From positions 25,482,001 to 25,546,000 of the forward strand of contig NC_043004.1 of NCBI RefSeq assembly GCF_006345805.1: a DNA stretch of 64,000 nt. The letters are read 5' to 3'. Source of the stretch: Octopus sinensis (taxonomy: Eukaryota). The notes under the pieces were generated by a model. That model was not told the DNA's origin. It was given only the letters and a program-made list of their open reading frames with translations, and made no database searches. Made by a program: the position numbers and the translations under genes. Below are positions 1 to 64,000 of this stretch, piece by piece. The number at the start of each line of letters is the position of its first letter. Position 1 is the first letter of the stretch.

Positions 1-860
1 TGGGAGGGGTCACAGTTTCCTCTATCGGCAGCACACCTCCCACCGACGAGGTTTCAGGGCATGCCGCAGTGTACCATCAACCGTCGGCAATGTCCCGTTC
101 TTTATATTTTTATTTTTTATTTTTCTCCCCTTTGCTACGTGGGGTGTAGTACCTCTGCTTTATCCGGAGGATGTTCCTTCCCCCCCCCCGCAGCTTTAGG
201 GTCATTCGGTGGGCAACCATTGTTGCCTACCTTTCTTTTTTCTCCTTTTTTCGAGGAGGTCTCCACCTCCTCGACTGCCTCCATCTCTCCCTCCAATGGG
301 GGGGGGGGCTGCTACTTTTATTAACTGCTCCAGGACTTTACCTTGGTCCTGGGGACAGTTCTTTTTAATGTGACCTGGTTTCAGGCACAGGCGACACTTG
401 GTGGCGGGGGCGCCCCTCAAGAATCAACGGATACATAGAACCGGCCATTCTAAAAAAATCTGGGAAAACCAGCTTATTGGCTGATTGGGTCCACAGGGTC
501 AAAATCGCTTTTGACCCCACCCAATCAGCTGCAGGCTGAATTTTAACATTTAGGAGCCTGGCTCCGCTGCCACCCAGACCCCGGCAGATAGTGTCTTCGA
601 TCCACTCGGGTTCTATCCTGGGTGGTAGCCCACAGACCCAAGCTCTTGTTAATTTCTTCCCACAATATGTGGGAAGAAACAGAATATTTTGCCCTTCTAA
701 GGGCTACTCGCGATATTGCGAGCCTCCTCAGAGGTGTCAAATAGCAACCACACCGTTGCATACTTGACACTCCTGGCAATAAACTTAATAGTTGGCAAAA
801 TATCTGCCAACTCTTTTTCAAGCTACTTACCACACATCCATTCCTGCGCCTATATTTATT
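1..860 (-). mobile_element. Decayed ORF1 (gag-like) region of a Tx1/L1-clade LINE
   Basis: Minus-strand frames give EKELADILPTIKFIARSVKYATVWLLFDTSEEARNIAS, TRAWVCGLPPRIEPEWIE and a CCHC zinc knuckle CRLCLKPGHIKKNC (ORF 202-420), with stops and frameshifts. The element runs off the window edge. Confidence 0.7.
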
Positions 861-959
861 GATGTTTTTCAGTATTTTTCTTTCCATAAACACATTTATG
901 CTATAAAAGAAAAATTTGAAAATATATGATTTTTTTTCAACCCCACTCCCCACCGTCGA

Positions 960-2549
960 TTGTTTCTGCCCCCCCCCCACCTCATAACTTTTAGGAAAAT
1001 GGATATCTTTTATTGAAATTTATATAAATCCGTTTCAAGCAGCATAGATTACGATTATAAAGAAATTTGTGGGGAAAATGTTTTCCAAAGGGGTGAGGAA
1101 TTTTTTTCTCTCATAACTTATAGGAAAATGGATATCTTTTACTGAAATTTTATATAAATACCTTTCAAACAGCATAGAATACGATTATAAAGAAATTTGA
1201 GTTAATGTTTACTTTAACTCTCGGTCACAAAAAAAAAAAAAGAACAGGTGCAATAGGTGTAAAAAGAAATGTGTATTAAAGGAATATGAAAGAAAAAATT
1301 TGCACTGAGGAGTAGGGAGAGGACTTTCGGAAAAGAAAGACTTCCTCCCCTCAGAAAAAAGTGGGGTGGGAGGTACAAAAGGAAGTCTTGCCAAATACCT
1401 TTCAAATGGCATAGATTACGACTATAAAGAAATTTGTGAGGAAATTGGATCTTTACCTTTTGACCTACAGATTTTAAAAATAATTTTTTGCAACTAAACA
1501 CTTTCAAACTTCGGACAGTGGTAGAATGTGTCATATATAACATCTTTTACTCTTAGTATTTTTGAGAAAAACTTATATTTACGAAGTTATTTCGCGTTAA
1601 CGTTGTCCTATTTCGGTAATTTCAACCAATCAATGACGTGTATTCAGCTGAATAAAATTATTGCTGTTGTTTGTCAACAAGAACTTCCGGCGGTGCATAT
1701 TTCGTTTGTGACTGTTATTTATGACAACTCTAACCCTAAAGCCTTAAATCTAAAACCAGTACAAACGCACAAGCGATGTCATAAATAACAGTGACAAGCG
1801 AAAAATACACCGCCGATAGTTGTTGTTGACAAACAACGGCAGTAATTTTATTCAGCTGAGGACTACTTTGACGTGAAATAACTTTGTAAATATAAGTTTT
1901 TCTCAAAAATGCTAAGAGTAAAAGATGTTTTATATGACACATTCTACTAATGTCCAAAGTTTGAAAGTGTTTAGTAACAAAAAATTATTTTTTAAATCTG
2001 TAGGTCAAAAGGTAAAGATCCAACAAATATATAAACAAAAAATTGTGCAAACGAACGGAGGGTGGGTGGGGAGAGAAGTTTCTGAAAATTCCCACGATCC
2101 AATTTTTTTCCCCTCATAACTTCCAGGAAAACATTTTCCCCACAAATTTCTTTATAATTACAATCTATGCCGTTTGAAAGGTGTTTCTGTAAAATTTCAT
2201 CAAAAGCTAGTCACTTTCCTTAAAGTTATGAAGGAAAAAATCGGATCGTGTGAATTTTCCGAAATCCTCTCCCCCACCCTTTCGGGAAACATTTTTCCCA
2301 GAAATTTCTTTATAATCGTAATCTGTGCCATTTGAACGGTATTTCTATAAAATTTCATCAATATATATTCATTTTCCTTAAAAGTTATGAGGAAAAATCG
2401 GATCTTGGGAATTTTCCGACAGTCCTCTCCCCACCCACACCCCGTTCGTTTGCGCAACTTTTTTTTATATTCGTTTTCTACACATTTTTTACACCTAAGT
2501 ATGCTGGCTTTTTTTTTGTCGTGATCGGATCTTAAACTGTATATTGACC
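960..2549. mobile_element. Modular foldback-type (Merlin-like) non-autonomous element arms with a nested MITE
   Basis: AT-rich modules (CTCATAACTTT.AGGAAAATGGATAT; TTCAAA.GGCATAGATTACGATTATAAAGAAATTTGTGGGGAAAA) occur in + orientation at 960-1446 and inverted at 2022-2549. The right terminus TTAAACTGTATATTGACC matches the family terminus at 26932 and 32047. Confidence 0.65.
1447..2021. mobile_element. Palindromic MITE with about 280-bp TIRs and GGATC termini
   Basis: Begins GGATCTTTACCTTTTGACCTACAGA and ends TCTGTAGGTCAAAAGGTAAAGATCC. Arms run to about 1728 and 1776 around a roughly 48-bp spacer. No TSD recognisable. Confidence 0.85.
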
Positions 2550-2924
2550 GCTGTTTCCTCAATCGAAGGATCACGCTGACGTTTCCTCAGTAACATAACA
2601 GTTTATTTTGTCGGATGATGTTTTTGTTTGACCAACGTTTGATTAAATTGTAAATTGATATTACGGACAGCATTTCTGAATGTGTTAAATTGTTAGGAAC
2701 TCTTCTGTATGTCACCGGTGTGATTCAAAAGAAGTTAAAAATTATCAGTAACACCGTTTACTTCGTGTGTTTGTTGCCAAAATTTGAAACTAGTATTATT
2801 ATAATTATTTATAGTCATTTATTTTAATCATATCATGTAAACGGAGGTCCATAATATCCAAGCCAAAATCTGAATCATAAAACATAGTAACAGACATTTC
2901 TCAGTTTTTAAGAATTCTTCAAGA

Positions 2925-4934
2925 ATGGAAGGCATTAATGAGTTGGACACTTCTAACACAACTGTTTTTAACAATGTAGACGCAATTACACAGACAGTCA
3001 GTGGTGAGAAACTTTTACCTAGTGAAACATTTACTAAACAAACATCAGTAAACAGAAACGTTGCTAAATATCGCTGTGAGGTTTGTAAGAAAACATTCCC
3101 TTCAGAACATGAAATGTTCGCTCACAAAAAAATACATAATAAGGAAAAACCATTCCACTGTGAAATATGCGGGAAATATTTTGTATCTAACAGAAATTTA
3201 ACCAAACACACCAGAATACACACTGGAGAAAAACTGTTTCACTGTGAAATCTGTGGGAAACCTTTCGTTAATAATTCGAATCTTGTTATCCACATACGTA
3301 GTCACACTGGAGAAAAACCGTATAGTTGCGATATATGCGGGAAATCTTTTGTCAATAATAGTAATTTAAAAGGACACAAAAAAATACACACTGGCGAAAA
3401 ACTTTTTCAGTGCGATTTGTGTGCGAAATCTTTCATTGATAATTGGAAACTTATTATCCACAAACGTAGTCACACAGGAGAAAAACCGTTTCACTGTGAA
3501 ATCTGTGGGAAATCTTTCTCTCAGAATTCTCACCTTGTTATCCACATACGTAGCCACACTGGAGAAAAACCCTTCCATTGTGATATTTGTGGTAAATCAA
3601 CGGTCTCTAACAGTAGTTTGGCAAGTCACAAAAGGATACACGCTGGAATAAAGCCATATCGTTGTGAAATATGCGGGAAATCTTTCACCGATAATTTAAA
3701 TCTTGTTATACACAAACGTAGACATACAGGAGAAAAACCGTTTCACTGTGAAATATGTAAGAAATCATTCTCTCAAAATTCTCATCTTGTCATTCATATT
3801 CGTTGTCATACAGGAGAAAAACCTTATCAGTGTGATGTGTGTGGGAAATCTTTGGTGTCTAACAGTAGTTTAATAAATCACAAAAGGACACACAGTGGAG
3901 AGAAACCATTTCGTTGTGAAATGTGTGGCAAGTGTTTCAGTGATAATTTGAATCTTGTTATACACAAACGTAGACATACTGGGGAAAAACCATTTAGTTG
4001 TGAAATGTGCGGGAAATCTTTCATTGAAAGTTCCAAGCTTACAATCCATAAACGAAGACACACAGGAGAAAAACCATATAGTTGTGAAATATGTGGAAAA
4101 TCTTTCGTGAATAAAAGTGATTTAAAAAGTCATGAACGAATCCACAGTGGAGAAAAGCCCTATCACTGTGAAATATGCGAAAAATCATTTTCTGTTAATT
4201 CTAGTCTAGCAGTTCACAGAAGAATCCACAGTGGGGAAAAACCTTATCAGTGTGAAATATGTAGTAAATGCTTTGTCTATAAAAGTAACTTGACAAGACA
4301 CAAACGAATCCACAGTGGAGAAAATCCATTCCATTGTGATATTTGTGGGAAATCTTTTATTGAAAAATTTAAGCTTACAGTCCACAAACGTAGGCACACT
4401 GGAAAACAACCATACTGCTGTGAAATATGTGATGAATCATTTGTGAATAATAGTGATTTAAAAAGCCACGCACGAATCCACACTGGCGAACAACTCTTCC
4501 GCTGTGAAATATGTGGGGAATCATTTCATTTGAATTCTTTACTTGTATTCCACAAACAAAAGAACTGTAAAGAGAAACCTTACCTCAGTGAAAATTACAG
4601 GCAATCTTTTCTTAAAAATGAGGATTTAAAATATCATGAGCAAATACACCCAGAAGAAAAGTGTTATCTTTGTGAAATGTGTGGCAAATCCTTCTCTCGG
4701 AATTCTGATCTATTAAGCCACAAACGTAGGCACACAGGAGAAAAACCTTGTCATTGTGAAATGTGTGAGAAATCTTTTGTTAATAATAGTGATTTAAACA
4801 GGCACAAACGAATCCACAGCGGAGAGAAACCATACAACTGCAAAATCTGTGGTAAATCCTTTATCACTTACACTCTCTTAAAAAGGCACCAACAAATACA
4901 CACAAGAGGGAAATCTTTTAAGTATGAAACATGA
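2925..4934 (+). CDS. Polydactyl C2H2 zinc-finger protein, 669 aa, 48-aa leader plus 22 finger units (units 18-19 degenerate)
   Basis: Uninterrupted ORF with repeated CxxC-x12-HxxxH motifs and TGEKP-type linkers at a 28-aa period. Confidence 0.95.
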   Translation: MEGINELDTSNTTVFNNVDAITQTVSGEKLLPSETFTKQTSVNRNVAKYRCEVCKKTFPSEHEMFAHKKIHNKEKPFHCEICGKYFVSNRNLTKHTRIHTGEKLFHCEICGKPFVNNSNLVIHIRSHTGEKPYSCDICGKSFVNNSNLKGHKKIHTGEKLFQCDLCAKSFIDNWKLIIHKRSHTGEKPFHCEICGKSFSQNSHLVIHIRSHTGEKPFHCDICGKSTVSNSSLASHKRIHAGIKPYRCEICGKSFTDNLNLVIHKRRHTGEKPFHCEICKKSFSQNSHLVIHIRCHTGEKPYQCDVCGKSLVSNSSLINHKRTHSGEKPFRCEMCGKCFSDNLNLVIHKRRHTGEKPFSCEMCGKSFIESSKLTIHKRRHTGEKPYSCEICGKSFVNKSDLKSHERIHSGEKPYHCEICEKSFSVNSSLAVHRRIHSGEKPYQCEICSKCFVYKSNLTRHKRIHSGENPFHCDICGKSFIEKFKLTVHKRRHTGKQPYCCEICDESFVNNSDLKSHARIHTGEQLFRCEICGESFHLNSLLVFHKQKNCKEKPYLSENYRQSFLKNEDLKYHEQIHPEEKCYLCEMCGKSFSRNSDLLSHKRRHTGEKPCHCEMCEKSFVNNSDLNRHKRIHSGEKPYNCKICGKSFITYTLLKRHQQIHTRGKSFKYET

Positions 4935-5560
4935 GAAATCGTTCCTTTGTAAATCTAAATTTATAGTCCATCAATATACCCACATTGGCAAACATTGGTC
5001 ACAGTGAATTATGTCAGAAATCATTGTCTTCAAATTATAATGTTTTTGTGTACACATGTATGCTCTGAAAAACACCCTTTGACTTAAATATTTATGAATT
5101 GTGATCTTCAAAAAGTTGCTAAATGAATAAACACTCGGCATAGAACTATATTAGTTTAGAATATGTGAGGAGTCCTTTAGGAATAAGTAAGTCTACATTT
5201 TTAATCCAGAGTTGAATACAGACTGGAGACAAAAATTATCATTGTGAAATATTTTTAGTCTTGTAATCGACTAATATATCCACAAATACACCCTGAAAGA
5301 AGATCTATTCACTGTTATTTATCATTAAAGTTTCATATTAATCATGACTGGGAAAATAAAGGAGGAAAACTTTACAGATGTAAAATTTGTGGAAAATGAT
5401 TCTCATTCAAAGAACATGTTGTTAAACATAAATACATATAGAGATGGAAAATATTGAGAAGAATTTGTTGGCAACATTCTCTTGAATAGTAAAACCAACT
5501 AATTACTGAGAGATTTGTGTAAAATCTTGTCACTGAAATTTGTGACAAAAGATTTGTTTT
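4935..5560 (+). pseudogene. Decayed zinc-finger relics in the 3' UTR of the + strand ZNF gene
   Basis: A shifted frame from 4933 reads EKSFLCKSKFIVHQYTHIGK. 5361-5430 reads GGKLYRCKICGK*FSFKEHVVKH. Confidence 0.65.
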
Positions 5561-5670
5561 CTTATGGAAATTAAAATCTCATAACTATTTATGAGATTTA
5601 TCCATTTGTTGAATGGAGTATTCTGGAAAAGGGGAATATTTTTTTAACATTAATTACCAGTGAAAACACT

Positions 5671-5676
5671 AATAAA
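5671..5676 (+). promoter_or_regulatory. Candidate polyadenylation signal AATAAA of the + ZNF gene
   Basis: AATAAA in the context CCAGTGAAAACACT(A)AATAAAAT, which is conserved at the equivalent position of the paralog (23471-23476). Other AATAAA hexamers exist upstream. Confidence 0.4.
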
Positions 5677-5678
5677 AT

Positions 5679-5958
5679 CATTATCATCATTCAACGTCCA
5701 TTTTCCATATTGGCATAGATTGGATGATTTAACTGTAGCTGGTAAAGCCCGGAGCTGCTCCAGGCTCCATTGCCTGTTCTGGCATGGATGCTTTTCCTGA
5801 TGCCAACCACTCCATAGAGTTTACCTTGTGCTTTTAATGTGGCACCATCACTGGTATCAATTCTACTGTGAAAGACAGGTCTTAGGTACAGCATTGTGTC
5901 AATTATCTCAGTTGTTAGTCATCTCCTTTGTAAAGCTTAGTACTTGAGATCGGCCTTC
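5679..5958 (-). mobile_element. 5'-truncated RTE-family 3' end (antisense insertion)
   Basis: Degenerate (CAT)n tail plus TTCAACGTCCATTTTCCAT, similar to the tail of the RTE at 10714-13511. AAAAT flanks both sides, and the paralogous flank lacks the insertion. Confidence 0.75.
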
Positions 5959-5961
5959 AAA

Positions 5962-6480
5962 ATATTGCTTCATAATATTGTCTCCATTCATAACTACAAA
6001 CTTAAGGGAAGTGGCTCTTATATCTTGAAACACTGGATGTCAGAACATTTTAGTAGCTTGGTTTTAGTGATAATGGCCATATTGATTCAGGAGAATTCTG
6101 CAGATAGATGGATGTTTTGATATTTTCAGTATTTGCTGATTTATAATAACCTTCATTTGTGGATGCTGGTTGCATAGCAACACAATATTTGTTTATTTGC
6201 TACAGCTATTAAGTTCAACTCTACCAGCACCAATGCCAATTATTGTAAGTAAATATTGCTAAGACTGCAATATGACAGGTAAATACTAGGTTTGAGAGAG
6301 ACTGTCAACTTTAAACCTTTGTAGATGAGAGGTTTCGTTTCTGTTGTAGTTTTGTGAGAAGCTACAAGTAGCTGCTGTACCCATTATAATATCACAGAGT
6401 ATTTAAAATAAGGTTAATCTCAGTTGTAGTTTGGTAAGGAGCTGCTGTAACTGTTTTATTATCATACACAGTATCTCAAG
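5962..6480. repeat. Left copy of the inverted paralogous 3' flank (partner 22885-23470)
   Basis: 5962-6302 versus the reverse complement of 23128-23470 shows about 12 substitutions in about 340 bp. Weaker similarity continues to about 6480/22885. Confidence 0.9.
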
Positions 6481-7229
6481 TACAACCAATTTAGTCACTA
6501 CACTGTATGATATGAGACTTGTTCTGCGTCAATGAAACTGATTGTAAGCAACACCAAGTACTTCTGATACTTCATTATGATGTACCATGAAATGGTTATA
6601 AAAAACACCCATGTATTTATGTTTTCCAATATTTTTCTCCTTATGAACACATTTACTGGAATGATGATGTGGTGGTCTATTGCTGGGATATAAGCAACAG
6701 CCACAAAAAAAATTATTTAAAACCTTAGCCTCACCCTGCATCAAGTGAGTCTATGTGTATGTGTGTAAGAAAAAACTTACAGAAAAGTATACTATTAAAA
6801 TAAATTATCTTTTACATATGTTTGTATTTTTTTAACTCACTCTGTCACCTTACTGAAATTCTTTACACACATGCATACATACATTGACAAACACACACAG
6901 TGTGAGTGATATAATTTTGAAGAGTGGGAGAGTGAAAGAAATAGACAAATGTGAGAGAGAGAGAATGAGATCTTTACTGTCTTTGTCACAGATTTCAAAA
7001 TTTTAAAATTAAGTGTAAGTTTTGAAATTTGGTATATTAATATACTTTTTCAGGATGGATGCGTGTTTTTAATTCATTTATTCCAGAAAAAATTTTTTTT
7101 TTTAATGTTACAGAGGTTAAAGTTTGATCATTTTTACCCAATCAGAAAATAGGATTTTTGTATGTGATAGCTGTGATAAAATGGAAGTAAACATTAGAAG
7201 ATGTTTTAAAGAAAATGAAAGTTATGCTT

Positions 7230-7935
7230 GAGAGTTAATACATACACAAAGAGAGTGAGTGTCAAAGAGTGTACTAAATATAAAGAGATGGCTTGATGGT
7301 GATAGAGAGTGGGGATCTTTTCGGTTTGAGCAGCAGTTTTTTCTAGCGGTGTCATATGAAATTGTCACCCATAATTATGCCCCTAGTATCGATCTATTGC
7401 ATTTCTATCTCTTTTAGGGTTAAGGGTGGGGGAAGGGTATCTTTTTTTCTTCACAAATGTAAATAAACCCAATCTGTTTCTTAAACGAGGGACATATTCA
7501 TACAGCACAATGTTTTTTACCCCAATGGATGTCATTGCAGAAATTGAAGAAAAAAACATCAAATATCTTACAAACTATAGAATTTTCTCAATAAAGCCAA
7601 GAGAAAAAGATGTTTTATAAACACATTCTACCAGTATACGAAGTTTAAAATTTTTTAGTTACCTAGAAATTATGTTAAAAACTGCCGTTCAAACCGAAAA
7701 GATCCGAGAGTGGGAGAGTTGTGGTTCCAAAGTTGAGTTATTTCTCATAGAAAATTGTTTTTTTTTTATTATTATTTACGAACAACATTGTGGGAGAGTT
7801 AATACATACACAGAGTGTCAAAGAGTATAGTAAATATAGAGAGATAGTTTGATGGTGATAGAGAGTGGGAGAGTTGGGGTTCTAGAGTTATTTCTCATAG
7901 AAAATTTTTTTGTTATTTATGAACAACATTGTCTG
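7230..7935. repeat. Diverged tandem duplication (about 160-bp unit), first copy interrupted by a MITE
   Basis: GAGAGTTAATACATACACA...GGTGATAGAGAGTGG[MITE]GAGAGTT...GAACAACATTGT is repeated without the MITE at about 7795-7935. Confidence 0.75.
7313..7705. mobile_element. GGATC-terminated MITE with 8-bp TSD (Merlin-like)
   Basis: TIRs GGATCTTTTCGGTTTGA / TCAAACCGAAAAGATCC. Perfect TSD GAGAGTGG at 7305-7312 and 7706-7713. Confidence 0.9.
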
Positions 7936-8060
7936 TGGGATGCAGAATTCAAAAATCAAATTTGTTTTTCTCAAGGATTCACTGTTTCAGAGCCTTTTTA
8001 CGTTAAACACTCATACATAACCACATACATTCACATTTATATATATATGTGAGTATATAT

Positions 8061-8715
8061 CATCATCATCATCATTTAATGTCCATTGTCCATGCTAGCA
8101 TGGGTTGGACTGTTTGAGCAGGGTTGGTAAGCTGAGGGGCTGCACTAAACTCCAGTCTGATTTGGCATGGTTTCTACAGCTTGATACCCTTTCTAATGTC
8201 AACCACTCTGAGAATGTAATGGGTGCTTTTGCATGACACCAGTATCTTCCATGACTATGATTTCACTTGTTGAAGGGTCTTCTTCTCAAGCAAAGCATAT
8301 TGCCAAAAGTCTCAGTCATTTGCAATTGTCTCCATGAGGCCCAATGCTCGAAAGGTGCTTTTTATGTGCTACCAGCAGGGGTGCTAGCTATGTGACACTG
8401 GCATCGGCCACATTGCCTCTGTGAGACCCAACACTCAAAAGGTGCTTTTTACATGCCTCCGGCACAGGTATCAGTTACATGACACCAACAACAGCCACAA
8501 CTATGATTTCATTTGGTTTGATGGGTCTTCTCAAGCATGACATATTGCCAAATATCACAGTCACTAGTCATTGCATCCATGAGGCCCAATGTTCGAAGAT
8601 CATGCTTCACCACTTCATCTCATGTCTTCCTGGGTCTCCCTCTTCCACAGCTTCTCTCCACTGTTAGAGATCGGCACTTCTTCACACAGCTGTCCATATC
8701 TATGTTTATATATTG
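8061..8715 (-). mobile_element. 5'-truncated RTE LINE 3' end
   Basis: (CAT)5 tail at 8061. The ORF C-terminus and 3' UTR match the 12800-13510 copy. 15-bp TSD TATGTGAGTATATAT at 8046-8060 and 8716-8730. Confidence 0.85.
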
Positions 8716-8769
8716 TATGTGAGTATATATATTTATATGTGTGTGTGTGTCTTTATATATAAGGTACTT

Positions 8770-9320
8770 TCAATTTCAACTGGATCAATCTCTTTGCACA
8801 CAGACAGCCACTGTGATAAGCTATGCAGATGATACAAAAGTCTCACAGGTAATACAGCCCTGGAGATGTCTCACACTTACAACGAGATTTGGATGCAATA
8901 TACAAATGGGCTGAAAGTAATAACATGAAACCTAATGCTGAAAAGTTCCAAGCATTGCGTTATCAACAGACAAAGCTAAATGCAACACAGACAAAATACA
9001 CTGGACCAAAATCATATTCAGTGTGTGATCTGAACATTGACATGAGTAGTGATGTATCTTTTCATGCACATATTACTAGGTTGGCAATGAAATGTGGACA
9101 GCTGGCTGGCTGGATTTCTAGAACTTTCAGAACAGAAGTGCAGGAAACCATGATGGTTATCTGGAAGATGTTTGTCCTAAACTGTTTGGATTATTACTCC
9201 TAACTATGGTCACCACAGAATGTAATATTAATGGCAAAACTCAATGCTAGACAAAGAAGATTGTCTCAATGCAACAGATTAGCTACTAGGAAAGACTCAA
9301 AGGGTTAAGACTATTTTCTT
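8770..9320 (+). mobile_element. CR1/L2-type LINE reverse-transcriptase C-terminal fragment
   Basis: YADDTKV at about 8823 followed by DAIYKWAESNNMKPNAEKFQALRY and AMKCGQLAGWISRTF. Confidence 0.7.
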
Positions 9321-9870
9321 ATCTTGGAAGTGATATCACATCCGAAAAAAAGATATACCAAATCCACATAGCAAAAGCATGGATGAAAAGGGAATTATTC
9401 AGAATAATCATAGAATCAGTTCATCAGTATGGACTCCTACAAAAAAGCAAGTTTGATAGGAGCTACACATGTATAATGTGTGCTTTTGTCAACAAATTAC
9501 GGAAACAACATCCAACAAAAGAAGAGCTTTATGAAAATATCACCAACATCAGTCATTTGAGACTGGAGGACAAGAAGTGCTGGTCACTGCTACTGAAGCA
9601 AAGATGAATTTGTGGATCTCAAGTCATGGACATTCTTATGTTGGAAGACCCAGAATGATGTAAATTAATCAACTCTCATGAGAGATGCTGAGTTACAAAT
9701 AGAACACTAAAAAATATGGAAGCAGGAATGCTTGCAGGAAAAGAGTGGCTTTTGTCTGGGCGACCCAAAATGATAATGTATTATCATGTTTGTTCTAGAC
9801 ATCATATATACACTACCCTCTATACATTGCTGATATGTCACCAAGTTGTTTATTCCATTTATATATATGT

Positions 9871-10172
9871 GGAGGCGCAATGGCCCAGTGGTTAGGGCAG
9901 CGGACTCACGGTCGTAGGATCGTGGTTTCGATTCCCAGACCGGGTGTTGTGAGTGTTTATTGAGCAAAAGCACCTAAAGCTCCATGAGGCTCCGGTAGGG
10001 GGTGGTGGCGATCCCTGCTGTACTCTTTTGCCACAACTTTCTCTCATTCTTTCTTCTGTTGGCCTGCTCGCTTAGCCAGCGGGGTGGCGTCATTTGAAGG
10101 CTAAAACAATGCAAAGCGCATTGTGACCAGCGTTGTGTAGCAACATCAGATAGCCTGGTCAGTCACGGTGAT
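9871..10172 (+). mobile_element. tRNA-derived SINE (full length)
   Basis: Pol III A box TGGCCCAGTGG and B box GGTTTCGATTCCC in a tRNA-like head. The 3' part recurs at 36600-36715. Confidence 0.8.
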
Positions 10173-10479
10173 ATGTATATATGATAATGATGCTTTATGA
10201 AGACTACCCATTAATAAAAATAGTTACACTGACACTTGCAAATTCACCTGAACTATTACACTGTGAGGGGATTATGCTAAACAACAAAATTATTTCCTCT
10301 AATGATTTTGTATGGCATAGCATCTAAAAAGAATATATGAAAGATCTAGTTTATAAGAATTTGTACCAAATTTTTGCAGAGATTTGAAATTTTTTAACAT
10401 TTTTTTGCAATTGTCTGATAATACAGACATAGACTTGCCAAAATGCATCAGTAAATTAAAATTGATATTTTTTTCACCA

Positions 10480-13400
10480 TTGTTACAGTCATCTGAAATG
10501 GAACTGTCTTTGCTATTCGTCTTTAAAAAAGGACATAAAGCAACTGAAACTGCTCACAATATCAATGAAACGTTTGGTAAGGAAATGGCCAGTGAGTGGT
10601 CTGCTTGAAAATGGTTTAAACAATTTTGTAGTGCAGACCTGAGCCTTGAAGATTGTAAGCATAGTGGATGCTTATCTGTCATCGATGATGGTCAATTAAA
10701 GACCATTGAGAAGTGCCCCTAAGCTGGGGCTACCTGATGGAATGAAAGACTTTTGACAGAATAGAAAGGGGTATAGCATCACATGATGTGGAAGACAACT
10801 GGAGGATTCTACAGGACAACCTGCTGAGAGCTACTGACCAGATCTGTGGAAGACAACTGGAGGCTTCTATGGGAAAACCTGCTGAGGGCCACTGATCAGA
10901 TCTGTGGATGGTGCCAAGTCCCCTCTTGACCCAAGGTAACGTGGTGGTGGAACAATGTTGTTGACAGGGCTATTAGAGGAAAGAAACAGGCTTGGAAGGA
11001 CGGTGGTAGCAGGGAATTGTATCAGACTGCCAGAAGGGAAGCTAGGAGACAGGTTTATTTAGCCAGAGGGGAAGCAGATAAGAAAAAATTTGCCAATGTT
11101 CTGCACCATGGGAACCAAAGACTTGAGGTATTTCGTGTTGCAAGACAGTATGTGAGAGAGAATTGTGATGTCGTGGGAGAGGAATATGTCTGCATGGATT
11201 ATGGTTCACTTGCACTAAATGAGGCTGCAAAGAGACAGGTTTGGAGATGCCACTATGAAAGGTTGCTCAACAAAGAGAATGACTGGGAGAAAGAGAGTCT
11301 GCCAAATGTTGACCCAACAGAGGGACCAATTATCTGAATTGACAGTACCTTGGTAGATAAAGCAATTAAGGGTATGAAGACAGGGAAAGCCCCCAGCCCA
11401 TCAGGAATCACCGCAGAGATGCTCAAAATATCTGGTGGTGTCAGCTATAGCCTAGTTACCCGTATAGTTAACCAGGTGATACTTGAAGGAGTCATACCCA
11501 ATGATTGGTGTAGCAGCATAATAGTCAACTGTTACAAAGATAAAGATGACACTTTAGAGACAAATAATTACAAAGGTATCAAGTTGTTGGATCAGGTAAG
11601 GAAGGTCACGGAGAGGGTCATAGCCCAGCTAATTAGGGAGAGAGTCAATTTAGATGAGATGCAGTTTGGATTTGTGCCAGGGAAAAGCATCACTCATGCT
11701 ATGTTTCTGGTAAGACAGCTGCAGGAGAAATACCTAGCCAAAGATAAACCTCTGTACCTGGCTTTCATTGACATGGAGAAAGCCTTTGACAGGGTCCCCC
11801 AATCCCTTATCTGGTGGTCAATGAAGAAACTAGGGATTGATGAATGGTTAGCGAGAGCTGTGCAAACCATGTACAGGGATGCTGTCAGTATGGTGAGGGT
11901 TGGCAGCAAGTACACTAAAGAATTCAGGTTAGAGGTAGGGGTACACCAATGTTTAGTCCTCACCCCACTCCTATTTATCATAGTCCTCCAGGTAATAACA
12001 GAGGAATTCAAGACAGGATGCCCCTCAGAGCTCCTCTATGCTGATGACCTTGCTCTAATTGCTGAGTCACTATCAGAACTAGATAAGTTTTACATGTGGA
12101 AGCAAGGATTAGAATCAAAGGGCCTTAGAGTCAACCTAACTAAAATCAAATTTCTAATAAGTAGGCAGACAAACCACAAATCCCTTCAGGTAGATGGCCC
12201 TGCTTGATCTGTAGAAAAGGTGTAGATAGGAACTCCATAAGTTGTACCCAGTCTAAGCTATGGACACATAAGAAGTGCAGCAATATCAAAGGAAGGCTAA
12301 CTGGGAAGATAGTTTTGGTATGTGGCAGATGCTCAGGAGCAATAAACACTGAAAATGTACAGAGAACAACTTCTGCCACATTCCAGGGAGAAAAACCAGA
12401 AGTAGTTGATAGCTTCCATTACCTAGGTGACCAAGTCAGTAGCGGGAGTGGGTGCTCTGAAAGTGTAGCTGCTAGAATAAGAATAACTTGGGCAAAGTTC
12501 AGAGAGCTCTTACCTCTACTGGTGACAAAGGGCCTCTCACTCAGAGTAAAAGGTAGAATTTATGACACATGTGTACAAAAAGCCATGCTACATGGCAGTG
12601 AAACATGGGCCATGACTGCTGAGGACATGTGTAAGCTTGCAAGGAATGAGGCCAGTATGCTCTGCTGGATGTGTAATGTCAGTGTGCATACTCATCAGAG
12701 TGTTAGTACCTTGAGAGAAAAGTTGGACCTAAGAAGCATCAGATGTGGTGTGCAAGAGAGACGACTGCACTGGTATGGTAATGTGGTGAGAATGGATGAG
12801 GATAGCTGTGTGAAAAAGTGTCACATCCTAGCAGTTGAGGAAGCACAACCTTAGAACATTAGGCCTCACCGAGGCAATGACTAGTGACTGAGACCTTTGG
12901 AAATATGCAGTGCTTGAGAAGGCCCAGCAAGCCAAGTGAGACCATAACCTGTGGCATATGCCAGTGGTGTAACCAGCCCACTTATGCGTACCTTTCCATC
13001 ATTGGACACTAAACTCTGCTTGCAAAGACCTGTTGAGGCAAGTGAAATTGAAATCAAATTCGATGACAGCTTGACTGGCATCCATGCTAGTGGAATGCTA
13101 AGAGTACCATCCAAGCATGATCATTGCCAGGGCTACTGACTGGCTCCTGTGCCGGTAGCACATAAAAAGCACCATTTGAGCATGAGCATTACCAGTGTCA
13201 CCTTACTGGCACGTGAAAGACAACATGTGAGCGAGGTTGTTGCCAGTGCCACTGGACTGGCTCTTGTGCAGGTGGCACATAAAAAACACCTTTTGAGCAT
13301 GGCTGTTGCCAGTACCGCCTGACTGGCCCTCGTGCTGGTGGCATGTAAAAGCACCCACTACACTCTTGGAGTGGTTGGTGTTAGGAAGGGCATCCAGCTG

Positions 13401-14260
13401 TAGAAACCCTGCTAGATCAGATTAGAACCTGGTGCAGCCATCTGGCTCACCAGCCCTCAGTCAAACCATCCAACCCATGGAAAGCGGATGTTAAATGATG
13501 ATGATGATGATAAGGATCCACATAAAACTACTTGAGAACTAGCAAAAGAACTTCAAGTTAGCCAGAAAAATGCCATCAACCATTTGCATGTGATCAGAAA
13601 ATCAAAAAGTCTTGACAAATGGGTACCACATGATTTGAATGAAAATCAGAAAATGCACAGATATGAAATTTGTTTGTTGATTCTTCTCCATAACCAAACT
13701 AATCTATTTCTCAACCGTATGGTAATATGTGATGAAATGTGGATTCTGTACAATAAGAGAAAATGTTCTTTGCAGTAGTTGGACCAAAATGAAGCATCAA
13801 AAACCTTCCCTAAACCTGAACTCTCCAAAAAGAAGGTTATGGTGACTGGTGGTGTACTGCTGGACTCATCCATTATAACTTCTTAAAACCTGGAAAAACC
13901 ATTACTGCAGAAACATATTGCCAAAATGAACAAAAATCTGCTAATCCTCCATCCCAGACTGGTCAACAGAAGATGGTCTATGATTCTTCATGACAATGCT
14001 CAATCACACATTTCACTAATGACGCTTCAGAAGTTGAGAGAACTTGGCTACAAAGTTCTTCCCCACCCAGCTTATTCACCAGACCTTTCTCCAGCTGACT
14101 ACCATTTTTTCAAGCACCTTGATGGTTTCCTACTGGAAGTCTGTTCAAAGAATTCATCAGCTCCAGAACTCCAGGATTTTATGTTACCAGAATAAACAAA
14201 CTTGTAACTTGTTGGCAAAAATCTGTTGATTGTAATGGTACTTACTTTGATGAATAAAAT
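10480..14260 (+). mobile_element. Decayed mariner (DD34D) transposase split by an RTE insertion (pieces 10480-10713 and 13512-14260)
   Basis: N-terminal FKKGHKATETAHNINETFG, then WVPHDL, CDEMW, HDNA and YSPDLSPADYHFF with 34 residues between the last two Asp. Several stops; TIRs not recognised. Confidence 0.85.
10714..13511 (+). mobile_element. 5'-truncated RTE-clade LINE (RT domain, 3' UTR, (GAT)n tail)
   Basis: ORFs 11017-11337, 11350-12207 and 12204-12854 with AFIDMEKAFDRVP, GVHQ..L.PLLF and LLYADDL. Tail ATGATGATGATGAT at about 13496-13511. Confidence 0.92.
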
Positions 14261-14420
14261 TTCTGCATTGTTGAAATATATTTTGATGAATTTCATGTTT
14301 CAAAACTAAATACTATTTAGGCTGGAATGACTGTCTTTGTCTTGAAGCAATTTGAAACAATTTCAAAGTGTTATCACAAATTGATCCCTGATGTCTAAGT
14401 TGTTGGAGAGTTTTTTGGGG

Positions 14421-15550
14421 TTTTTTTTTTACATGGAAGTCCCAGGCAAAGTGTGAAGCCACTTAGTGTAAGGGACTAAGAAGAAAGAGAAATTAAAACG
14501 AAAGGAATTAATTTACTTTAGATTTGAAAAAGTTCAGGTCACAACTAGGAGGAAAACAATGACATAGGGAGTTCCAAATCTGGTAGTCCAAGGGAAAAAA
14601 AACTACAACTGTAGAAATGCTTCCTTATTCATGAAAGCACAACAATATCTGAATAAAGACATTGAATTTTGAGACAGGCAAGATGACACAAAGTGATCTG
14701 GAACTAAAAAAGCTCATCAGAGCACTTCCTGTGGCAATAAAAATAGAAAATAATAAGACTGGAGATGTCATGTTGATGTGATAAGAGTTGCAGAGTTGAA
14801 ACAAGAAGGACCAATCAAATTAGTTTCATTGCTGAACTCATTTGCAGAAATCCAAGAGACAAGATGGCACATCTCCCCAAATATAGCAACAAATATTCCA
14901 TACAAGGACAAATTATGGATATGTAAAAATACAAAATGACCTTGGTTGTGAGGGAATCCTTTGACTTAAACAATGACCTTCCTTGTGGGAAGTAGATCTA
15001 CCAATTGGCTGTAAGAGCCCCAAGAAAGATCAGGTGAGAAAATAAGACAAGCAATTCCAAAGAAGACCTTTTCCTTAAATGGTCTGCCCATCTCAAGTGA
15101 TACCTCAGAACTATAATTCATGTAAATGAGAGGAAGATAGGGATTCTGCTTCCTACTGAAAGACATGAGTTTGCTCTTACCAAGGTTGAAAGTTACTCAC
15201 CATTTCTCGCTCCCACTTCTTAGCCTGTTGATCCACCTCAAGATTAGCAACAAATTCCAGTTGTTTCAAGAGAGAGGGATTGCCAATAAAACCAGAATAA
15301 AGAGTAGTATCTTCAGCATAAACATTGATGTAAAGAAAGAACAGAGCCTTGAGGAATACTAGCATTGCTAGAATGTTCAGAGTGACAAGTACACAACAAG
15401 GGAATGACCTGATAAAGTCAAAGATCTTTCAACATGAGAGAACTTTTGGAGTTAACCAGCATGTCAAACCCTATCAATCAAAGGTTTTTGATATATCAAG
15501 AACTACAGCATAAATCCATAAATCAGTAGATGCAGTTTGTAATAACAGTC
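14421..15550 (-). mobile_element. Decayed CR1/L2-type LINE, RT to poly(A) tail
   Basis: Minus strand gives AVVLDISKTFD and NVYAEDTTLYS. A T-run at 14421-14430 corresponds to the A-tail. Confidence 0.65.
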
Positions 15551-15899
15551 AGAAAAACAGTAGTAGAACAAGAGCCATGAAAGCCATACTGAACATCAAC
15601 AAGGAGCCCCAAGCTTTCAAGAAACTCAACCAACCTGTTGGTTGTTCTCAGTTATATGGAGGTTTCTTCAAGTACTTTTTTCTATGTGCATGCATATGCA
15701 GTTGGAATCAACTCAATATGATATGATGATCTGAAGATATGCCCTTGAAAGAGTTGAATGCTTCAAAGTGTAAAGACCATCCTCGGTCATGAATGACCAT
15801 GGGCTTGCACCTAGAAAGTTCCTCTCCAAGGCACAAGTCTAGGCATTGATAATGATGTAGATGATTTGAGCCTTAGGAAAGAAATATTTATATTCGCTG

Positions 15900-16450
15900 A
15901 CTCCTAATTATGCATTCATATTGCCACCAAAACTCTGGGCATTGTGTTTTGTTATAGCATGAACTAGAGGTAATAGTTTATCATATCTTATTCATCTATG
16001 TTCATTAGGCTGTAGCATGAAATCATGGTGGTTTGCAGGTGCCCCTTGAAGGTAGCAATCATGATCTGGTGGGGAGATCTTTTTACAATATTGATCACTG
16101 CTGAAAGTGCATGGGGACTGAGTAGCATTCCTACACTTCCTATCATATGGTTTACTGAGTTCTTTCAAGAAGATGCAGTAACCAATGCCAATCCTATTTC
16201 CACTGCATGATACTTCAGGTCTAATTCTTCATGAAAGTGGAGATGACCTCAGCTTGATGAGTTCCAGTAATTGATATATTATGCCTAGTTAATGCTATGA
16301 GTTCCAGTAATTGATATATTATGCCCAGAGTATGAATATTGAAGGTTGACTTGTAGCATTTCAAGAGTAGATGCTTTGGATTTGTAGCATGTTTTTCAAG
16401 ATCCAGAGGCAGACCCATCACTCTGGAGAGCACTCATTGTTTACCAGCAT
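15900..16450 (-). mobile_element. AP-endonuclease fragment of an RTE-like LINE
   Basis: Minus frame reads KNSVNHMIGSVGMLLSPHALSAVINIVKRSPHQIMIATFKGHLQTTMISCYS, an APE-type GVG...ISCYS pattern. Confidence 0.55.
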
Positions 16451-19400
16451 GATGAATGCAGTTTAAACATTGCGGTAGATTTAGTCATATTATTGAGAGC
16501 TGGGAATGTACATCTGCATTTGTCATCACTGCAGATGTGAGCAGTAGTTCTCTTACTGAACCAGTTGACTATATCTGGTTCCTTTACTCAACATTGAGTG
16601 ATAAAAAAATCCCTTGCTTGGGTAATGGTGAAACAATGGCATGCAGCATGGTGGATGTGGTAACACAAGTCAAATAACAACACATAAGCTGTATACATAA
16701 GGCAGTGTATACAAGTTATATAGAACAAACAACATGAAAACACATCAGCTGGATATATAAGGTAGTATTTAATGACACAATGTGCTGACCAATCCAGAAT
16801 TGAGCCCACAACTTTAAGGTGATGCATATATGATATCTAGAACAAACAACTTCTGTAATGCAGTACAGAAACTGCATTGCAATTTTCATAAAACTTTTAT
16901 AAGACATTGCAACTTGTATAAAACTACAAAAAATGAATTGTTGCCTTCTAGTCTGCTATTTTAAAGATTGCTGTTATTGTACAAAAGGTAATTTTCAAAA
17001 CATTCTTCATCCACTGACAAACATTGAAGACATTGCACATTTTAACATATACAGCTGTAAACAAAGAATGTGGAATTATTTAACCATATGAATATTTTAG
17101 AATTGCAGTGGGATTTCAGGAATTGCTTTTCAACTATAACTGCAGGTTAGACATTTCATTAAAGTGCCTTGTTTGGAAGAGGAGTTGGTGGAGACAATGT
17201 TAAACTAACTTTGATATTCTACTTTATGAAGTATGGAAAATCCCTTTTCTGAGTTGAACTCGTGCTATGTTAACTTTATCTTTCTGTGTGAAATCTATAG
17301 TAAAAATAAAAGTACTGGTGATATACTGCGGTGAGTTCAGTCTAACATACCATGTATAAGAGTGTCAATGTGACTAAACCAACAAATTTCATTATTTAAA
17401 GTCAGTTCTGTCATTTAAAAATTAGGTATATGAGTTATATTTTCAGTAAAAGAGACAGCAAATAGTTTATGAATTGTGTATTAACCACAGTATATTACTG
17501 ATACTTTAACCCCAGTACAATGAAAAGCTCAGTTGGCCCTGGTAGGAAAATATTCAATATAATTCTCACTATTCCATACTAGATATGGTTTTATGATTAT
17601 ACCTGAAAATGGTCTGTCATGCACCAGTGGATGTTAGAAAGCCTCTCGTTCATTCATAGAATATAACATCTCATTATTATGAGGAATACAGCAATAACTA
17701 GGAAGCTGTCAAGATAAAAATGATTCAGATGCTTCCCAAAGAATAGACAACACATCCTAATTTTGTTTGTACCAAATGTCTGCAATTCCACTGGCACCAA
17801 TGTGGGTGATTTAGTTCTCTCTTAATAAGAAATGCCAACAGTTTTCTTTTATCAAGAACATAGATTGTCTTTTTGAAATTCTTAGTCATTATCAGGTACC
17901 CAAAATCCTTGGTACAATATTTTAAAGAGAAAAATCCCATGTTAAATCTGTTTGAATTCAAAAAATATTCCTATCAGGAATGCACATAACCATTGTCCAT
18001 TCTGAAAAGGAGTCAGTTCATCTCAATAACTGAATATCATTAACATGTATCCTGTAGTTCTAGCTTTTGGGATTTTGTAAATAAATTTTCTTTTCTGAGA
18101 TTTTAAAAAAAGATTCTGCACACTTAGGTCAACTAAGGATGTAGTCCTCTACATCACATCGAATGTCCAGATCACTATGGTTCAACTTTTATATGATTAT
18201 ATGCTGCTGTTATGATTACATAACTACATGTCTATGACTATCTTATACTATAATTTAAAAAAAACTGCTTATTAATTAAAAGCAATTCTTGAAGCCTACA
18301 CTGTCTAGAAAATACTTTAAAATTCTAATTTTAACATATTGTTATCAAAATGTGGCTTTCAAGGTTCTTTCATTATTGAAGATTTCAACTACAAACTTAT
18401 CTGAATTTACTATGAGACAGTTAATGTTTCCTCTTTGTCTTTTTTTTTCTCATATACTTCATGTTGCTACTTTCCACAAATGTATCAGTAAAAACATCTG
18501 TGTCAGCCAAATTATGTTGATTCCAATATCCTTTCATATTTGTTGGATGTTTTTGAAGAATGAGAAAGCTGAAGAAGTACTTCAATTATACCAAATATAA
18601 ACTTGTCCCATTTTCTTTCAACTAAACAATTTTATTGTCATGCACAGTGTTTTAAAAAAGAAAACCATTATAGCTTCCACAAAGCCATTTAAATTACACA
18701 CAAAGAAATATTGCTAGTTTAACCAGGAGCAACCTTTAATTAGATAATGTACAAACATCAAAAATTTTCAAACAAAAATGAAGAAACACTCTCCTTTAAA
18801 ACATATTAAAAATTTAATATCTTGTTAAATTAAGCAAATACTTTCCTGAGCTAATGGTTATACCAGTGTGGTGATTATTCTCCAGGGTAGAATTCGGAAT
18901 CCACGTCGGTTGGTCACCAATTTATATGGTGGGAATATACATTCAGTACCAGGTGTTGATATGGTTGCGTGTGTATTATTACAAGAGTTCTTACAGAGAA
19001 GAAGAATAAATTTAAGAACTATATGTTTACTACATAAAAATATATTTTATTTATTGGCTGATGATGAAGCATAATCAAAATGTAGAATCTAGTTGAATGA
19101 AGTAATCTATGCAAGAAAGTTCAGGGATAGGAAATATAGAAATAACAGCTAAGTGGTGGTTTTCAATCATGAGGCGTAGAGAAATAGACGGACAAAGCAA
19201 TAACATGGATGGTTCTAAGTCTAATCAACAAAGAAATGAAGAGCAGGGTTAGCAAGCTGGTTTTAATAACGGAATGCTAGACATTCTAGAAACTTCCAAG
19301 AGAAATGCTAGGCTTGTTGAATAATTAAGAAGCACGTCTCATGACACAGATGTTTCAAAAAACTTAGTAAAGGGAGGTTACTCTGCAATCTTTCTTGCAA

Positions 19401-19671
19401 GAGAGACCATTCAACTATTTAGCTACCGCCACACTAACTTCCTTCAAGTCATCAAAGACAAACTTAGAGTTTAAGTTCAGATCATCATGAGTTGCTACAC
19501 CTGTACATATGTATATATATATATCATTCTGACAAATATTGTAGATTTTCTCCACTTATGGATTTTATATTGTGTATTGTCAAAAATCATGTGCCATATC
19601 GAATGGCACACCAACTACACATTTGGCTCATGTTATATCCTTGGATATTGTGATGTCTTACAGCTTAGAAC

Positions 19672-19962
19672 AATGACATCTGCCAGTTCCTTGATCAGTG
19701 GATGTCTTGCTACATGCTTGACTAATGACATGTCTGTCATTTCTTAACCAGTGGATTCCTTACTATATAATTGGCCAAGGAATGTTACATCCGTATCCAG
19801 TAGCATGCCTGCTACATACTTGACCAATGGCTTGTCCATTACATCCTTGATGAATGACCTGTTTTCCACATCCTTGACCAATAGCAAGTCTGGTGCATCT
19901 TTTATCAACAGGATATCTGTTAAATCCTGGACCAATGACATGTCTGCTTCATCCCTGATCAA
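19672..19962 (-). repeat. Degenerate 27-bp tandem repeat (about 11 units) encoding a nonapeptide repeat
   Basis: Units such as CTTGACCAATGGCTTGTCCATTACATC / CTTGATGAATGACCTGTTTTCCACATC / CTTGACCAATAGCAAGTCTGGTGCATC. Minus ORF 19744-20028 reads LIRDEADMS LVQDLTDIL LIKDAPDLL LVKDVENRS FIKDVMDKP LVKYVAGML. Confidence 0.75.
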
Positions 19963-22884
19963 TATGTATCTTAGATATTTTTGAATCTCATGTTTGCTAC
20001 AAACTTGTGGAAACAAGTACCATTCCAATGAATACCTCTTGAATTTGCTACATTGGCACTAACTTGCTTTAAAAAAAGTATACTTCTTTTTTCAAAACGG
20101 TTTTCCTTATGTTTTGACACAGACTTAAACCTGCTCTGAAAAAAAACCAACAGGTTTTTTCAGAAATATATTTAGAAATTTTAGTATTATCATGTCTATG
20201 TATTCCACACATTATAGCTTATATGGTACAATAATTCATATCTACACTTGTATGTAATAACAGGATAGTCATTTTAATTGTTTCTTTGGTGAATCTAACC
20301 CTTTTAAGATACCTTAAGGTTTGTATTTACTCACAGTTAAGGTTGTTCATCATTTCTTTCCATCTCTGTAGAGATAGCTAAACTTAACTGTTTATATATC
20401 TACTATATAGGTTAAATATATCATGCTTTGATACTGTGTGGACTGAGATTCCCATTGGCAGGCCCCTGATATTAAATAAAGGTGTTAACACTTATAGTAT
20501 GCAAATTAGCACCTCTAGTTTTCTGTGGCCATTGTAATTGTTGAGTATATAAATACTGGCTGCTTGTTCCTCTGGGATTGACCAAACTGATGTAGACACT
20601 TCTGATGAAAACCCAATATTTAAAAATTGATTAAAGTTGTTCATTTTTTAAATCTCTGGAGAAATTAGTTAAAATTAGCCCTGTTTATATATCTACTATA
20701 TAGGTTATATATATATGTTTTGAAAATATTAAAACTTGACACATTTTATTACACAAATATAGTTGTTCTTACACTTGCCAAGCATGAAGAAACGGTAAAA
20801 TACAGCAAATATATTTGAAATGATACATGTAACAGTAAATAGCACAGTGCTGTATTGAGGGATGATGTACCGCCCCCACCAATAAATTCTGCTTGTTTCC
20901 AACATTGGAAAATTTTAGAATAAACATAAAAGCAAGTTTGGTTCAGCAAGTGGTACTGTTTAAGGATGCAGTTTTCTCTTCCTTCATTCTACAAAATGAT
21001 CGTTTCTGTTTTGTTCTCTTATAAAGCACCAAAATTAGTCTGCTGTCCTATTTCTATTTCACTGCTATCTTGGAGCAAACACTCTTCTTACTCTTCACCA
21101 ACAGCCTCTAAATTGGCAAAGAACTAGTGGAGGAAATACACTTTAATATTTACATTATATCCACACTTCTAAAAGTGAAAAGTAATTTTTTTTCAGATAT
21201 TCATAGTTTTTAGACTTCTCATTGTCCAATACAAAAAGTTTCTCTCAACTTCTGGTAATGCTACCCATGTATTTTTCTCAACAGGTTAAACTTATAATTA
21301 ACACATTCTTCTTTAATGTTCTTAGGACCCCTCAAATATACTTGCCTTCAATTTCTTTTGATTTACAGCATAATATTTTCTGCCAAGATATTCTGTACTT
21401 TGAAATCTAGTCTCATATGAAGAGCTGTGAAAATGGTTTTTTTCTGGTTTTGCTAGGTGGTGGAGCTGTTCATGTTGTTTTCCAACACTAATATCTCTTC
21501 TTTCTGACTATTATTTTATCATTCAACTTGACTGTCCCATTAAAAAAACAACAACAAAAACTCTGATTGGGTAAGCTATATGGTAAGCCCCTTTCTAATA
21601 TCTGCAAATCATCCAAATGTGAAGTAGTTGAAGTTTTCAGCTCCACTTTTGTTGTTACATCAATTTCTTTTAGATGTACCTTACAAAATCACTGTTTCAT
21701 TACTCACCAAAACCAACATTCCTTTAGCATTTAAACTGGCCAAACTGAGCACAAATATTCTACATGTTCTATGTTAAAACATGCCAGATTTGACCTCTCA
21801 CACCTACCCTACAAGGTCATTCTTAAAGTAAGCGATCACATTAATCAAAATCTCAAAACTACAAGATAATGCAAGATTACTTCTAAACAATGTGAATAAA
21901 TAAGCACGACATTTGACAGAGTAACCTGTATGCTAAAGGAGTAAACTCTCCTTCGGAGTTTTCAGTGATAAGTCACCATTTGTCTGATTTATATCGACAT
22001 TCCATTACATTTAACAAACCATTAACCTCATGACAGTAATGTCATCTATACTAAACAGATTTGCTCTTCCCAGGGCTGCAGTTTATTTTGATTAAGTCCA
22101 AGACATAATAAATATGCTGAGCATTTTGAAGATCTAAATTTGCCCTCAACCACTTTAATTCAAACTGGTTATGGTGCCCCTGTACTAGTTTCATACTCAA
22201 TAACTGCCTTAGATGTGTAGCACTCAGTGTTACTGATGTAATTAAACCCATAAAATTTCAAGTACTTTATCAGAGTCAGGTTTTATGGCTGACAGTAAGT
22301 CTGAGTAAACTAGCTTTGATTAGGTCCTTCAGCTATGCCTAGAAATATCAACTCTGCAAAAATAGCAACCTTCAAAATGGCTTTGTTGGATCTCTCCTGG
22401 CCATTGATACCTTAAAGTTCATTCTCTTTCTTTTAGTCTATTGTCTTAGATTTATGTGCAAGCCTCGAAGACAGAGTGAGAAGGCCATGATTTTGCCTTG
22501 ATTACATAATTTCACACCAAAATATAATATATGTTCTTCTAACAAAATCTCTAGCAAGTTGCCACTGCCATACTATTGCAGATGATTCACAAATGTAATA
22601 GAAGACATCCAGGCTGTGCATATGCTTCCTGTACCCAATAATATGAGCCATATTACAAGTTTAACTTAGTAATGACAGAATACAAAGATATGCAGTATCA
22701 ACCATATTTTAAATGCAGTTTAGTAGCTGATGGTGCAATCATCTAATGCTAAAATAATGAATAATATGCTTGCAGTCATCAAAAATAATTTTGTACACAA
22801 AGCTACCTGAGAAACAGGCTCTGACACAGTCACATTTCATACTATGAGCTAAGTTGTTTATGGTTATCAAAAATATTTATAAGC

Positions 22885-23470
22885 AAGAGATAATGTGTAT
22901 GATAATAAAATGACTACATCAGCTGGTTATTGGTCCTCACTAAATTACAACAAAGATGGACCCTTCTTCAGATACGGTGTACAATATAATGGCTACAGCA
23001 GCTGCTTGTAGCATCTCATAAACTACAACAGAAATTAACCTTTCTTCTCTCATCTACCATTGTAATTCACTTACTCTTGTAACTATGGATAATCAGGGAT
23101 TGCTATTTTTATATGGTTTAAAGATAAGTCTCTCTCTCAAACCTAGTATTTACCTGTCATATTGCAGTCTTAGCAATATTTACTTACAATAATTGGCATT
23201 GGTGCTGGTAGAGTTGAACTTATTAGCTGCAGCAAATAAACAAAAATTATGTTGCTATGCAACCAGCATCCACAAATGGAGGTTATTATAAATTAGCAAA
23301 TACTGAAAATATCAAAACATCCATCTATCTGCAGAATTCTACTGAATCAATATGACCACTATCACTAAAACCAAGCTACTAAAATGTTCTGACATCAAGT
23401 GTTTCAAGATATAGGAGCCACTTCCCTTAAGTTTGTAGTTATGAATGGAGACAATATTATGAAACAATAT
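22885..23470. repeat. Right copy of the inverted paralogous 3' flank (partner 5962-6480)
   Basis: The reverse complement aligns to 5962-6480. Confidence 0.9.
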
Positions 23471-23476
23471 TTTATT
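23471..23476 (-). promoter_or_regulatory. Candidate polyadenylation signal AATAAA of the - ZNF gene
   Basis: TTTATT on + in a context conserved with 5671-5676. Confidence 0.4.
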
Positions 23477-23749
23477 TTAGTGTTTTCACTGGTGATTAAT
23501 TTTTAAAAATTGATTCCTCACAGGTAAATAACATAAAATAACATCCAACAAACACTTTCTAGTTATAGAACTTTCATTTTTTGTTACTGTATTTCTGCTG
23601 AAATACACTAACTTAGTTTCAATTAACTTTGAAAATAATGAAGAATTTAGCAAAACGACTGACATTATTAAGCTGGTGTTTGGAACATAAATTAACATGA
23701 AATTTTAATAGAAGGTTTTAATATAGATCTCTTTAAATCAGGAAGTTTG

Positions 23750-24172
23750 GGATCTTTTCGGTTTGAACAGCAGTTTTTAACATAATTTCTAGTTAACTAA
23801 AAAATTTTGAACTTCATATACTGGTAGAATGTGTTTATAAGACATCTTTTTCTCTTGGCTTTATTGAGAAAATTCTATAGTTTGTAAGATATTTGTTGTT
23901 TTCTTTTTCTTCAATTTCTGCAATTTCAACCAATCAATTACGTCCATTGAGGTAAAAAACATTCTGTGCCGTATGAATATGTCCCTTGTTTAAGAAACAG
24001 ATTGGGTTTATTTACATTTGTGAAGAAAAAAATATACCCTTCCCCCCACTCCTAACCCTAACTAACCCTAAAACAGATAGAAATGCAATAGATCGATACA
24101 CGGGTCATAATTATGGGTGACAATTTCATATGACACCACTAGAAAAAACTGCCGTTCAAACCGAAAAGATCC
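23750..24172. mobile_element. GGATC-terminated MITE with 8-bp TSD (same family as 7313-7705, opposite orientation)
   Basis: TIRs GGATCTTTTCGGTTTGAAC / GTTCAAACCGAAAAGATCC. Perfect TSD GAAGTTTG at 23742-23749 and 24173-24180. Confidence 0.9.
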
Positions 24173-24338
24173 GAAGTTTGTATTAGAGAACTGGGGAGAG
24201 TGTATGAAAAGGGGTTAGTGTTTTCTTGTGGATAACAAAACTCAAACACCAAAATAAAGAAATTCTGATATTTTTCAAGATAGATGTTGCCTTATACAAC
24301 ATAGTAAAACAAGTTTAGGGTTGCAAGAAAATGATTTC

Positions 24339-26432
24339 TTAAGTTTCACAGTTAATAAGATTCCTTCCAATGTGTTTTTGTTTGTGTCTTTTTAAATAAT
24401 CGTTAGAGATAAATGATTTCTCACATAGTTCACAGCGAAATGGCTTTTCTCCAGTGTGACAACGTATATGGATAACAAGATTCGAATTATTCACAAAGGA
24501 TTTCCCACAGATTTCACACTGGAATGGTTTCTCTCCAGTGTGGATTCTTCTGTGTGCTGCTAAATGACCGTTAGTGATAAAAGATTTTCCACACACATCA
24601 CAGTGGAATGGTTTCTCTCCACTGTGGATCATTCTATGTGTTTTTAAGAGTCCATTAGTAATGAATGATTTCCCGCACATTTCACAGTTGAACGGTTTCT
24701 CTCCGCTGTGTGTTCTTTTGTGACTTGTCAAATAACTATTAGACACAAAAGATTTCGCACACACTTCACACTTGAACGGTTTCTCTCCACTGTGGATCCG
24801 TTTGTGACTTGTTAAGTAACTATTATCAACAAAAGATTTCCCGCATATTTCACACTGATAAGGTTTCTCTCCAGTGTGACTACGTTTGTGGATAACAAGA
24901 TGAGAATTATTAATGAAAGATTTCCCACAGATTTCACAGTGGAATGGTTTTTCTCCACTGTGAATTCTTCTATGTCTGTTTAAATCACTATTATTCACAA
25001 AAGATTTCGCACATATTTCACAGCAGTATGGTTGTTCCCCAGTGTGTATACGTTGGTGAACTGTAAGCTTAGAATTAGAGACAAAGGATTCCTCACAAAT
25101 TTCACAGTGGAAAGGTTTTTCTCCAGTATGTCTACGTATATGGATTGTAAGCTTAGAATTCTCAATGAAAGATTTGCCACAGATTTCACAGTGATAGGGT
25201 TTTTCTCCAGTGTGAATTCTCTTGTGAACAATAAGACCAGAATTAACACAGAAGGATTTCCCACAGATTTCACAATGGAATGGTTTTTCTCCAGAGTGTA
25301 TTCTTTTGTGACTTGTTAAATAATTATTATCAACAAAAGATTTCCCACATATTCCACAGTGAAATGGGTTTTTTCCACTGTGTATTTGTTTATGTGTTTT
25401 TAAGAGACCATTAGTGATAAATGATTTCCGACATATTTCACAATGGAAGGGTTTTTCTCCCGTGTGCCTACGCTTGTGGATGACAAGATTCGAATTTTGA
25501 GTGAAAAATTTCCCACATATTTCACAGTGAAACAATTTTTCTCCAGTGTGTACTCTGATGTGTGCCGTTAACTTACTGTTTGTGATAAAAGACTTTCCAC
25601 AGATTTCACAACGACACGGTTTCTCTCCACTGTGGATTCGTTTGTGCCTGTTTAAATCACTTTTATTCACAAAAGATTTCCCACATATTCCACAGTGAAA
25701 TGGGTTTTTTCCACTGTGTATTTGTTTATGTGTTTTTAAGAGACCATTAGTGATAAATGATTTCCGACATATTTCACAATGGAAGGGTTTTTCTCCCGTG
25801 TGCCTACGCTTGTGGATGACAAGATTCGAATTTTGAGTGAAAAATTTCCCACATATTTCACAGTGAAACAATTTTTCTCCAGTGTGTACTCTGATGTGTG
25901 CCGTTAACTTACTGTTTGTGATAAAAGACTTTCCACAGATTTCACAACGACACGGTTTCTCTCCACTGTGGATTCGTTTGTGCCTGTTTAAATCACTTTT
26001 ATTCACAAAAGATTTCCCACACACTTCACACTTGAACGGTTTCTCTCCACTGTGGATCCGTTTGTGACTTGTTAAATTACTCTTAGATACAAAATATTTC
26101 CCACACACATCACACTGATAAGGTTTTTCTCCAGTATGCATTCTTCTGTGACTTATTAAATTGCTGTTATATGCAAAAGACTTGCCACAAGCTTCACAAT
26201 GATACGGCTTTTCCTTATTGTGTATTTCTTTATGACTGAACACTTCATGTTCCGAAGAGAATGTTTTCTTACAAATCTCACAGCAATATTCAGAAATATT
26301 TCTATTTACTGATGTCTTTTCGTTAAATGTTTCACTTGCTAAAGGTTTCTCACCACTGATTGTCTGTGTAATTGAGTCTACATTGTTAAAAACAGTTATG
26401 TTAGAAGTGTCCAACTCACTAATTTCCTCCAT
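24339..26432 (-). CDS. Polydactyl C2H2 zinc-finger protein, 697 aa, 48-aa leader plus 23 fingers; paralog of 2925-4934
   Basis: Uninterrupted ORF. The leader is 35/48 identical to the + paralog, and the first finger and C-terminal ...ET* ending are shared. Confidence 0.95.
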   Translation of the reverse strand: MEEISELDTSNITVFNNVDSITQTISGEKPLASETFNEKTSVNRNISEYCCEICKKTFSSEHEVFSHKEIHNKEKPYHCEACGKSFAYNSNLISHRRMHTGEKPYQCDVCGKYFVSKSNLTSHKRIHSGEKPFKCEVCGKSFVNKSDLNRHKRIHSGEKPCRCEICGKSFITNSKLTAHIRVHTGEKLFHCEICGKFFTQNSNLVIHKRRHTGEKPFHCEICRKSFITNGLLKTHKQIHSGKNPFHCGICGKSFVNKSDLNRHKRIHSGEKPCRCEICGKSFITNSKLTAHIRVHTGEKLFHCEICGKFFTQNSNLVIHKRRHTGEKPFHCEICRKSFITNGLLKTHKQIHSGKNPFHCGICGKSFVDNNYLTSHKRIHSGEKPFHCEICGKSFCVNSGLIVHKRIHTGEKPYHCEICGKSFIENSKLTIHIRRHTGEKPFHCEICEESFVSNSKLTVHQRIHTGEQPYCCEICAKSFVNNSDLNRHRRIHSGEKPFHCEICGKSFINNSHLVIHKRSHTGEKPYQCEICGKSFVDNSYLTSHKRIHSGEKPFKCEVCAKSFVSNSYLTSHKRTHSGEKPFNCEMCGKSFITNGLLKTHRMIHSGEKPFHCDVCGKSFITNGHLAAHRRIHTGEKPFQCEICGKSFVNNSNLVIHIRCHTGEKPFRCELCEKSFISNDYLKRHKQKHIGRNLINCET

Positions 26433-27360
26433 ATTAATTCTTGAAGAATTCTTAGAAACTGAGAAATGTCTGCAACTATAATATATTGTGGTTCAGTTTC
26501 TCGCTTTGGATACCATGGTCCTATGTTTATGCGTGAGGGAAATATATAATGTACTGTTTACTTACCACTAAAATATTTGTTACTAACTGGATCCTCTCCC
26601 AGTGGCACACATACTGTAGGCAAAAACACTTCTATTTCTATGTTAATAAATGCAGATATGGTTAATGTATGTTATACAGGCTAAAACATAGAGAATCCAT
26701 AAATAACTGGTAACCAACTTTCTGGTGGAAACAGTCTTCTATAACAAGTTGTAATGGTTCACTGCTAGCACAGCTGTAAAGTAAGAAAAGATAGAATGGC
26801 ATAAGACTGAGGTTGGGTTAAGAAAATGTGAAGCATGTGTGTGTGTACATATGTATGTGCAAGTGTAATCATAATATATCGGGTTTGTTTACTGTCTATA
26901 GTAGAATGTGTAACAAAGCTGATAACCAAAAGGTTAATATTTAGTTTAACTCCAGGTCACCAAAACAAAAAACATCCAGTCTAATAGGGGTAAGAAAAAA
27001 TGTGTAGAAAATGAATACGAAAATAAAAATTTGCACAAATGAAAGGGTGGATGGGGAGATGGCTTTCGGAAAATTCACACAATCTGATTTTTCCCTCATA
27101 ACTTTCAGGAAAATGGATATCTGTTAATGAAATTCTATAAAAAAAATACCATTCAAATGGCATAGATGATGATTATAAAGAAATCTGTAGGGAAAATCTT
27201 TTCCGAAGGGGTGGGGAGAAGACTGTCAGAAAATTCACATGATCCAATATTTTCCCTAACTCGTAGGATCTAGTTTAGCACCCCAGTCACTAAATAAAAA
27301 AAGTCTAATAGGTGTAAAAAAATGTGTAGAAAACAAATATGAAAACAAAAAATTGCAGGT

Positions 27361-27397
<37 letters not shown>

Positions 27398-27400
<3 letters not shown>

Positions 27401-28675
27401 GGTGGGGAAGCAAAATTTACAATGTTTTGAGGCAGGGATTGAAAGACAGTGTATGACCAATTAGTTTATTGAAAGTCATGAGAATTTATTTGCCACAAGA
27501 AAATTTACATAATAGAAAATGTTTTTATTCTATGTGTCCCCCTTCTTTCTCAATAACTGCCTTCACACGCTTCCTGAAACTTGCACGAGTGTTCCTCAAA
27601 TATTTGGGAGACAACTTCTCCCATTCTTCTTTAAAAGTATCTTTAAGAGAGTCGACATTGCTGTGTGATGTTCTATTGGTAGCATGTTCTAAAACGCCCC
27701 AAATAGCAAAATCCAGAGGGCTAGAAGGCAGCCATAAACATGATTCCAAAAAATTGCTAAAGTTGGATTTGCAGAAATCTTGTATTTTTCAAGCTATGTG
27801 GGCTGAAGCACCATCCTGTGTCCATACATAATTGCCATCTGGGTAGTTTGCTTTAAGCCATGGCAATACCTGGTATCTCAGAGTCTTGTAGTAAATATTA
27901 ACATTGATCTTTTCATCAGCTTTGTAGAATTTTATAAGCATTTTCTTTCCATCGGAAGCCACAACACCAAAAGCCATAACTTGAGCAGGATGTTTTGTTT
28001 TGAATGTCCCCTTAACTTCAGCTGTCGATTTTGCGATAAACCTGTCATTTCTGCGGTTCAGAACAGCATCGACAGTGAAGATCTTTTCAGATGAAAAGAT
28101 CGTTACAATGGAGGACTTTTTCTTGAAACATGTAATAATTTTCTTGCACCTTTCCAATCTCTTTTCCTTCATAGCTGTTGTCAACAAGCGTTTTGGTGTT
28201 CTTGTGTAAGATTATAACCTCAAATCATATTTTATTGCATTTCTAATTGTCTTGTTGTCTACCTCAAGTTCAATTGCCATTTTTCTCATGGATTTGGTTG
28301 AATCCTTTAGGATTTGGGATTTGAGAGCTTTAATAAAAGCTTTGATACATTTTTTGTTGATTCTTCCACTTCCAGACTTCCTCATAATAGTTTTGCTCAT
28401 AGTCATTCTATTCTTTACATTATAAACAGTCTTTATGGACACTCCAACTATTCTTGAAATCTCATTTGATGTGATGAGTGCATTCAGAAAATCACACAAT
28501 CTTTGACTTTTGCTTTTTTGATTACTCATATGGGCAAAAGTTTCTGAAAAGGTAATGATAATAGTGTTAGGTATGATTATGACACCCATATATGTTAGGT
28601 TTCAAAACAATTGACTTAGTGCCTGCTGAGAAAAAACAACTTAACGTCCATTGTAAATTTTGCTTCCCCACCCTG
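27398..28675 (-). mobile_element. Full-length but inactivated Tc1/mariner element, maT (DD37D) type
   Basis: Perfect 27-bp TIRs CAGGGTGGGGAAGCAAAATTTACAATG. Transposase pieces 28212-28589, 27789-28187 and 27525-27749 with QDGA and WLPSSP-LDFAIWG. Spacing is DD37D if a deleted DLNP is restored. In-frame stops present. Confidence 0.9.
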
Positions 28676-28729
28676 CATATAATATAAATAATATATAAAT
28701 ATATGCATATATACATACATGTGTATACT

Positions 28730-31636
28730 GGCCCCAGACATCTCACTCTGGCTTGTCTCTGGATAATGTCAATAGGGTGGGGAGGGTCTATGAGGTGTCA
28801 TGAAAGTCTTATTGGACCTAAAACTCTGCACAGGCATTGCTGACCTCTGCTTGATATGTGCTGCTTTTTTCTTCCTTATATATATATTTATCTTATTCTC
28901 AGTATATATCTTTATTTTTAGTATATATTTATTTCATTTTTATTTGGAAGTCCTGCGGTAATGGGATGATGGCAAAGCATGCAGACAAGAAGGCTTGGAA
29001 GCATGTAGTCAGCGACCTGGATGTAGCTGGTCCGTGCTGGATATAACGTCGTCTCCTTGTCACCCAAGACAGCAGTAAGATTCAGTTGCTACATGGGTGT
29101 CTGAACAGCTCCATTTGGAGAGGGCACTGCTCACCCAAAGGCCGGGGAGGTTCTAGAAAAGGTGAACCAAAAATTGCCTGTCTTTCTTTATCTGGTCAGT
29201 TTAGCGTGAGTAATGTTCCAGATGATGATTAGAGTGAAAGAGAGAAGTGGGTCAGTTGGCATTCCTTGGTGTCTGAATGTCCACAAGATATATGATGCTA
29301 TGTTGAGGAAAGCACTTCAGACTTGTTTGTCCAGCATTGAAAATACTACAGTATGGAAAGATTTTTGAGACCAGGTTCTTCAATGTGCTACTGAAACACT
29401 GGGATATATTACTGCCAGATACAGAGACTGATCTGATGAAAATGATGGCAACTATTGGTTGTAAAGTGCCAAGCCCACAATGTATTGCTGCACAGAGGAC
29501 TTTCAGCTGCGCAGAGAAATCTAACACTTGCCCACTATAGCAGTGTAAAATCACTCCTGCAGCAACACTTGGTGGGAGGACCTTGCTCATGATATTCAGG
29601 CTGTTGCTGATGCAAATGACAGCAAGAAGCTTTACCATCTTATGAAGCAAGTTTATGGGTCTAAGAGCTCTGCATCAGTTCCTTTGCTTTCAAAGGAGTC
29701 TTCTACTCTATTTGCTAAATCAAAAGAAATCACAGGTTGCTGGATTGAACACTCCTCTGAACTCTTAAACCATGAGTCAGTTGTGGATGAAACAGTGATT
29801 AATACTATGCAACTTATCATTGGCTCCTTAAATTCCATGCCTTTAATAGATGAGGTAATGAGAGCAAATGTAAACTGAATCTTGGTAGAGCACCTGGAAG
29901 GGATGGAATTTATGCTGAGGTCTTGCGATTTGGCAGTGATTACAGTCCCTTCATGAACATAGTGTAGACTGGAGGGATGGTGCAATGCCCAAGGACTGGA
30001 AGGATGCAATTATTCTTCCTCTCTATAGAGGAAAAGGAGCCAGAATAATGTGTGGTAACTAGAGGTATTGCTCTACTATCAACTGTTGACAAGGTCCTGG
30101 CAAATATTCTTCTTACCCGCCTGAATGGGTGTCTTGTAAATGATGTCCTATTTGAATCTCAATGTGGTTTCCAATCTGGTAGAGGGACAATGGATATGAT
30201 TTTCACAACAAAACAGATGCCGGAGAAGTGCTATGAGCAGAATATGGATCTTGTCCAAGTATTCATTGATTTAATCTTTGATACTGTAAATAGGACCTTG
30301 CTATAGAAAATATTTGGCAAACTTGGATGTCTGGGTCACTTTGTATCTATAATTCATGATGGGAATGAGGCTTGGGTCAATGTTGGTGGTGGCATGGCAG
30401 GACCCATTCCTGTAGAGAATGGTATCAAGCAGGGTGACATCCTTGCCCCAACACTTTTTTCTTTGTACTTTGCTGCTGCTTTTACTCATGCTTTTGCTAA
30501 GGTTAGCTCTTTGGGAATATATGTCCGGTATTGATCTTCTAGCTGCCTCTTTAATCTGCACCGATTTGCTGCCAATTCAAAAGTTTTCCAGTCTCTTATT
30601 TGTGACCTCCTTTATGCAGATGTCTGTGACTTATAGTTCCTAATACAGTGGATGACATGCAAATACTTATGAATCATATTTCTGCTTCTTGCAAATCATT
30701 TGGACTCAGAATTAACCTGGAAAAGACTGTTGTAATATTCCAGCCTGCACCAGAAAATCCATAAGTGGAACCAGCTATCTTGGTTGAAGGAACAATACTG
30801 AAAGTGGTAGACAAGTTTGTCTACCTGGGCAGCACACTCAGTCGTTCTTGATCCCTGGATGATGAAATATCTTTCAGGCTGCAGAGAGCAACTGATTCCT
30901 ACTGGTCTCTTCAGTCTCGCATCTGGTCCCAGCATGGTATCACAAGGCAAACAAAAATTGCTGTGTACTGTGCATGTGTACTGACATCACCCCTTTACTC
31001 ATGGGAGACATGAACTCTTTACAAATGTCATATAAAGGTCCTTGAACGCTTTCATCAGAGATGTCTGAGACACATTCTGAATGTTGGCTGGACCTTAAAA
31101 ACTCCAGACATACAAGTCCTAAGAAAAGCTGATATCTTGAGTATTGAGGCAATGGTGCACAAGCACCAGTTACGTTGGACTGGACACCTTATTAGAATGA
31201 AGGATAGCAGGATCCCTAAACAGATGCTATATGGGGAATTTGTTAGTGGAAAGAGACCCTGGTAGAAACCAAGGCTGTGATTTAAGGACTGTGTCAAGTC
31301 CTCATTAGAGGCTTGTGATATGCTGAAGACTGACTGGGAGAACAATGCCTGTTATTGCCACAGATGGAGGAAGCAGGTTAAGGAGGGGGTTGACACCTTT
31401 GAAATAGCATGTATTCTTCATGAAGAATTTAAGCATGCTGCTCAAAAGTGTACTGCTAGAGTAGTGAATAGGGAAAGCTTGGTTTGCAATGCTTGCAGTC
31501 TTGCATGCCTGTCAAGAGCAGGGCTCATTAACCACCAATAGAGCCACAAATGCAAAATATAAGTTAGTCCTAGAGCATACAATGTTCCTAAAGGTCAGCA
31601 AAGGTCTTCCTTGGTCACAAGTGGACGGCCATCATA
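28730..31636 (+). mobile_element. Decayed RTE/BovB-like LINE with internal deletion
   Basis: RGIALLSTVDKVLANIL, ESQCGFQSGRGTMDMIF, GIKQGDILAPTLFSLYF, LLYADV, and a C-terminal zinc finger CNACSLACLSRAGLINHQ. Many stops. Confidence 0.85.
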
Positions 31637-32529
31637 TGTATATATTTTCCCCCACACAAATTTCCTTATAATCGTGATCTATGCCATTTGAAAGATGTTT
31701 CAGTAAAATTTCATCAGAACACATCCATTTTTTCCCTCATATTAAGGGAAAAAATCGGATCGTATGAATTTTCTGAAATCCTCTTCTCACCCCTTTGGAA
31801 AACATTTTCCCCCAGAAATTTCAGTAATTTTTTTTACCATTTTATAATCAAAATCTATGCTGTTTGAACGGTATATATATCCATTTTCCTGAAAGTTATG
31901 AGGGAAAAATCGGATTGTGTGAATTTCCCAAAAGTCCTCTCCCCACCTCCACGTAAATTTTTGTTTTCATATTCATTTTCTACACATTATTTTAAACTTA
32001 TTAGACAGTTTTTTTTTTGGTGCCCAGAGTTAAACTATATATTAACCAATCAAAATAATAAAAGCCAAATGAAAAGTCAAGAATGACGAGAGAAGTTCTT
32101 GGCTTATTTACCTGTCTGCTTAGTGACAAAATATTTTATCAGGACGTTGATAGAACACCAAGTTGCTCTACATAAATATGTACCTTAAACATGTACATTA
32201 CAATATGTTATTCCCATATATTAATGCTCACCTGAGATAATTACTATAAATGATTACAAATTAGCCAAACTCAGAGTTGGCAGTATTGTTGATAATTTTT
32301 CCCTTACTTTAACTCGGTCTTTTTTTTAGGACTAGAAGGATAATCCATCATACTTCTGCAACACCTGTATTTTTCTGAGATATCTTTAGTTAATCATCAA
32401 GACTGGTGTGTCTTTCAAACATTACACCTACTGTCTGATGTACAGTGTGAAAATTTTGAGGGAAAGGATACACTCAGTTTCATCTGTTATTCAATCAAAA
32501 ATTTTTCGGTAAGTAGTACTTATGTCCAA

Positions 32530-34876
32530 CCCATATTTATATATAGTATAAATAATTGTCCTAACTGTTCTATAAAGTCAAGAAAATCTTTGAAAGTAAT
32601 TTTGCTCAAATATAGCATGCTCTAAAAGTTTGGTCCTAATATAAGGACCATGGTCACTAGACCTCCATTTTTTCCATTTTCTATGGATGTTGCATAAAAG
32701 AGAAAATGGTTTGCAGGGGCAAACTTTTTTATGCTGAGAACATTTTCTATGTATAGACAGCTGTGAAAAATGTATATTTTTCATTTGTTATTCTTATTTT
32801 CAGATACTCTCCCATGGCTTTCTACCATTCAGTCAAGTCATTCTATTCAGTTCAAGATGCAATAAATTATGCAGAAGAAAACGAGCCTCCTAGTGATATT
32901 GTTGAAATTCCTCCACCAGTAAATGAACTGATGAAAAAGACTTTGATATTGAGATTTTATATGATGAGAACAGAGCTCCGACTTTTATCTTGCAGGATGT
33001 GCCAGGAAGGGTTGAACTTCATTGGTATGATAATGAAGAACACAACCAAAAGGAAGAAAAAAAAAAAAACTTCAGATTTCTCTTAGAAGAAGACTGTGCC
33101 TAAATTTTCAAAATTTGCATCACCAACAACTGATGGAGCAGATGAAAGAATGAACTCAATGAAAGATAAAGTACTTGGTGAGAGACCAGTTGAGATTTTT
33201 GAACTTTTCCGTGATAAAGATTTACTAAATGAAATTTGCAGAGAATCTGGCACTTAACCCACACAGAAAAATGTACATGATTTTAGTCTGTCAACAAGCT
33301 GTCAGAGAAATTTCATTGGAATCCTACTTTTTCCAGGATACCACAGACTACCAAGTGAACAGCATTATTGGAGTGTGTCTGAAAACCTTGAAACTCTGAT
33401 TATTCAAAAAAATAATGCCAAAAAACAAATTTCTAAGCATCAAAAGGTTTCTTCATTTCGTTCACAATGAAAATGCAGAAAACAACAAAGATGATAAAGG
33501 ATTCAAAATTAGACTGCTAGCTGATTGCTCTGAATCAGAAGTTCAAGCAGTTTGGAATATTCTCTAAGAGACTGTCTGTAGATGAACAGATAGTAGGATA
33601 CTATGGAAGAAGCTCCCTAAAACAATTTATAAGAGGTAAGCCATTAATATTTGCTTCCAAGCAATGGATACTTTGTTGTGCCACTGCTGTTTTCGAATGT
33701 TGTAGCTATTGTTTTTGAATGGATTTATATCAAGGAAAGCAAAAAAATCTTACTTCCAATACCAAGAACGATGACAGTCTAGGTTCAAGAGTGGTTAACC
33801 CCAATGATCATGAAATTTATGTTGATAACTTTTTCTCAAGTTCTAACCTTATTTGTACAAATGAAGTCCTTAGGAATCAGAATCACGAGTACAGTGCATT
33901 CAAATAGAACATCCAGATGTACCCTGAAGGATGACAGGTCTATGAAAAAGGAAAATTGTGGCTCATATGACTACAAATTTGAAGAAAAGTAAGAACTCTT
34001 TTTTTTTTAAATGACATGACAACAGTGTTTTCACAATTGCAAGCAATCATCAGTCTGCCACCCCTATTGGGAAAGCTAAGAGATGGTCAACCAGTCATAG
34101 AAAGGAAATATTTGTTCCTCAGCCATTTCTCATATCCGAATATAACAAATATATGACTTATCCGAATGTATCGCATCACTGTTACATCTAAGAAGTGGTA
34201 CTTTAGTCTATTCACAAATTTCCTTGATACTATAATGGTTAATTCCTGGATTGCATATTGTTTTGTGAATGGAAATACTTTGATATTACTAGATTTCAAG
34301 AGGTCAGTTACACAAGCTTATTTGGAGTTAGCCTCAGATTCTGATCCCAAAAATTCAGGATGACCAAAGATATTTTCTTCAAAAGTAATACCAGAAATTA
34401 GATTTTCTACTACTGGACATATTCTTGATAGAGGGAAGGAAACAAAGAAAACGTGCCTTTTGCAAAAAAAAAAGAGTTTCAAAACAATGTGTAAAACGTG
34501 ATGTTAGTCTTCATATAGGTGAATATTTCAACAAATGGCATTTGAAGTAATCTGTATTTAGATTGTTCAGAAAAAAATTACTTTTTATTCTTTTTTTTTC
34601 AAGTAATATGCATTTCATTTGAATTAATAGATAAATAAAAGTACTTTTTTATTTATATTTTCCTTTTTGAAATCAAGTATTCTATTTTAAAAATCCTGTT
34701 TTTTGAACAAAAGTACCCCATATTCCCATGGTCCTAAAAAAAAGGACCAAACTAAAAATGTATTTTCTTCTTAGAATATTGTGATAATATTTTTTATGTA
34801 TATTTAGAATCAAAGTTGTATGAAAAAAGGATTTTTGGTAATAAATTAAAGAAAAAAAAATTTGGGCACTAATGGG
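32530..34876 (+). mobile_element. Decayed piggyBac element (PGBD3-like transposase pseudogene, ATG at 32814)
   Basis: SVDEQIVGYYGRSSLKQFIRGKP, IYVDNFFSS and a C-terminal Cys-rich tail. Subterminal inverted repeats AGTTTGGTCCT..AGGACCATGG at about 32628 and 34720. Right end GGGCACTAATGGG|TTATAA; left end degenerate. Confidence 0.8.
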
Positions 34877-35639
34877 TTATAAACACCAGTAATATGGGTG
34901 AAAGGTCCCTTGCAAAATTTAAAACATCTACGCATCCAACCCATGCTAAATCCAAATACATCACCCAGCAAAATAAAAATCACATACCTCTATAGTAAGC
35001 AATCCCTCCCCACCAAAAATCCATCATCATAAAAAAGGAAGGATACATGTGTTAACATAGTTCTGGATATAAATATATAGGATAGTCACAACTAAAAGAG
35101 CTTTAATCAATCACAGGTGTATTCAGTCATGTTACACTACGACTAAACACTTCTTTGGCTTATATTTCATTCAAAATGAATCTTCATTGGTCACTAGAAA
35201 AAACAATAAAAATTTAGCATTAATTCGGTAGCTGGAAAAAGACTCTCAAAGCAAAGTCACATTTTATTTCATTACTATAAGCAATTGAAATAATAAAACA
35301 AAAAATATATATTAAATCAGTTATTAACTGATAATACATGACTGATACACAATTTTTATATATACAGGAAAAAGTTTTTTATTCAATTTCTTAAGTAAAT
35401 TGAGATCATGAAAAAATGGTGACTTTTTTCCTGGACTCCATATAATTATGTGAGGATGCACATTCATGCATGCAGACAGATAGACATTACACATATATCT
35501 ACAAAAAGTAAGTTGAATTGTGAAAAAATTGCGATGTGTATCAGTATGTATGTGTGCACACCCAACAATTTTTTTCCTTTTCTTTTTACATTAAAATCTG
35601 ATACAACTGTTTTAGTGAGGAAGCCAACATGTAGGTTTT

Positions 35640-36598
35640 CCTTTGGGTGTGTTCTGTCTAGTGGTTGCCGCTATAAAGTTCTTAGCTGTAAATGAGTGGT
35701 CCTTTGTTACTAGCAGAGGTAGGAGCTCTCTGAACTTTGCCCAGGTTATTCTTATTAAAGCAGCTACACTCTCAACCCTGCTACAGACTTGGTTACCTAG
35801 GTAATGGAACTATCAACTACTACTATTTTTTTCCCCTGGCAAGTTATAGAATCTATTTTCTGTACATCTTTGGTGTTTATTGCCCCTGTGCATCTTCCAC
35901 ACACAAAAACTATCTTCCCAAATAATCTTCCTTTGATATTGCAGCACCTCTTATGCGTCCATAGCTTACACTGGGTACATCTTATGGAGTTTCTACCTAT
36001 GCCTTTTCTATAGATTGAGCAGGGCCATCTACCTGAAGGGATTTGTGGTTTGTCTGCCTTTCTACTTACTAAGACTTTGGTTTTTGTTAGATTGACTCTA
36101 AGGCCCTTCGATTCTAGACCTTGCTTTTACACCTGAAACTTCTCTAGTTCTTGTAGTCACTCAGCTATTAGAGTAAAGTCATCAGCAAAGAAGAGCTCCC
36201 AGGGGCATCCTGTCTTAAATTCCTCTGTTATTGCCTGGAAGATTATGATGAAGAAGAGGGAGCTGAGGACTGATCCTTGGTGAACCCCTGATTCTTCACT
36301 GTACTTGTTGCCAACCCTCACCTTACTGATAGTATCCCTATACTGGGCTTGTACAGCTCTCAACAACCACTCATCTATCCCGTTTCCACATTGACCACCA
36401 GATAAGTGATGGAGGACTCTGTCAAAGACTTTCTCCATATCTACGAAAGCCAAGCACTAAGGTTTATTTACATTGTTCCACCACCATGTTACCTTAGGTC
36501 AAGATGGGACTTTGTACCAGCCACAGTTCTGGTCAGTAGCCCCCAACAGGTTGTCCTGTAGGAACCTCCAGTTGTCTTCCACAAAAGCTTCAAGTAGC
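35640..36598 (-). mobile_element. RTE LINE fragment (same family as 10714-13511) with internal deletion
   Basis: AFVDMEKVFDRV, GVHQGSVLSSLFF and LFFADDF on the minus strand. Nucleotide similarity to 10790-12500. Confidence 0.85.
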
Positions 36599-36599
36599 A

Positions 36600-36715
36600 T
36601 AGCCAGCAGGGTGGCGTCATTTGAAGGTTAAAACAATGCGAAGCGCATTGTGACCAGCGATGTGTAGCAACATCTGATAGCCTGGTCGGTCACATGATCA
36701 CGTGATATATGTATA
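36600..36715 (+). mobile_element. 3' part of tRNA-derived SINE (family of 9871-10172)
   Basis: GGTGGCGTCATTTGAAGG.TAAAACAATGC.AAGCGCATTGTGACCAGCG shared with 10083-10172. Confidence 0.75.
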
Positions 36716-38084
36716 TATATATGTACCGGTGTAAGTACCGGATACATTTCAAAAAAGTGTTGTTTTTTTTTTATACATACAGATGTGTGCGTGACTCTGT
36801 ATGTCTGCACCACCCCGTTTGACAACCGGTGTGTTTACGTCCCCGTAATCTAGCTGTTCGGCAAATTAATAGAATAGAATAAGTTACCAGGCTTAAAAAA
36901 AAAACTGGGTTCGATTCATTAGACAAATTCTTCCAGAAACCAAAAGAAAAAGGAATATCTAAACACAAATATATTTGTGCGTGTGAGTTATGTACTCCTG
37001 TGTATAGACGTTAAATGATAATGGTATCGTCGACAACCACAGACGTGTGTAAATATGTAAAATTGTATGGAAATAAATAATAAATTTCTAAGTCTATTGG
37101 CAAGAAATGTATTAACAACGAGGAAGAAACCTATGTCCAAAACAGAGCAAAAAGCTCATTCACCTCTTTGTATTTCTAAGACTGGAATGCCCTCAATTAT
37201 CAATACTATTAGTTCAATGAACATTGTGTTGTCGCACCTGCAAATGATCAACAAGTTCGACACTGAATTATAATTTCCTGATATATATATATATATATAT
37301 ATATAGATATAGAAAGGTATATATATATATAATGATTGCAGCCTTATCACTTAAAGATCATTAAATATTGTAATAATTCAAATATAAAAACGATTTTAAA
37401 CACTGAAAATGTCATTGATGCGTTTGTGTTAGATATATTAAGAATACTTACTTGATATGATTCCATAAGGTGTGAATAAACTGAATTTAGATGGGGCAGT
37501 TTCTGAAATTCATTTATATTTAATGACGTTTATACAGAAATATCTAACGTCAGCAAAAATAATTTGTCCAATGAAATATAGTTGGCAAAGAAGTAATTAA
37601 ATGACTTGTTCCACACACAGCATTAGGGGTTAGCTAGTGGCTCACAGTTTCGTATTCATTTGCACGGCAATATAAATATTTAAAAAACAATCAGAAGGAA
37701 AATAATAGAGGAGAGTGAAAAAGAAAAAGTGACTCGAAGAGATAAACTAGTGACAAGGTTAGGGACCAGGTGGTAATGTGGTTCCACGGAAGGAGCAAAG
37801 AAGGGAGGAGGAGTGGCATGTGCATATATAGATGTATACGGATGGACAAGAGAATATATCGATGTACACAGATGTATAGAAGTGTGTGTATGTGGTATTT
37901 TTGTGGGTTTATATATTTTGAGGTGTGCAAGTGAGGGTAGTGGGTAAGTGTAATCGTATTGAGAGTGGTGAAAGCATGGAAGTAAAGGGGTGGTGGCGGG
38001 AGTGTGTGGCTAAAGAGAACGCAAGAGGAACATGGAGAGTGTGGTAGAAGGTGTGGGGGATGTTTTCGCTTTGATTGGCAGATT

Positions 38085-38268
38085 TTTAAAATAATTTCTT
38101 TGTAACTAAACACTTTTAAACTTCGTATACTGGTAGAATGTGTTTATAAAACATCTTTTACTCTTGACTTTCTTGAGAAAATTCTGTAGATTGTAAGCTA
38201 TTTGTTGTTTAATTTCTTGCATTTCGGCAATTTCAACCAATCAATGACGTCTATTGAGGTGAATACAA
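38085..38268 (+). mobile_element. Isolated arm of the GGATC MITE family
   Basis: CTAAACACTTT.AAACTTCG.ATACTGGTAGAATGTGT...TTCAACCAATCAATGACGT shared with 1470-1640 and 23790-23950. Confidence 0.75.
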
Positions 38269-38269
38269 T

Positions 38270-41090
38270 TTCTCCGGATCTTTGTCAACAACAATTATAG
38301 CAGGAGAGCCTTGCGATACTCCATAAACCATGTACCCAACTTCGATCTTTGATAGAACCAGGATCCGTCCACTGAAACTAGGGAACTTGGGAAACATCCG
38401 TTTCCCCAGCGGAGACCACACCCGTTCACCTTCAAGGTAGAGCCACAGATACCTCAACCTCAGCGCATATCTGCACATCAACAACCAAGGCATCCCTAGC
38501 TCACCCTTTAACGGTTGTTGGCAGCAAGTAGAGCATTTCACAAGCGGTTTCGAGCCCTACCACAAAAAGAGGAAGAGCTGTCTTTCCAGCTTGTTCAACC
38601 ACGAATCAGGGCAAGGAATGACAGTTAGGCGGTAGGTGATGACCGATGCAATGAACACATTGGCTACCTCCGCCTTCCCTTTCAGGGTTAGCCACCACCA
38701 AGACCAGGCTTTGACTATGTGGGTCACCCTGCTTGATACCTCAGCCCAGTTCTTCTCTATTTGGAGGTCTGGTCCAAATCAAACTCCTAGCAACTTAATC
38801 GGACCCTCCGTCCAACATCCCACGACGCTGTCAGGAGGCATCGACTTGCCTCTCCAGGTGCCGACTGACTTTTCACGATTAACTTTTGCTCCTGCCACCA
38901 TCTCGTAAACCTTAATGGCCTTGCCTACCCTCTGTAGGTAATCCATTTTGGTTACGATGATGGTGATGTCATCCGCATAAGCTGAAACCGACTTTCCACA
39001 ACCTGGCTGTCTCGGGATGCCGCTCAGTTTTCACAGTAATGGCTCAAGAGCCATTACATACAATACCGGGGAGAGCAGACACCCTTGACGAACCAAGCAT
39101 TAGATGTTGAACAGCCTTGATAAGAAGCCGTTCACCTGAACTACCGAGTCACTGTTGTCATAAATCTGAATGATCCACCTGAGGAAGCCAAGACCCAGGC
39201 CGAACTGTGCCAGAACGGACACCAGGTAGTGATGGTCAACCCTATCAAATGCCTTTGATTGGTCTAAATGGACCAGTGCCCCACCCTTGCCAGAATCACT
39301 ATTAAACCCCTTTAAAGTGTACTGCATAAGATGGAGATTATCCTGGATGGTTCTGCCGGGAACGGCACATGTCTGTGCCTCCCCGATCAGACCATCCGCG
39401 ACACAAGTCAATCTTTTCGATAACACTTTGGCCAAAATCTTCAACTCTGCATTTAGCAGAGTGATGGGCTGAAAATTACGGAATCCCCCTTGTCCGGCTC
39501 CTTTCTGACAAGCATTACCACTCCCCGGTGCACAGATCTGGGAATAAACCCGTTCTGCTGCCAGTTCACATAGACATTCACCAGCAGGTGCTTGAACAAG
39601 TCTGGCATACTCTTATACTACTCATAGGGTAGACCATCCAGTCACGGCGCCCTACCCGCACCGCAGACTGCCATAATCTCAATTACTTCCTTGGGCCTGA
39701 TCGGCCCTTCACAGCACTCCACATCCAGCCCCGATAGGCGTGGCAGCCCAGCGAGGAAGTCCGTTAGGTCCCCCCTGCTATCCGGTCTGCTGCCCCCACC
39801 GAAAAGCTGGGCAAAGTGCTCCTGAAAAGCTTCACACATCTCCTTGGGCTCGTCTATCAACTTACCTTGCTGGTTCATCAAAGATAGGATTGTGGCATCA
39901 TTACCACATTGGGCTTCCACCACTTGGGCCCATCCTGTGCCTTGATTCCCTCACAACCCACTGCCCTGACAATGCAACCCATGTTTTTGGTTTCACGGTG
40001 CTGGTTTAATGCCAGTCTCTTCACCTGAGCCGCAGAATCAGTTTTCATTGCTTCCTCTAAATCCTTAACTAAAGCTGATTCCCTCCTAGCCTCTCTAGCC
40101 ACTAAATCTATGCTATATCTAATAGACTCAAATTTTATGGCTCGCTTGAGGGCATACCACCATTTATTATTAATAATGGAACCAGTTAATGCCCTCTGAA
40201 TCAACATCTTAATCTGGTCTCTGTACTCCTTAATTGCCAAAAGGGACGTATTAAGTTTCCAGTAGCCAGAGCCTCTATTATATATCTTATCTATGTCAAG
40301 CTTACAGGTGACCATTTTATGATCACTGTAGCTGACCGGGTGAAACTGTGGACACCTAGCTATCTTTCTATCTGCTTTTCTAATTAACACTCTAGGTATA
40401 ACCTGGAAGATCCATCGCTATTTGACCATGTCAACAATGGAGCGTTCAGAAATTCCAACCTATAAGGATCTGCTAGCTCAAACCTGCTTAGCAGTTCCAG
40501 GAAGCCATGACTACCTTTTCTGTCTGTACACGAGCCAACATAATCTACGCGTGCTTCGCAACTAAGGAATGTGATGTACCAAGAAACTTCTCCAGATTCC
40601 GAAAATACTTGCTTTGCCCAGTTGGCGTGGGTGTATAAATTGCAACCAGTCTGATAACTTTACCACGACTGAACGTCAAGTCCATGATGACCAACCTACC
40701 TTCAGGATCTGAAAAAATTAACTTTTTCTCAGAAACCCAGTTTCTTTTTAACAGGACCAACACCCCATTCCCGCTGGAAGGACTGCTTGGAGAGAAAAAA
40801 CTCTCATAGCCATCCAACAGCGGGAGCAGATCTCTTGGCCTCCTTGACCGGGTTTCTGTAGCAACAATAACATCCAAATTACGCGACCTGATGTCATTAA
40901 GGAAGCAACCTTGCTTCCAGCTTGACTTCAGGTCACGCACATTTATACAACCTACATGAATGCTTAACATTGTTTACCTCTACATCAGTGGTTCGAAGTT
41001 CCTTCGTTCTCGCTTTCTTTCTCCTTTTCCCGGGCTCGTGGCATATTTGGACGTAGGCCCTCGTAAATATATGGAGAAAAATCCATTCTG
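38270..41090 (-). mobile_element. Tx1/L1-clade LINE ORF2 (APE + RT), decayed, truncated at both ends
   Basis: CINVRDL..IVATET, YSDHKMV, YWKLNTSLL, PITLLNAELKILAKVLSKRL, LDQSKAFDRVDH and AYADDI across frameshifted ORFs. Confidence 0.9.
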
Positions 41091-41744
41091 AACGAAAGAA
41101 AAATAATACAGAGAGAAAAAAAAACTATCTTTTATCTCTTATTCCTTCAGTCATTATGCTGCAGCCATGCTTGGAGTACCGCTTTGAAGAAATTTTAGTT
41201 GAACACATCTTCCTTAGTTCTTTTTAAAGCCAAGTACATACTCTTTTGCCGAACCGCCAGACACACCAACAGTATTTGTCAAGCGGTGATGGGGGGCAAA
41301 CGCGTGGAGGTGGGTGGTGCTAAATTGGTAAATGGGGCAAAATGAGTAATTTCTGATTTTTCATTATTTGAAATAATTATATTGCAAGTATTGCATCATC
41401 CTTGGGAGTAAAAATTGGTCAGCAAAATTGTTCGTTGAATTTAAGAGTTTGAGATATGGTTTCCACCGTTTGAAGAATATTTCTAAAAAATTTCATTGAG
41501 TAGGGGACAAACATGTGTAGGAATACCTTCAGAATATTAGCATACAGAAGACAAATTTTTCCTCAACTTTGACCCAATTGTATTTGAGGTTGTTAATAAA
41601 ATATCTGAATAATTTTTGGGGCATTTAACAATCAAAATTCTTTTCTCTGTTGAATTCCAAGTTAATCTGGTAATTTTCAAATTCCAAAAAATTATATCTA
41701 AACTGGAGCAAAATAAGTAATGATTAATTTCAATTTCTTCTCTT

Positions 41745-41925
41745 AAGGATTTGGTACCACATACTTCAGGCAAAAGGAGCCGTCAGTAGTAGCATTTTGC
41801 TTGGCTTGGGTGGTCACTGTAAACTCTTACAAGAGCATCATCCTCACGTTTCCTCTTGTACCATTTATTGTTTCTCCATGTCTAATACTTGGGTAATTGA
41901 TCCATTAATTTCATATCATGCGCCA
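41745..41925 (-). mobile_element. Possible Helitron Rep fragment
   Basis: Minus frame KY*TWRNNKWYKRKREDDALVRVYSDHPSQAKCYY*RLLLPEVCGTKSL resembles the Helitron RxYxVHP...ECYxLRLLL..V.GPTSF motif. Short and decayed. Confidence 0.5.
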
Positions 41926-42214
41926 TTTTCCCATTATCCTCTTTCAATTTGACCTGGATATTAAAATTTTTTGCTGTACTTCTGATCTTTTTGATGTCAA
42001 AGGATGGATATTGATGTGTATGATTAATGACTTATAGGCATGTAATATTTTGTTATGCAACCATAATTTCCTATATAAAATACACCTGTGTGTGTGTGTT
42101 CGCTTTTCATGCATAAACGGCTGCATGAATTGCTTTCATACTTGGGGTGCATAAATAATTTAACCTTGGATACATAATAGGCTCTTCAGTTTATTTTTTT
42201 TTATTAAAAATAAA

Positions 42215-42480
42215 GGATCTTTACCTTTTGACTGACAGACTTAAAAAATAATTTTTTGTAACTAAACACTTTCAAATTTCGGACACTGATAGAATGTATC
42301 ATATAAAACATCCTTTACTTTTAGCAGTTTTGAGAAAAACTTATATTTACGAAGTTATTTCACGTTAAAGTTGTCCTATTTCAGTAATTTCAACCAATCA
42401 ATGACGTGTATTCAGCTGAATAAAATTACTGCTGTTGTTTGTCAACAAGAACTTCTGGCGGTGTATATTTCATTTGTCAC
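42215..42480 (+). mobile_element. Left arm of the long-TIR GGATC MITE, cut by an RTE
   Basis: GGATCTTTACCTTTTGAC... is collinear with 1447-1712. Confidence 0.8.
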
Positions 42481-44230
42481 AGCATTTTCTTGAACTTGCT
42501 GAAGAGCAAAAATCATATCAACAGTATCTCTCCTAGCCTGAAATCTACATTGGATTTCAGGATATATACTGTTTATTACATGCTTATTGATGTGGTTAAG
42601 GATCACCCTTGCAAGAATTTTTCCAGCAATGCACAACAAACTTATTTCCTGTGATCATCACATACACTCTTCTAGTTGCATCTTTGAATTGTCAGGGAAC
42701 AGATTCAGTTTCTCAGATCAAACAGATCAATTTGTGCAGCTTCCTTACAAATCATCTACCATCATGCTTGTACACTTCTATGGGAATACCATCTTGTCCA
42801 GGAGCTTTATCATTGAGAAGTTTTTAATAGCAGTACTTATTTCTTCCAAGGAAGGATCTTCCAGAAGTTCCTCAATTATTATAGGCCTCAGAAGGATTTC
42901 ATTGATTACTTCAGGATCAGTAGTGGATTCATGATTTAATACAGATTTAAAGTGTTCAGCCCTTCTTTTCAGAATTTCATCTTTGCTACCTAAATGTTTT
43001 GACCTGTTGTATGAAAGAATAGGTTCCATATCACCCTTTTTTTAACCAAATACACCTTTCATATTGTCATACAATGCTCTCAACTTGTGAGTTAGCAGTC
43101 TGTTCCAATTCTTGGGCTTTTCTTGCCCACCAAGAATTTTTCATCTCACAATTTTTTCTGGGTAGTTTTCTTAGTGGAGATGTATAGGGATCTGGGTGAT
43201 GACGAGTGTTTGCTTGAGATCCATGCTTTGTATCTTTTATGCATAGTTTCTAGGATTTGAAAATCATTCTCATCGAACCAATCTTGATGCTTACGTTTCG
43301 TGACTCTTAGAACTTCTTCAGCAGATGATTTGATGCTGTCATGAATATTGTGCGACAAAACTTGCTTTCCTCTATGTTCCCATGTTTGGAATTTAGATGC
43401 ATTTCAAAATTTGTTATCATTTCTGAATTTTTTAAAGAATATATATCTATTTTCAGAGGTATACTGGATTTCTTTGTATATGGTTTAACAAATACCTTAC
43501 TGTGAACTATTCTGTGATCTGAGCCAATACATTTGTAATTAGCGCTGTTTTTCATTCTAGACTGTCTTTGCTGTCTTGTAAAGTTCCTATATTCCAATAA
43601 ACTAAGATTACATGTTTCCTTTATTCTTCTTATTTTATCTCAACTGCAATCAACTGGATGGCTACACGTCTGCAGTTAACACCAAGCTTATTGAAGGCGA
43701 CACTTTTCTCATCCTGCCTCTGATATCAAAGAAGCAGTGTTACACTTAGATAGGATTGCTTGCCACACAAAGGAGAACATGAATCTTGTAGGTGCCTTTA
43801 GATTCTACAAAGAGACAGTCATCATCTTCTGTGCCACCTATGTGTGGGACTGGCTAGGAATTTCCTGCAATACCTATTGCCTTTCCTGTTACCATATCAT
43901 GTCACCATAGGACTTTCAGCTCGCCTTCAAACTACTCCCACAATGAATTTGTTTTTAAGTGGTTGGGCTTATGTCACTCGTCACACTCTCTCTTTTCCAA
44001 ATAACCTAGATTTTAGTACATATTAATTCCACAGAAAGGGCTGTCTGGATGCAAGGCTGGTTGTTTAGGAGCACTGAAGATGGTATTTGCTCAGGCTTTA
44101 ATAACAGATGAAACCCCAACATCTAATACAAGATAAGTGCTCTTTCCAAATCCTTTCCTCCAACTGACAGTGGTACCATCCATTCTTGCCATTTTTGTAA
44201 TTTTCACCCACCTTTTGATAAATTCACTCA
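42481..44230 (-). mobile_element. Decayed RTE/BovB-like LINE (APE to start of RT)
   Basis: IGSDHRIV, KRKHQDWFDEND, AEHFKSVLNHES and AGKILARVILN..QCRFQARRDTVDMIF. Confidence 0.8.
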
Positions 44231-44269
44231 AGGACAGCACCTCCCTTTCCACCCTCTCTTTCCTTTTCA

Positions 44270-44890
44270 GGTGAAATTTGAAAAGGATGAAGAGGGCTTT
44301 ACCAAAGAGGAGTGTCTGTCCTCATTCCTTTCCACCAGACAACCTCTTATGTCACTGCTACCAGGCAAAGGAAAACTGCCTTGCCTGGCTGGTTAAAAGA
44401 GAGCAGTGGGGCAATCATCATTATAGACATGGAAGACAACTGGATCCATCCCATATGCAACAGCAGCTATTCAACATAAGTACACAAGTTAGCAATGCTC
44501 AGACACTGAATGAGTGCATGCAGAATGGTTTTGTTGCTCTGTGAGCACCTTGGACAAGCCTGTCTCACAGCACATCCATGCCTGTAAAGTTTATCTCGAA
44601 CCGGTAGTGCCCCCCAATAACACTGCCAAGCCAAAGACATCTGGAAATTATCCATAATAGTTCCCAACCAAAAAGTCCTCCAGAACAAACTAGCTAGTTT
44701 GTTTTCATCGAGTCTCTCCTAGGATGCTGTCACACTTCCCTACCACTAATCCTCTATATATAGCTAAAGTGGAACATCCATTGATCCTATTGCCCGACTG
44801 GTAGAGGACAGTGAGTGCCTGACAACATTCTAGGTGTCAGGCGCTGTCTTGGTCTATCCTTCACCCGGGACTACAGCTCTGGCAGCAATG
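44270..44890 (-). mobile_element. 3' end of a Tx1/L1-clade LINE (zf-RVT region)
   Basis: SLAWQCYWGALPVRDKLYRHGCAVRQACPRCSQSNKTILHALIQC. Confidence 0.75.
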
Positions 44891-45499
44891 TCTTTTCTGT
44901 TGTATGTTGAAGAAGTGATTAGCAAGTATGACATTCGTGTCCATCTCAGTAATTATGGTGATCTCTTTGAAAATACCATCACATCTCTAAGGCATTGAAT
45001 ATTATAAAAATAATCAATTCCAGCAAATGAGCATGAAGTATATTTGGGGTTAGATATGAAGTTGATCAGTTCCTACATTATAATCACCATAGATACAAAA
45101 ATCACTGATTTACATGTGCCCCTTGTTCTAACTATATTCTAGTATTTTGTTTTCTGTAATATCACACCTATCTGTAGACAAATATAAATGGGAAGTTTAC
45201 CAGACTGCAAGTATGACTGATATATGGTTTTTCTTTTAATTTAACACTAAATTTATGTATTATTAACATCAGATAAATCATAGGGGATTCGTCTAGTGCT
45301 GTTTCCAACCAGACTATTACTTTAACATACTTCATTATCACTATAACTTGTAGTCATTTGTCTGTTTCTAAAATATCTTCAAAGTAGCCCAATATTTTGT
45401 AGGTTCGCTGTGGTATAGTGCCTGCGGGACCAGCTACTTCATTGTGCTTGGTGTTAAAACATGTGAAAGTCATAGACAGGCATTTGTTTTAACACTGAT

Positions 45500-45871
45500 G
45501 TATCTGTGTAAAAAGTCTGGCTGCATACACGTTAGCATATGTCAGGTGTATACAATTGACAACACAGTTAATTAAGATTTATTCAGTGAGTTCTATTCAA
45601 CACATGGAATTAGCAGAATCATTATTAACTTTAGTTTTGGATGATAAAGTTGAACTGAAAAACCCTACAATGAGGTATGAATTGCACGAAGCCATCTTGG
45701 GAAGAGCTATCTGAGCGGAAAATTCGTGGATGTATTCAACATCAAACTCATGTTCAGTGTCAAATAGTTGACTGTCGTGGTGGTAACAGATTCGTGTAAT
45801 AAATTTTGTGTTTATTTTTGTTTCATAATATATATTTTTTCGGATGCAGCCAGACTTTTCACACAGAGGTA
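45500..45871 (+). mobile_element. Non-autonomous Tc1/mariner deletion derivative
   Basis: About 24-bp TIRs TCTGTGT(A/G)AAAAGTCTGGCTGCAT. Internal WEELSERKIRGCIQ...QIVDCRGGNRF resembles a Tc1 C-terminus. Confidence 0.6.
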
Positions 45872-46434
45872 TGCGTTTTGTTTGTAGACAGGCAAGAGGT
45901 GTGGGTACTGAGAGGGGTTGGGTGCTAGTGTGTGGTATGAGTACTGAGTTGAACAGTATATATAATGGTGTGTGTGATGAGGGTACTGAGTTAGGTAGTG
46001 TACAGGTGTAGGGGTGGGAGGTGTATGATTTTAGATGAAGAGAGGTGGTAAATTAAGGCCACAAGAAGTAAAGGAATGAAGGGAGAAGACCAATTTTTTG
46101 CAGCACTTTGAAAAGCCAGCTTTGGTGACACTTTGGCGTCACTGTTCCTTACTATGAAGGGTACAATTATTATAGGGGTTAAGTATGCAAATTAGGTGTC
46201 TGCTATAATTAAATTTAATATGTAAATTTAAGACCAACTTAATTAGAGGGAGTGTCTCCAAATTTGCTCTTTTTTAGTGATCCAATAGTCTAAGTGTTTA
46301 GTATCTCTATTAGTTCAATTACCTAGTAATAATTTTTAATAGGTATCACTATAGAATGGAGACAAGCAGTTTGAATATACAAAAACACGTTTTGCTTCAT
46401 TTTCATATCAAAATATTTTCTGAGGAAAATTATA

Positions 46435-46570
46435 TAGCGGTTCAACAAAAGAGACCAACAGAATAAGTACTAGGCTTACAAAGAATAAGTCCTGGGGTCG
46501 ATTTTCTCGACTAAAGGCGGTGCTCCAGCATGGCCGCAGTCAAATGACTGAAACAAATAAAAGAGAAAGA
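46435..46570 (+). mobile_element. SINE 3' domain (family recurring at about 36810, 41130, 53940, 54880, 58530, 62850)
   Basis: AGAATAAGTACTAGGCTTACAAAGAATAAGTCCTGGGGTCGAT...CAGCATGGCCGCAGTCAAATGACTGAAACA. Confidence 0.7.
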
Positions 46571-49189
46571 GAGAAATCATTTGAAAGTTCTGGATGTGAA
46601 CTTTATTCTCATATTGTTTTAATTAAAATCTGAGTTACATATCATGTCAGGGTCCTTCAAACACCCTAATATTTCCAAGCATTTATAAAGTTTGTACCAT
46701 GTTTTATTTTGTTTTAACTGTTGACTGGCTGCCCTCAATCTGGTTCAATGTGCTCAAGTGCCATAACTTGAGTTGTGCTAAAAACCATACTACCAGGAAG
46801 AGGAAGGCTCTATTTTGATATAAAAATCAATGGGGATAGGTCAGATAATTGCTATGAAATATAATAGTTAAAATTTCATTGTTAATTTTCACCTAGAAAA
46901 GGACATATCATAAGAAAAAAATTTTCTCATGAATTCAATGTGGTCATTGATAATTCTGGCTCTGATATGATAAAAAAAGTGCAAAGTTAGTAAAGAGGGT
47001 GGTATACTGATCCTATTTGCCATACTGACATATTCACACATGGCAAGCGGTCAAGCAGAACCAGAATTTCAAGAAATGGATGAATGATTTATTAAGTAAA
47101 CATATACTTCTACAAACAAATGCACTAAATTGAGTTTAATAAGTCTTCTAGAGCTCAAACTTAGCATGAAATCATTGTATTGAGAATGCTTATTTCCTCT
47201 CACTGTTTTGACATGTGGAGAGGCACTAGGCAAACCTAGTAGATATTCTTGCACATGTAAATTTCATTTTTCTTCAAGAAGTATTGGTCAAATTCTGTCA
47301 ATAAAAGTTATATTGTGCAATGAATATAATTTTGTAGACCATTAAAGTCAGACATGATGTTTTTTCTTCCAATTTTGAATAGTCGGAATAATTTGTCAGT
47401 GTTTACATATTCGTTTTGGGTTTTTTTCTCTCTCTCCTACTAACAAGCTTGCAGTAAGTTACAGATGTTGTTAATGCTTAAAGCAAGGAATTAGGTTATA
47501 CATTTTGTTTGTTTTTTAATGTAGGTCAACATGCAATTTTGAGAAAGTTATCAGGTAGCTGTGGAATGTGCTAGAAACAACAGCTAAATCTCTCTTAAAT
47601 CACACATCCTTTTGTTTGAAAATATTTTCATTTTTTTTTTTTAATGAAAAGGCTTGTCCCATCACTTTTAAGTGCATAGTGCAAACAAAATTGGCCAAAA
47701 TTGATCCAGGGGATTGGGGATGGGAAAAAAATCAATCTTTCAAAAAAAAGCTTACCCCCATCATTTCCAAGACCAAGATGCAAAAAAAGAAAATGGAAAA
47801 ATCCCCGTCAAAATGGAGAAAATCCAACTCACATGGGTGTCCTGATCTGAAACATTGCAATTTTATTGAAATGTTATGTTCCAAAATCTCAGGATTTATT
47901 TAGTTCTATACCAATTACAAATGTGCCAAGTCCTTGTGACTTGTACTTTTGGATTTAACTAGATCTGAAAGCACTACAAAATTGACTGTAGTAACATGTA
48001 ATAAAATGGGCTTTACATAAATATTTTAAAAATTGCAAAAAAAAAAAAAAAAAGTAGGAAGCTGTTATACCATGGTCACTATTAATTTGTGTTATTTGAA
48101 GGTGATTACCACCTCAGTTTCCAAGATAAGACTAATTAAGCAAGATTTTGACCATCCTGCTAATCATTCAAATTGTCATATTTCCTAAAATATTCACCCA
48201 AAATTCAAAGTGATACCTACTTTTAACACATTTTATATCATTATATAAATAACATTTACCCTAGTAAAAACAACTTTGAGCCACAAGTCTTCCATTATAC
48301 CCCCATCCTGTTTCTTGACAAATGATCTTCAAACTTGTTTACCCTTGTTCTCTGAATGCCCATTCTTCCATTAATTCCCCAAACTTCGCATTCAATCACT
48401 ACCTAGAGTGATATGGCTTTTGTAGCAAGTGATATGGCTTTTGTGGCAACACTTTTAAAACCTCTGATCTCTCCTGCTTAGGATTTTCGTTTGGCTTAAA
48501 TTAACAGGACTACATTCCAAACATTGTAGTAACGAAGACAAGAAAACTCCAGTGGAAAATAAACACAGGATAACTTAAATAACAAGGTTGAATTTGAGTT
48601 GAGACACTAAAAGGTATCAAGCATAAAGAAAAATATTTAATTTGTTTTATTCTATACAGTAAATATTCATTTAAAAATAAAACCATTCCAAAGCATGGAA
48701 AAATAAAAACAGAAGAATAAAATAGTAAAAAAGGAAGTTTAATTTTAATTTCTTCAAATTTTGAGGTCAGAGATAATTTTTGAGTATGAAAATATAATCT
48801 TATTACAAAACATATTTTTCCCAACTATCTGAATTTTTCTTTATCATTTTGAGTGAAATGAAAAAACATTTTCACTAATTTTTTTCTTTACTTGGGGAGA
48901 CATATAAATAAAATATTTTGCAATATTTTACAGCAATATCTTCACTCAAATAAGATAAAACAACCAGAGTTTGTACTGTCTAGCACTTAGCGGAATGTAC
49001 ACATCTGCTTCTGGTGAAAGTGGTAAATGTTTAAATACAAGTTTATGAAAACTATATAAGATACCTAACACCAGTGTTTTTGGAATTAACATTTCAAAAA
49101 AAAAAAAGACATTTCAATTTTAATCATTAATATACTTTAAAATATATGACTTCTGTAATATGACTACTTACAAAGGCAACAATATTAAT

Positions 49190-49785
49190 GATAATAATGA
49201 TTTCAAATTTTGGCAAAAGGCCAGAAATTTTTAGGGGAGGAAGGAAGTTGATTGCATTGATCCCAAGGCTCAACTGGAACTTATTTTATTGACCCTGGAA
49301 GAACAAAAGGTAAAACTGACCTCAGCAAAATAATAATAATGGATTCAAATTTTGCCACAAGGGCAGCAATTTTGGAGGAGAGGATGAGTCGATTACACTG
49401 ACCCTAGTGTTCAAATGTTACTTATTTTATCAACTCCAAAAGGATGAAAGGCTAAGTTGACCTTGGTGGAATTTGAACTTAGAACGTAAAGATGGACGAA
49501 ATAGCATTTTGCCTGGCATGCTAATGATTCTGTCAGCTTGTTGCCTGAATAGTAATAATAATAATACTTTCTACTATATTCTACTATGGGCACAAAACCC
49601 GAAATTTTTGGGGAGGGGACTAGTTGACTATATCAACCCCAGTACTTGACTAGTATTCATTTCTTTGATCTCGAAAGGATGGAAGCAAAATCGACCAAAG
49701 TGGAATTTGAACCCAGAACAAAAATTAGATGAAATGTCGCTAAGTGTTTTGTCAGCCAGTTTGCCACCTTAATAATAATAATACT
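49190..49785 (-). mobile_element. Three head-to-tail SINE copies with a Meta/MESC-like central domain
   Basis: Minus strand repeats GAGTTCAAATTCC.CC.AGGTC.ACTT.GCCTTTCATCCTTT.G.G.T.GATAAAATAAGT three times, separated by (ATT)n runs. Confidence 0.65.
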
Positions 49786-49857
49786 AAAAAAGCCAAATAA
49801 AGGTTTATCAATTTTTTTTTTTACAAAGCTTTCAGCAGAGCTCTTTAGTTTGGCAGA

Positions 49858-50367
49858 TTACTGCATGGCAAACAAATAAACAGCAAATAACTCAGCAGGT
49901 AATCCGTCCTGTTTCTCTATTTTAACAACTTTCATTCCTGATTTTTTGATGATGTTAATGAACTCAGATTTTGGCCGGGTAAAACAGCTGTCAGTTTCAT
50001 CAAACACTCGGTCTTCTGTGGTTACATTTTCTTTAATGGCAATCAAGCCCCCACTCACTAAGGCGGCTTTGCAGCGTTTCAAGAAGGACACAAAATCAGA
50101 ATTACTAAGGTAACCAAGGACCCACTGGCACCAAATTACATTGTATCTGCCAGGTTCAGGAACAAAATCTTGCAGGGAGTTGCAAATGTAACGGTCCACT
50201 TTTGACTTTTTGTCTCCCAGGTAGGTTTCTGCACGGCTTAAAAATTTTTGGTTCAGGTCTAACATGTCAACATGATTGAAGAGTGGTGTCAGTAGATGTT
50301 TTGTTACTCTGCCAATACCAGCACCACAATCTAGAGCTCTATTGTTGTCAATGCTACCACCATGAGT
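49858..50367 (-). CDS. NTMT1: N-terminal Xaa-Pro-Lys N-methyltransferase 1, last coding exon (169 aa + stop)
   Basis: Acceptor TTTTTTTCTTCTTAATTTCAG. Reads THGGSIDNNRALDCGAGIGRVTKHLLTPLF...LQDFVPEPGRYNVIWCQWVLGYL...IKENV...DETDS. Phase 0 joins the upstream exon to give 220 aa. Confidence 0.95.
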   Translation of the reverse strand, partial: THGGSIDNNRALDCGAGIGRVTKHLLTPLFNHVDMLDLNQKFLSRAETYLGDKKSKVDRYICNSLQDFVPEPGRYNVIWCQWVLGYLSNSDFVSFLKRCKAALVSGGLIAIKENVTTEDRVFDETDSCFTRPKSEFINIIKKSGMKVVKIEKQDGLPAELFAVYLFAMQ

Positions 50368-50869
50368 CTGAAATTAAGAAGAAAAAAATGTTAGGGTATG
50401 AAGAGGAATGAATTAAATATGATGCTTTGAACAGACAAAATTAGTTTATAAAAGACTCTGGATATGGAAATCAATTGAAGACAGCTGAGATACTGTGTGT
50501 AAGGGACATGGGAAATTGAATGGAAATGATGGGACATTGAGGGTGCACTCAAAGAACAAGTCAAAATGGGATCTTTGTGGTTATTGTCACTATCTACAAT
50601 TTTGTTCCAACTGTTTTCAAATTTGGTACATGGATTAAATTTTGTATACTAATTATGAAAATGAAATTCATTTTTCCTATAAATTCATAATTAAAAAGTT
50701 ATTATCCTTTAAAATTTGGGTATTTTAGCCAATCATAAGTGAATATTTTACACATCACTGTGAAGTTCTGTTAGCATTGTAAGCAAAGAAGTACCACATG
50801 TTCCATAGCACATTGCAAAGAACTCTGTCTCCATAGTAACCAAAGATGCTGCATATGTGCACAAGGAGT

Positions 50870-51056
50870 GCAACCACCAAACTGAGTGTAATCAACAAAT
50901 TGAGAGTACCTGGGCATCTTTAAAGCATAGAAATAAATGCTGATGTGAGACACACCATTCCATGGTTGACACTTTGTCAATTTATATGGAGAAGGAGATA
51001 TGAGAAAGAATTTATTTTATAAAATCCTAAAGTGTATTGCAAACTTACATTCTTGA
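50870..51056 (+). mobile_element. Merlin (IS1595/ISXO2-like) transposase C-terminal remnant in the NTMT1 intron
   Basis: NQQIESTWASLKHRNKC*CETHHSMVD, frameshift, CQFIWRRRYEKE, then FYKILKCIANLHS*. Matches the IESxW...K......G......YL.EF.WR motif. Confidence 0.65.
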
Positions 51057-52049
51057 ATTTTTTAAAACTAATAAATGTCTGTTTAAGCAATGTTTTGACT
51101 TATTTCTAGCAACTCTTGTTGATTTGCTCATAGCTTTTAAATATTTAATTTGCTATGAATGTTTTAATGTTTTTCAATGTTTACTGTAGCTAGTTTAATG
51201 GTTTGACATGCCTGTGCCCCACCCCTCTTACTACTGAGACAGATGATAGAAGAGGCAGCGAACGCAATGTTTTCTGATTGGCTGCACATTCTGAGAATTA
51301 TCTCAGCTTGAACACCTGTAACATTTTCGCAAAATTTTTCTGGAGTAAATGAATAACAAATTTGGATTCAGTATCAAAAATTGCATCTATATGATACATA
51401 AAAATTTTTTTTAAAGATTTCAACATGCAGCGATGATAAGCACAAAGATCTTCAAAATGACAAGCGATGAAGGGACATCAGAAGACTATGTATATTGTTC
51501 ATATGAGTTGGACTGGTATCCTATCCTGATTGCTGCTTTCACTATGTTTCAGCTGTTGTACACTCCAGCCTTCTTCAGGTATCTTGTGTTGAACATGATT
51601 GTTGTATCAGAATTTCAAGCCTAACCCTTTATTTGATTTACAAGAGTACACTGTTCTCATTCCTCTCTGTTTTGTGACTTTTTTTTTCATTTGCTTCAGT
51701 TGATTTCTTGTGAATTACCTTCATGTCTTGTCTGGGATTGAACTCAGAACCCCTGGGTGCATGCACTGCATTCACCAACATCTTTATCTACTCCGCTAAG
51801 TCCATAGGCAGTGACAAAGCGAATTTTTTTAAAGATTTACAAACTTCATGTCTATGTAATCCATTGTGTCAGTCTGCCTTCTTTTTAAATTATTGGTTTC
51901 CACAACTGTATTCATCTCTGCATTTGGCCTGCTAAGGAGGTTGTTATGTCCTAGCATATGCGCTGCTTCCTGAAGCTTTCTAATTTTCTAGTGGTGCTCT
52001 CTATTTATTATTGACCAAATCCCACAGTCATTTTTCCATGTCATTGGCT

Positions 52050-52203
52050 ATACCAGACTTTTCAGTGTTAGGAAGGGCATCCAGCCGTAGAAACATTGCC
52101 AGGTCAGACTAGGCCTGGTGCAGTCTTCTGGCTTCCCAGACCCCAGTTGAACCGTCCAACCCATGCCAGCATGGAAAGCGGACGCTAAACGATGATGATG
52201 ATG
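52050..52203 (+). mobile_element. RTE 3'-tail fragment
   Basis: TTAGGAAGGGCATCCAGC...CCATGCCAGCATGGAAAGCGGACGCTAAACGATGATGATGATG. Confidence 0.8.
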
Positions 52204-52758
52204 TAATGGATTCCAACGTTCATCTACTCTTACTTTAGTGGGGGAAGCAATGTTTCTCTTTTGTATACTTTACTGCAGCTGCATGGGGAGGCTTCACCTG
52301 GAAGAGATGTCTGCAAAGTGTTGAATTACTTTAGTATACTCTCCTGATATCATACGGACCACATATCTTTTGAGGCCTCTGACATAAGAGTGGGTAGTAT
52401 GCTTGCCAGGTAGTTGCTACATAGTGGAGTGTTTCTTAACCTGATCATTCCTATTCTAGCACACCCTGCTACCATGTAACAGCTATCTGCAAGAAATAGC
52501 AGCCAAATCTTTCCTTTTTGGGGGAAAGGAGCTATTTACACATGATTTCGATGCCACATTCGTTGAAAGCATGTGAAATAACCTGATGGGGGGGGGGGGC
52601 ACGAGACAAAACTCTGTTGCTGGAAAACTCAGAGTTTCCCGGTGATCCAACGGGTCATGGGTAGTCTAGTATCTTATATCTCTGTATGTGTCTGCATGCA
52701 CATATGGCTACATAAGCATGTTTAGGGGATGAATGTGTGTATATGTATCATCATCATC

Positions 52759-52963
52759 TAACATTGCAAGGGGCGAGATCTGGGGAATACGGTGGTTGTT
52801 GGGCCTAGGGAATGCTGTACCTAGCCAAAAACTGCTGCACAAGTTGTGCTAAATGGGCAGGTGTGTTGTCATGGTGCAATTGCCACTCACCGGACGCATG
52901 CAATTGTGGCCTTTTCTGATGAATAGCATCCCACAAATGCCGCAAAACATCATGGTGTACTCC
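52759..52963 (-). mobile_element. Mariner transposase fragment
   Basis: HDVLRHLWDAIHQKRPQLHASGEWQLHHDNTPAH...PPYSPDLAPC. Confidence 0.85.
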
Positions 52964-53566
52964 TAGCTGCTCTGACAACGATCACACTTGGATGGTGCTC
53001 TTAACGCTCCACTAGCACGGATGCCAGTCATCGAATTTGATTTTGATTTCACTTGCCTCAACAGGTCTTTGCAAACAGAGTTTAGTGTCAAATGAAGGAA
53101 AGGTATGCATAAGTGGGCTGGTTACACCCCTAGCATAGGCCGCGAGGTTATGGTCTCACTTGGCTTGCCGGGTCTTCTCAAGCACAGCATATTTCCAAAG
53201 GTCTCAGTCACTAGTCCTTGCCTCGGTGAGGCCTAGTGTTTGAAGGTCGTGCTTCACCACCTCGTCCCAGGTCTTCCTGGGTCTGCCTCTTCCACAGGTT
53301 CCCTCAACCCCTAGGGCGTGGCACTTTTTCACACAGCCTATCCTCATCCATTCTCGCCACATGACCATACCAGCGCAGTCGTCTCCCTTGCACACCACAT
53401 CTGATGCTAACCAAGTCAGTAGAAGGGGAGGATACGCTCAAAGTGTGGCTGCGAGAATAAGAATAGCCTGGGCAAATTTCAGAGAGCTCTTACCTCAGCT
53501 GGTGACAAAGGGCCTCTCACTCAGAGTAAAAGGTAGACTGTATGACACATGGGTACGAACAGCCAT
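52964..53566 (-). mobile_element. RTE fragment with inverted 5' segment
   Basis: 52964-53405 (minus) corresponds to about 12739-13135 of the reference copy. 53408-53566 (plus) corresponds to about 12430-12587. Confidence 0.8.
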
Positions 53567-53937
53567 GTATGTATATATGTGCACGAGGGAACATGTGTGC
53601 GTATATATATCTATATAAGTACATACATGTGTGTCTGAGTGTATGGGCACATACATGCGTGCCTGTGCAGGTGTAGGCATGTGCATGTATAGGCATGTGT
53701 GCGTATATATATATATATAATTAAATTTACATACACTTGTACACCTGTGCACATAAATGTTAATTATTTAGATACACACATTCAGACACCAAAAGTTTAC
53801 AAAACCATTAAAACAAATATGCTTTCCTTGAAATGCTAAAGAGTAAACAAAATAATTTAAAATTTCATTAATCAATCAGAATTAATTGACCAACATGGAT
53901 TTATATTAACTTCTTCTCAGAAGTGTACATGTGGATG

Positions 53938-54306
53938 CATTCTTTTATTTGTTTCAGTCATTTGACTGTGGCCATGCTGGAGCACTGCCTTTAGTTGAAC
54001 AAATCAACCTCAGGACTTATTCTTTGTAAGCCTAGTACTTATTCTATCAATCTCTTTTTGCCAAACTGCTAGGTTATGGGGACGCAAACACACCAACATT
54101 GGCTGTCAAGCAATGGTGGTGGGACAAACACACACACACATATATATATATACATACAACGGACTTCTTTCAGTTTCCGTCTACCAAATCCACTCACAAG
54201 GTTTTGGTCAACCTGAGGCTATAGCAGAAGACACATGCTGAAGGTGCTACGCAGTAGCACTGAACCCGGAACCATGTGGTTGGGAAGCAAGTTATTTACC
54301 ACATAG
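53938..54306 (-). mobile_element. Composite tRNA/CORE-type SINE
   Basis: tRNA-like head with GGTTCCGGGTTCAGT at about 54260-54300, central (TA)(TG) tract, and the same 3' domain as 46435-46570. Confidence 0.7.
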
Positions 54307-56042
54307 CTTAAATGGACATTTTACACAAATCGGGTTTGTTTCCTCATAACTTAGAACCCCCCCCCCCACCAAAAAAAAAAAGTTATTTTCTAATGAAATT
54401 TTCTACAAATATCGTTCAAAGTGTGCAGTTTACAATTATTTCGGAATTTAATATGAAAAAAAAAAGGTGAGCGCACACTCGACAATTTTTTTTCGAAATT
54501 TCAGGTTTCATTTTGTAGATATATGACGTGTCAGTATGTATTTGTGAGTCCACCAATTTTCTAAAAATACACTTTATAGCGTACTCATAGAGATTTTCAT
54601 TAATATCCATTTTTTCCCCAGGAAGTTATAAGGACTTAAAGTCTGAGGTACTAGTCGTGGAGACTGGACCCGGTGCGTGCACACGCGCAAGCCGGTCGTA
54701 GGTAGTCGATCCTACAGCGACTTGCGTATGCAAATGAGCTGATTGGCGCAACACTGCAAAAGCTAAGTTAATAGCGAGCCCCTACTGAAGCTTAGGAAAT
54801 ATTTTTCAACGATATACGGTGTATATTATTTTAAAGACAATTGTGTTTTTTTTTTTCGTTACAAAACAATTAACCTGTCGTGTGTGTGTCTTTGTTTATC
54901 TCCCACCACCGCTTGACAACCGGTGTTGGTTTGTTTATGTCCCCGCGGAGTTTTTTTTTTTTTAAAAGTACTGGAGTCGATTCGTTCGACTAAGCCCTTC
55001 AAGGTAGTGGCCCAGCATGGCCGCAGTCCAATTGCTGAACAAGTAAAAGAAGATACGATACCCATGCCCACAAAGAACGTTGTAGTTAGCTCGAAGCATT
55101 GTAGTACAAAAGAAAAATGAATGAAATGAGAAATAAGGAAAACTTGTAACAATGCAGAAAGTTGAAAACACCTTTATATCTCGGGTGCAAAGCCTATCTT
55201 CAGAAGAATACAGTCGAAGAAATGTGTAATTACATAGATCCAGCCATTTTGGAAAGTCTTGTGCTTTTTGCTAGTAGCAGCAGCACTCTCAATGCATTTG
55301 GAGAGCTACTGCTACTAATAAAGGATCTCTGTAAATACATTACTTTGTATTCTTCTGAAGATAGGCTTTGCGCTCGAAATTTAAAGGTTTTTAAAACTTT
55401 CTTTATCGTTGGATTACGTTCTTTCTCATTTCATTCATTTTACATACACTCACACACAAAAATGTAAACTCCTTGTGAACTGTCCAGCCATGTGACTTGT
55501 GTGGATATTTTCGTAATATCAAATATTTAATTTTTTTAAAAAAGGAATTAATAAAAATATTGGCAATCTTTCGTCTCAACAAACTAATTGTAGCGATAAA
55601 AGGATATTTTAGCTGAATTCAACAAAATATAAACAGAGTAGCTGACGTAGTTGTTAATGAAGCTAGAAAAATCAAATCACTGAAACCACACTATCCTGGT
55701 TTTAAAACATGAAGCACAGATAATGTAGCTGAGAATAGACAAAGTGACAGTATGGTAACGGTTAGATACACTACTGATCAAAAGACAGCATGGTGAGATC
55801 TGTCCCAAGACAATATACCGCCACCAAACTAGGAAAGGAGCGTACACAGGGTGGAAGGTGAAATAACAGCCAGAGCACAAGATATATAGTGTAATCCTTG
55901 ATACATTAGGCCGAGAGAGAAAATGAGCGAAGGACGTGATTTGATGGTGCTATGCTTGCTTTCGCAATATACCCTCTTCCACCGCCAACAAGGTGCCCCA
56001 GTTTGAATGACATCTGCGTGTTTTAAGAAAATTTTTACTCAC

Positions 56043-56195
56043 CTTCAGAAAAGATCGAAGGAAAATTGATGACGTTTTAATATCTATGGGCGACACTTGT
56101 GGAAAACCTCCAAGCATGCCATCAATTGTAGCTGGAACTTTCTCCCAATAACATCTAGAATTTTCATAATATTCTTCTCCTTCTCTTGATGCCAT
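56043..56195 (-). CDS. NTMT1: NTMT1 first coding exon (51 aa)
   Basis: MASREGEEYYENSRCYWEKVPATIDGMLGGFPQVSPIDIKTSSIFLRSFLK followed by donor AAG|GTGAGT. The YW...P.T.DGMLGG motif is characteristic of NTMT1. Confidence 0.93.
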
Positions 56196-56557
56196 TCTAC
56201 AAAACAATACGACTTCAGCAGCTTAGCGGCAACTTACACCCAATTACCTACCTTGAGAGTAGCTCTTTAAAAACAAAAAATCCCCATGTACTTTTAGGGG
56301 TTTTATTATATATATTTTGGGGGTTATTCTTGGTTATCTCCCTTCAGCCAGCCTTCGCGCTCATCTGAGTTTTGAAACGGCAAATTCATTTAAGCATCGG
56401 AATAAATCCTTGCTATATTTGTTCCGGTTTAGATCCCGCTGAAATCAACTTTACTTTTCATTCTTCCGAGTTCCATAAAATAAAGTACCAGTCAACTTAG
56501 GTCGTTGGTATCCCTCAAGATACTTTCCTTGTGCCTAAATCAGAAACCATTTTTTAC

Positions 56558-56678
56558 TATTCTGTTGTGTCTGGGGAGAGTCATTCTCTTTTAGTGCCTT
56601 ATTATTTAACACACTCACCGGTAAAATATATATATAGGGCACTAAAAGAGAATGACTCTCCCCAGACACAACAGAATA
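56558..56678. mobile_element. Short TA-flanked MITE / perfect 41-bp-stem hairpin
   Basis: TATTCTGTTGTGTCTGGGGAGAGTCATTCTCTTTTAGTGCC (56558-56598) and its exact reverse complement (56638-56678), with a 39-nt spacer. Confidence 0.85.
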
Positions 56679-56964
56679 TGCTTCAACACACGAACTCATA
56701 TAAAGAATCTTGCAAACCAAATCCAAAAACGAAATATTTTTATTATTTCATTGTCTATGAAATCGACGAAAGCATTCCACCGCAGTATTTCATTTTATCG
56801 GCCAGACAGACCCGACACATTATACTTTAAATACTTTGACTAACTCTCTAACGATTCTTCCAATCAATGTTTATCTAGTAATAGAAGATACCATTTATTT
56901 ATAAATAAACACGGACCCGAAAAAGAAAAAAAGAAAAAGGAAAACGGCGAACCTTCGGTGTTTT

Positions 56965-57300
56965 GGTTAAACTAAAGCGTTAAACTCGGTCAAAAAAACA
57001 AAAAAAAATTTGTGTAATAGGCGTAAAACAACTTCCTCTAAACGAATATGAAAAAAAATGCGCGCACGCGAAAGGGGAATGGGGAGAGGCCTCGGAAAAT
57101 TTACATCGGGAATTTCCGAAAGCGTCTGAGGGGATGACCCGGGCACTAAAACAAAAACAAAAATAGTGTAATAGGTGTAAAACAACTTGCTCTAAACGGG
57201 GGGTGGGGGAGAGGTCTCGGAAATTTCACATCTTCAGTCCCGGGCTTTAAACTAAGAAAAAAATAGTGTAATTGGTGTAAAACTACTTGTTCTAGGCGAT
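56965..57300 (+). mobile_element. Solo arm of the modular Merlin-like foldback family
   Basis: Starts GGTTAAACTAAAGCGTTAAACTCGGTC. Three copies of the GTGTAATAGGTGTAAAACAACTT module, related to 26932-27358. Confidence 0.55.
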
Positions 57301-57644
57301 TATCAAGAACACACACTCACACATGAATCATAAACTCCGAGGCTTCTTTTTTTTTGTTATATATGGGGAGGGGGTTAGGGCTAGGGGGGGGAGAAATGGG
57401 TTTCTGTTATCTTCAGAAATGTAAACAAAGTCACGTGCGTACCCATACCCAAGCATCGCCAGGGAAACTAACGTTTGTAGTGGCAGAAAGTTATTAACTT
57501 TCTTTCGATGTGAGCATATAAAATGGCCACCGTAAAACTGGAACTGGGGACATCTCTTTTTTCGCGAATTTCATGATCATGTATTCGTTCTAATTACTAA
57601 GGAAAGTGAGATCTTACGCAATAAAAAAGATAACGGCGAGTTTA

Positions 57645-57782
57645 TGTAGTAACAACTTGCTTCTTAACCACATTGTTCGGGTACTGTCCCACAGTGTGAC
57701 ACCTTGGGCAAGTGTCTTTTATTACAGCCTCTGGTCGACCAGACCTTTGTATGTGGATTTGGAAGACGGAAACTGAAAGAAG

Positions 57783-57790
<8 letters not shown>
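57645..57790 (+). mobile_element. tRNA/CORE-type SINE head
   Basis: ACCTTGGGCAAGTGTCTT (CORE-like) followed by GGATTTGG.AGACGGAAACTGAAAGAAGCCC and a (TA)n tract. Confidence 0.65.
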
Positions 57791-57837
<47 letters not shown>

Positions 57838-57912
57838 ATTTATACAGGGCTTCTTTCATATATATATATATATATATTTATACAGGGCTTCTTTCATATA
57901 TATATATATATA
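57787..57912. repeat. (TA)n microsatellite interrupted by two copies of TTATACAGGGCTTCTTTCA
   Basis: Read directly from the sequence. Confidence 0.9.
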
Positions 57913-58039
57913 ATAATAAGAGTAAATAATTTCTTCGATGGTTTTTCAGACAACCAACAATTATTTACCAGTAGATTTCGGTATATAAATATGACCATTT
58001 GCGGCGGGAACTTCTGTGAAGTTCAGTATATATTGTATA

Positions 58040-58386
58040 TAAGTAGAAGGACAGGCAACAAGTTGCTTTGCCACATACCGAAAGAATTAGAAATAGCAGT
58101 CAGAGACTGTTTATTTCTATTTTCTACAAGTGGGGCTCCACATACGACATAACCCTGCAATTCACATATGCAAAATAGGAGGAATAAATAACGAAAACAA
58201 TGCCTTACCGTTAATGGTGAACATGTTTCTAGATCGGAAGTAAGAAAATTATTTTCTTACTTCCGATCTAGAAACATGTCGTATGCGGAGCCCCACTTGT
58301 AGAAAATAGGAATAAACAGTCTCTGACTGCTATTTCTAATTCTCTCGGTATGCGGCAAAGCAACCTGTTGCCTGCCCTTCTACTTA
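58040..58386. mobile_element. MITE with 111-bp TIRs containing a perfect 59-bp palindrome
   Basis: Arms 58040-58150 and 58276-58386 (6 mismatches). Internal palindrome at 58221-58279. Confidence 0.85.
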
Positions 58387-58391
58387 TGTAC

Positions 58392-58423
<32 letters not shown>

Positions 58424-58426
<3 letters not shown>

Positions 58427-58463
58427 GAGGACGTAAACACACCAACAACGGTTGTAGGACACA

Positions 58464-58527
<64 letters not shown>

Positions 58528-58680
58528 TGTGTCCTACAACCGTTGTTGGTGTTTACGTCCTCGTAACTTAGTGGTTTGGCAAAAGAAACTGATAGAATAA
58601 GTACCGGGCTTAAAATGAAAGTCACTTCATTCCTTTAAAATTCAAGGTGGTGTGCTTCAGCATAACTGAAACAAAAAAAA
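58424..58680 (+). mobile_element. SINE 3' domain whose first 41 bp are duplicated in inverted orientation across (TA)29
   Basis: 58424-58466 is the reverse complement of 58525-58565 apart from one AC insertion. Confidence 0.8.
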
Positions 58681-59338
58681 AAAACAAAAAAAATACTTCT
58701 GTCTGTGTTGTTCATATACCTGGCACTGGCAAATCTGAATTAATTCTCTCGGCACTAATTTTTGTTTAATGTGTGCAAATTAACTAGGCCCTCAACGTAT
58801 TCTACCATTTTTGTATATATCTAAGCCCCTTGGCTGATGGAGATAAGGTTAGATAGACAACAGTCATGCTGATGGTGCCTACTGAGGCAGAAACATGTTA
58901 TAAAAGTCCTCTTATCTCCAGACAATGTTTTTTTCTAACTTGATGTCAACTTTGAAGAATTTTTGATTCTCAAGGTGATCTCCCCTTCTCATCTGGGGTA
59001 TATCTTAATTGCCATATGGTAATTGCTAATGGTATTTGTCTTTGTTATTTATATACACGCCACTGGCCACTCTGAGTTATTTTTCTCAGCCCATTTTTGC
59101 TTAATAATGTATGTATGTATGTAGGTATTACTATCTCCTTATCCTGATATCATGTGATAGTTGTGGATGATCTGAAGATTCATGCTAAGAATATAAGCAG
59201 TGCCAAAATACAGCTGGAGTAAATAACAACATTTTCAATTGACACACAAATAGAATTTGTTTAAAACAAATGTTTATATTTGATTGTTGAGTGTGGAAAA
59301 ACATGATTGCTGCTCAGTGCTTTGTGAACACTATAAAG

Positions 59339-62113
59339 CAGACATGTCAAACTCCTGGCCTGCAGGCCTCTTCCGGCCCATGCAGCAATTTCATCCAGCC
59401 TGCAAGACCATTTTGATATCAGTATGAAATTGGTCCAAATGGTGGCATCAGCAAATAGAGTACTTTGCTGCCCCCAGCAACACCCATGCCTTCTTGTTAC
59501 AACTACACATACATAGTGTGTGGCAAAAGCAGGCCATTACATTATATATAGGACTGACTGCACTACTTTTCTTACTAAGGGTGTCACCAAAAGTAGCAAT
59601 AATTTAATACATGACTAGAAACAACACTGTAACTATTACACCCTGTCTGTACAAAAAAGCACATTAAAGAGGTATGATAACGCAATCACAAGTCTCAATT
59701 GTAACTGTAACAAAGCATGCTGGGAAATGCCTCCTTTGATTCTCTAATTGCGTTGTGAAGCATTGATAACGCAAAATCTACTTATCCTATAATGCACTGC
59801 AACAGCCACCTTACTGCTCTTTCGGGCGATCATTTTTACGTGATGTCATTCAGTAATAGTAGCTATCTATATTAATGGTCAAGAGAAAATTCGATGCTGA
59901 AAGCAGAGCCTTTCAAATCTGGTGGGAAACCGAGTACATGTTTACTGACATTGATGGTAAACCCGTGTGTCTTAATTGTGGTGCTAATGTTGTTGTACTT
60001 AAAGAGTATAATCTCAAACACCACTACGAGACAAAATATCAGGACTAGTATAAATAGCTTGCTGTTGAGCAGAAGCAACGAAAGGTGCATGAGTTGAAGA
60101 GGGATCTCACATTACAACAGGCTTTTTTAACCAAAGCAAAATTACAAAGTGAAGCTGCTGGTAAAGCAAGTTTTGTTGTGGCAGAGGAGATCACAAAATC
60201 AGCCTGGCCATTTACCAAAGGAGAGTTTGAGAAGAGTTGCGTGAAGAAAATGTGTAACGTTTTGTGTCCAGACAGGAAGCAACTGTTTGCTAATGTGAGT
60301 ATTAGCAGAAATACAGTTGCTGATTGGGTGTGTGAGATGGCCACTGATTTGAAAATACAGTTGATTGAAAAAGGAAAAAAATTTGTTGCATACTCTGTTG
60401 CTGTGAATGAGACTATTGACACGACTGATACAGCACAGCTAGCTATTTTTATATGTGGATTGGACTCCGATTTGTTCTCTGTGGAGGAAATTTTGGATAT
60501 TAAATCAATGCATGGGACAACAACAGGAAAGGACCTTTTCGAAAAATATGTCAGAGTGTAACTGACATAAAATTGCCTTGGGACAAACTTGTTGGATTTA
60601 CAACAGTTGGAGCACCAGCGATGTGTGGAGAAAAAAGTGGACTAGTGGGTAGGATACGTTTAAAGATGCATGAAGAGAACTGCGCTGGCAAGTTGACAAC
60701 ATATCACTGCATCATACACCAGGAAATGCTGAGTGATAAAGTCTTAAAAATGGAACATGTAACAAACACTGTAATGCAAACAGTAAACTTTGTTCGAGAA
60801 AAAAGGGTTAAATCATTGCCTATTCCAGTCTTGCCTGTGGGAAATGCATTCAGAGTTCGGTGACGTGCCTTATAATATGGAGGTGCGGTGGCTCAGTTGA
60901 GGAAAGGTCCTTGACATAGTTTTTGAGCTGGTTGAGGAGATATGTCAGTTCTGACCTCCATAATGCTATGATGGACCGTGAAGTCTGGCGTAGCATGGTT
61001 AATTCCATTGTCTCGACCACGGTCGAGCAATGATGATGATGATGATGTCAGTTCATGGACAGTAAAGGAAATGAATCTGAAGTTCTGCTGGATGAAAAGT
61101 GGAAATGCGAGTTGGTGTTTCTGGTTGACATAACTGCGTATCTCAATGTTTTAGATATCCATCTCCAGGGGCGGGATCACATGATCTGTGATATGTATGA
61201 TGCAGTAAAGGCATTTCAAGTGAACCTGCGTTTATGGAAGACACCAATACACCAATTGAACTTGTTTCACTTTCCCTGTTTCCAAGTAATACCGAGCGAA
61301 GTCAGTGCCATGGTGTTCCTAAAGCAACACTTCGCTGATCAATTGAGTGTGCCCCATACTGAATTTGCACAGTGCTTTAGTGACTTTGAAGCGCAGAAAA
61401 ATAATTTTGAGCTGCTTCGCAACCTATTTGCCATCAGTGTGAAAACTGTACAGATTCAAATGGAACTGATAGAACTTAAGTGTAATGGGACATTAAAAGC
61501 AAAGTACAACTCTGTAGGGCCTGCACAATTCACTTGTTTCACACCTGAAGCATTGCCCCAGCTCCATTTCCATGCAGCTCAAACACTGTCTTTGTTTGGA
61601 AGCACATATCTGTGCAAGCAGCTGTTCTCTGTGACGAAGATGAAAAAAACGTCACATAGGAGTCGTCCCACAGATGAACATCTGCAATCTATCTTGAGAG
61701 TCTCAACAACACAGAACTTTGTCCCAAACTGCAATGAACTCATTGCCAAGAAAAGATGCCAAGTATATAACTCAGACAAAATTGCATAAAGAAAATTGAA
61801 AGTTTTCTTTATTATTTTAATTTTCACTAAAAAGCACATTTTAAAAATTTATATTGTCTTTTTTTTTGCAACATGTTTTTATTTTAAATTTTTATAATTT
61901 TGACAGGTGATATTTTTATGCAGAGCAAAATATTTTAAGTAATTTAAGTTAGAGTTAATATATTTTTGGAATAAAATTATATACTAGCTGTTTCAATACA
62001 TGTTCATGTTCAAAAAGTTTTAGACTGTTCAATAAATGTTTATCCTCTTCGGCCCATGACCTAAAGTGTGCTTTCAGATTTGGCTCCCTGTGCGATTGAG
62101 TTTGACACCCCTG
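59339..62113 (+). mobile_element. hAT (Buster/Charlie, GTF2IRD2-like) DNA transposon, complete ends, inactivated transposase (ATG 59875 to stop 61789)
   Basis: TIRs CAGACATGTCAAACTC / CAGGGGTGTCAAACTC (13/16). Perfect 8-bp TSD CTATAAAG (59331-59338, 62114-62121) with central TA. BED finger KPVCLNC...KHHYETK, YHCIIHQE, LFGSTYLCKQLFS. Several stops and frameshifts. Confidence 0.92.
60952..61044 (+). mobile_element. 93-bp 5'-truncated LINE tail inserted in the hAT transposase
   Basis: TSD ATGTCAGTTC at 60942-60951 and 61045-61054, with a (TGA)n tail. Removal restores EEICQFMDSKG. Confidence 0.85.
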
Positions 62114-62439
62114 CTATAAAGGCTACAAGACATGACATAGACAGTTACAATGGAAACTATGAAGCTGTGACCGACAGGAAGAAACACAGCTGATGTTCTG
62201 ATTGTGTCTGCACATTGGAATCCATCCAACAGCTGATAAATAAGGCCTTGGCTATGTGAAACTACTGGAAGGAAAAGAAAACACAATATCCCATCCAGCA
62301 GTAACTCTCACCAGCCAGAGTTTGACCAGCCTTCATCCGGTATCTTGGGGAAATTTTGAACCTGGGTTCTCATTTCTAAGGTATTTTTCGATGTTGTTGT
62401 TGTTATCATCATCATTATTATTATTACTTGGTGCATGTT

Positions 62440-62585
62440 ATTAATACGTCCAATTGGATTCAGGACATCCGTATACATGAAGCTGACCTTCACTGGACGA
62501 TACCTCAACTTCAATTCCCACCATCCATACAGGGTAAAGAGAGGGATTGCTCAGTGCCTAAAACATTGAGCAAAGAATATAAGTA
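62440..62585 (+). mobile_element. Penelope-like element fragment
   Basis: VYMKLTFTGRYLNFNSHHPYRVKRGIAQCLKH from 62471, matching the PLE VYRKPT.T..YL.F.S.HP motif. Confidence 0.75.
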
Positions 62586-64000
62586 GCGATCGTGGTTCCG
62601 GGTTCAGTCTCATTTATACTGTCTAATATAATCAAACAGGCATGGCTGTGTAGTAAGAATTTTGCTTCCTATCCACATTGTTTTGGGTTCAGTCCCACTT
62701 AGGCAGGTGTCTTTTGCTATAGCCTTGGGCTGACCAAAGCTTTGTAAGTGGATTTGGTACATGGAAACTGAAGGAAGCCAGTCACTTATGATCATCATCA
62801 TCATCATCATTTAATGAGCGTTGTCCATGCTGGCATGGGTATTCCCAACCACTGATTGATAACCAGTGTCGGTGTATTTATGTCCCCATAACTTAACAGT
62901 TTGGCAAAAGAGACCAATAGAATAAGTACCAGGGCTGCAGTCTAATAACTGAAACAAATAAAAGATAAAAGATCAAATTAGTTTTTAAAATACAATTTAC
63001 TCCATATGAAAGAAAAATTTTTCACATCAAAAACATATTTTTCATGTAAAATGCATATTTTTTGCATAATATAATACACCACTTTTGTCGCTCAAGGTAT
63101 AAAGCCATTTTGTATTATTCAGGGTTGTCTACAAAATTTACAAACCACTTAACAATTGTTAATTTAAAAGCAAATAGTTATTATATTAAAATTCAACTTT
63201 TTCATCATTCAAATGCATAAAACTATTTCTTACATTTTATCACATTTTTCCAGTCCCAAACCATTCTTGTATGACTATATTTTCTCCCTGTTTAGGTATT
63301 GAAATCGAATTTTGGGATTTAGCCCCCACCACTCACTGAAATTAGTAATTTTTATTAAAACATGTCCTTTTAACTATTTAAGAGTTCTTTCTTTAGTTTT
63401 TCATGATTTACTTGACAAACCCATTACCACCACCATTGCCATGTTCTTTCAAACAACAATTTTGGCTAACACCTTTGACCATATTTTGTAGCTCAATAGT
63501 TCTACCACTCTTTGACATGCTTATATAATCAAAAAAGCACTGCAGCACTCATGACTTTGGATACATTCTACATGCTCAGAATTGTTGAAGTATTGTATAA
63601 ATTAACTGCCAACATAAATTACTTATGGTATTTGTTATATCCTTCAAAAATACCATGCTTTCCAAAATTCTCTAACACTGTAACTGACTTGCCTATGAAC
63701 CCTTTCCTCTTTATGGCTCTTTTATTGTTCACTTTCTATTTTGTATTTTATTCTGTTATTGTACATCTACTTATAGCTTTCATTGCTGTCTTTCTTTACT
63801 TGATTTATGACTGCTTTCTGTCTTCTCTTTTGCCTTTTGTGACATGTTGTAGGGCTCCTGAGCACTGTATACTATAAATTCATTATCATATAATTAATTG
63901 ACTGGTTCTTGCCAAAACTCACCACAATTAATTAATTTGGAGCTTGGCTTTAACAAGTCAGACTTCAAACTAATTAAATGTGGTGTGCATTGGCAAGATT

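Follow-up and report, generated by a model that had tools for sequence, protein, structure and literature searches.

Two convergent poly-zinc-finger genes of Octopus sinensis, probable members of an Octopus-restricted subfamily of the cephalopod C2H2 expansion

We analyzed a 64-kb stretch of Octopus sinensis chromosome CM016866.1 (hereafter, the window), which contains two uninterrupted open reading frames (ORFs) for C2H2 zinc-finger proteins, here called genes A and B. The genes are convergent, with 19,404 bp between their 3' ends, and the coordinates and orientation given in a preliminary description of this DNA, namely two 22-23-finger genes facing each other about 19 kb apart, proved exact. 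The pair is isolated rather than part of a large tandem cluster, with no other fingers from -7 kb to +37 kb. The features are as follows.

2800-2924, + strand: conserved upstream module of gene A (..CTGAATCATAA..CATAGTAACAGACATTTCTCAGTTTTTAAGAATTCTTCAAGA-ATG), either a proximal promoter (TATA-like box, TCAGTT initiator) or the region of a 3' splice site
2925-4934, + strand: gene A, uninterrupted ORF of 669 aa; leader and 22 C2H2 units (20 intact)
2925-3158, + strand: family-specific N-terminal module of gene A; polar/acidic leader of 50 aa (2925-3074) and first finger (3075-3158)
3495-3998, + strand: old three-finger tandem duplication in gene A; A6-8 (3495-3746) and A9-11 (3747-3998), 80% nucleotide identity
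4503-4670, + strand: units 18-19 of gene A, in-frame degenerate fingers, one without its second His and the other without both Cys
4935-5440, + strand: decayed finger remnants past the gene A stop, with stops and frameshifts
24339-26432, - strand: gene B, uninterrupted ORF of 697 aa; leader and 23 intact C2H2 units
25359-26030, - strand: very young four-finger tandem duplication in gene B; B4-7 (25695-26030) and B8-11 (25359-25694), 3 differences in 336 nt
26199-26432, - strand: family-specific N-terminal module of gene B; leader (26283-26432) and first finger (26199-26282)
26433-26560, - strand: conserved upstream module of gene B

The 28-aa units follow the pattern C-x2-C-x12-H-x3-H, which is intact in 20/22 units of gene A and in 23/23 of gene B. 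They are joined by the canonical linker TGEKP(Y/F), whose columns hold T in 23 or S in 15, G in 39, E in 35, K in 33 and P in 34 of the 39 internal units. Pfam zf-C2H2 matched with E-values of 1e-111 (A) and 1e-128 (B) over 20-22 stretches per protein, and only C2H2 families were matched. The predicted products are Krueppel-type poly-zinc-finger proteins, and from these family features they would be expected to bind DNA sequence-specifically, runs of adjacent fingers presumably reading a specific sequence.

We compared the order of the fingers in the two arrays. The finger types reported to recur at different ranks are indeed present there: VNNSNLVIHIR in A3 and B22, VNNSDLNRH in A21 and B16, VNKSDL in A13 and in B4 and B8, and IE.SKLTIH in A12 and B14. 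The best matches between A and B are often off-rank, but shuffling was overstated, given that the best match wins over the second-best by only 1-3 nt. Since the fingers fall into few nucleotide classes and the margins are this narrow, independent tandem amplification of blocks explains the off-rank pattern. A collinear chain of A and B fingers scored no better than permuted orders, in a test of low power. That each gene has its own internal multi-finger duplication was borne out by A6-8/A9-11 and B4-7/B8-11. The C-terminal end described as common to both genes is so only in part: the stop lies at the same codon in both, (Y/C)ET*, in the place of the finger's second Cys, but the unit itself is only 43% identical in amino acids (69% in nucleotides). 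Outside the genes, A/B similarity covers about 100 bp on the upstream side and continues for about 45 bp past the stops, and further flank matches are interspersed repeats. The decayed fingers past the gene A stop indicate that the ancestral array was longer.

The N-terminal modules are more alike than the C-terminal units. The leaders share 74% of amino acids and 86% of nucleotides, and the first fingers 79% and 83%, in agreement with the earlier claim of a common leader and first finger. The first finger is atypical (CxxCKKTF.SEHE.F.HK.IH in gene A). Both genes can be aligned over this module in every column with seven Octopus paralogues, 49-61% identical to A; the leader consensus is ME.vN.LDTSN..VFN..D.VTQT..GEK...ETF.KQ.S..RNI.EY (about 50 aa), followed by the first finger C..C.KTFSSEHEVF.HK.IH. 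Members of this leader family are annotated on other chromosomes, in O. sinensis and O. bimaculoides, and the RefSeq paralogue models begin at the same leader Met. Among other family members, L003, L004 and L005 are frameshifted or truncated and L006 is intact, which fits birth-and-death evolution. In the predicted structure the leader is disordered (pLDDT below 50) and the first finger adopts a beta-beta-alpha fold (pLDDT 86). Directly 5' of the leader ATG lies a module of about 120 bp, aligned at six loci with the common core CTGAACCATAA..CA(G/T)(A/G)CAT(T/C)TC(T). The leader and odd first finger are a conserved family signature, and three marks define the subfamily: the roughly 50-aa polar/acidic leader with predicted disorder, the atypical first finger and the upstream module. 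The available parts of PMC10547256, PMC12513265 and PMC12988792 make no mention of this leader, first finger or upstream module.

Next, we estimated divergence and selection. The dS between A and B is 0.24 in the leader, 0.9 in the first finger and about 0.67 in matched fingers, and the overall omega is 0.19. Variation is concentrated at helix positions -1, +3, +5 and +6, and the entropy of contact positions is 2.4 bits vs 0.9 elsewhere. Between A and B, the rate of contact codons is 4-6 times that of scaffold codons (omega 0.7-1.0 vs 0.16); across 18 matched finger pairs the contact omega is 0.26. In the A6-8/A9-11 duplication, with a dS of about 1.07, 11 of 12 contact residues are identical and the contact omega is 0.02, which implies purifying selection on fingers A6-11. 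Positive selection at the contact residues, on which the preliminary description had set store, did not emerge: omega never clearly exceeded 1 in the A/B comparisons or in the old duplicate of A, with few sites in each. That both ORFs are intact carries weight, because in simulations with 0.1 or more substitutions per site, an ORF of 669 codons was closed by substitutions alone more than 99.9% of the time. Judged by this divergence (dS about 0.25-1), A and B are old paralogues whose ORFs have been kept open by selection.

The sequence shows how the two genes are built, which family they belong to, that selection has preserved their ORFs and in what way the arrays evolved. We consider it likely that the two genes are old paralogues in inverted orientation and belong to a subfamily restricted to Octopus, itself part of the known cephalopod C2H2 expansion; each consists of an upstream module and one long coding exon kept open by selection. 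The arrays diverged along familiar lines. Blocks of three to four fingers were tandemly duplicated by unequal crossing-over or slippage, anciently in A and very recently in B; single fingers decayed, as in A18-19 and the tail past the A stop; and substitutions accumulated mostly at helix positions -1, +3, +5 and +6.

What such genes recognize is a separate question. The idea of transposable element (TE) control is not new, since Wells et al. 2023 (PMC10547256) derived predicted motifs from every octopus zinc-finger ORF and found these motifs enriched in TE consensus sequences genome-wide, and PMC12988792 gives the species of that analysis as O. sinensis. It is possible, and we put it forward tentatively, that A and B recognize TE sequences and recruit KRAB-independent silencing, and that an arms race against octopus TEs reshapes their arrays. 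In addition to the published enrichment, the fast contact codons relative to the scaffold and the very recent duplication in B point this way, and the conserved acidic leader could match the role of the 28-aa FiNZ motif in cyprinid fish. The locus is also repeat-rich, with 25-52% of the flanks recurring elsewhere within the 64 kb, and the largest TE ORFs are fragments, of reverse transcriptase (285 and 216 aa, separated by a frameshift) and endonuclease (141 and 170 aa). However, repeats are everywhere in the genome, so that a position among TEs is uninformative about the targets of A and B. Furthermore, omega does not exceed 1, the paralogues are old, the old duplicate in A retains nearly all of its contact residues, and a crude recognition-code motif gave 4 matches in the window against 5.1 expected, in a scan without a TE library and with almost no power. 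The MITE-like repeats in the window are putatively Merlin-like.

A second reading, plausible but held with reserve, is that A and B are ordinary host-gene transcription factors, neural or embryonic, whose overlap with TEs is incidental or co-opted; such roles have been proposed for the expanded C2H2 genes of cephalopods. Nervous tissue is the main site of expression of these expanded genes, and their paralogues fall into different co-expression modules (PMC12513265); both long retention of the two paralogues and long-term purifying selection, which extends to the contact residues of the old duplicated fingers, are in accordance with this. However, in other animals the combination of a long array, finger turnover and no classical effector is more often a mark of zinc-finger proteins that bind repeats, such as KRAB-ZNFs and FiNZ-ZNFs (PMC10547256). 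Holzinger et al. 2025 (PMC12513265) treat a ZNF-TE arms race in cephalopods as an open question.

We also analyzed the proteins for effector domains. For KRAB (PF01352), the whole proteins gave no Pfam match at E-values up to 0.01 and the leader none at E-values up to 1, and SCAN (PF02023), BTB and ZAD (PF07776) were absent from the Pfam results for A and B. The description of the genes as effector-less thus holds for these four domains, but is unproven beyond them, because both O. sinensis and O. bimaculoides have paralogues that conserve the leader, which together with the odd first finger could be a short effector motif. This N-terminal module would be the sole candidate for contact with partner proteins. 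We think it rather unlikely that it forms, together with the upstream module, a cephalopod-specific effector cassette that recruits a silencing complex, analogous to KRAB or FiNZ, in an independently evolved Octopus system of TE repression.

The description of the genes as intronless applies to the coding ORFs; for the genes as a whole it is unproven, because the upstream module is conserved in the paralogues of both species and untranslated or upstream exons are possible. Single-exon transcription from the conserved module is what we infer. A competing explanation takes the conserved AG-rich stretch before the ATG for a 3' splice site through which an upstream exon adds an N-terminal domain; the genes would then not be effector-less. 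Such a coding exon is allowed by the open frame upstream of both ATGs (51 nt in A, 60 nt in B, with a frame-keeping 6-bp indel), A, B and L006 all conserve AG dinucleotides that follow pyrimidines, and the RefSeq paralogue XP_052833736.1 joins an upstream TE-like coding exon to an AG that lies 51 nt 5' of the leader ATG. However, that exon has no Pfam match, and among the sequences at hand its sole other resemblance is weak (46% over 28 aa, E 0.007) and lies in the intergenic stretch of the window, while three other RefSeq-annotated paralogue proteins begin at the leader Met. L003, L004 and L005 do not keep the AG positions, the acceptor used in L006 is missing from B, the 10-15 kb upstream of A and B share only interspersed repeats, and a TATA-plus-initiator promoter would also account for TCAGTT and the AT-rich box some 25 nt before it. 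An upstream exon that adds a domain through this splice site seems improbable. That the ORFs are non-functional relics or mobile-element cargo, open by chance, is scarcely credible: frameshifts in several family members, the two degenerate fingers and decayed tail of A and the lack of the exact ORFs in the protein collection (which seems to hold no Octopus RefSeq entries) would fit this, but either 2-kb ORF would be open at the observed divergence with a probability below 1 in 2000, the overall omega is low, the upstream module is conserved and the units are not bounded by terminal repeats or collinear flanks.

Few invertebrate groups besides cephalopods have zinc-finger expansions on a vertebrate scale, and whether such genes police TEs or wire the nervous system is a published open question to which this pair adds no answer. 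The pair is instead a clean test case, with two long, intact, selection-maintained paralogues that carry different arrays and a very recent four-finger duplication, and with a short conserved leader directly testable for repressor activity. Should the leader turn out to be an effector motif, silencing adaptors of ZNFs would have arisen independently for a third time, KRAB and FiNZ being the other two cases.

Several known systems invite comparison. In vertebrate KRAB-ZNFs, the KRAB domain is encoded on separate upstream exons and acts via TRIM28/SETDB1. The arrays of A and B resemble theirs in evolving by finger duplication, loss and change of specificity residues, in lying in one exon and in the birth-and-death of paralogues. 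Unlike in KRAB-ZNFs, no KRAB domain was found, nor a conserved upstream exon within 10-15 kb. Drosophila ZAD-ZNFs are likewise an invertebrate lineage-specific poly-ZNF family without KRAB, but no ZAD was found in A and B, and predicted ZAD-ZNF motifs are reported not to be TE-enriched (PMC10547256). The cyprinid FiNZ-ZNFs are also a lineage-specific family with a short, acidic, conserved N-terminus unlike any known domain, for which TE targeting is proposed; their motif is 28 aa, the family is under positive selection and knock-down demonstrated TE repression (PMC10547256). By description rather than sequence, the octopus leader differs in its length of about 50 aa, and no positive selection was detected. 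Given that FiNZ-ZNFs are reported to be confined to cyprinid fish (PMC10547256), the likeness of the leader is a functional analogy at most. A further comparison is with the lineage-specific C2H2 expansions of octopus and other cephalopods (Albertin et al. 2015, cited in PMC10547256 and PMC12988792; Holzinger et al. 2025, PMC12513265). A and B differ from these in forming an isolated convergent pair rather than a large tandem cluster, but share with them long tandem arrays, canonical linkers, Octopus-restricted paralogues on several chromosomes, the lack of a vertebrate-type effector domain and a repeat-rich context. A and B are new members, of the usual kind, of an octopus zinc-finger expansion that has been described before.

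The preliminary description had placed two facing ORFs of 22-23 zinc fingers about 19 kb apart, and our analysis agrees. The two genes, A and B, are convergent with a stop-to-stop distance of 19,404 bp, and an exact look-up located both in assembly GCA_006345805.1 (record CM016866.1, about 25.48-25.55 Mb).

2925-4934 (+): ORF A, 669 aa; 22 units of 28 aa, 20 of them intact
24339-26432 (-): ORF B, 697 aa; 23 intact 28-aa units

The two defective units of A are 18, which lacks the second His, and 19, which lacks both Cys. A Pfam search of the two proteins returned only C2H2-type families, in 20-22 stretches per protein, and no KRAB, SCAN, BTB or ZAD domain, which supports the description of the pair as KRAB-free. 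Neither the remainder of the window nor its 7-kb upstream flank contained any other finger. A whole-protein homology search with A was set aside as uninformative about the family, its matches being dominated by generic vertebrate poly-ZNFs. End to end, the proteins share 61% identity with one single-finger gap, and the identity is still 56% when the register is moved by two fingers. The two genes had also been said to share both ends. This holds for the leader, i.e., the roughly 50 aa before the first finger (74% identity in protein and 86% in DNA), for the first finger (79% and 83%) and for the position of the stop codon, and less so for the last unit, which shows only 43% (protein) and 69% (DNA) identity. 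Both stop codons occupy the site where one more finger would have its second Cys, and about 45 bp past them can be aligned. Three to four decayed fingers, containing stops and frameshifts, follow the stop codon of A and extend to about 5440, which indicates that the ancestral array was longer.

Next, we considered age and selection. Between A and B, dS was 0.24 for the leader and 0.90 for the first finger, and the 18 matched finger pairs gave a dS of 0.67 with an omega (dN/dS) of 0.19; judged from these dS estimates, the pair is old. Both ORFs are nevertheless intact, as had been noted, whereas not one of 2000 simulated copies of the A ORF remained open at >=0.1 substitutions per site. Therefore, selection maintains both ORFs. 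Residue entropy peaks at helix positions -1, +3, +6 and +5, with a mean of 2.44 bits at the contact residues (-1/2/3/6) versus 0.91 elsewhere. Omega between A and B was 0.7-1.0 at contact codons versus 0.16 in the scaffold; by this measure their specificities have diverged, with no excess over neutrality. Within A, an ancient duplicate has kept 11 of 12 contact residues although its silent sites are saturated (contact omega 0.02), which indicates long-term conservation of specificity rather than an ongoing race.

The finger types quoted in the preliminary description are present at exactly the ranks it gave, and the best nucleotide partners are frequently off-rank (A3-B17, 88%; A3-B22, 87%; A21-B4, 87%; A10-B3, 82%). 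The top three-finger block, A2-4 versus B16-18, reaches 80.6% (mean 66.4%, sd 4.6%). Third-codon positions agree in 75-86% of cases in the matches versus 52% in the background, so that the matches reflect common descent and not convergence. The 45 units fall into few nucleotide classes, ordered as follows.

A: 1 7 4 7 4 4 5 4 4 5 4 4 7 3 7 2 7 9 10 4 7 8
B: 1 7 7 7 7 4 6 7 7 4 6 7 3 4 2 7 4 7 7 6 7 4 6

The idea of reshuffled fingers was overstated: the classes are few, the best and second-best partners differ by only 1-3 nt of 84, and the rare classes are collinear (A14, A16 and A17 correspond to B13, B15 and B16). A collinear chain scored no better than random permutations of the inner fingers of B (P 0.64-0.88), a result dominated by a few classes, and with so few classes this test cannot separate shuffling from the alternatives. 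Each gene does have its own multi-finger duplication, as described. A6-8 and A9-11 share 80% nucleotide identity (dS about 1.07), and B4-7 and B8-11, a tandem repeat of a four-finger, 336-bp unit at 25359-26030, differ at 3 of 336 nt. The latter duplication is either a very recent, possibly polymorphic event or an assembly issue. The simplest account of the arrays would be that blocks of 3-4 fingers were amplified in tandem, independently in each gene, around a small core that is still collinear, with the decay of single fingers in addition. Block amplification with single-finger decay is the standard mode of evolution for such arrays.

An inverted segmental duplication with common flanks was rejected, because the similarity of A and B stops about 100 bp before the ATG and about 45 bp downstream. 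Beyond these limits the flanks match only through interspersed repeats, which occur in several copies and orientations; 25-52% of this repeat-rich flanking sequence has another copy in the window, and the TE ORFs in the window are fragmentary. Two repeats lie downstream of both genes.

5959-6317 and 23115-23473: repeat pair in inverted orientation, 95% identity
7313-7705 and 23750-24172: repeat pair in inverted orientation, 88% identity

Their order is swapped between the genes, and the 88% element has additional copies in the window. Their similarity far exceeds what the silent-site divergence of the genes allows, which marks them as younger, independent insertions and not as leftovers of the gene duplication.

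About 120 bp preceding the ATG could be aligned with A and B in all four of the other Octopus paralogue loci examined (L003-L006).

2800-2924: conserved upstream module of A
26433-26560: the same, of B
L003, 1440-1569: the same
L004, 500-633: the same
L005, 5870-6000: the same
L006, 8030-8160: the same

The core common to the aligned loci is CTGAACCATAA..CA(G/T)(A/G)CAT(T/C)TC(T). The module is non-coding and constrained: all six of these family members, which represent at least two Octopus species, have it, and it is better conserved than any other flank. It can be read as a proximal promoter, given an AT-rich box about 25 nt ahead of a TCAGTT initiator-like motif. Alternatively, its conserved TTTCTCAG might be a 3' splice-site region, since the RefSeq model XP_052833736.1 splices a TE-like coding exon from further upstream onto an AG that lies 51 nt ahead of the ATG, and the frame upstream of the ATG is open for 51 nt in A and 60 nt in B. 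However, that AG is missing from B and the remaining AGs are not conserved among the paralogues, which weakens the acceptor reading. The upstream exon of the model (L006 6001-6267; acceptor side 8110) encodes 89 TE-like aa and gave one weak match among the sequences compared (window 22278-22361, 46% over 28 aa, E 0.007). Given the conserved leader and upstream module, the terms 'effector-less' and 'intronless', applied to the genes previously, are not established.

We also searched for the leader in other proteins. It gave no Pfam match even at E up to 1, and AlphaFold assigned it a pLDDT <50, compared with 86 for the first finger; it is probably disordered. An exhaustive profile search found it in seven representative proteins. 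Six of them carry a source record or name, in each case O. sinensis or O. bimaculoides, and three have a recorded genome contig, each time another chromosome-scale record; one paralogue, 'zinc finger protein 239-like [Octopus sinensis]', is on another record of assembly GCA_006345805.1. The leader Met is the start in most RefSeq models of these paralogues. Truncations or frameshifts disrupt the paralogues at L003, L004 and L005, and that at L006 has an intact ORF (473 aa, 14 fingers), a pattern that shows birth and death in the family as read from these loci. No other intact member seen is as long as A or B. The RefSeq paralogue models look chimeric with TE-like exons; in XP_029645730.2 the last exon, at a distance of 52 kb, is reverse-transcriptase-like (L005 59388-59615). 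Word-indexed protein searches with the leader gave zero matches or just two Logan fragments, but they miss Octopus RefSeq/UniRef members recovered by the exhaustive search, so their negatives are uninformative for Octopus. The index apparently has no Octopus RefSeq entries; thus nothing can be concluded from missing orthologues, and a reading of A and B as unannotated, which their absence from the protein collection in an exact look-up might suggest, was dropped.

The window also contains the following features.

980-2549 (also 26932-27257 and 31644-32047): MITE- or foldback-like repeat nest, upstream of A
11017-12854 (+) and 39878-40970 (-): LINE fragments with frameshifted reverse-transcriptase ORFs and endonuclease (Exo_endo_phos) pieces
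49858-50265 (-): ORF matching the AdoMet-dependent proline di-methyltransferase family (Methyltransf_PK, E 9e-45) over the family's C-terminal two-thirds
60085-61789 (+): two ORFs, 158 and 244 aa

The nest, a candidate for the Merlin-like MITEs of the preliminary description, has 165-nt arms (1445-1609 and 1859-2023) that are 92% complementary, and part of the LINE reverse-transcriptase region has another copy in the window. The methyltransferase ORF probably represents the terminal exon of a host gene similar to NTMT1. The two ORFs at 60085-61789 gave no Pfam match at E up to 0.01; we take them to resemble hAT-transposase-derived proteins. GC content rises to 48% at 38001-40000, adjoining low-complexity sequence and a LINE fragment, versus about 35% elsewhere. 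Neither Rfam families nor tRNAs were found when the window was scanned for them.

The preliminary observation is thus real and accurately described apart from the overstated shuffling; both genes are old and functional, and as paralogues within a known expansion they are ordinary. Modestly new are only the features by which the subfamily is defined (leader, first finger and upstream module) and the near-perfect young four-finger duplication in B. It had further been proposed that A and B belong to a TE-recognising surveillance system. A recognition-code motif scan showed no enrichment, in a test without power, and the window sequence neither supports nor refutes TE control by the two genes. 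Holzinger et al. (PMC12513265) describe cephalopod C2H2 expansions with octopus-specific clades and neural expression, and call the cephalopod ZNF-TE question open. Wells et al. (PMC10547256) report a computational test of all octopus ZNF ORFs with at least five fingers, in which TE enrichment was found, and PMC12988792 names O. sinensis as the species used and weighs an arms-race against a neural reading. Therefore, the proposal repeats a hypothesis already published for this genome. By analogy with cyprinids, where the 28-aa FiNZ sequence is described as the marker of a family in PMC10547256, the octopus leader could be a short effector motif.

Follow-up and report, generated by a model that had tools for sequence, protein, structure and literature searches.

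A non-coding block of about 340 bp, lying downstream of two inverted C2H2 zinc-finger (ZNF) genes of Octopus sinensis, is more similar between the two gene copies than the paralogous sequence that surrounds it. The heterogeneity is significant, and the feature is real and statistically solid. Judged from the paralog alignments, the block is most likely a gene-conversion island and less likely a constrained element. Under the reading we favour, to which we give about an even chance, the island is bounded by a SINE on one side and a 54-bp indel on the other, and would be a product of concerted evolution within an old inverted duplication.

Both genes are called in the assembly (GCA_006345805.1, CM016866.1, ∼25.48 to 25.52 Mb), which was analyzed here as a stretch of 64,000 nucleotides, hereafter the window. 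ZNF-A (positions 2925 to 4934, + strand) is a C2H2 zinc-finger open reading frame (ORF) of 669 amino acids with 20 recognisable fingers, and ZNF-B (24339 to 26432, − strand) is a paralogous C2H2 ORF of 697 amino acids with 23 fingers. The assignments come from the ORF list and the Pfam models zf-C2H2 and zf-H2C2_2, supplemented for ZNF-B by the paralog alignment. The genes are convergent (tail-to-tail), with ∼19 kb of debris from LINEs and SINEs between their 3' ends. Fragments of LINE reverse-transcriptase ORFs (Pfam RVT_1, E=2e-23) were recorded at 11350 to 12854 (+) and 35693 to 36467 (−), with a second copy 81% identical elsewhere in the window. Immediately before both ATGs, ∼45 bp (2880 to 2924 and 26433 to 26480) are highly conserved and include the acceptor-like sequence TTTCTCAG. 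The frame in this interval is open through to the ATG, and the sole indel (6 nt in B) preserves it. Thus, the coding exon may begin before the annotated ATG and be spliced to an unseen 5' exon.

By alignment, the block sits inside an old inverted duplication of a C2H2-ZNF gene together with its 3' flank. Collinear homology between the two copies runs from A ∼2838 to 5046 (B 26529 to 24306) and is then lost completely; A 5047 to 5629 and B 24305 to 23521 are no more similar to each other than shuffled sequence. Homology resumes at A 5630 (B 23520) and stops at A 6477 (B 22887). As yardsticks of divergence we chose the N-terminal 78 codons, the 87 bp upstream of the ATG, and the right flank of the block. 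The N-terminal codons gave a dS of ∼0.39 and a dN of ∼0.12, and the 87-bp upstream segment is 83% identical between the genes. The right flank (A 6318 to 6477, + strand; B 22887 to 23060, − strand, located by self-BLAST and global alignment) is ∼80% identical. It consists of two diverged tandem units of ∼70 to 80 bp each (6340 to 6464 and 22890 to 23040; TCTGTTGTAGTTT..GCTGCTGTA..ATTAT), which, because they occur in both flanks, would be older than the duplication. Between this flank and the block, 54 bp (23061 to 23114, − strand) are present in B and absent from A, beginning 16 nt beyond the right edge of the high-identity tract.

Finger order is scrambled between ZNF-A and ZNF-B. Past finger 1, the best-matching pairs are not collinear (e.g., A3 with B17 at 89% and A10 with B3 at 86%), so that array-wide identity (∼70%) is no clock for the age of the duplication; a previous use of this figure as a yardstick does not hold. 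The scrambled arrays, the dS of ∼0.39, and flanks of only 70 to 83% identity are all signs of an old split between A and B. Within ZNF-B, at 25333 to 26021 (−), a four-finger unit of 336 bp is perfectly duplicated in tandem, with 353 consecutive positions identical at a 336-nt offset; this is either an artefact of the assembly or the outcome of unequal exchange in the very recent past. Decayed zinc-finger-like remnants lie at 5091 to 5451 (+), after the stop codon of ZNF-A and before the conserved tract. They read, e.g., GDKNYHCEIF and GGKLYRCKICGK*FSFKEHVVKH, have no counterpart in B, and suggest array contraction or partial insertion. At the corresponding place behind ZNF-B, a 423-bp transposable element (TE) of an abundant family is inserted (23750 to 24172, − strand). 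It is 88% identical to 7313 to 7705 and 87 to 90% identical to several copies in L003, an O. sinensis locus on another chromosome. Copies of this family at 87 to 90% identity were also noted at 1447 to 1712, 1791 to 2021, 38058 to 38294, and 42215 to 42480 of the window and at 4661 to 6026 and 20158 to 20492 of L003. The copy at 7313 to 7705 lies ∼840 bp past the A module, in the same gene-relative orientation as the copy behind ZNF-B.

Copy A of the high-identity block occupies 5959 to 6301 (+), as delimited by self-BLAST, alignments, and the segment test described below. In copy B, the alignments place the high-identity tract at 23131 to 23493 (−), where it is uninterrupted: an AATAAA-bearing 25-mer is followed directly by the block. 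The two blocks are inverted and 16,797 nt apart. Self-BLAST matched 5959 to 6317 with the reverse complement of 23115 to 23473 at 95.3% over 359 nt (17 mismatches, no indels), while global alignment of 5959 to 6302 with copy B gave 13 mismatches in 344 nt (96.2%). The earlier note had counted by eye ∼12 substitutions (∼96% identity) across 5962 to 6302, and its figures stand up well. Its ∼32 differences (∼86%) over the first 228 coding bases are exactly 32 mismatches (86.0%) in global alignment, and the adjoining flank is more diverged, as it had reported (79.8% identity ungapped and 70% counting gaps over 6318 to 6490).

The mismatch rate of the block differs from that of N-terminal coding sequence (Fisher P = 2.4e-5) and from that of the right flank (P = 5.5e-7). 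Against all other alignable paralogous sites (110 mismatches in 595, compared with 17 in 359 for the block), the Fisher P value is 1.4e-10. A Sawyer-type maximal-segment test isolated A 5656 to 6301, SINE excluded, with 12 mismatches in 363 sites; its score was reached in 0 of 10,000 permutations (P ≤ 1e-4). Identity is therefore clearly not uniform across the duplication; uniform identity was one of the two outcomes that the earlier note had named as refuting its observation. In terms of distance, the pairwise K of the block is ∼0.035 to 0.049, as against a flank K of ∼0.2, a dS of 0.39, and 24% in a single lineage for the adjacent SINE. The left edge coincides with the boundary between the SINE and its target-site duplication (5958/5959), and the right edge falls at 6301, 16 nt from the 54-bp indel. 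Within these edges the mismatches are clustered, with 12 in 5964 to 6209 and none in 6210 to 6301; the longest perfect runs shared by the copies are 92 (these last positions), 49, and 46 bp.

The edge on the left is formed by a SINE of 280 bp (5679 to 5958, − strand), identified by family alignment and by its target-site duplication and present in copy A only. Its (ATC)n end abuts AATAAA, the insertion having entered two bases past that hexamer. The target-site duplication, AAAAT, occupies 5674 to 5678 and 5959 to 5963, and copy B retains the uninterrupted empty site. Thus, the description of the block as starting directly after AATAAA is right for copy B, while in copy A the hexamer lies 283 nt upstream with the SINE in between. 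SINEs are the dominant repeats of octopus genomes (PMC9068888). The insertion matches copies of its family both within the window and at loci of O. sinensis and O. bimaculoides (nhmmer, E=1.6e-46). Like other members of this octopus SINE family, it aligns to the 13 copies sampled from two Octopus species, has an (ATC)n end, and is flanked by a 5-bp duplication, but it is among the oldest copies sampled and carries a 13-bp deletion, with a distal half that is barely alignable. It differs by 24.0% from a consensus of the 13 other copies, drawn from the window and from fetched O. sinensis and O. bimaculoides loci, which themselves range from 3.4 to 25.3%. Three estimates, made against three window copies, a provisional family consensus, and the 13-copy consensus, place its divergence at 21 to 24%. 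Against the provisional consensus, only 6 of 35 mismatches are of the CpG-decay type.

Wedged between AATAAA and the block, the SINE serves as a built-in local neutral clock. Its presence in A and absence from B indicate that it inserted after the two segment copies separated. With 24% divergence as against ∼20% per lineage from dS, insertion and duplication would date to about the same time, and both probably predate the 34-My split from O. bimaculoides. Since the insertion, neither copy of the block has changed by more than ∼2.4%.

This clock bears on the possibility that the duplication is young (∼4 to 5% divergence), such that the block shows its true age and everything else has been overwritten by conversion from other paralogs or by positive selection. 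The scrambled finger arrays are clearly exchanging segments, and donors do exist, as the N-terminal and 5' regions are common to other family members. However, a 24%-diverged SINE that sits in A and is cleanly missing from B cannot date within the last ∼2% of divergence. In addition, identity is only ∼80% in the right flank, which is non-coding and for which no paralogous donors are known, and the stretches from stop codon to tract are unrelated between A and B. The age of the SINE largely refutes a young duplication, and we consider this explanation very unlikely. By the same reasoning, an old SINE confined to A excludes a single event that converted the entire tract ahead of the SINE insertion. 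Any conversion would have been confined to the right of the SINE and been either repeated or late. The earlier proposal that the block is either a constrained element or a conversion tract survives in its either/or form, while the 24%-diverged SINE contradicts a recent conversion that covered the entire tract.

Homology does not begin at 5962, where the tract had been taken to start, but continues for 23 nt on the left of the SINE, including AATAAA and 15 nt upstream of it. This segment (ACCAGTGAAAACACTAATAAAAT; A 5656 to 5678, + strand, with AATAAA at 5671 to 5676) aligns to B 23493 to 23469, with AATAAA at 23476 to 23471, without a single substitution and with one 2-nt indel. Under neutral divergence, the chance of no substitution at 23 sites is ∼1e-5. 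With unalignable DNA on its left and a 280-bp SINE on its right, the 23-mer is too short and too isolated to be converted on its own; purifying selection is the consequence that we draw. On the paralog comparison, the isolated 23-mer must be under such selection, as for this piece only selection fits. Because its AATAAA lies at a UTR-like distance from both stop codons (747 nt in A and ∼430 nt in B, TE not counted), the 23-mer is probably the poly(A) signal of both genes together with its upstream context. Octopus 3' UTRs have a median length of 350 to 380 nt, which is unusually long for invertebrates (PMC9699675).

Under the gene-conversion reading, non-allelic exchange between the inverted copies, 16.8 kb apart, would keep homogenising one interval. 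The segment from the SINE to the indel would be the only uninterrupted homology still long enough for strand invasion, with the SINE to its left and the indel to its right acting as heterology barriers that produce the sharp tract edges. The identical last 92 bp would represent the most recent small conversion event, and the 23-nt piece left of the SINE would persist through selection on the poly(A) signal rather than through conversion. The block itself would require no function. Several observations fit this proposal. Edges at the SINE and its target-site duplication and near the 54-bp indel are what heterology-limited conversion predicts, although constraint is compatible with them as well. 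The clustering of mismatches fits nested short tracts. The perfect 336-bp tandem duplication in ZNF-B and the scrambled finger order point to a recombinationally active locus. The block shows no sign of function in the form of an ORF, an Rfam family, or a robust RNA structure. Also in favour of conversion, a more distantly related member of the family lacks the block in the 7.6 kb downstream of it.

Sharply bounded islands of high identity between old linked paralogs, as in the primate gamma-globin genes, are a classic signature of gene conversion. As with HBG1/HBG2 and palindrome arms, a near-identical island lies in old duplicates between diverged paralogous flanks and ends at sequence discontinuities, and the octopus copies, 16.8 kb apart, are inverted and in close linkage. 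The octopus island differs in being short (∼340 bp), wholly non-coding, and downstream of the genes; moreover, conversion tracts as a class are defined by discordance with the species tree, while this block is known from the paralog pair of one species. Homogenisation driven by conversion has also been proposed for octopus protocadherin arrays (PMC9068888).

Three considerations weigh against conversion. The island is short (338 bp) and yet would need repeated events, while 230 bp of N-terminal coding sequence and 160 bp of right flank escaped. Repeated events with variable end points should blur the edges, and both edges are sharp. Finally, given selection on the adjoining 23-mer, a single continuous constrained element is the more economical account of the left side. 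If conversion is nonetheless the explanation, the locus is an ordinary but clean case, from a ZNF cluster of a cephalopod, of concerted evolution bounded by heterology. Paralog identity in such clusters would then be a mosaic and unusable as a clock.

The main competing explanation treats the 23-mer and the block as a single functional element, non-coding but part of the ZNF transcription unit, that purifying selection keeps in both paralogs; we give it a serious but clearly lesser probability. On this account, the same force that must act on the unconvertible 23-mer, which has no substitutions left of the SINE, would act on the adjoining sequence. The rates agree, with at most 2.4% per lineage in the block compared with 24% in the adjacent SINE and ∼20% per lineage at synonymous sites, although for the block conversion would produce this pattern as well. 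Constraint would also accommodate the sharpness of both edges, the 340 bp without indels, the non-uniform mismatches (0 in 115 end positions and 12 in 246 middle ones), and an island that is short for sustained ectopic exchange. Against these points, a more than 10-fold slowdown over 340 contiguous non-coding bases is of ultraconserved-element level. Non-coding elements of this length that evolve more than 10 times slower than neutral DNA would be rare beside fast-evolving ZNF paralogs. The block would also be slower than the non-synonymous sites of the genes themselves (dN of 0.12), which is unexpected for rapidly diversifying, lineage-specific ZNF paralogs. Furthermore, the supposed element has tolerated a 280-bp SINE within it, the sequence from stop codon to element is wholly unrelated between A and B, and the block is absent from a related family member.

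In its most concrete form, constraint would act on an alternative 3'-UTR extension from the proximal AATAAA (A 5671, B 23476) to a distal AGTAAA (A 6248, B 23184). The candidate distal poly(A) site comprises a CA cleavage site ∼20 nt downstream and the GU-rich sequence GGTTTGAGAGAGA, which ends exactly at the edge of conservation. The perfect last 92 bp hold the AGTAAA, the CA, and the GU-rich run and so resemble a distal poly(A) site, and the distances from stop codon to AATAAA in A and, without the TE, in B fit octopus 3' UTRs (PMC9699675). Alternatively, the element might be a non-coding exon or act at the DNA level as a regulatory element. Candidate exon signals are the acceptor-like ..ACCAG|TG at 5660 and the donor-like ATT|GTAAGT at 6245 and CAG|GTAAAT at 6279. 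The AGTAAA and the splice-like motifs are identical in the A and B copies, but all of the cited motifs are short, common at 33% GC, and picked post hoc.

Like conserved non-coding elements and 3'-UTR extensions, the tract is non-coding and free of indels, evolves far more slowly than adjacent neutral DNA, and lies at the 3' end of a gene beside AATAAA. It differs in that its conservation is unusually high for a fast-evolving ZNF family and that a SINE splits one copy; in addition, the class is defined by conservation between orthologs, whereas the octopus tract is known from paralog comparison alone. That the 23-mer and the 340-bp block constitute a constrained element of ultraconserved grade at the 3' end of octopus ZNF genes that are lineage-specific is, on balance, somewhat unlikely. 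Were it so, a regulatory 3'-UTR extension or a non-coding exon would be a possible role, and one arm of a maintained 343-bp double-stranded RNA (dsRNA) a less likely one. Expansion of the C2H2 family is one of the signature expansions of coleoid genomes. Constraint would mean that fast-diversifying octopus ZNF genes carry an almost invariant 3' non-coding module, and it would suggest that members of this expanded family are controlled in common, post-transcriptionally or at the level of chromatin.

Searches for coding or structured RNA content gave little. The block contains no ORF longer than 58 amino acids in copy A or 42 amino acids in copy B, in line with the initial description of it as ORF-free, and database look-up of the small ORFs overlapping the module found no entry on record. 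Metagenome, viral, and prokaryotic collections, which contain no cephalopod genomes, yielded no exact match to a 27-mer taken from the perfectly conserved part. Rfam gave no hit at the gathering threshold in the window and none at E ≤ 1 in either block copy. Compared with shuffled controls, folding of the block gave z scores of −0.18 (A sense), −2.20 (B sense), and +0.40 (antisense), and a local G-U-rich hairpin in the sense strand at 6030 to 6130 reached only −1.6 and −2.1. A structured RNA or miRNA precursor is therefore unsupported, there being no Rfam match and no folding energy clearly below that of shuffled sequence in both copies. The suggestion that the block is an RNA element fares poorly on these results (z of −0.2, −2.2, and +0.4), and the RNA-structure and Rfam searches likewise lend no support to constraint.

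The inverted arrangement raises another possibility, namely that the pair is maintained as a long dsRNA, an ADAR substrate, in a read-through or host transcript. The two segments of the + strand are predicted to pair over 343 of 359 positions (−567 kcal/mol), with the three longest runs of identity forming perfect helices of 92, 49, and 46 bp, and A-to-I editing in coleoids is widespread and directed at repeats (PMC9068888). The 343-bp ADAR duplex envisaged in the earlier note is, by this computation, physically possible. It would, however, require one RNA of at least 17.5 kb that crosses two convergent genes and their poly(A) signals. In the A and B mRNAs the block has the same sense, which leaves these two unable to form a duplex with one another, and selection on pairing explains the 23-mer and the sharp edges no better than the other models do. 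Inverted Alu pairs in human 3' UTRs similarly consist of two inverted copies with long, near-perfect complementarity. By comparison, the octopus copies are 16.8 kb apart, lie past the poly(A) signals of convergent genes, and form a two-copy segment rather than a dispersed element, the octopus pair being known here from sequence alone. We hold maintenance as dsRNA to be a remote prospect.

An origin of the block as a TE or dispersed repeat, inserted independently behind both genes, has nothing in its favour beyond the abundance of TEs in this region generally. Collinear paralogous sequence borders the block on either side, and two independent insertions would not yield a 96% core with an 80% flank attached. 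Repeat and tandem-repeat scans, including TRF, of the block and the whole module found no terminal inverted repeats (TIRs), target-site duplication, or tail, in agreement with the absence of TE hallmarks noted at the outset. The A/B pair is the only occurrence of the block in 71 kb (the window plus 7 kb upstream), and no further copy was found in five other O. sinensis and O. bimaculoides loci (L003 to L007; ∼141 kb), for a sample of ∼210 kb of octopus DNA in all, which is small relative to the genome. Given the collinear embedding, the missing hallmarks, and the lack of any other copy in this sample, TE identity was rejected; we assign it next to no probability. The dispersed young TE that the earlier note had named as the other refuting outcome was accordingly not found, neither as another copy in the ∼210 kb nor as a TIR or target-site duplication.

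Finally, ZNF-A and ZNF-B share a non-finger N-terminus of ∼48 amino acids (2925 to 3070 and 26287 to 26432), ME..N.LD.S...VFN.VD..TQT..GEK...E.FT, which has no Pfam match. A profile of the first 134 amino acids found this N-terminus in O. bimaculoides A0A0L8GTW0 and XP_014789413.1 and in an O. sinensis "ZNF 239-like" protein, which places the two genes in a small cephalopod ZNF subfamily. A full-length ZNF-A protein search returned generic vertebrate ZNFs and no octopus relatives among the 120 matches listed. A 76-amino-acid N-terminal query found no candidates, and the clustered protein collection lacks both ORFs. Two more distant paralogs are found in L003, with ∼71% nucleotide identity in the N-terminal region. 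The 7.6 kb downstream of the first of these were the interval in which the block was sought and not found; thus, the block is not common to the subfamily as a whole. Two further O. sinensis loci, L004 and L005 (CM016885.1, 10.05 Mb and 10.41 Mb), lie 356 kb apart and encode the same 135-amino-acid ZNF product. They share the same gene span and a near-identical layout of neighbouring genes (offset by ∼9 bp downstream), and either a large segment was recently duplicated or the assembly contains one segment twice.
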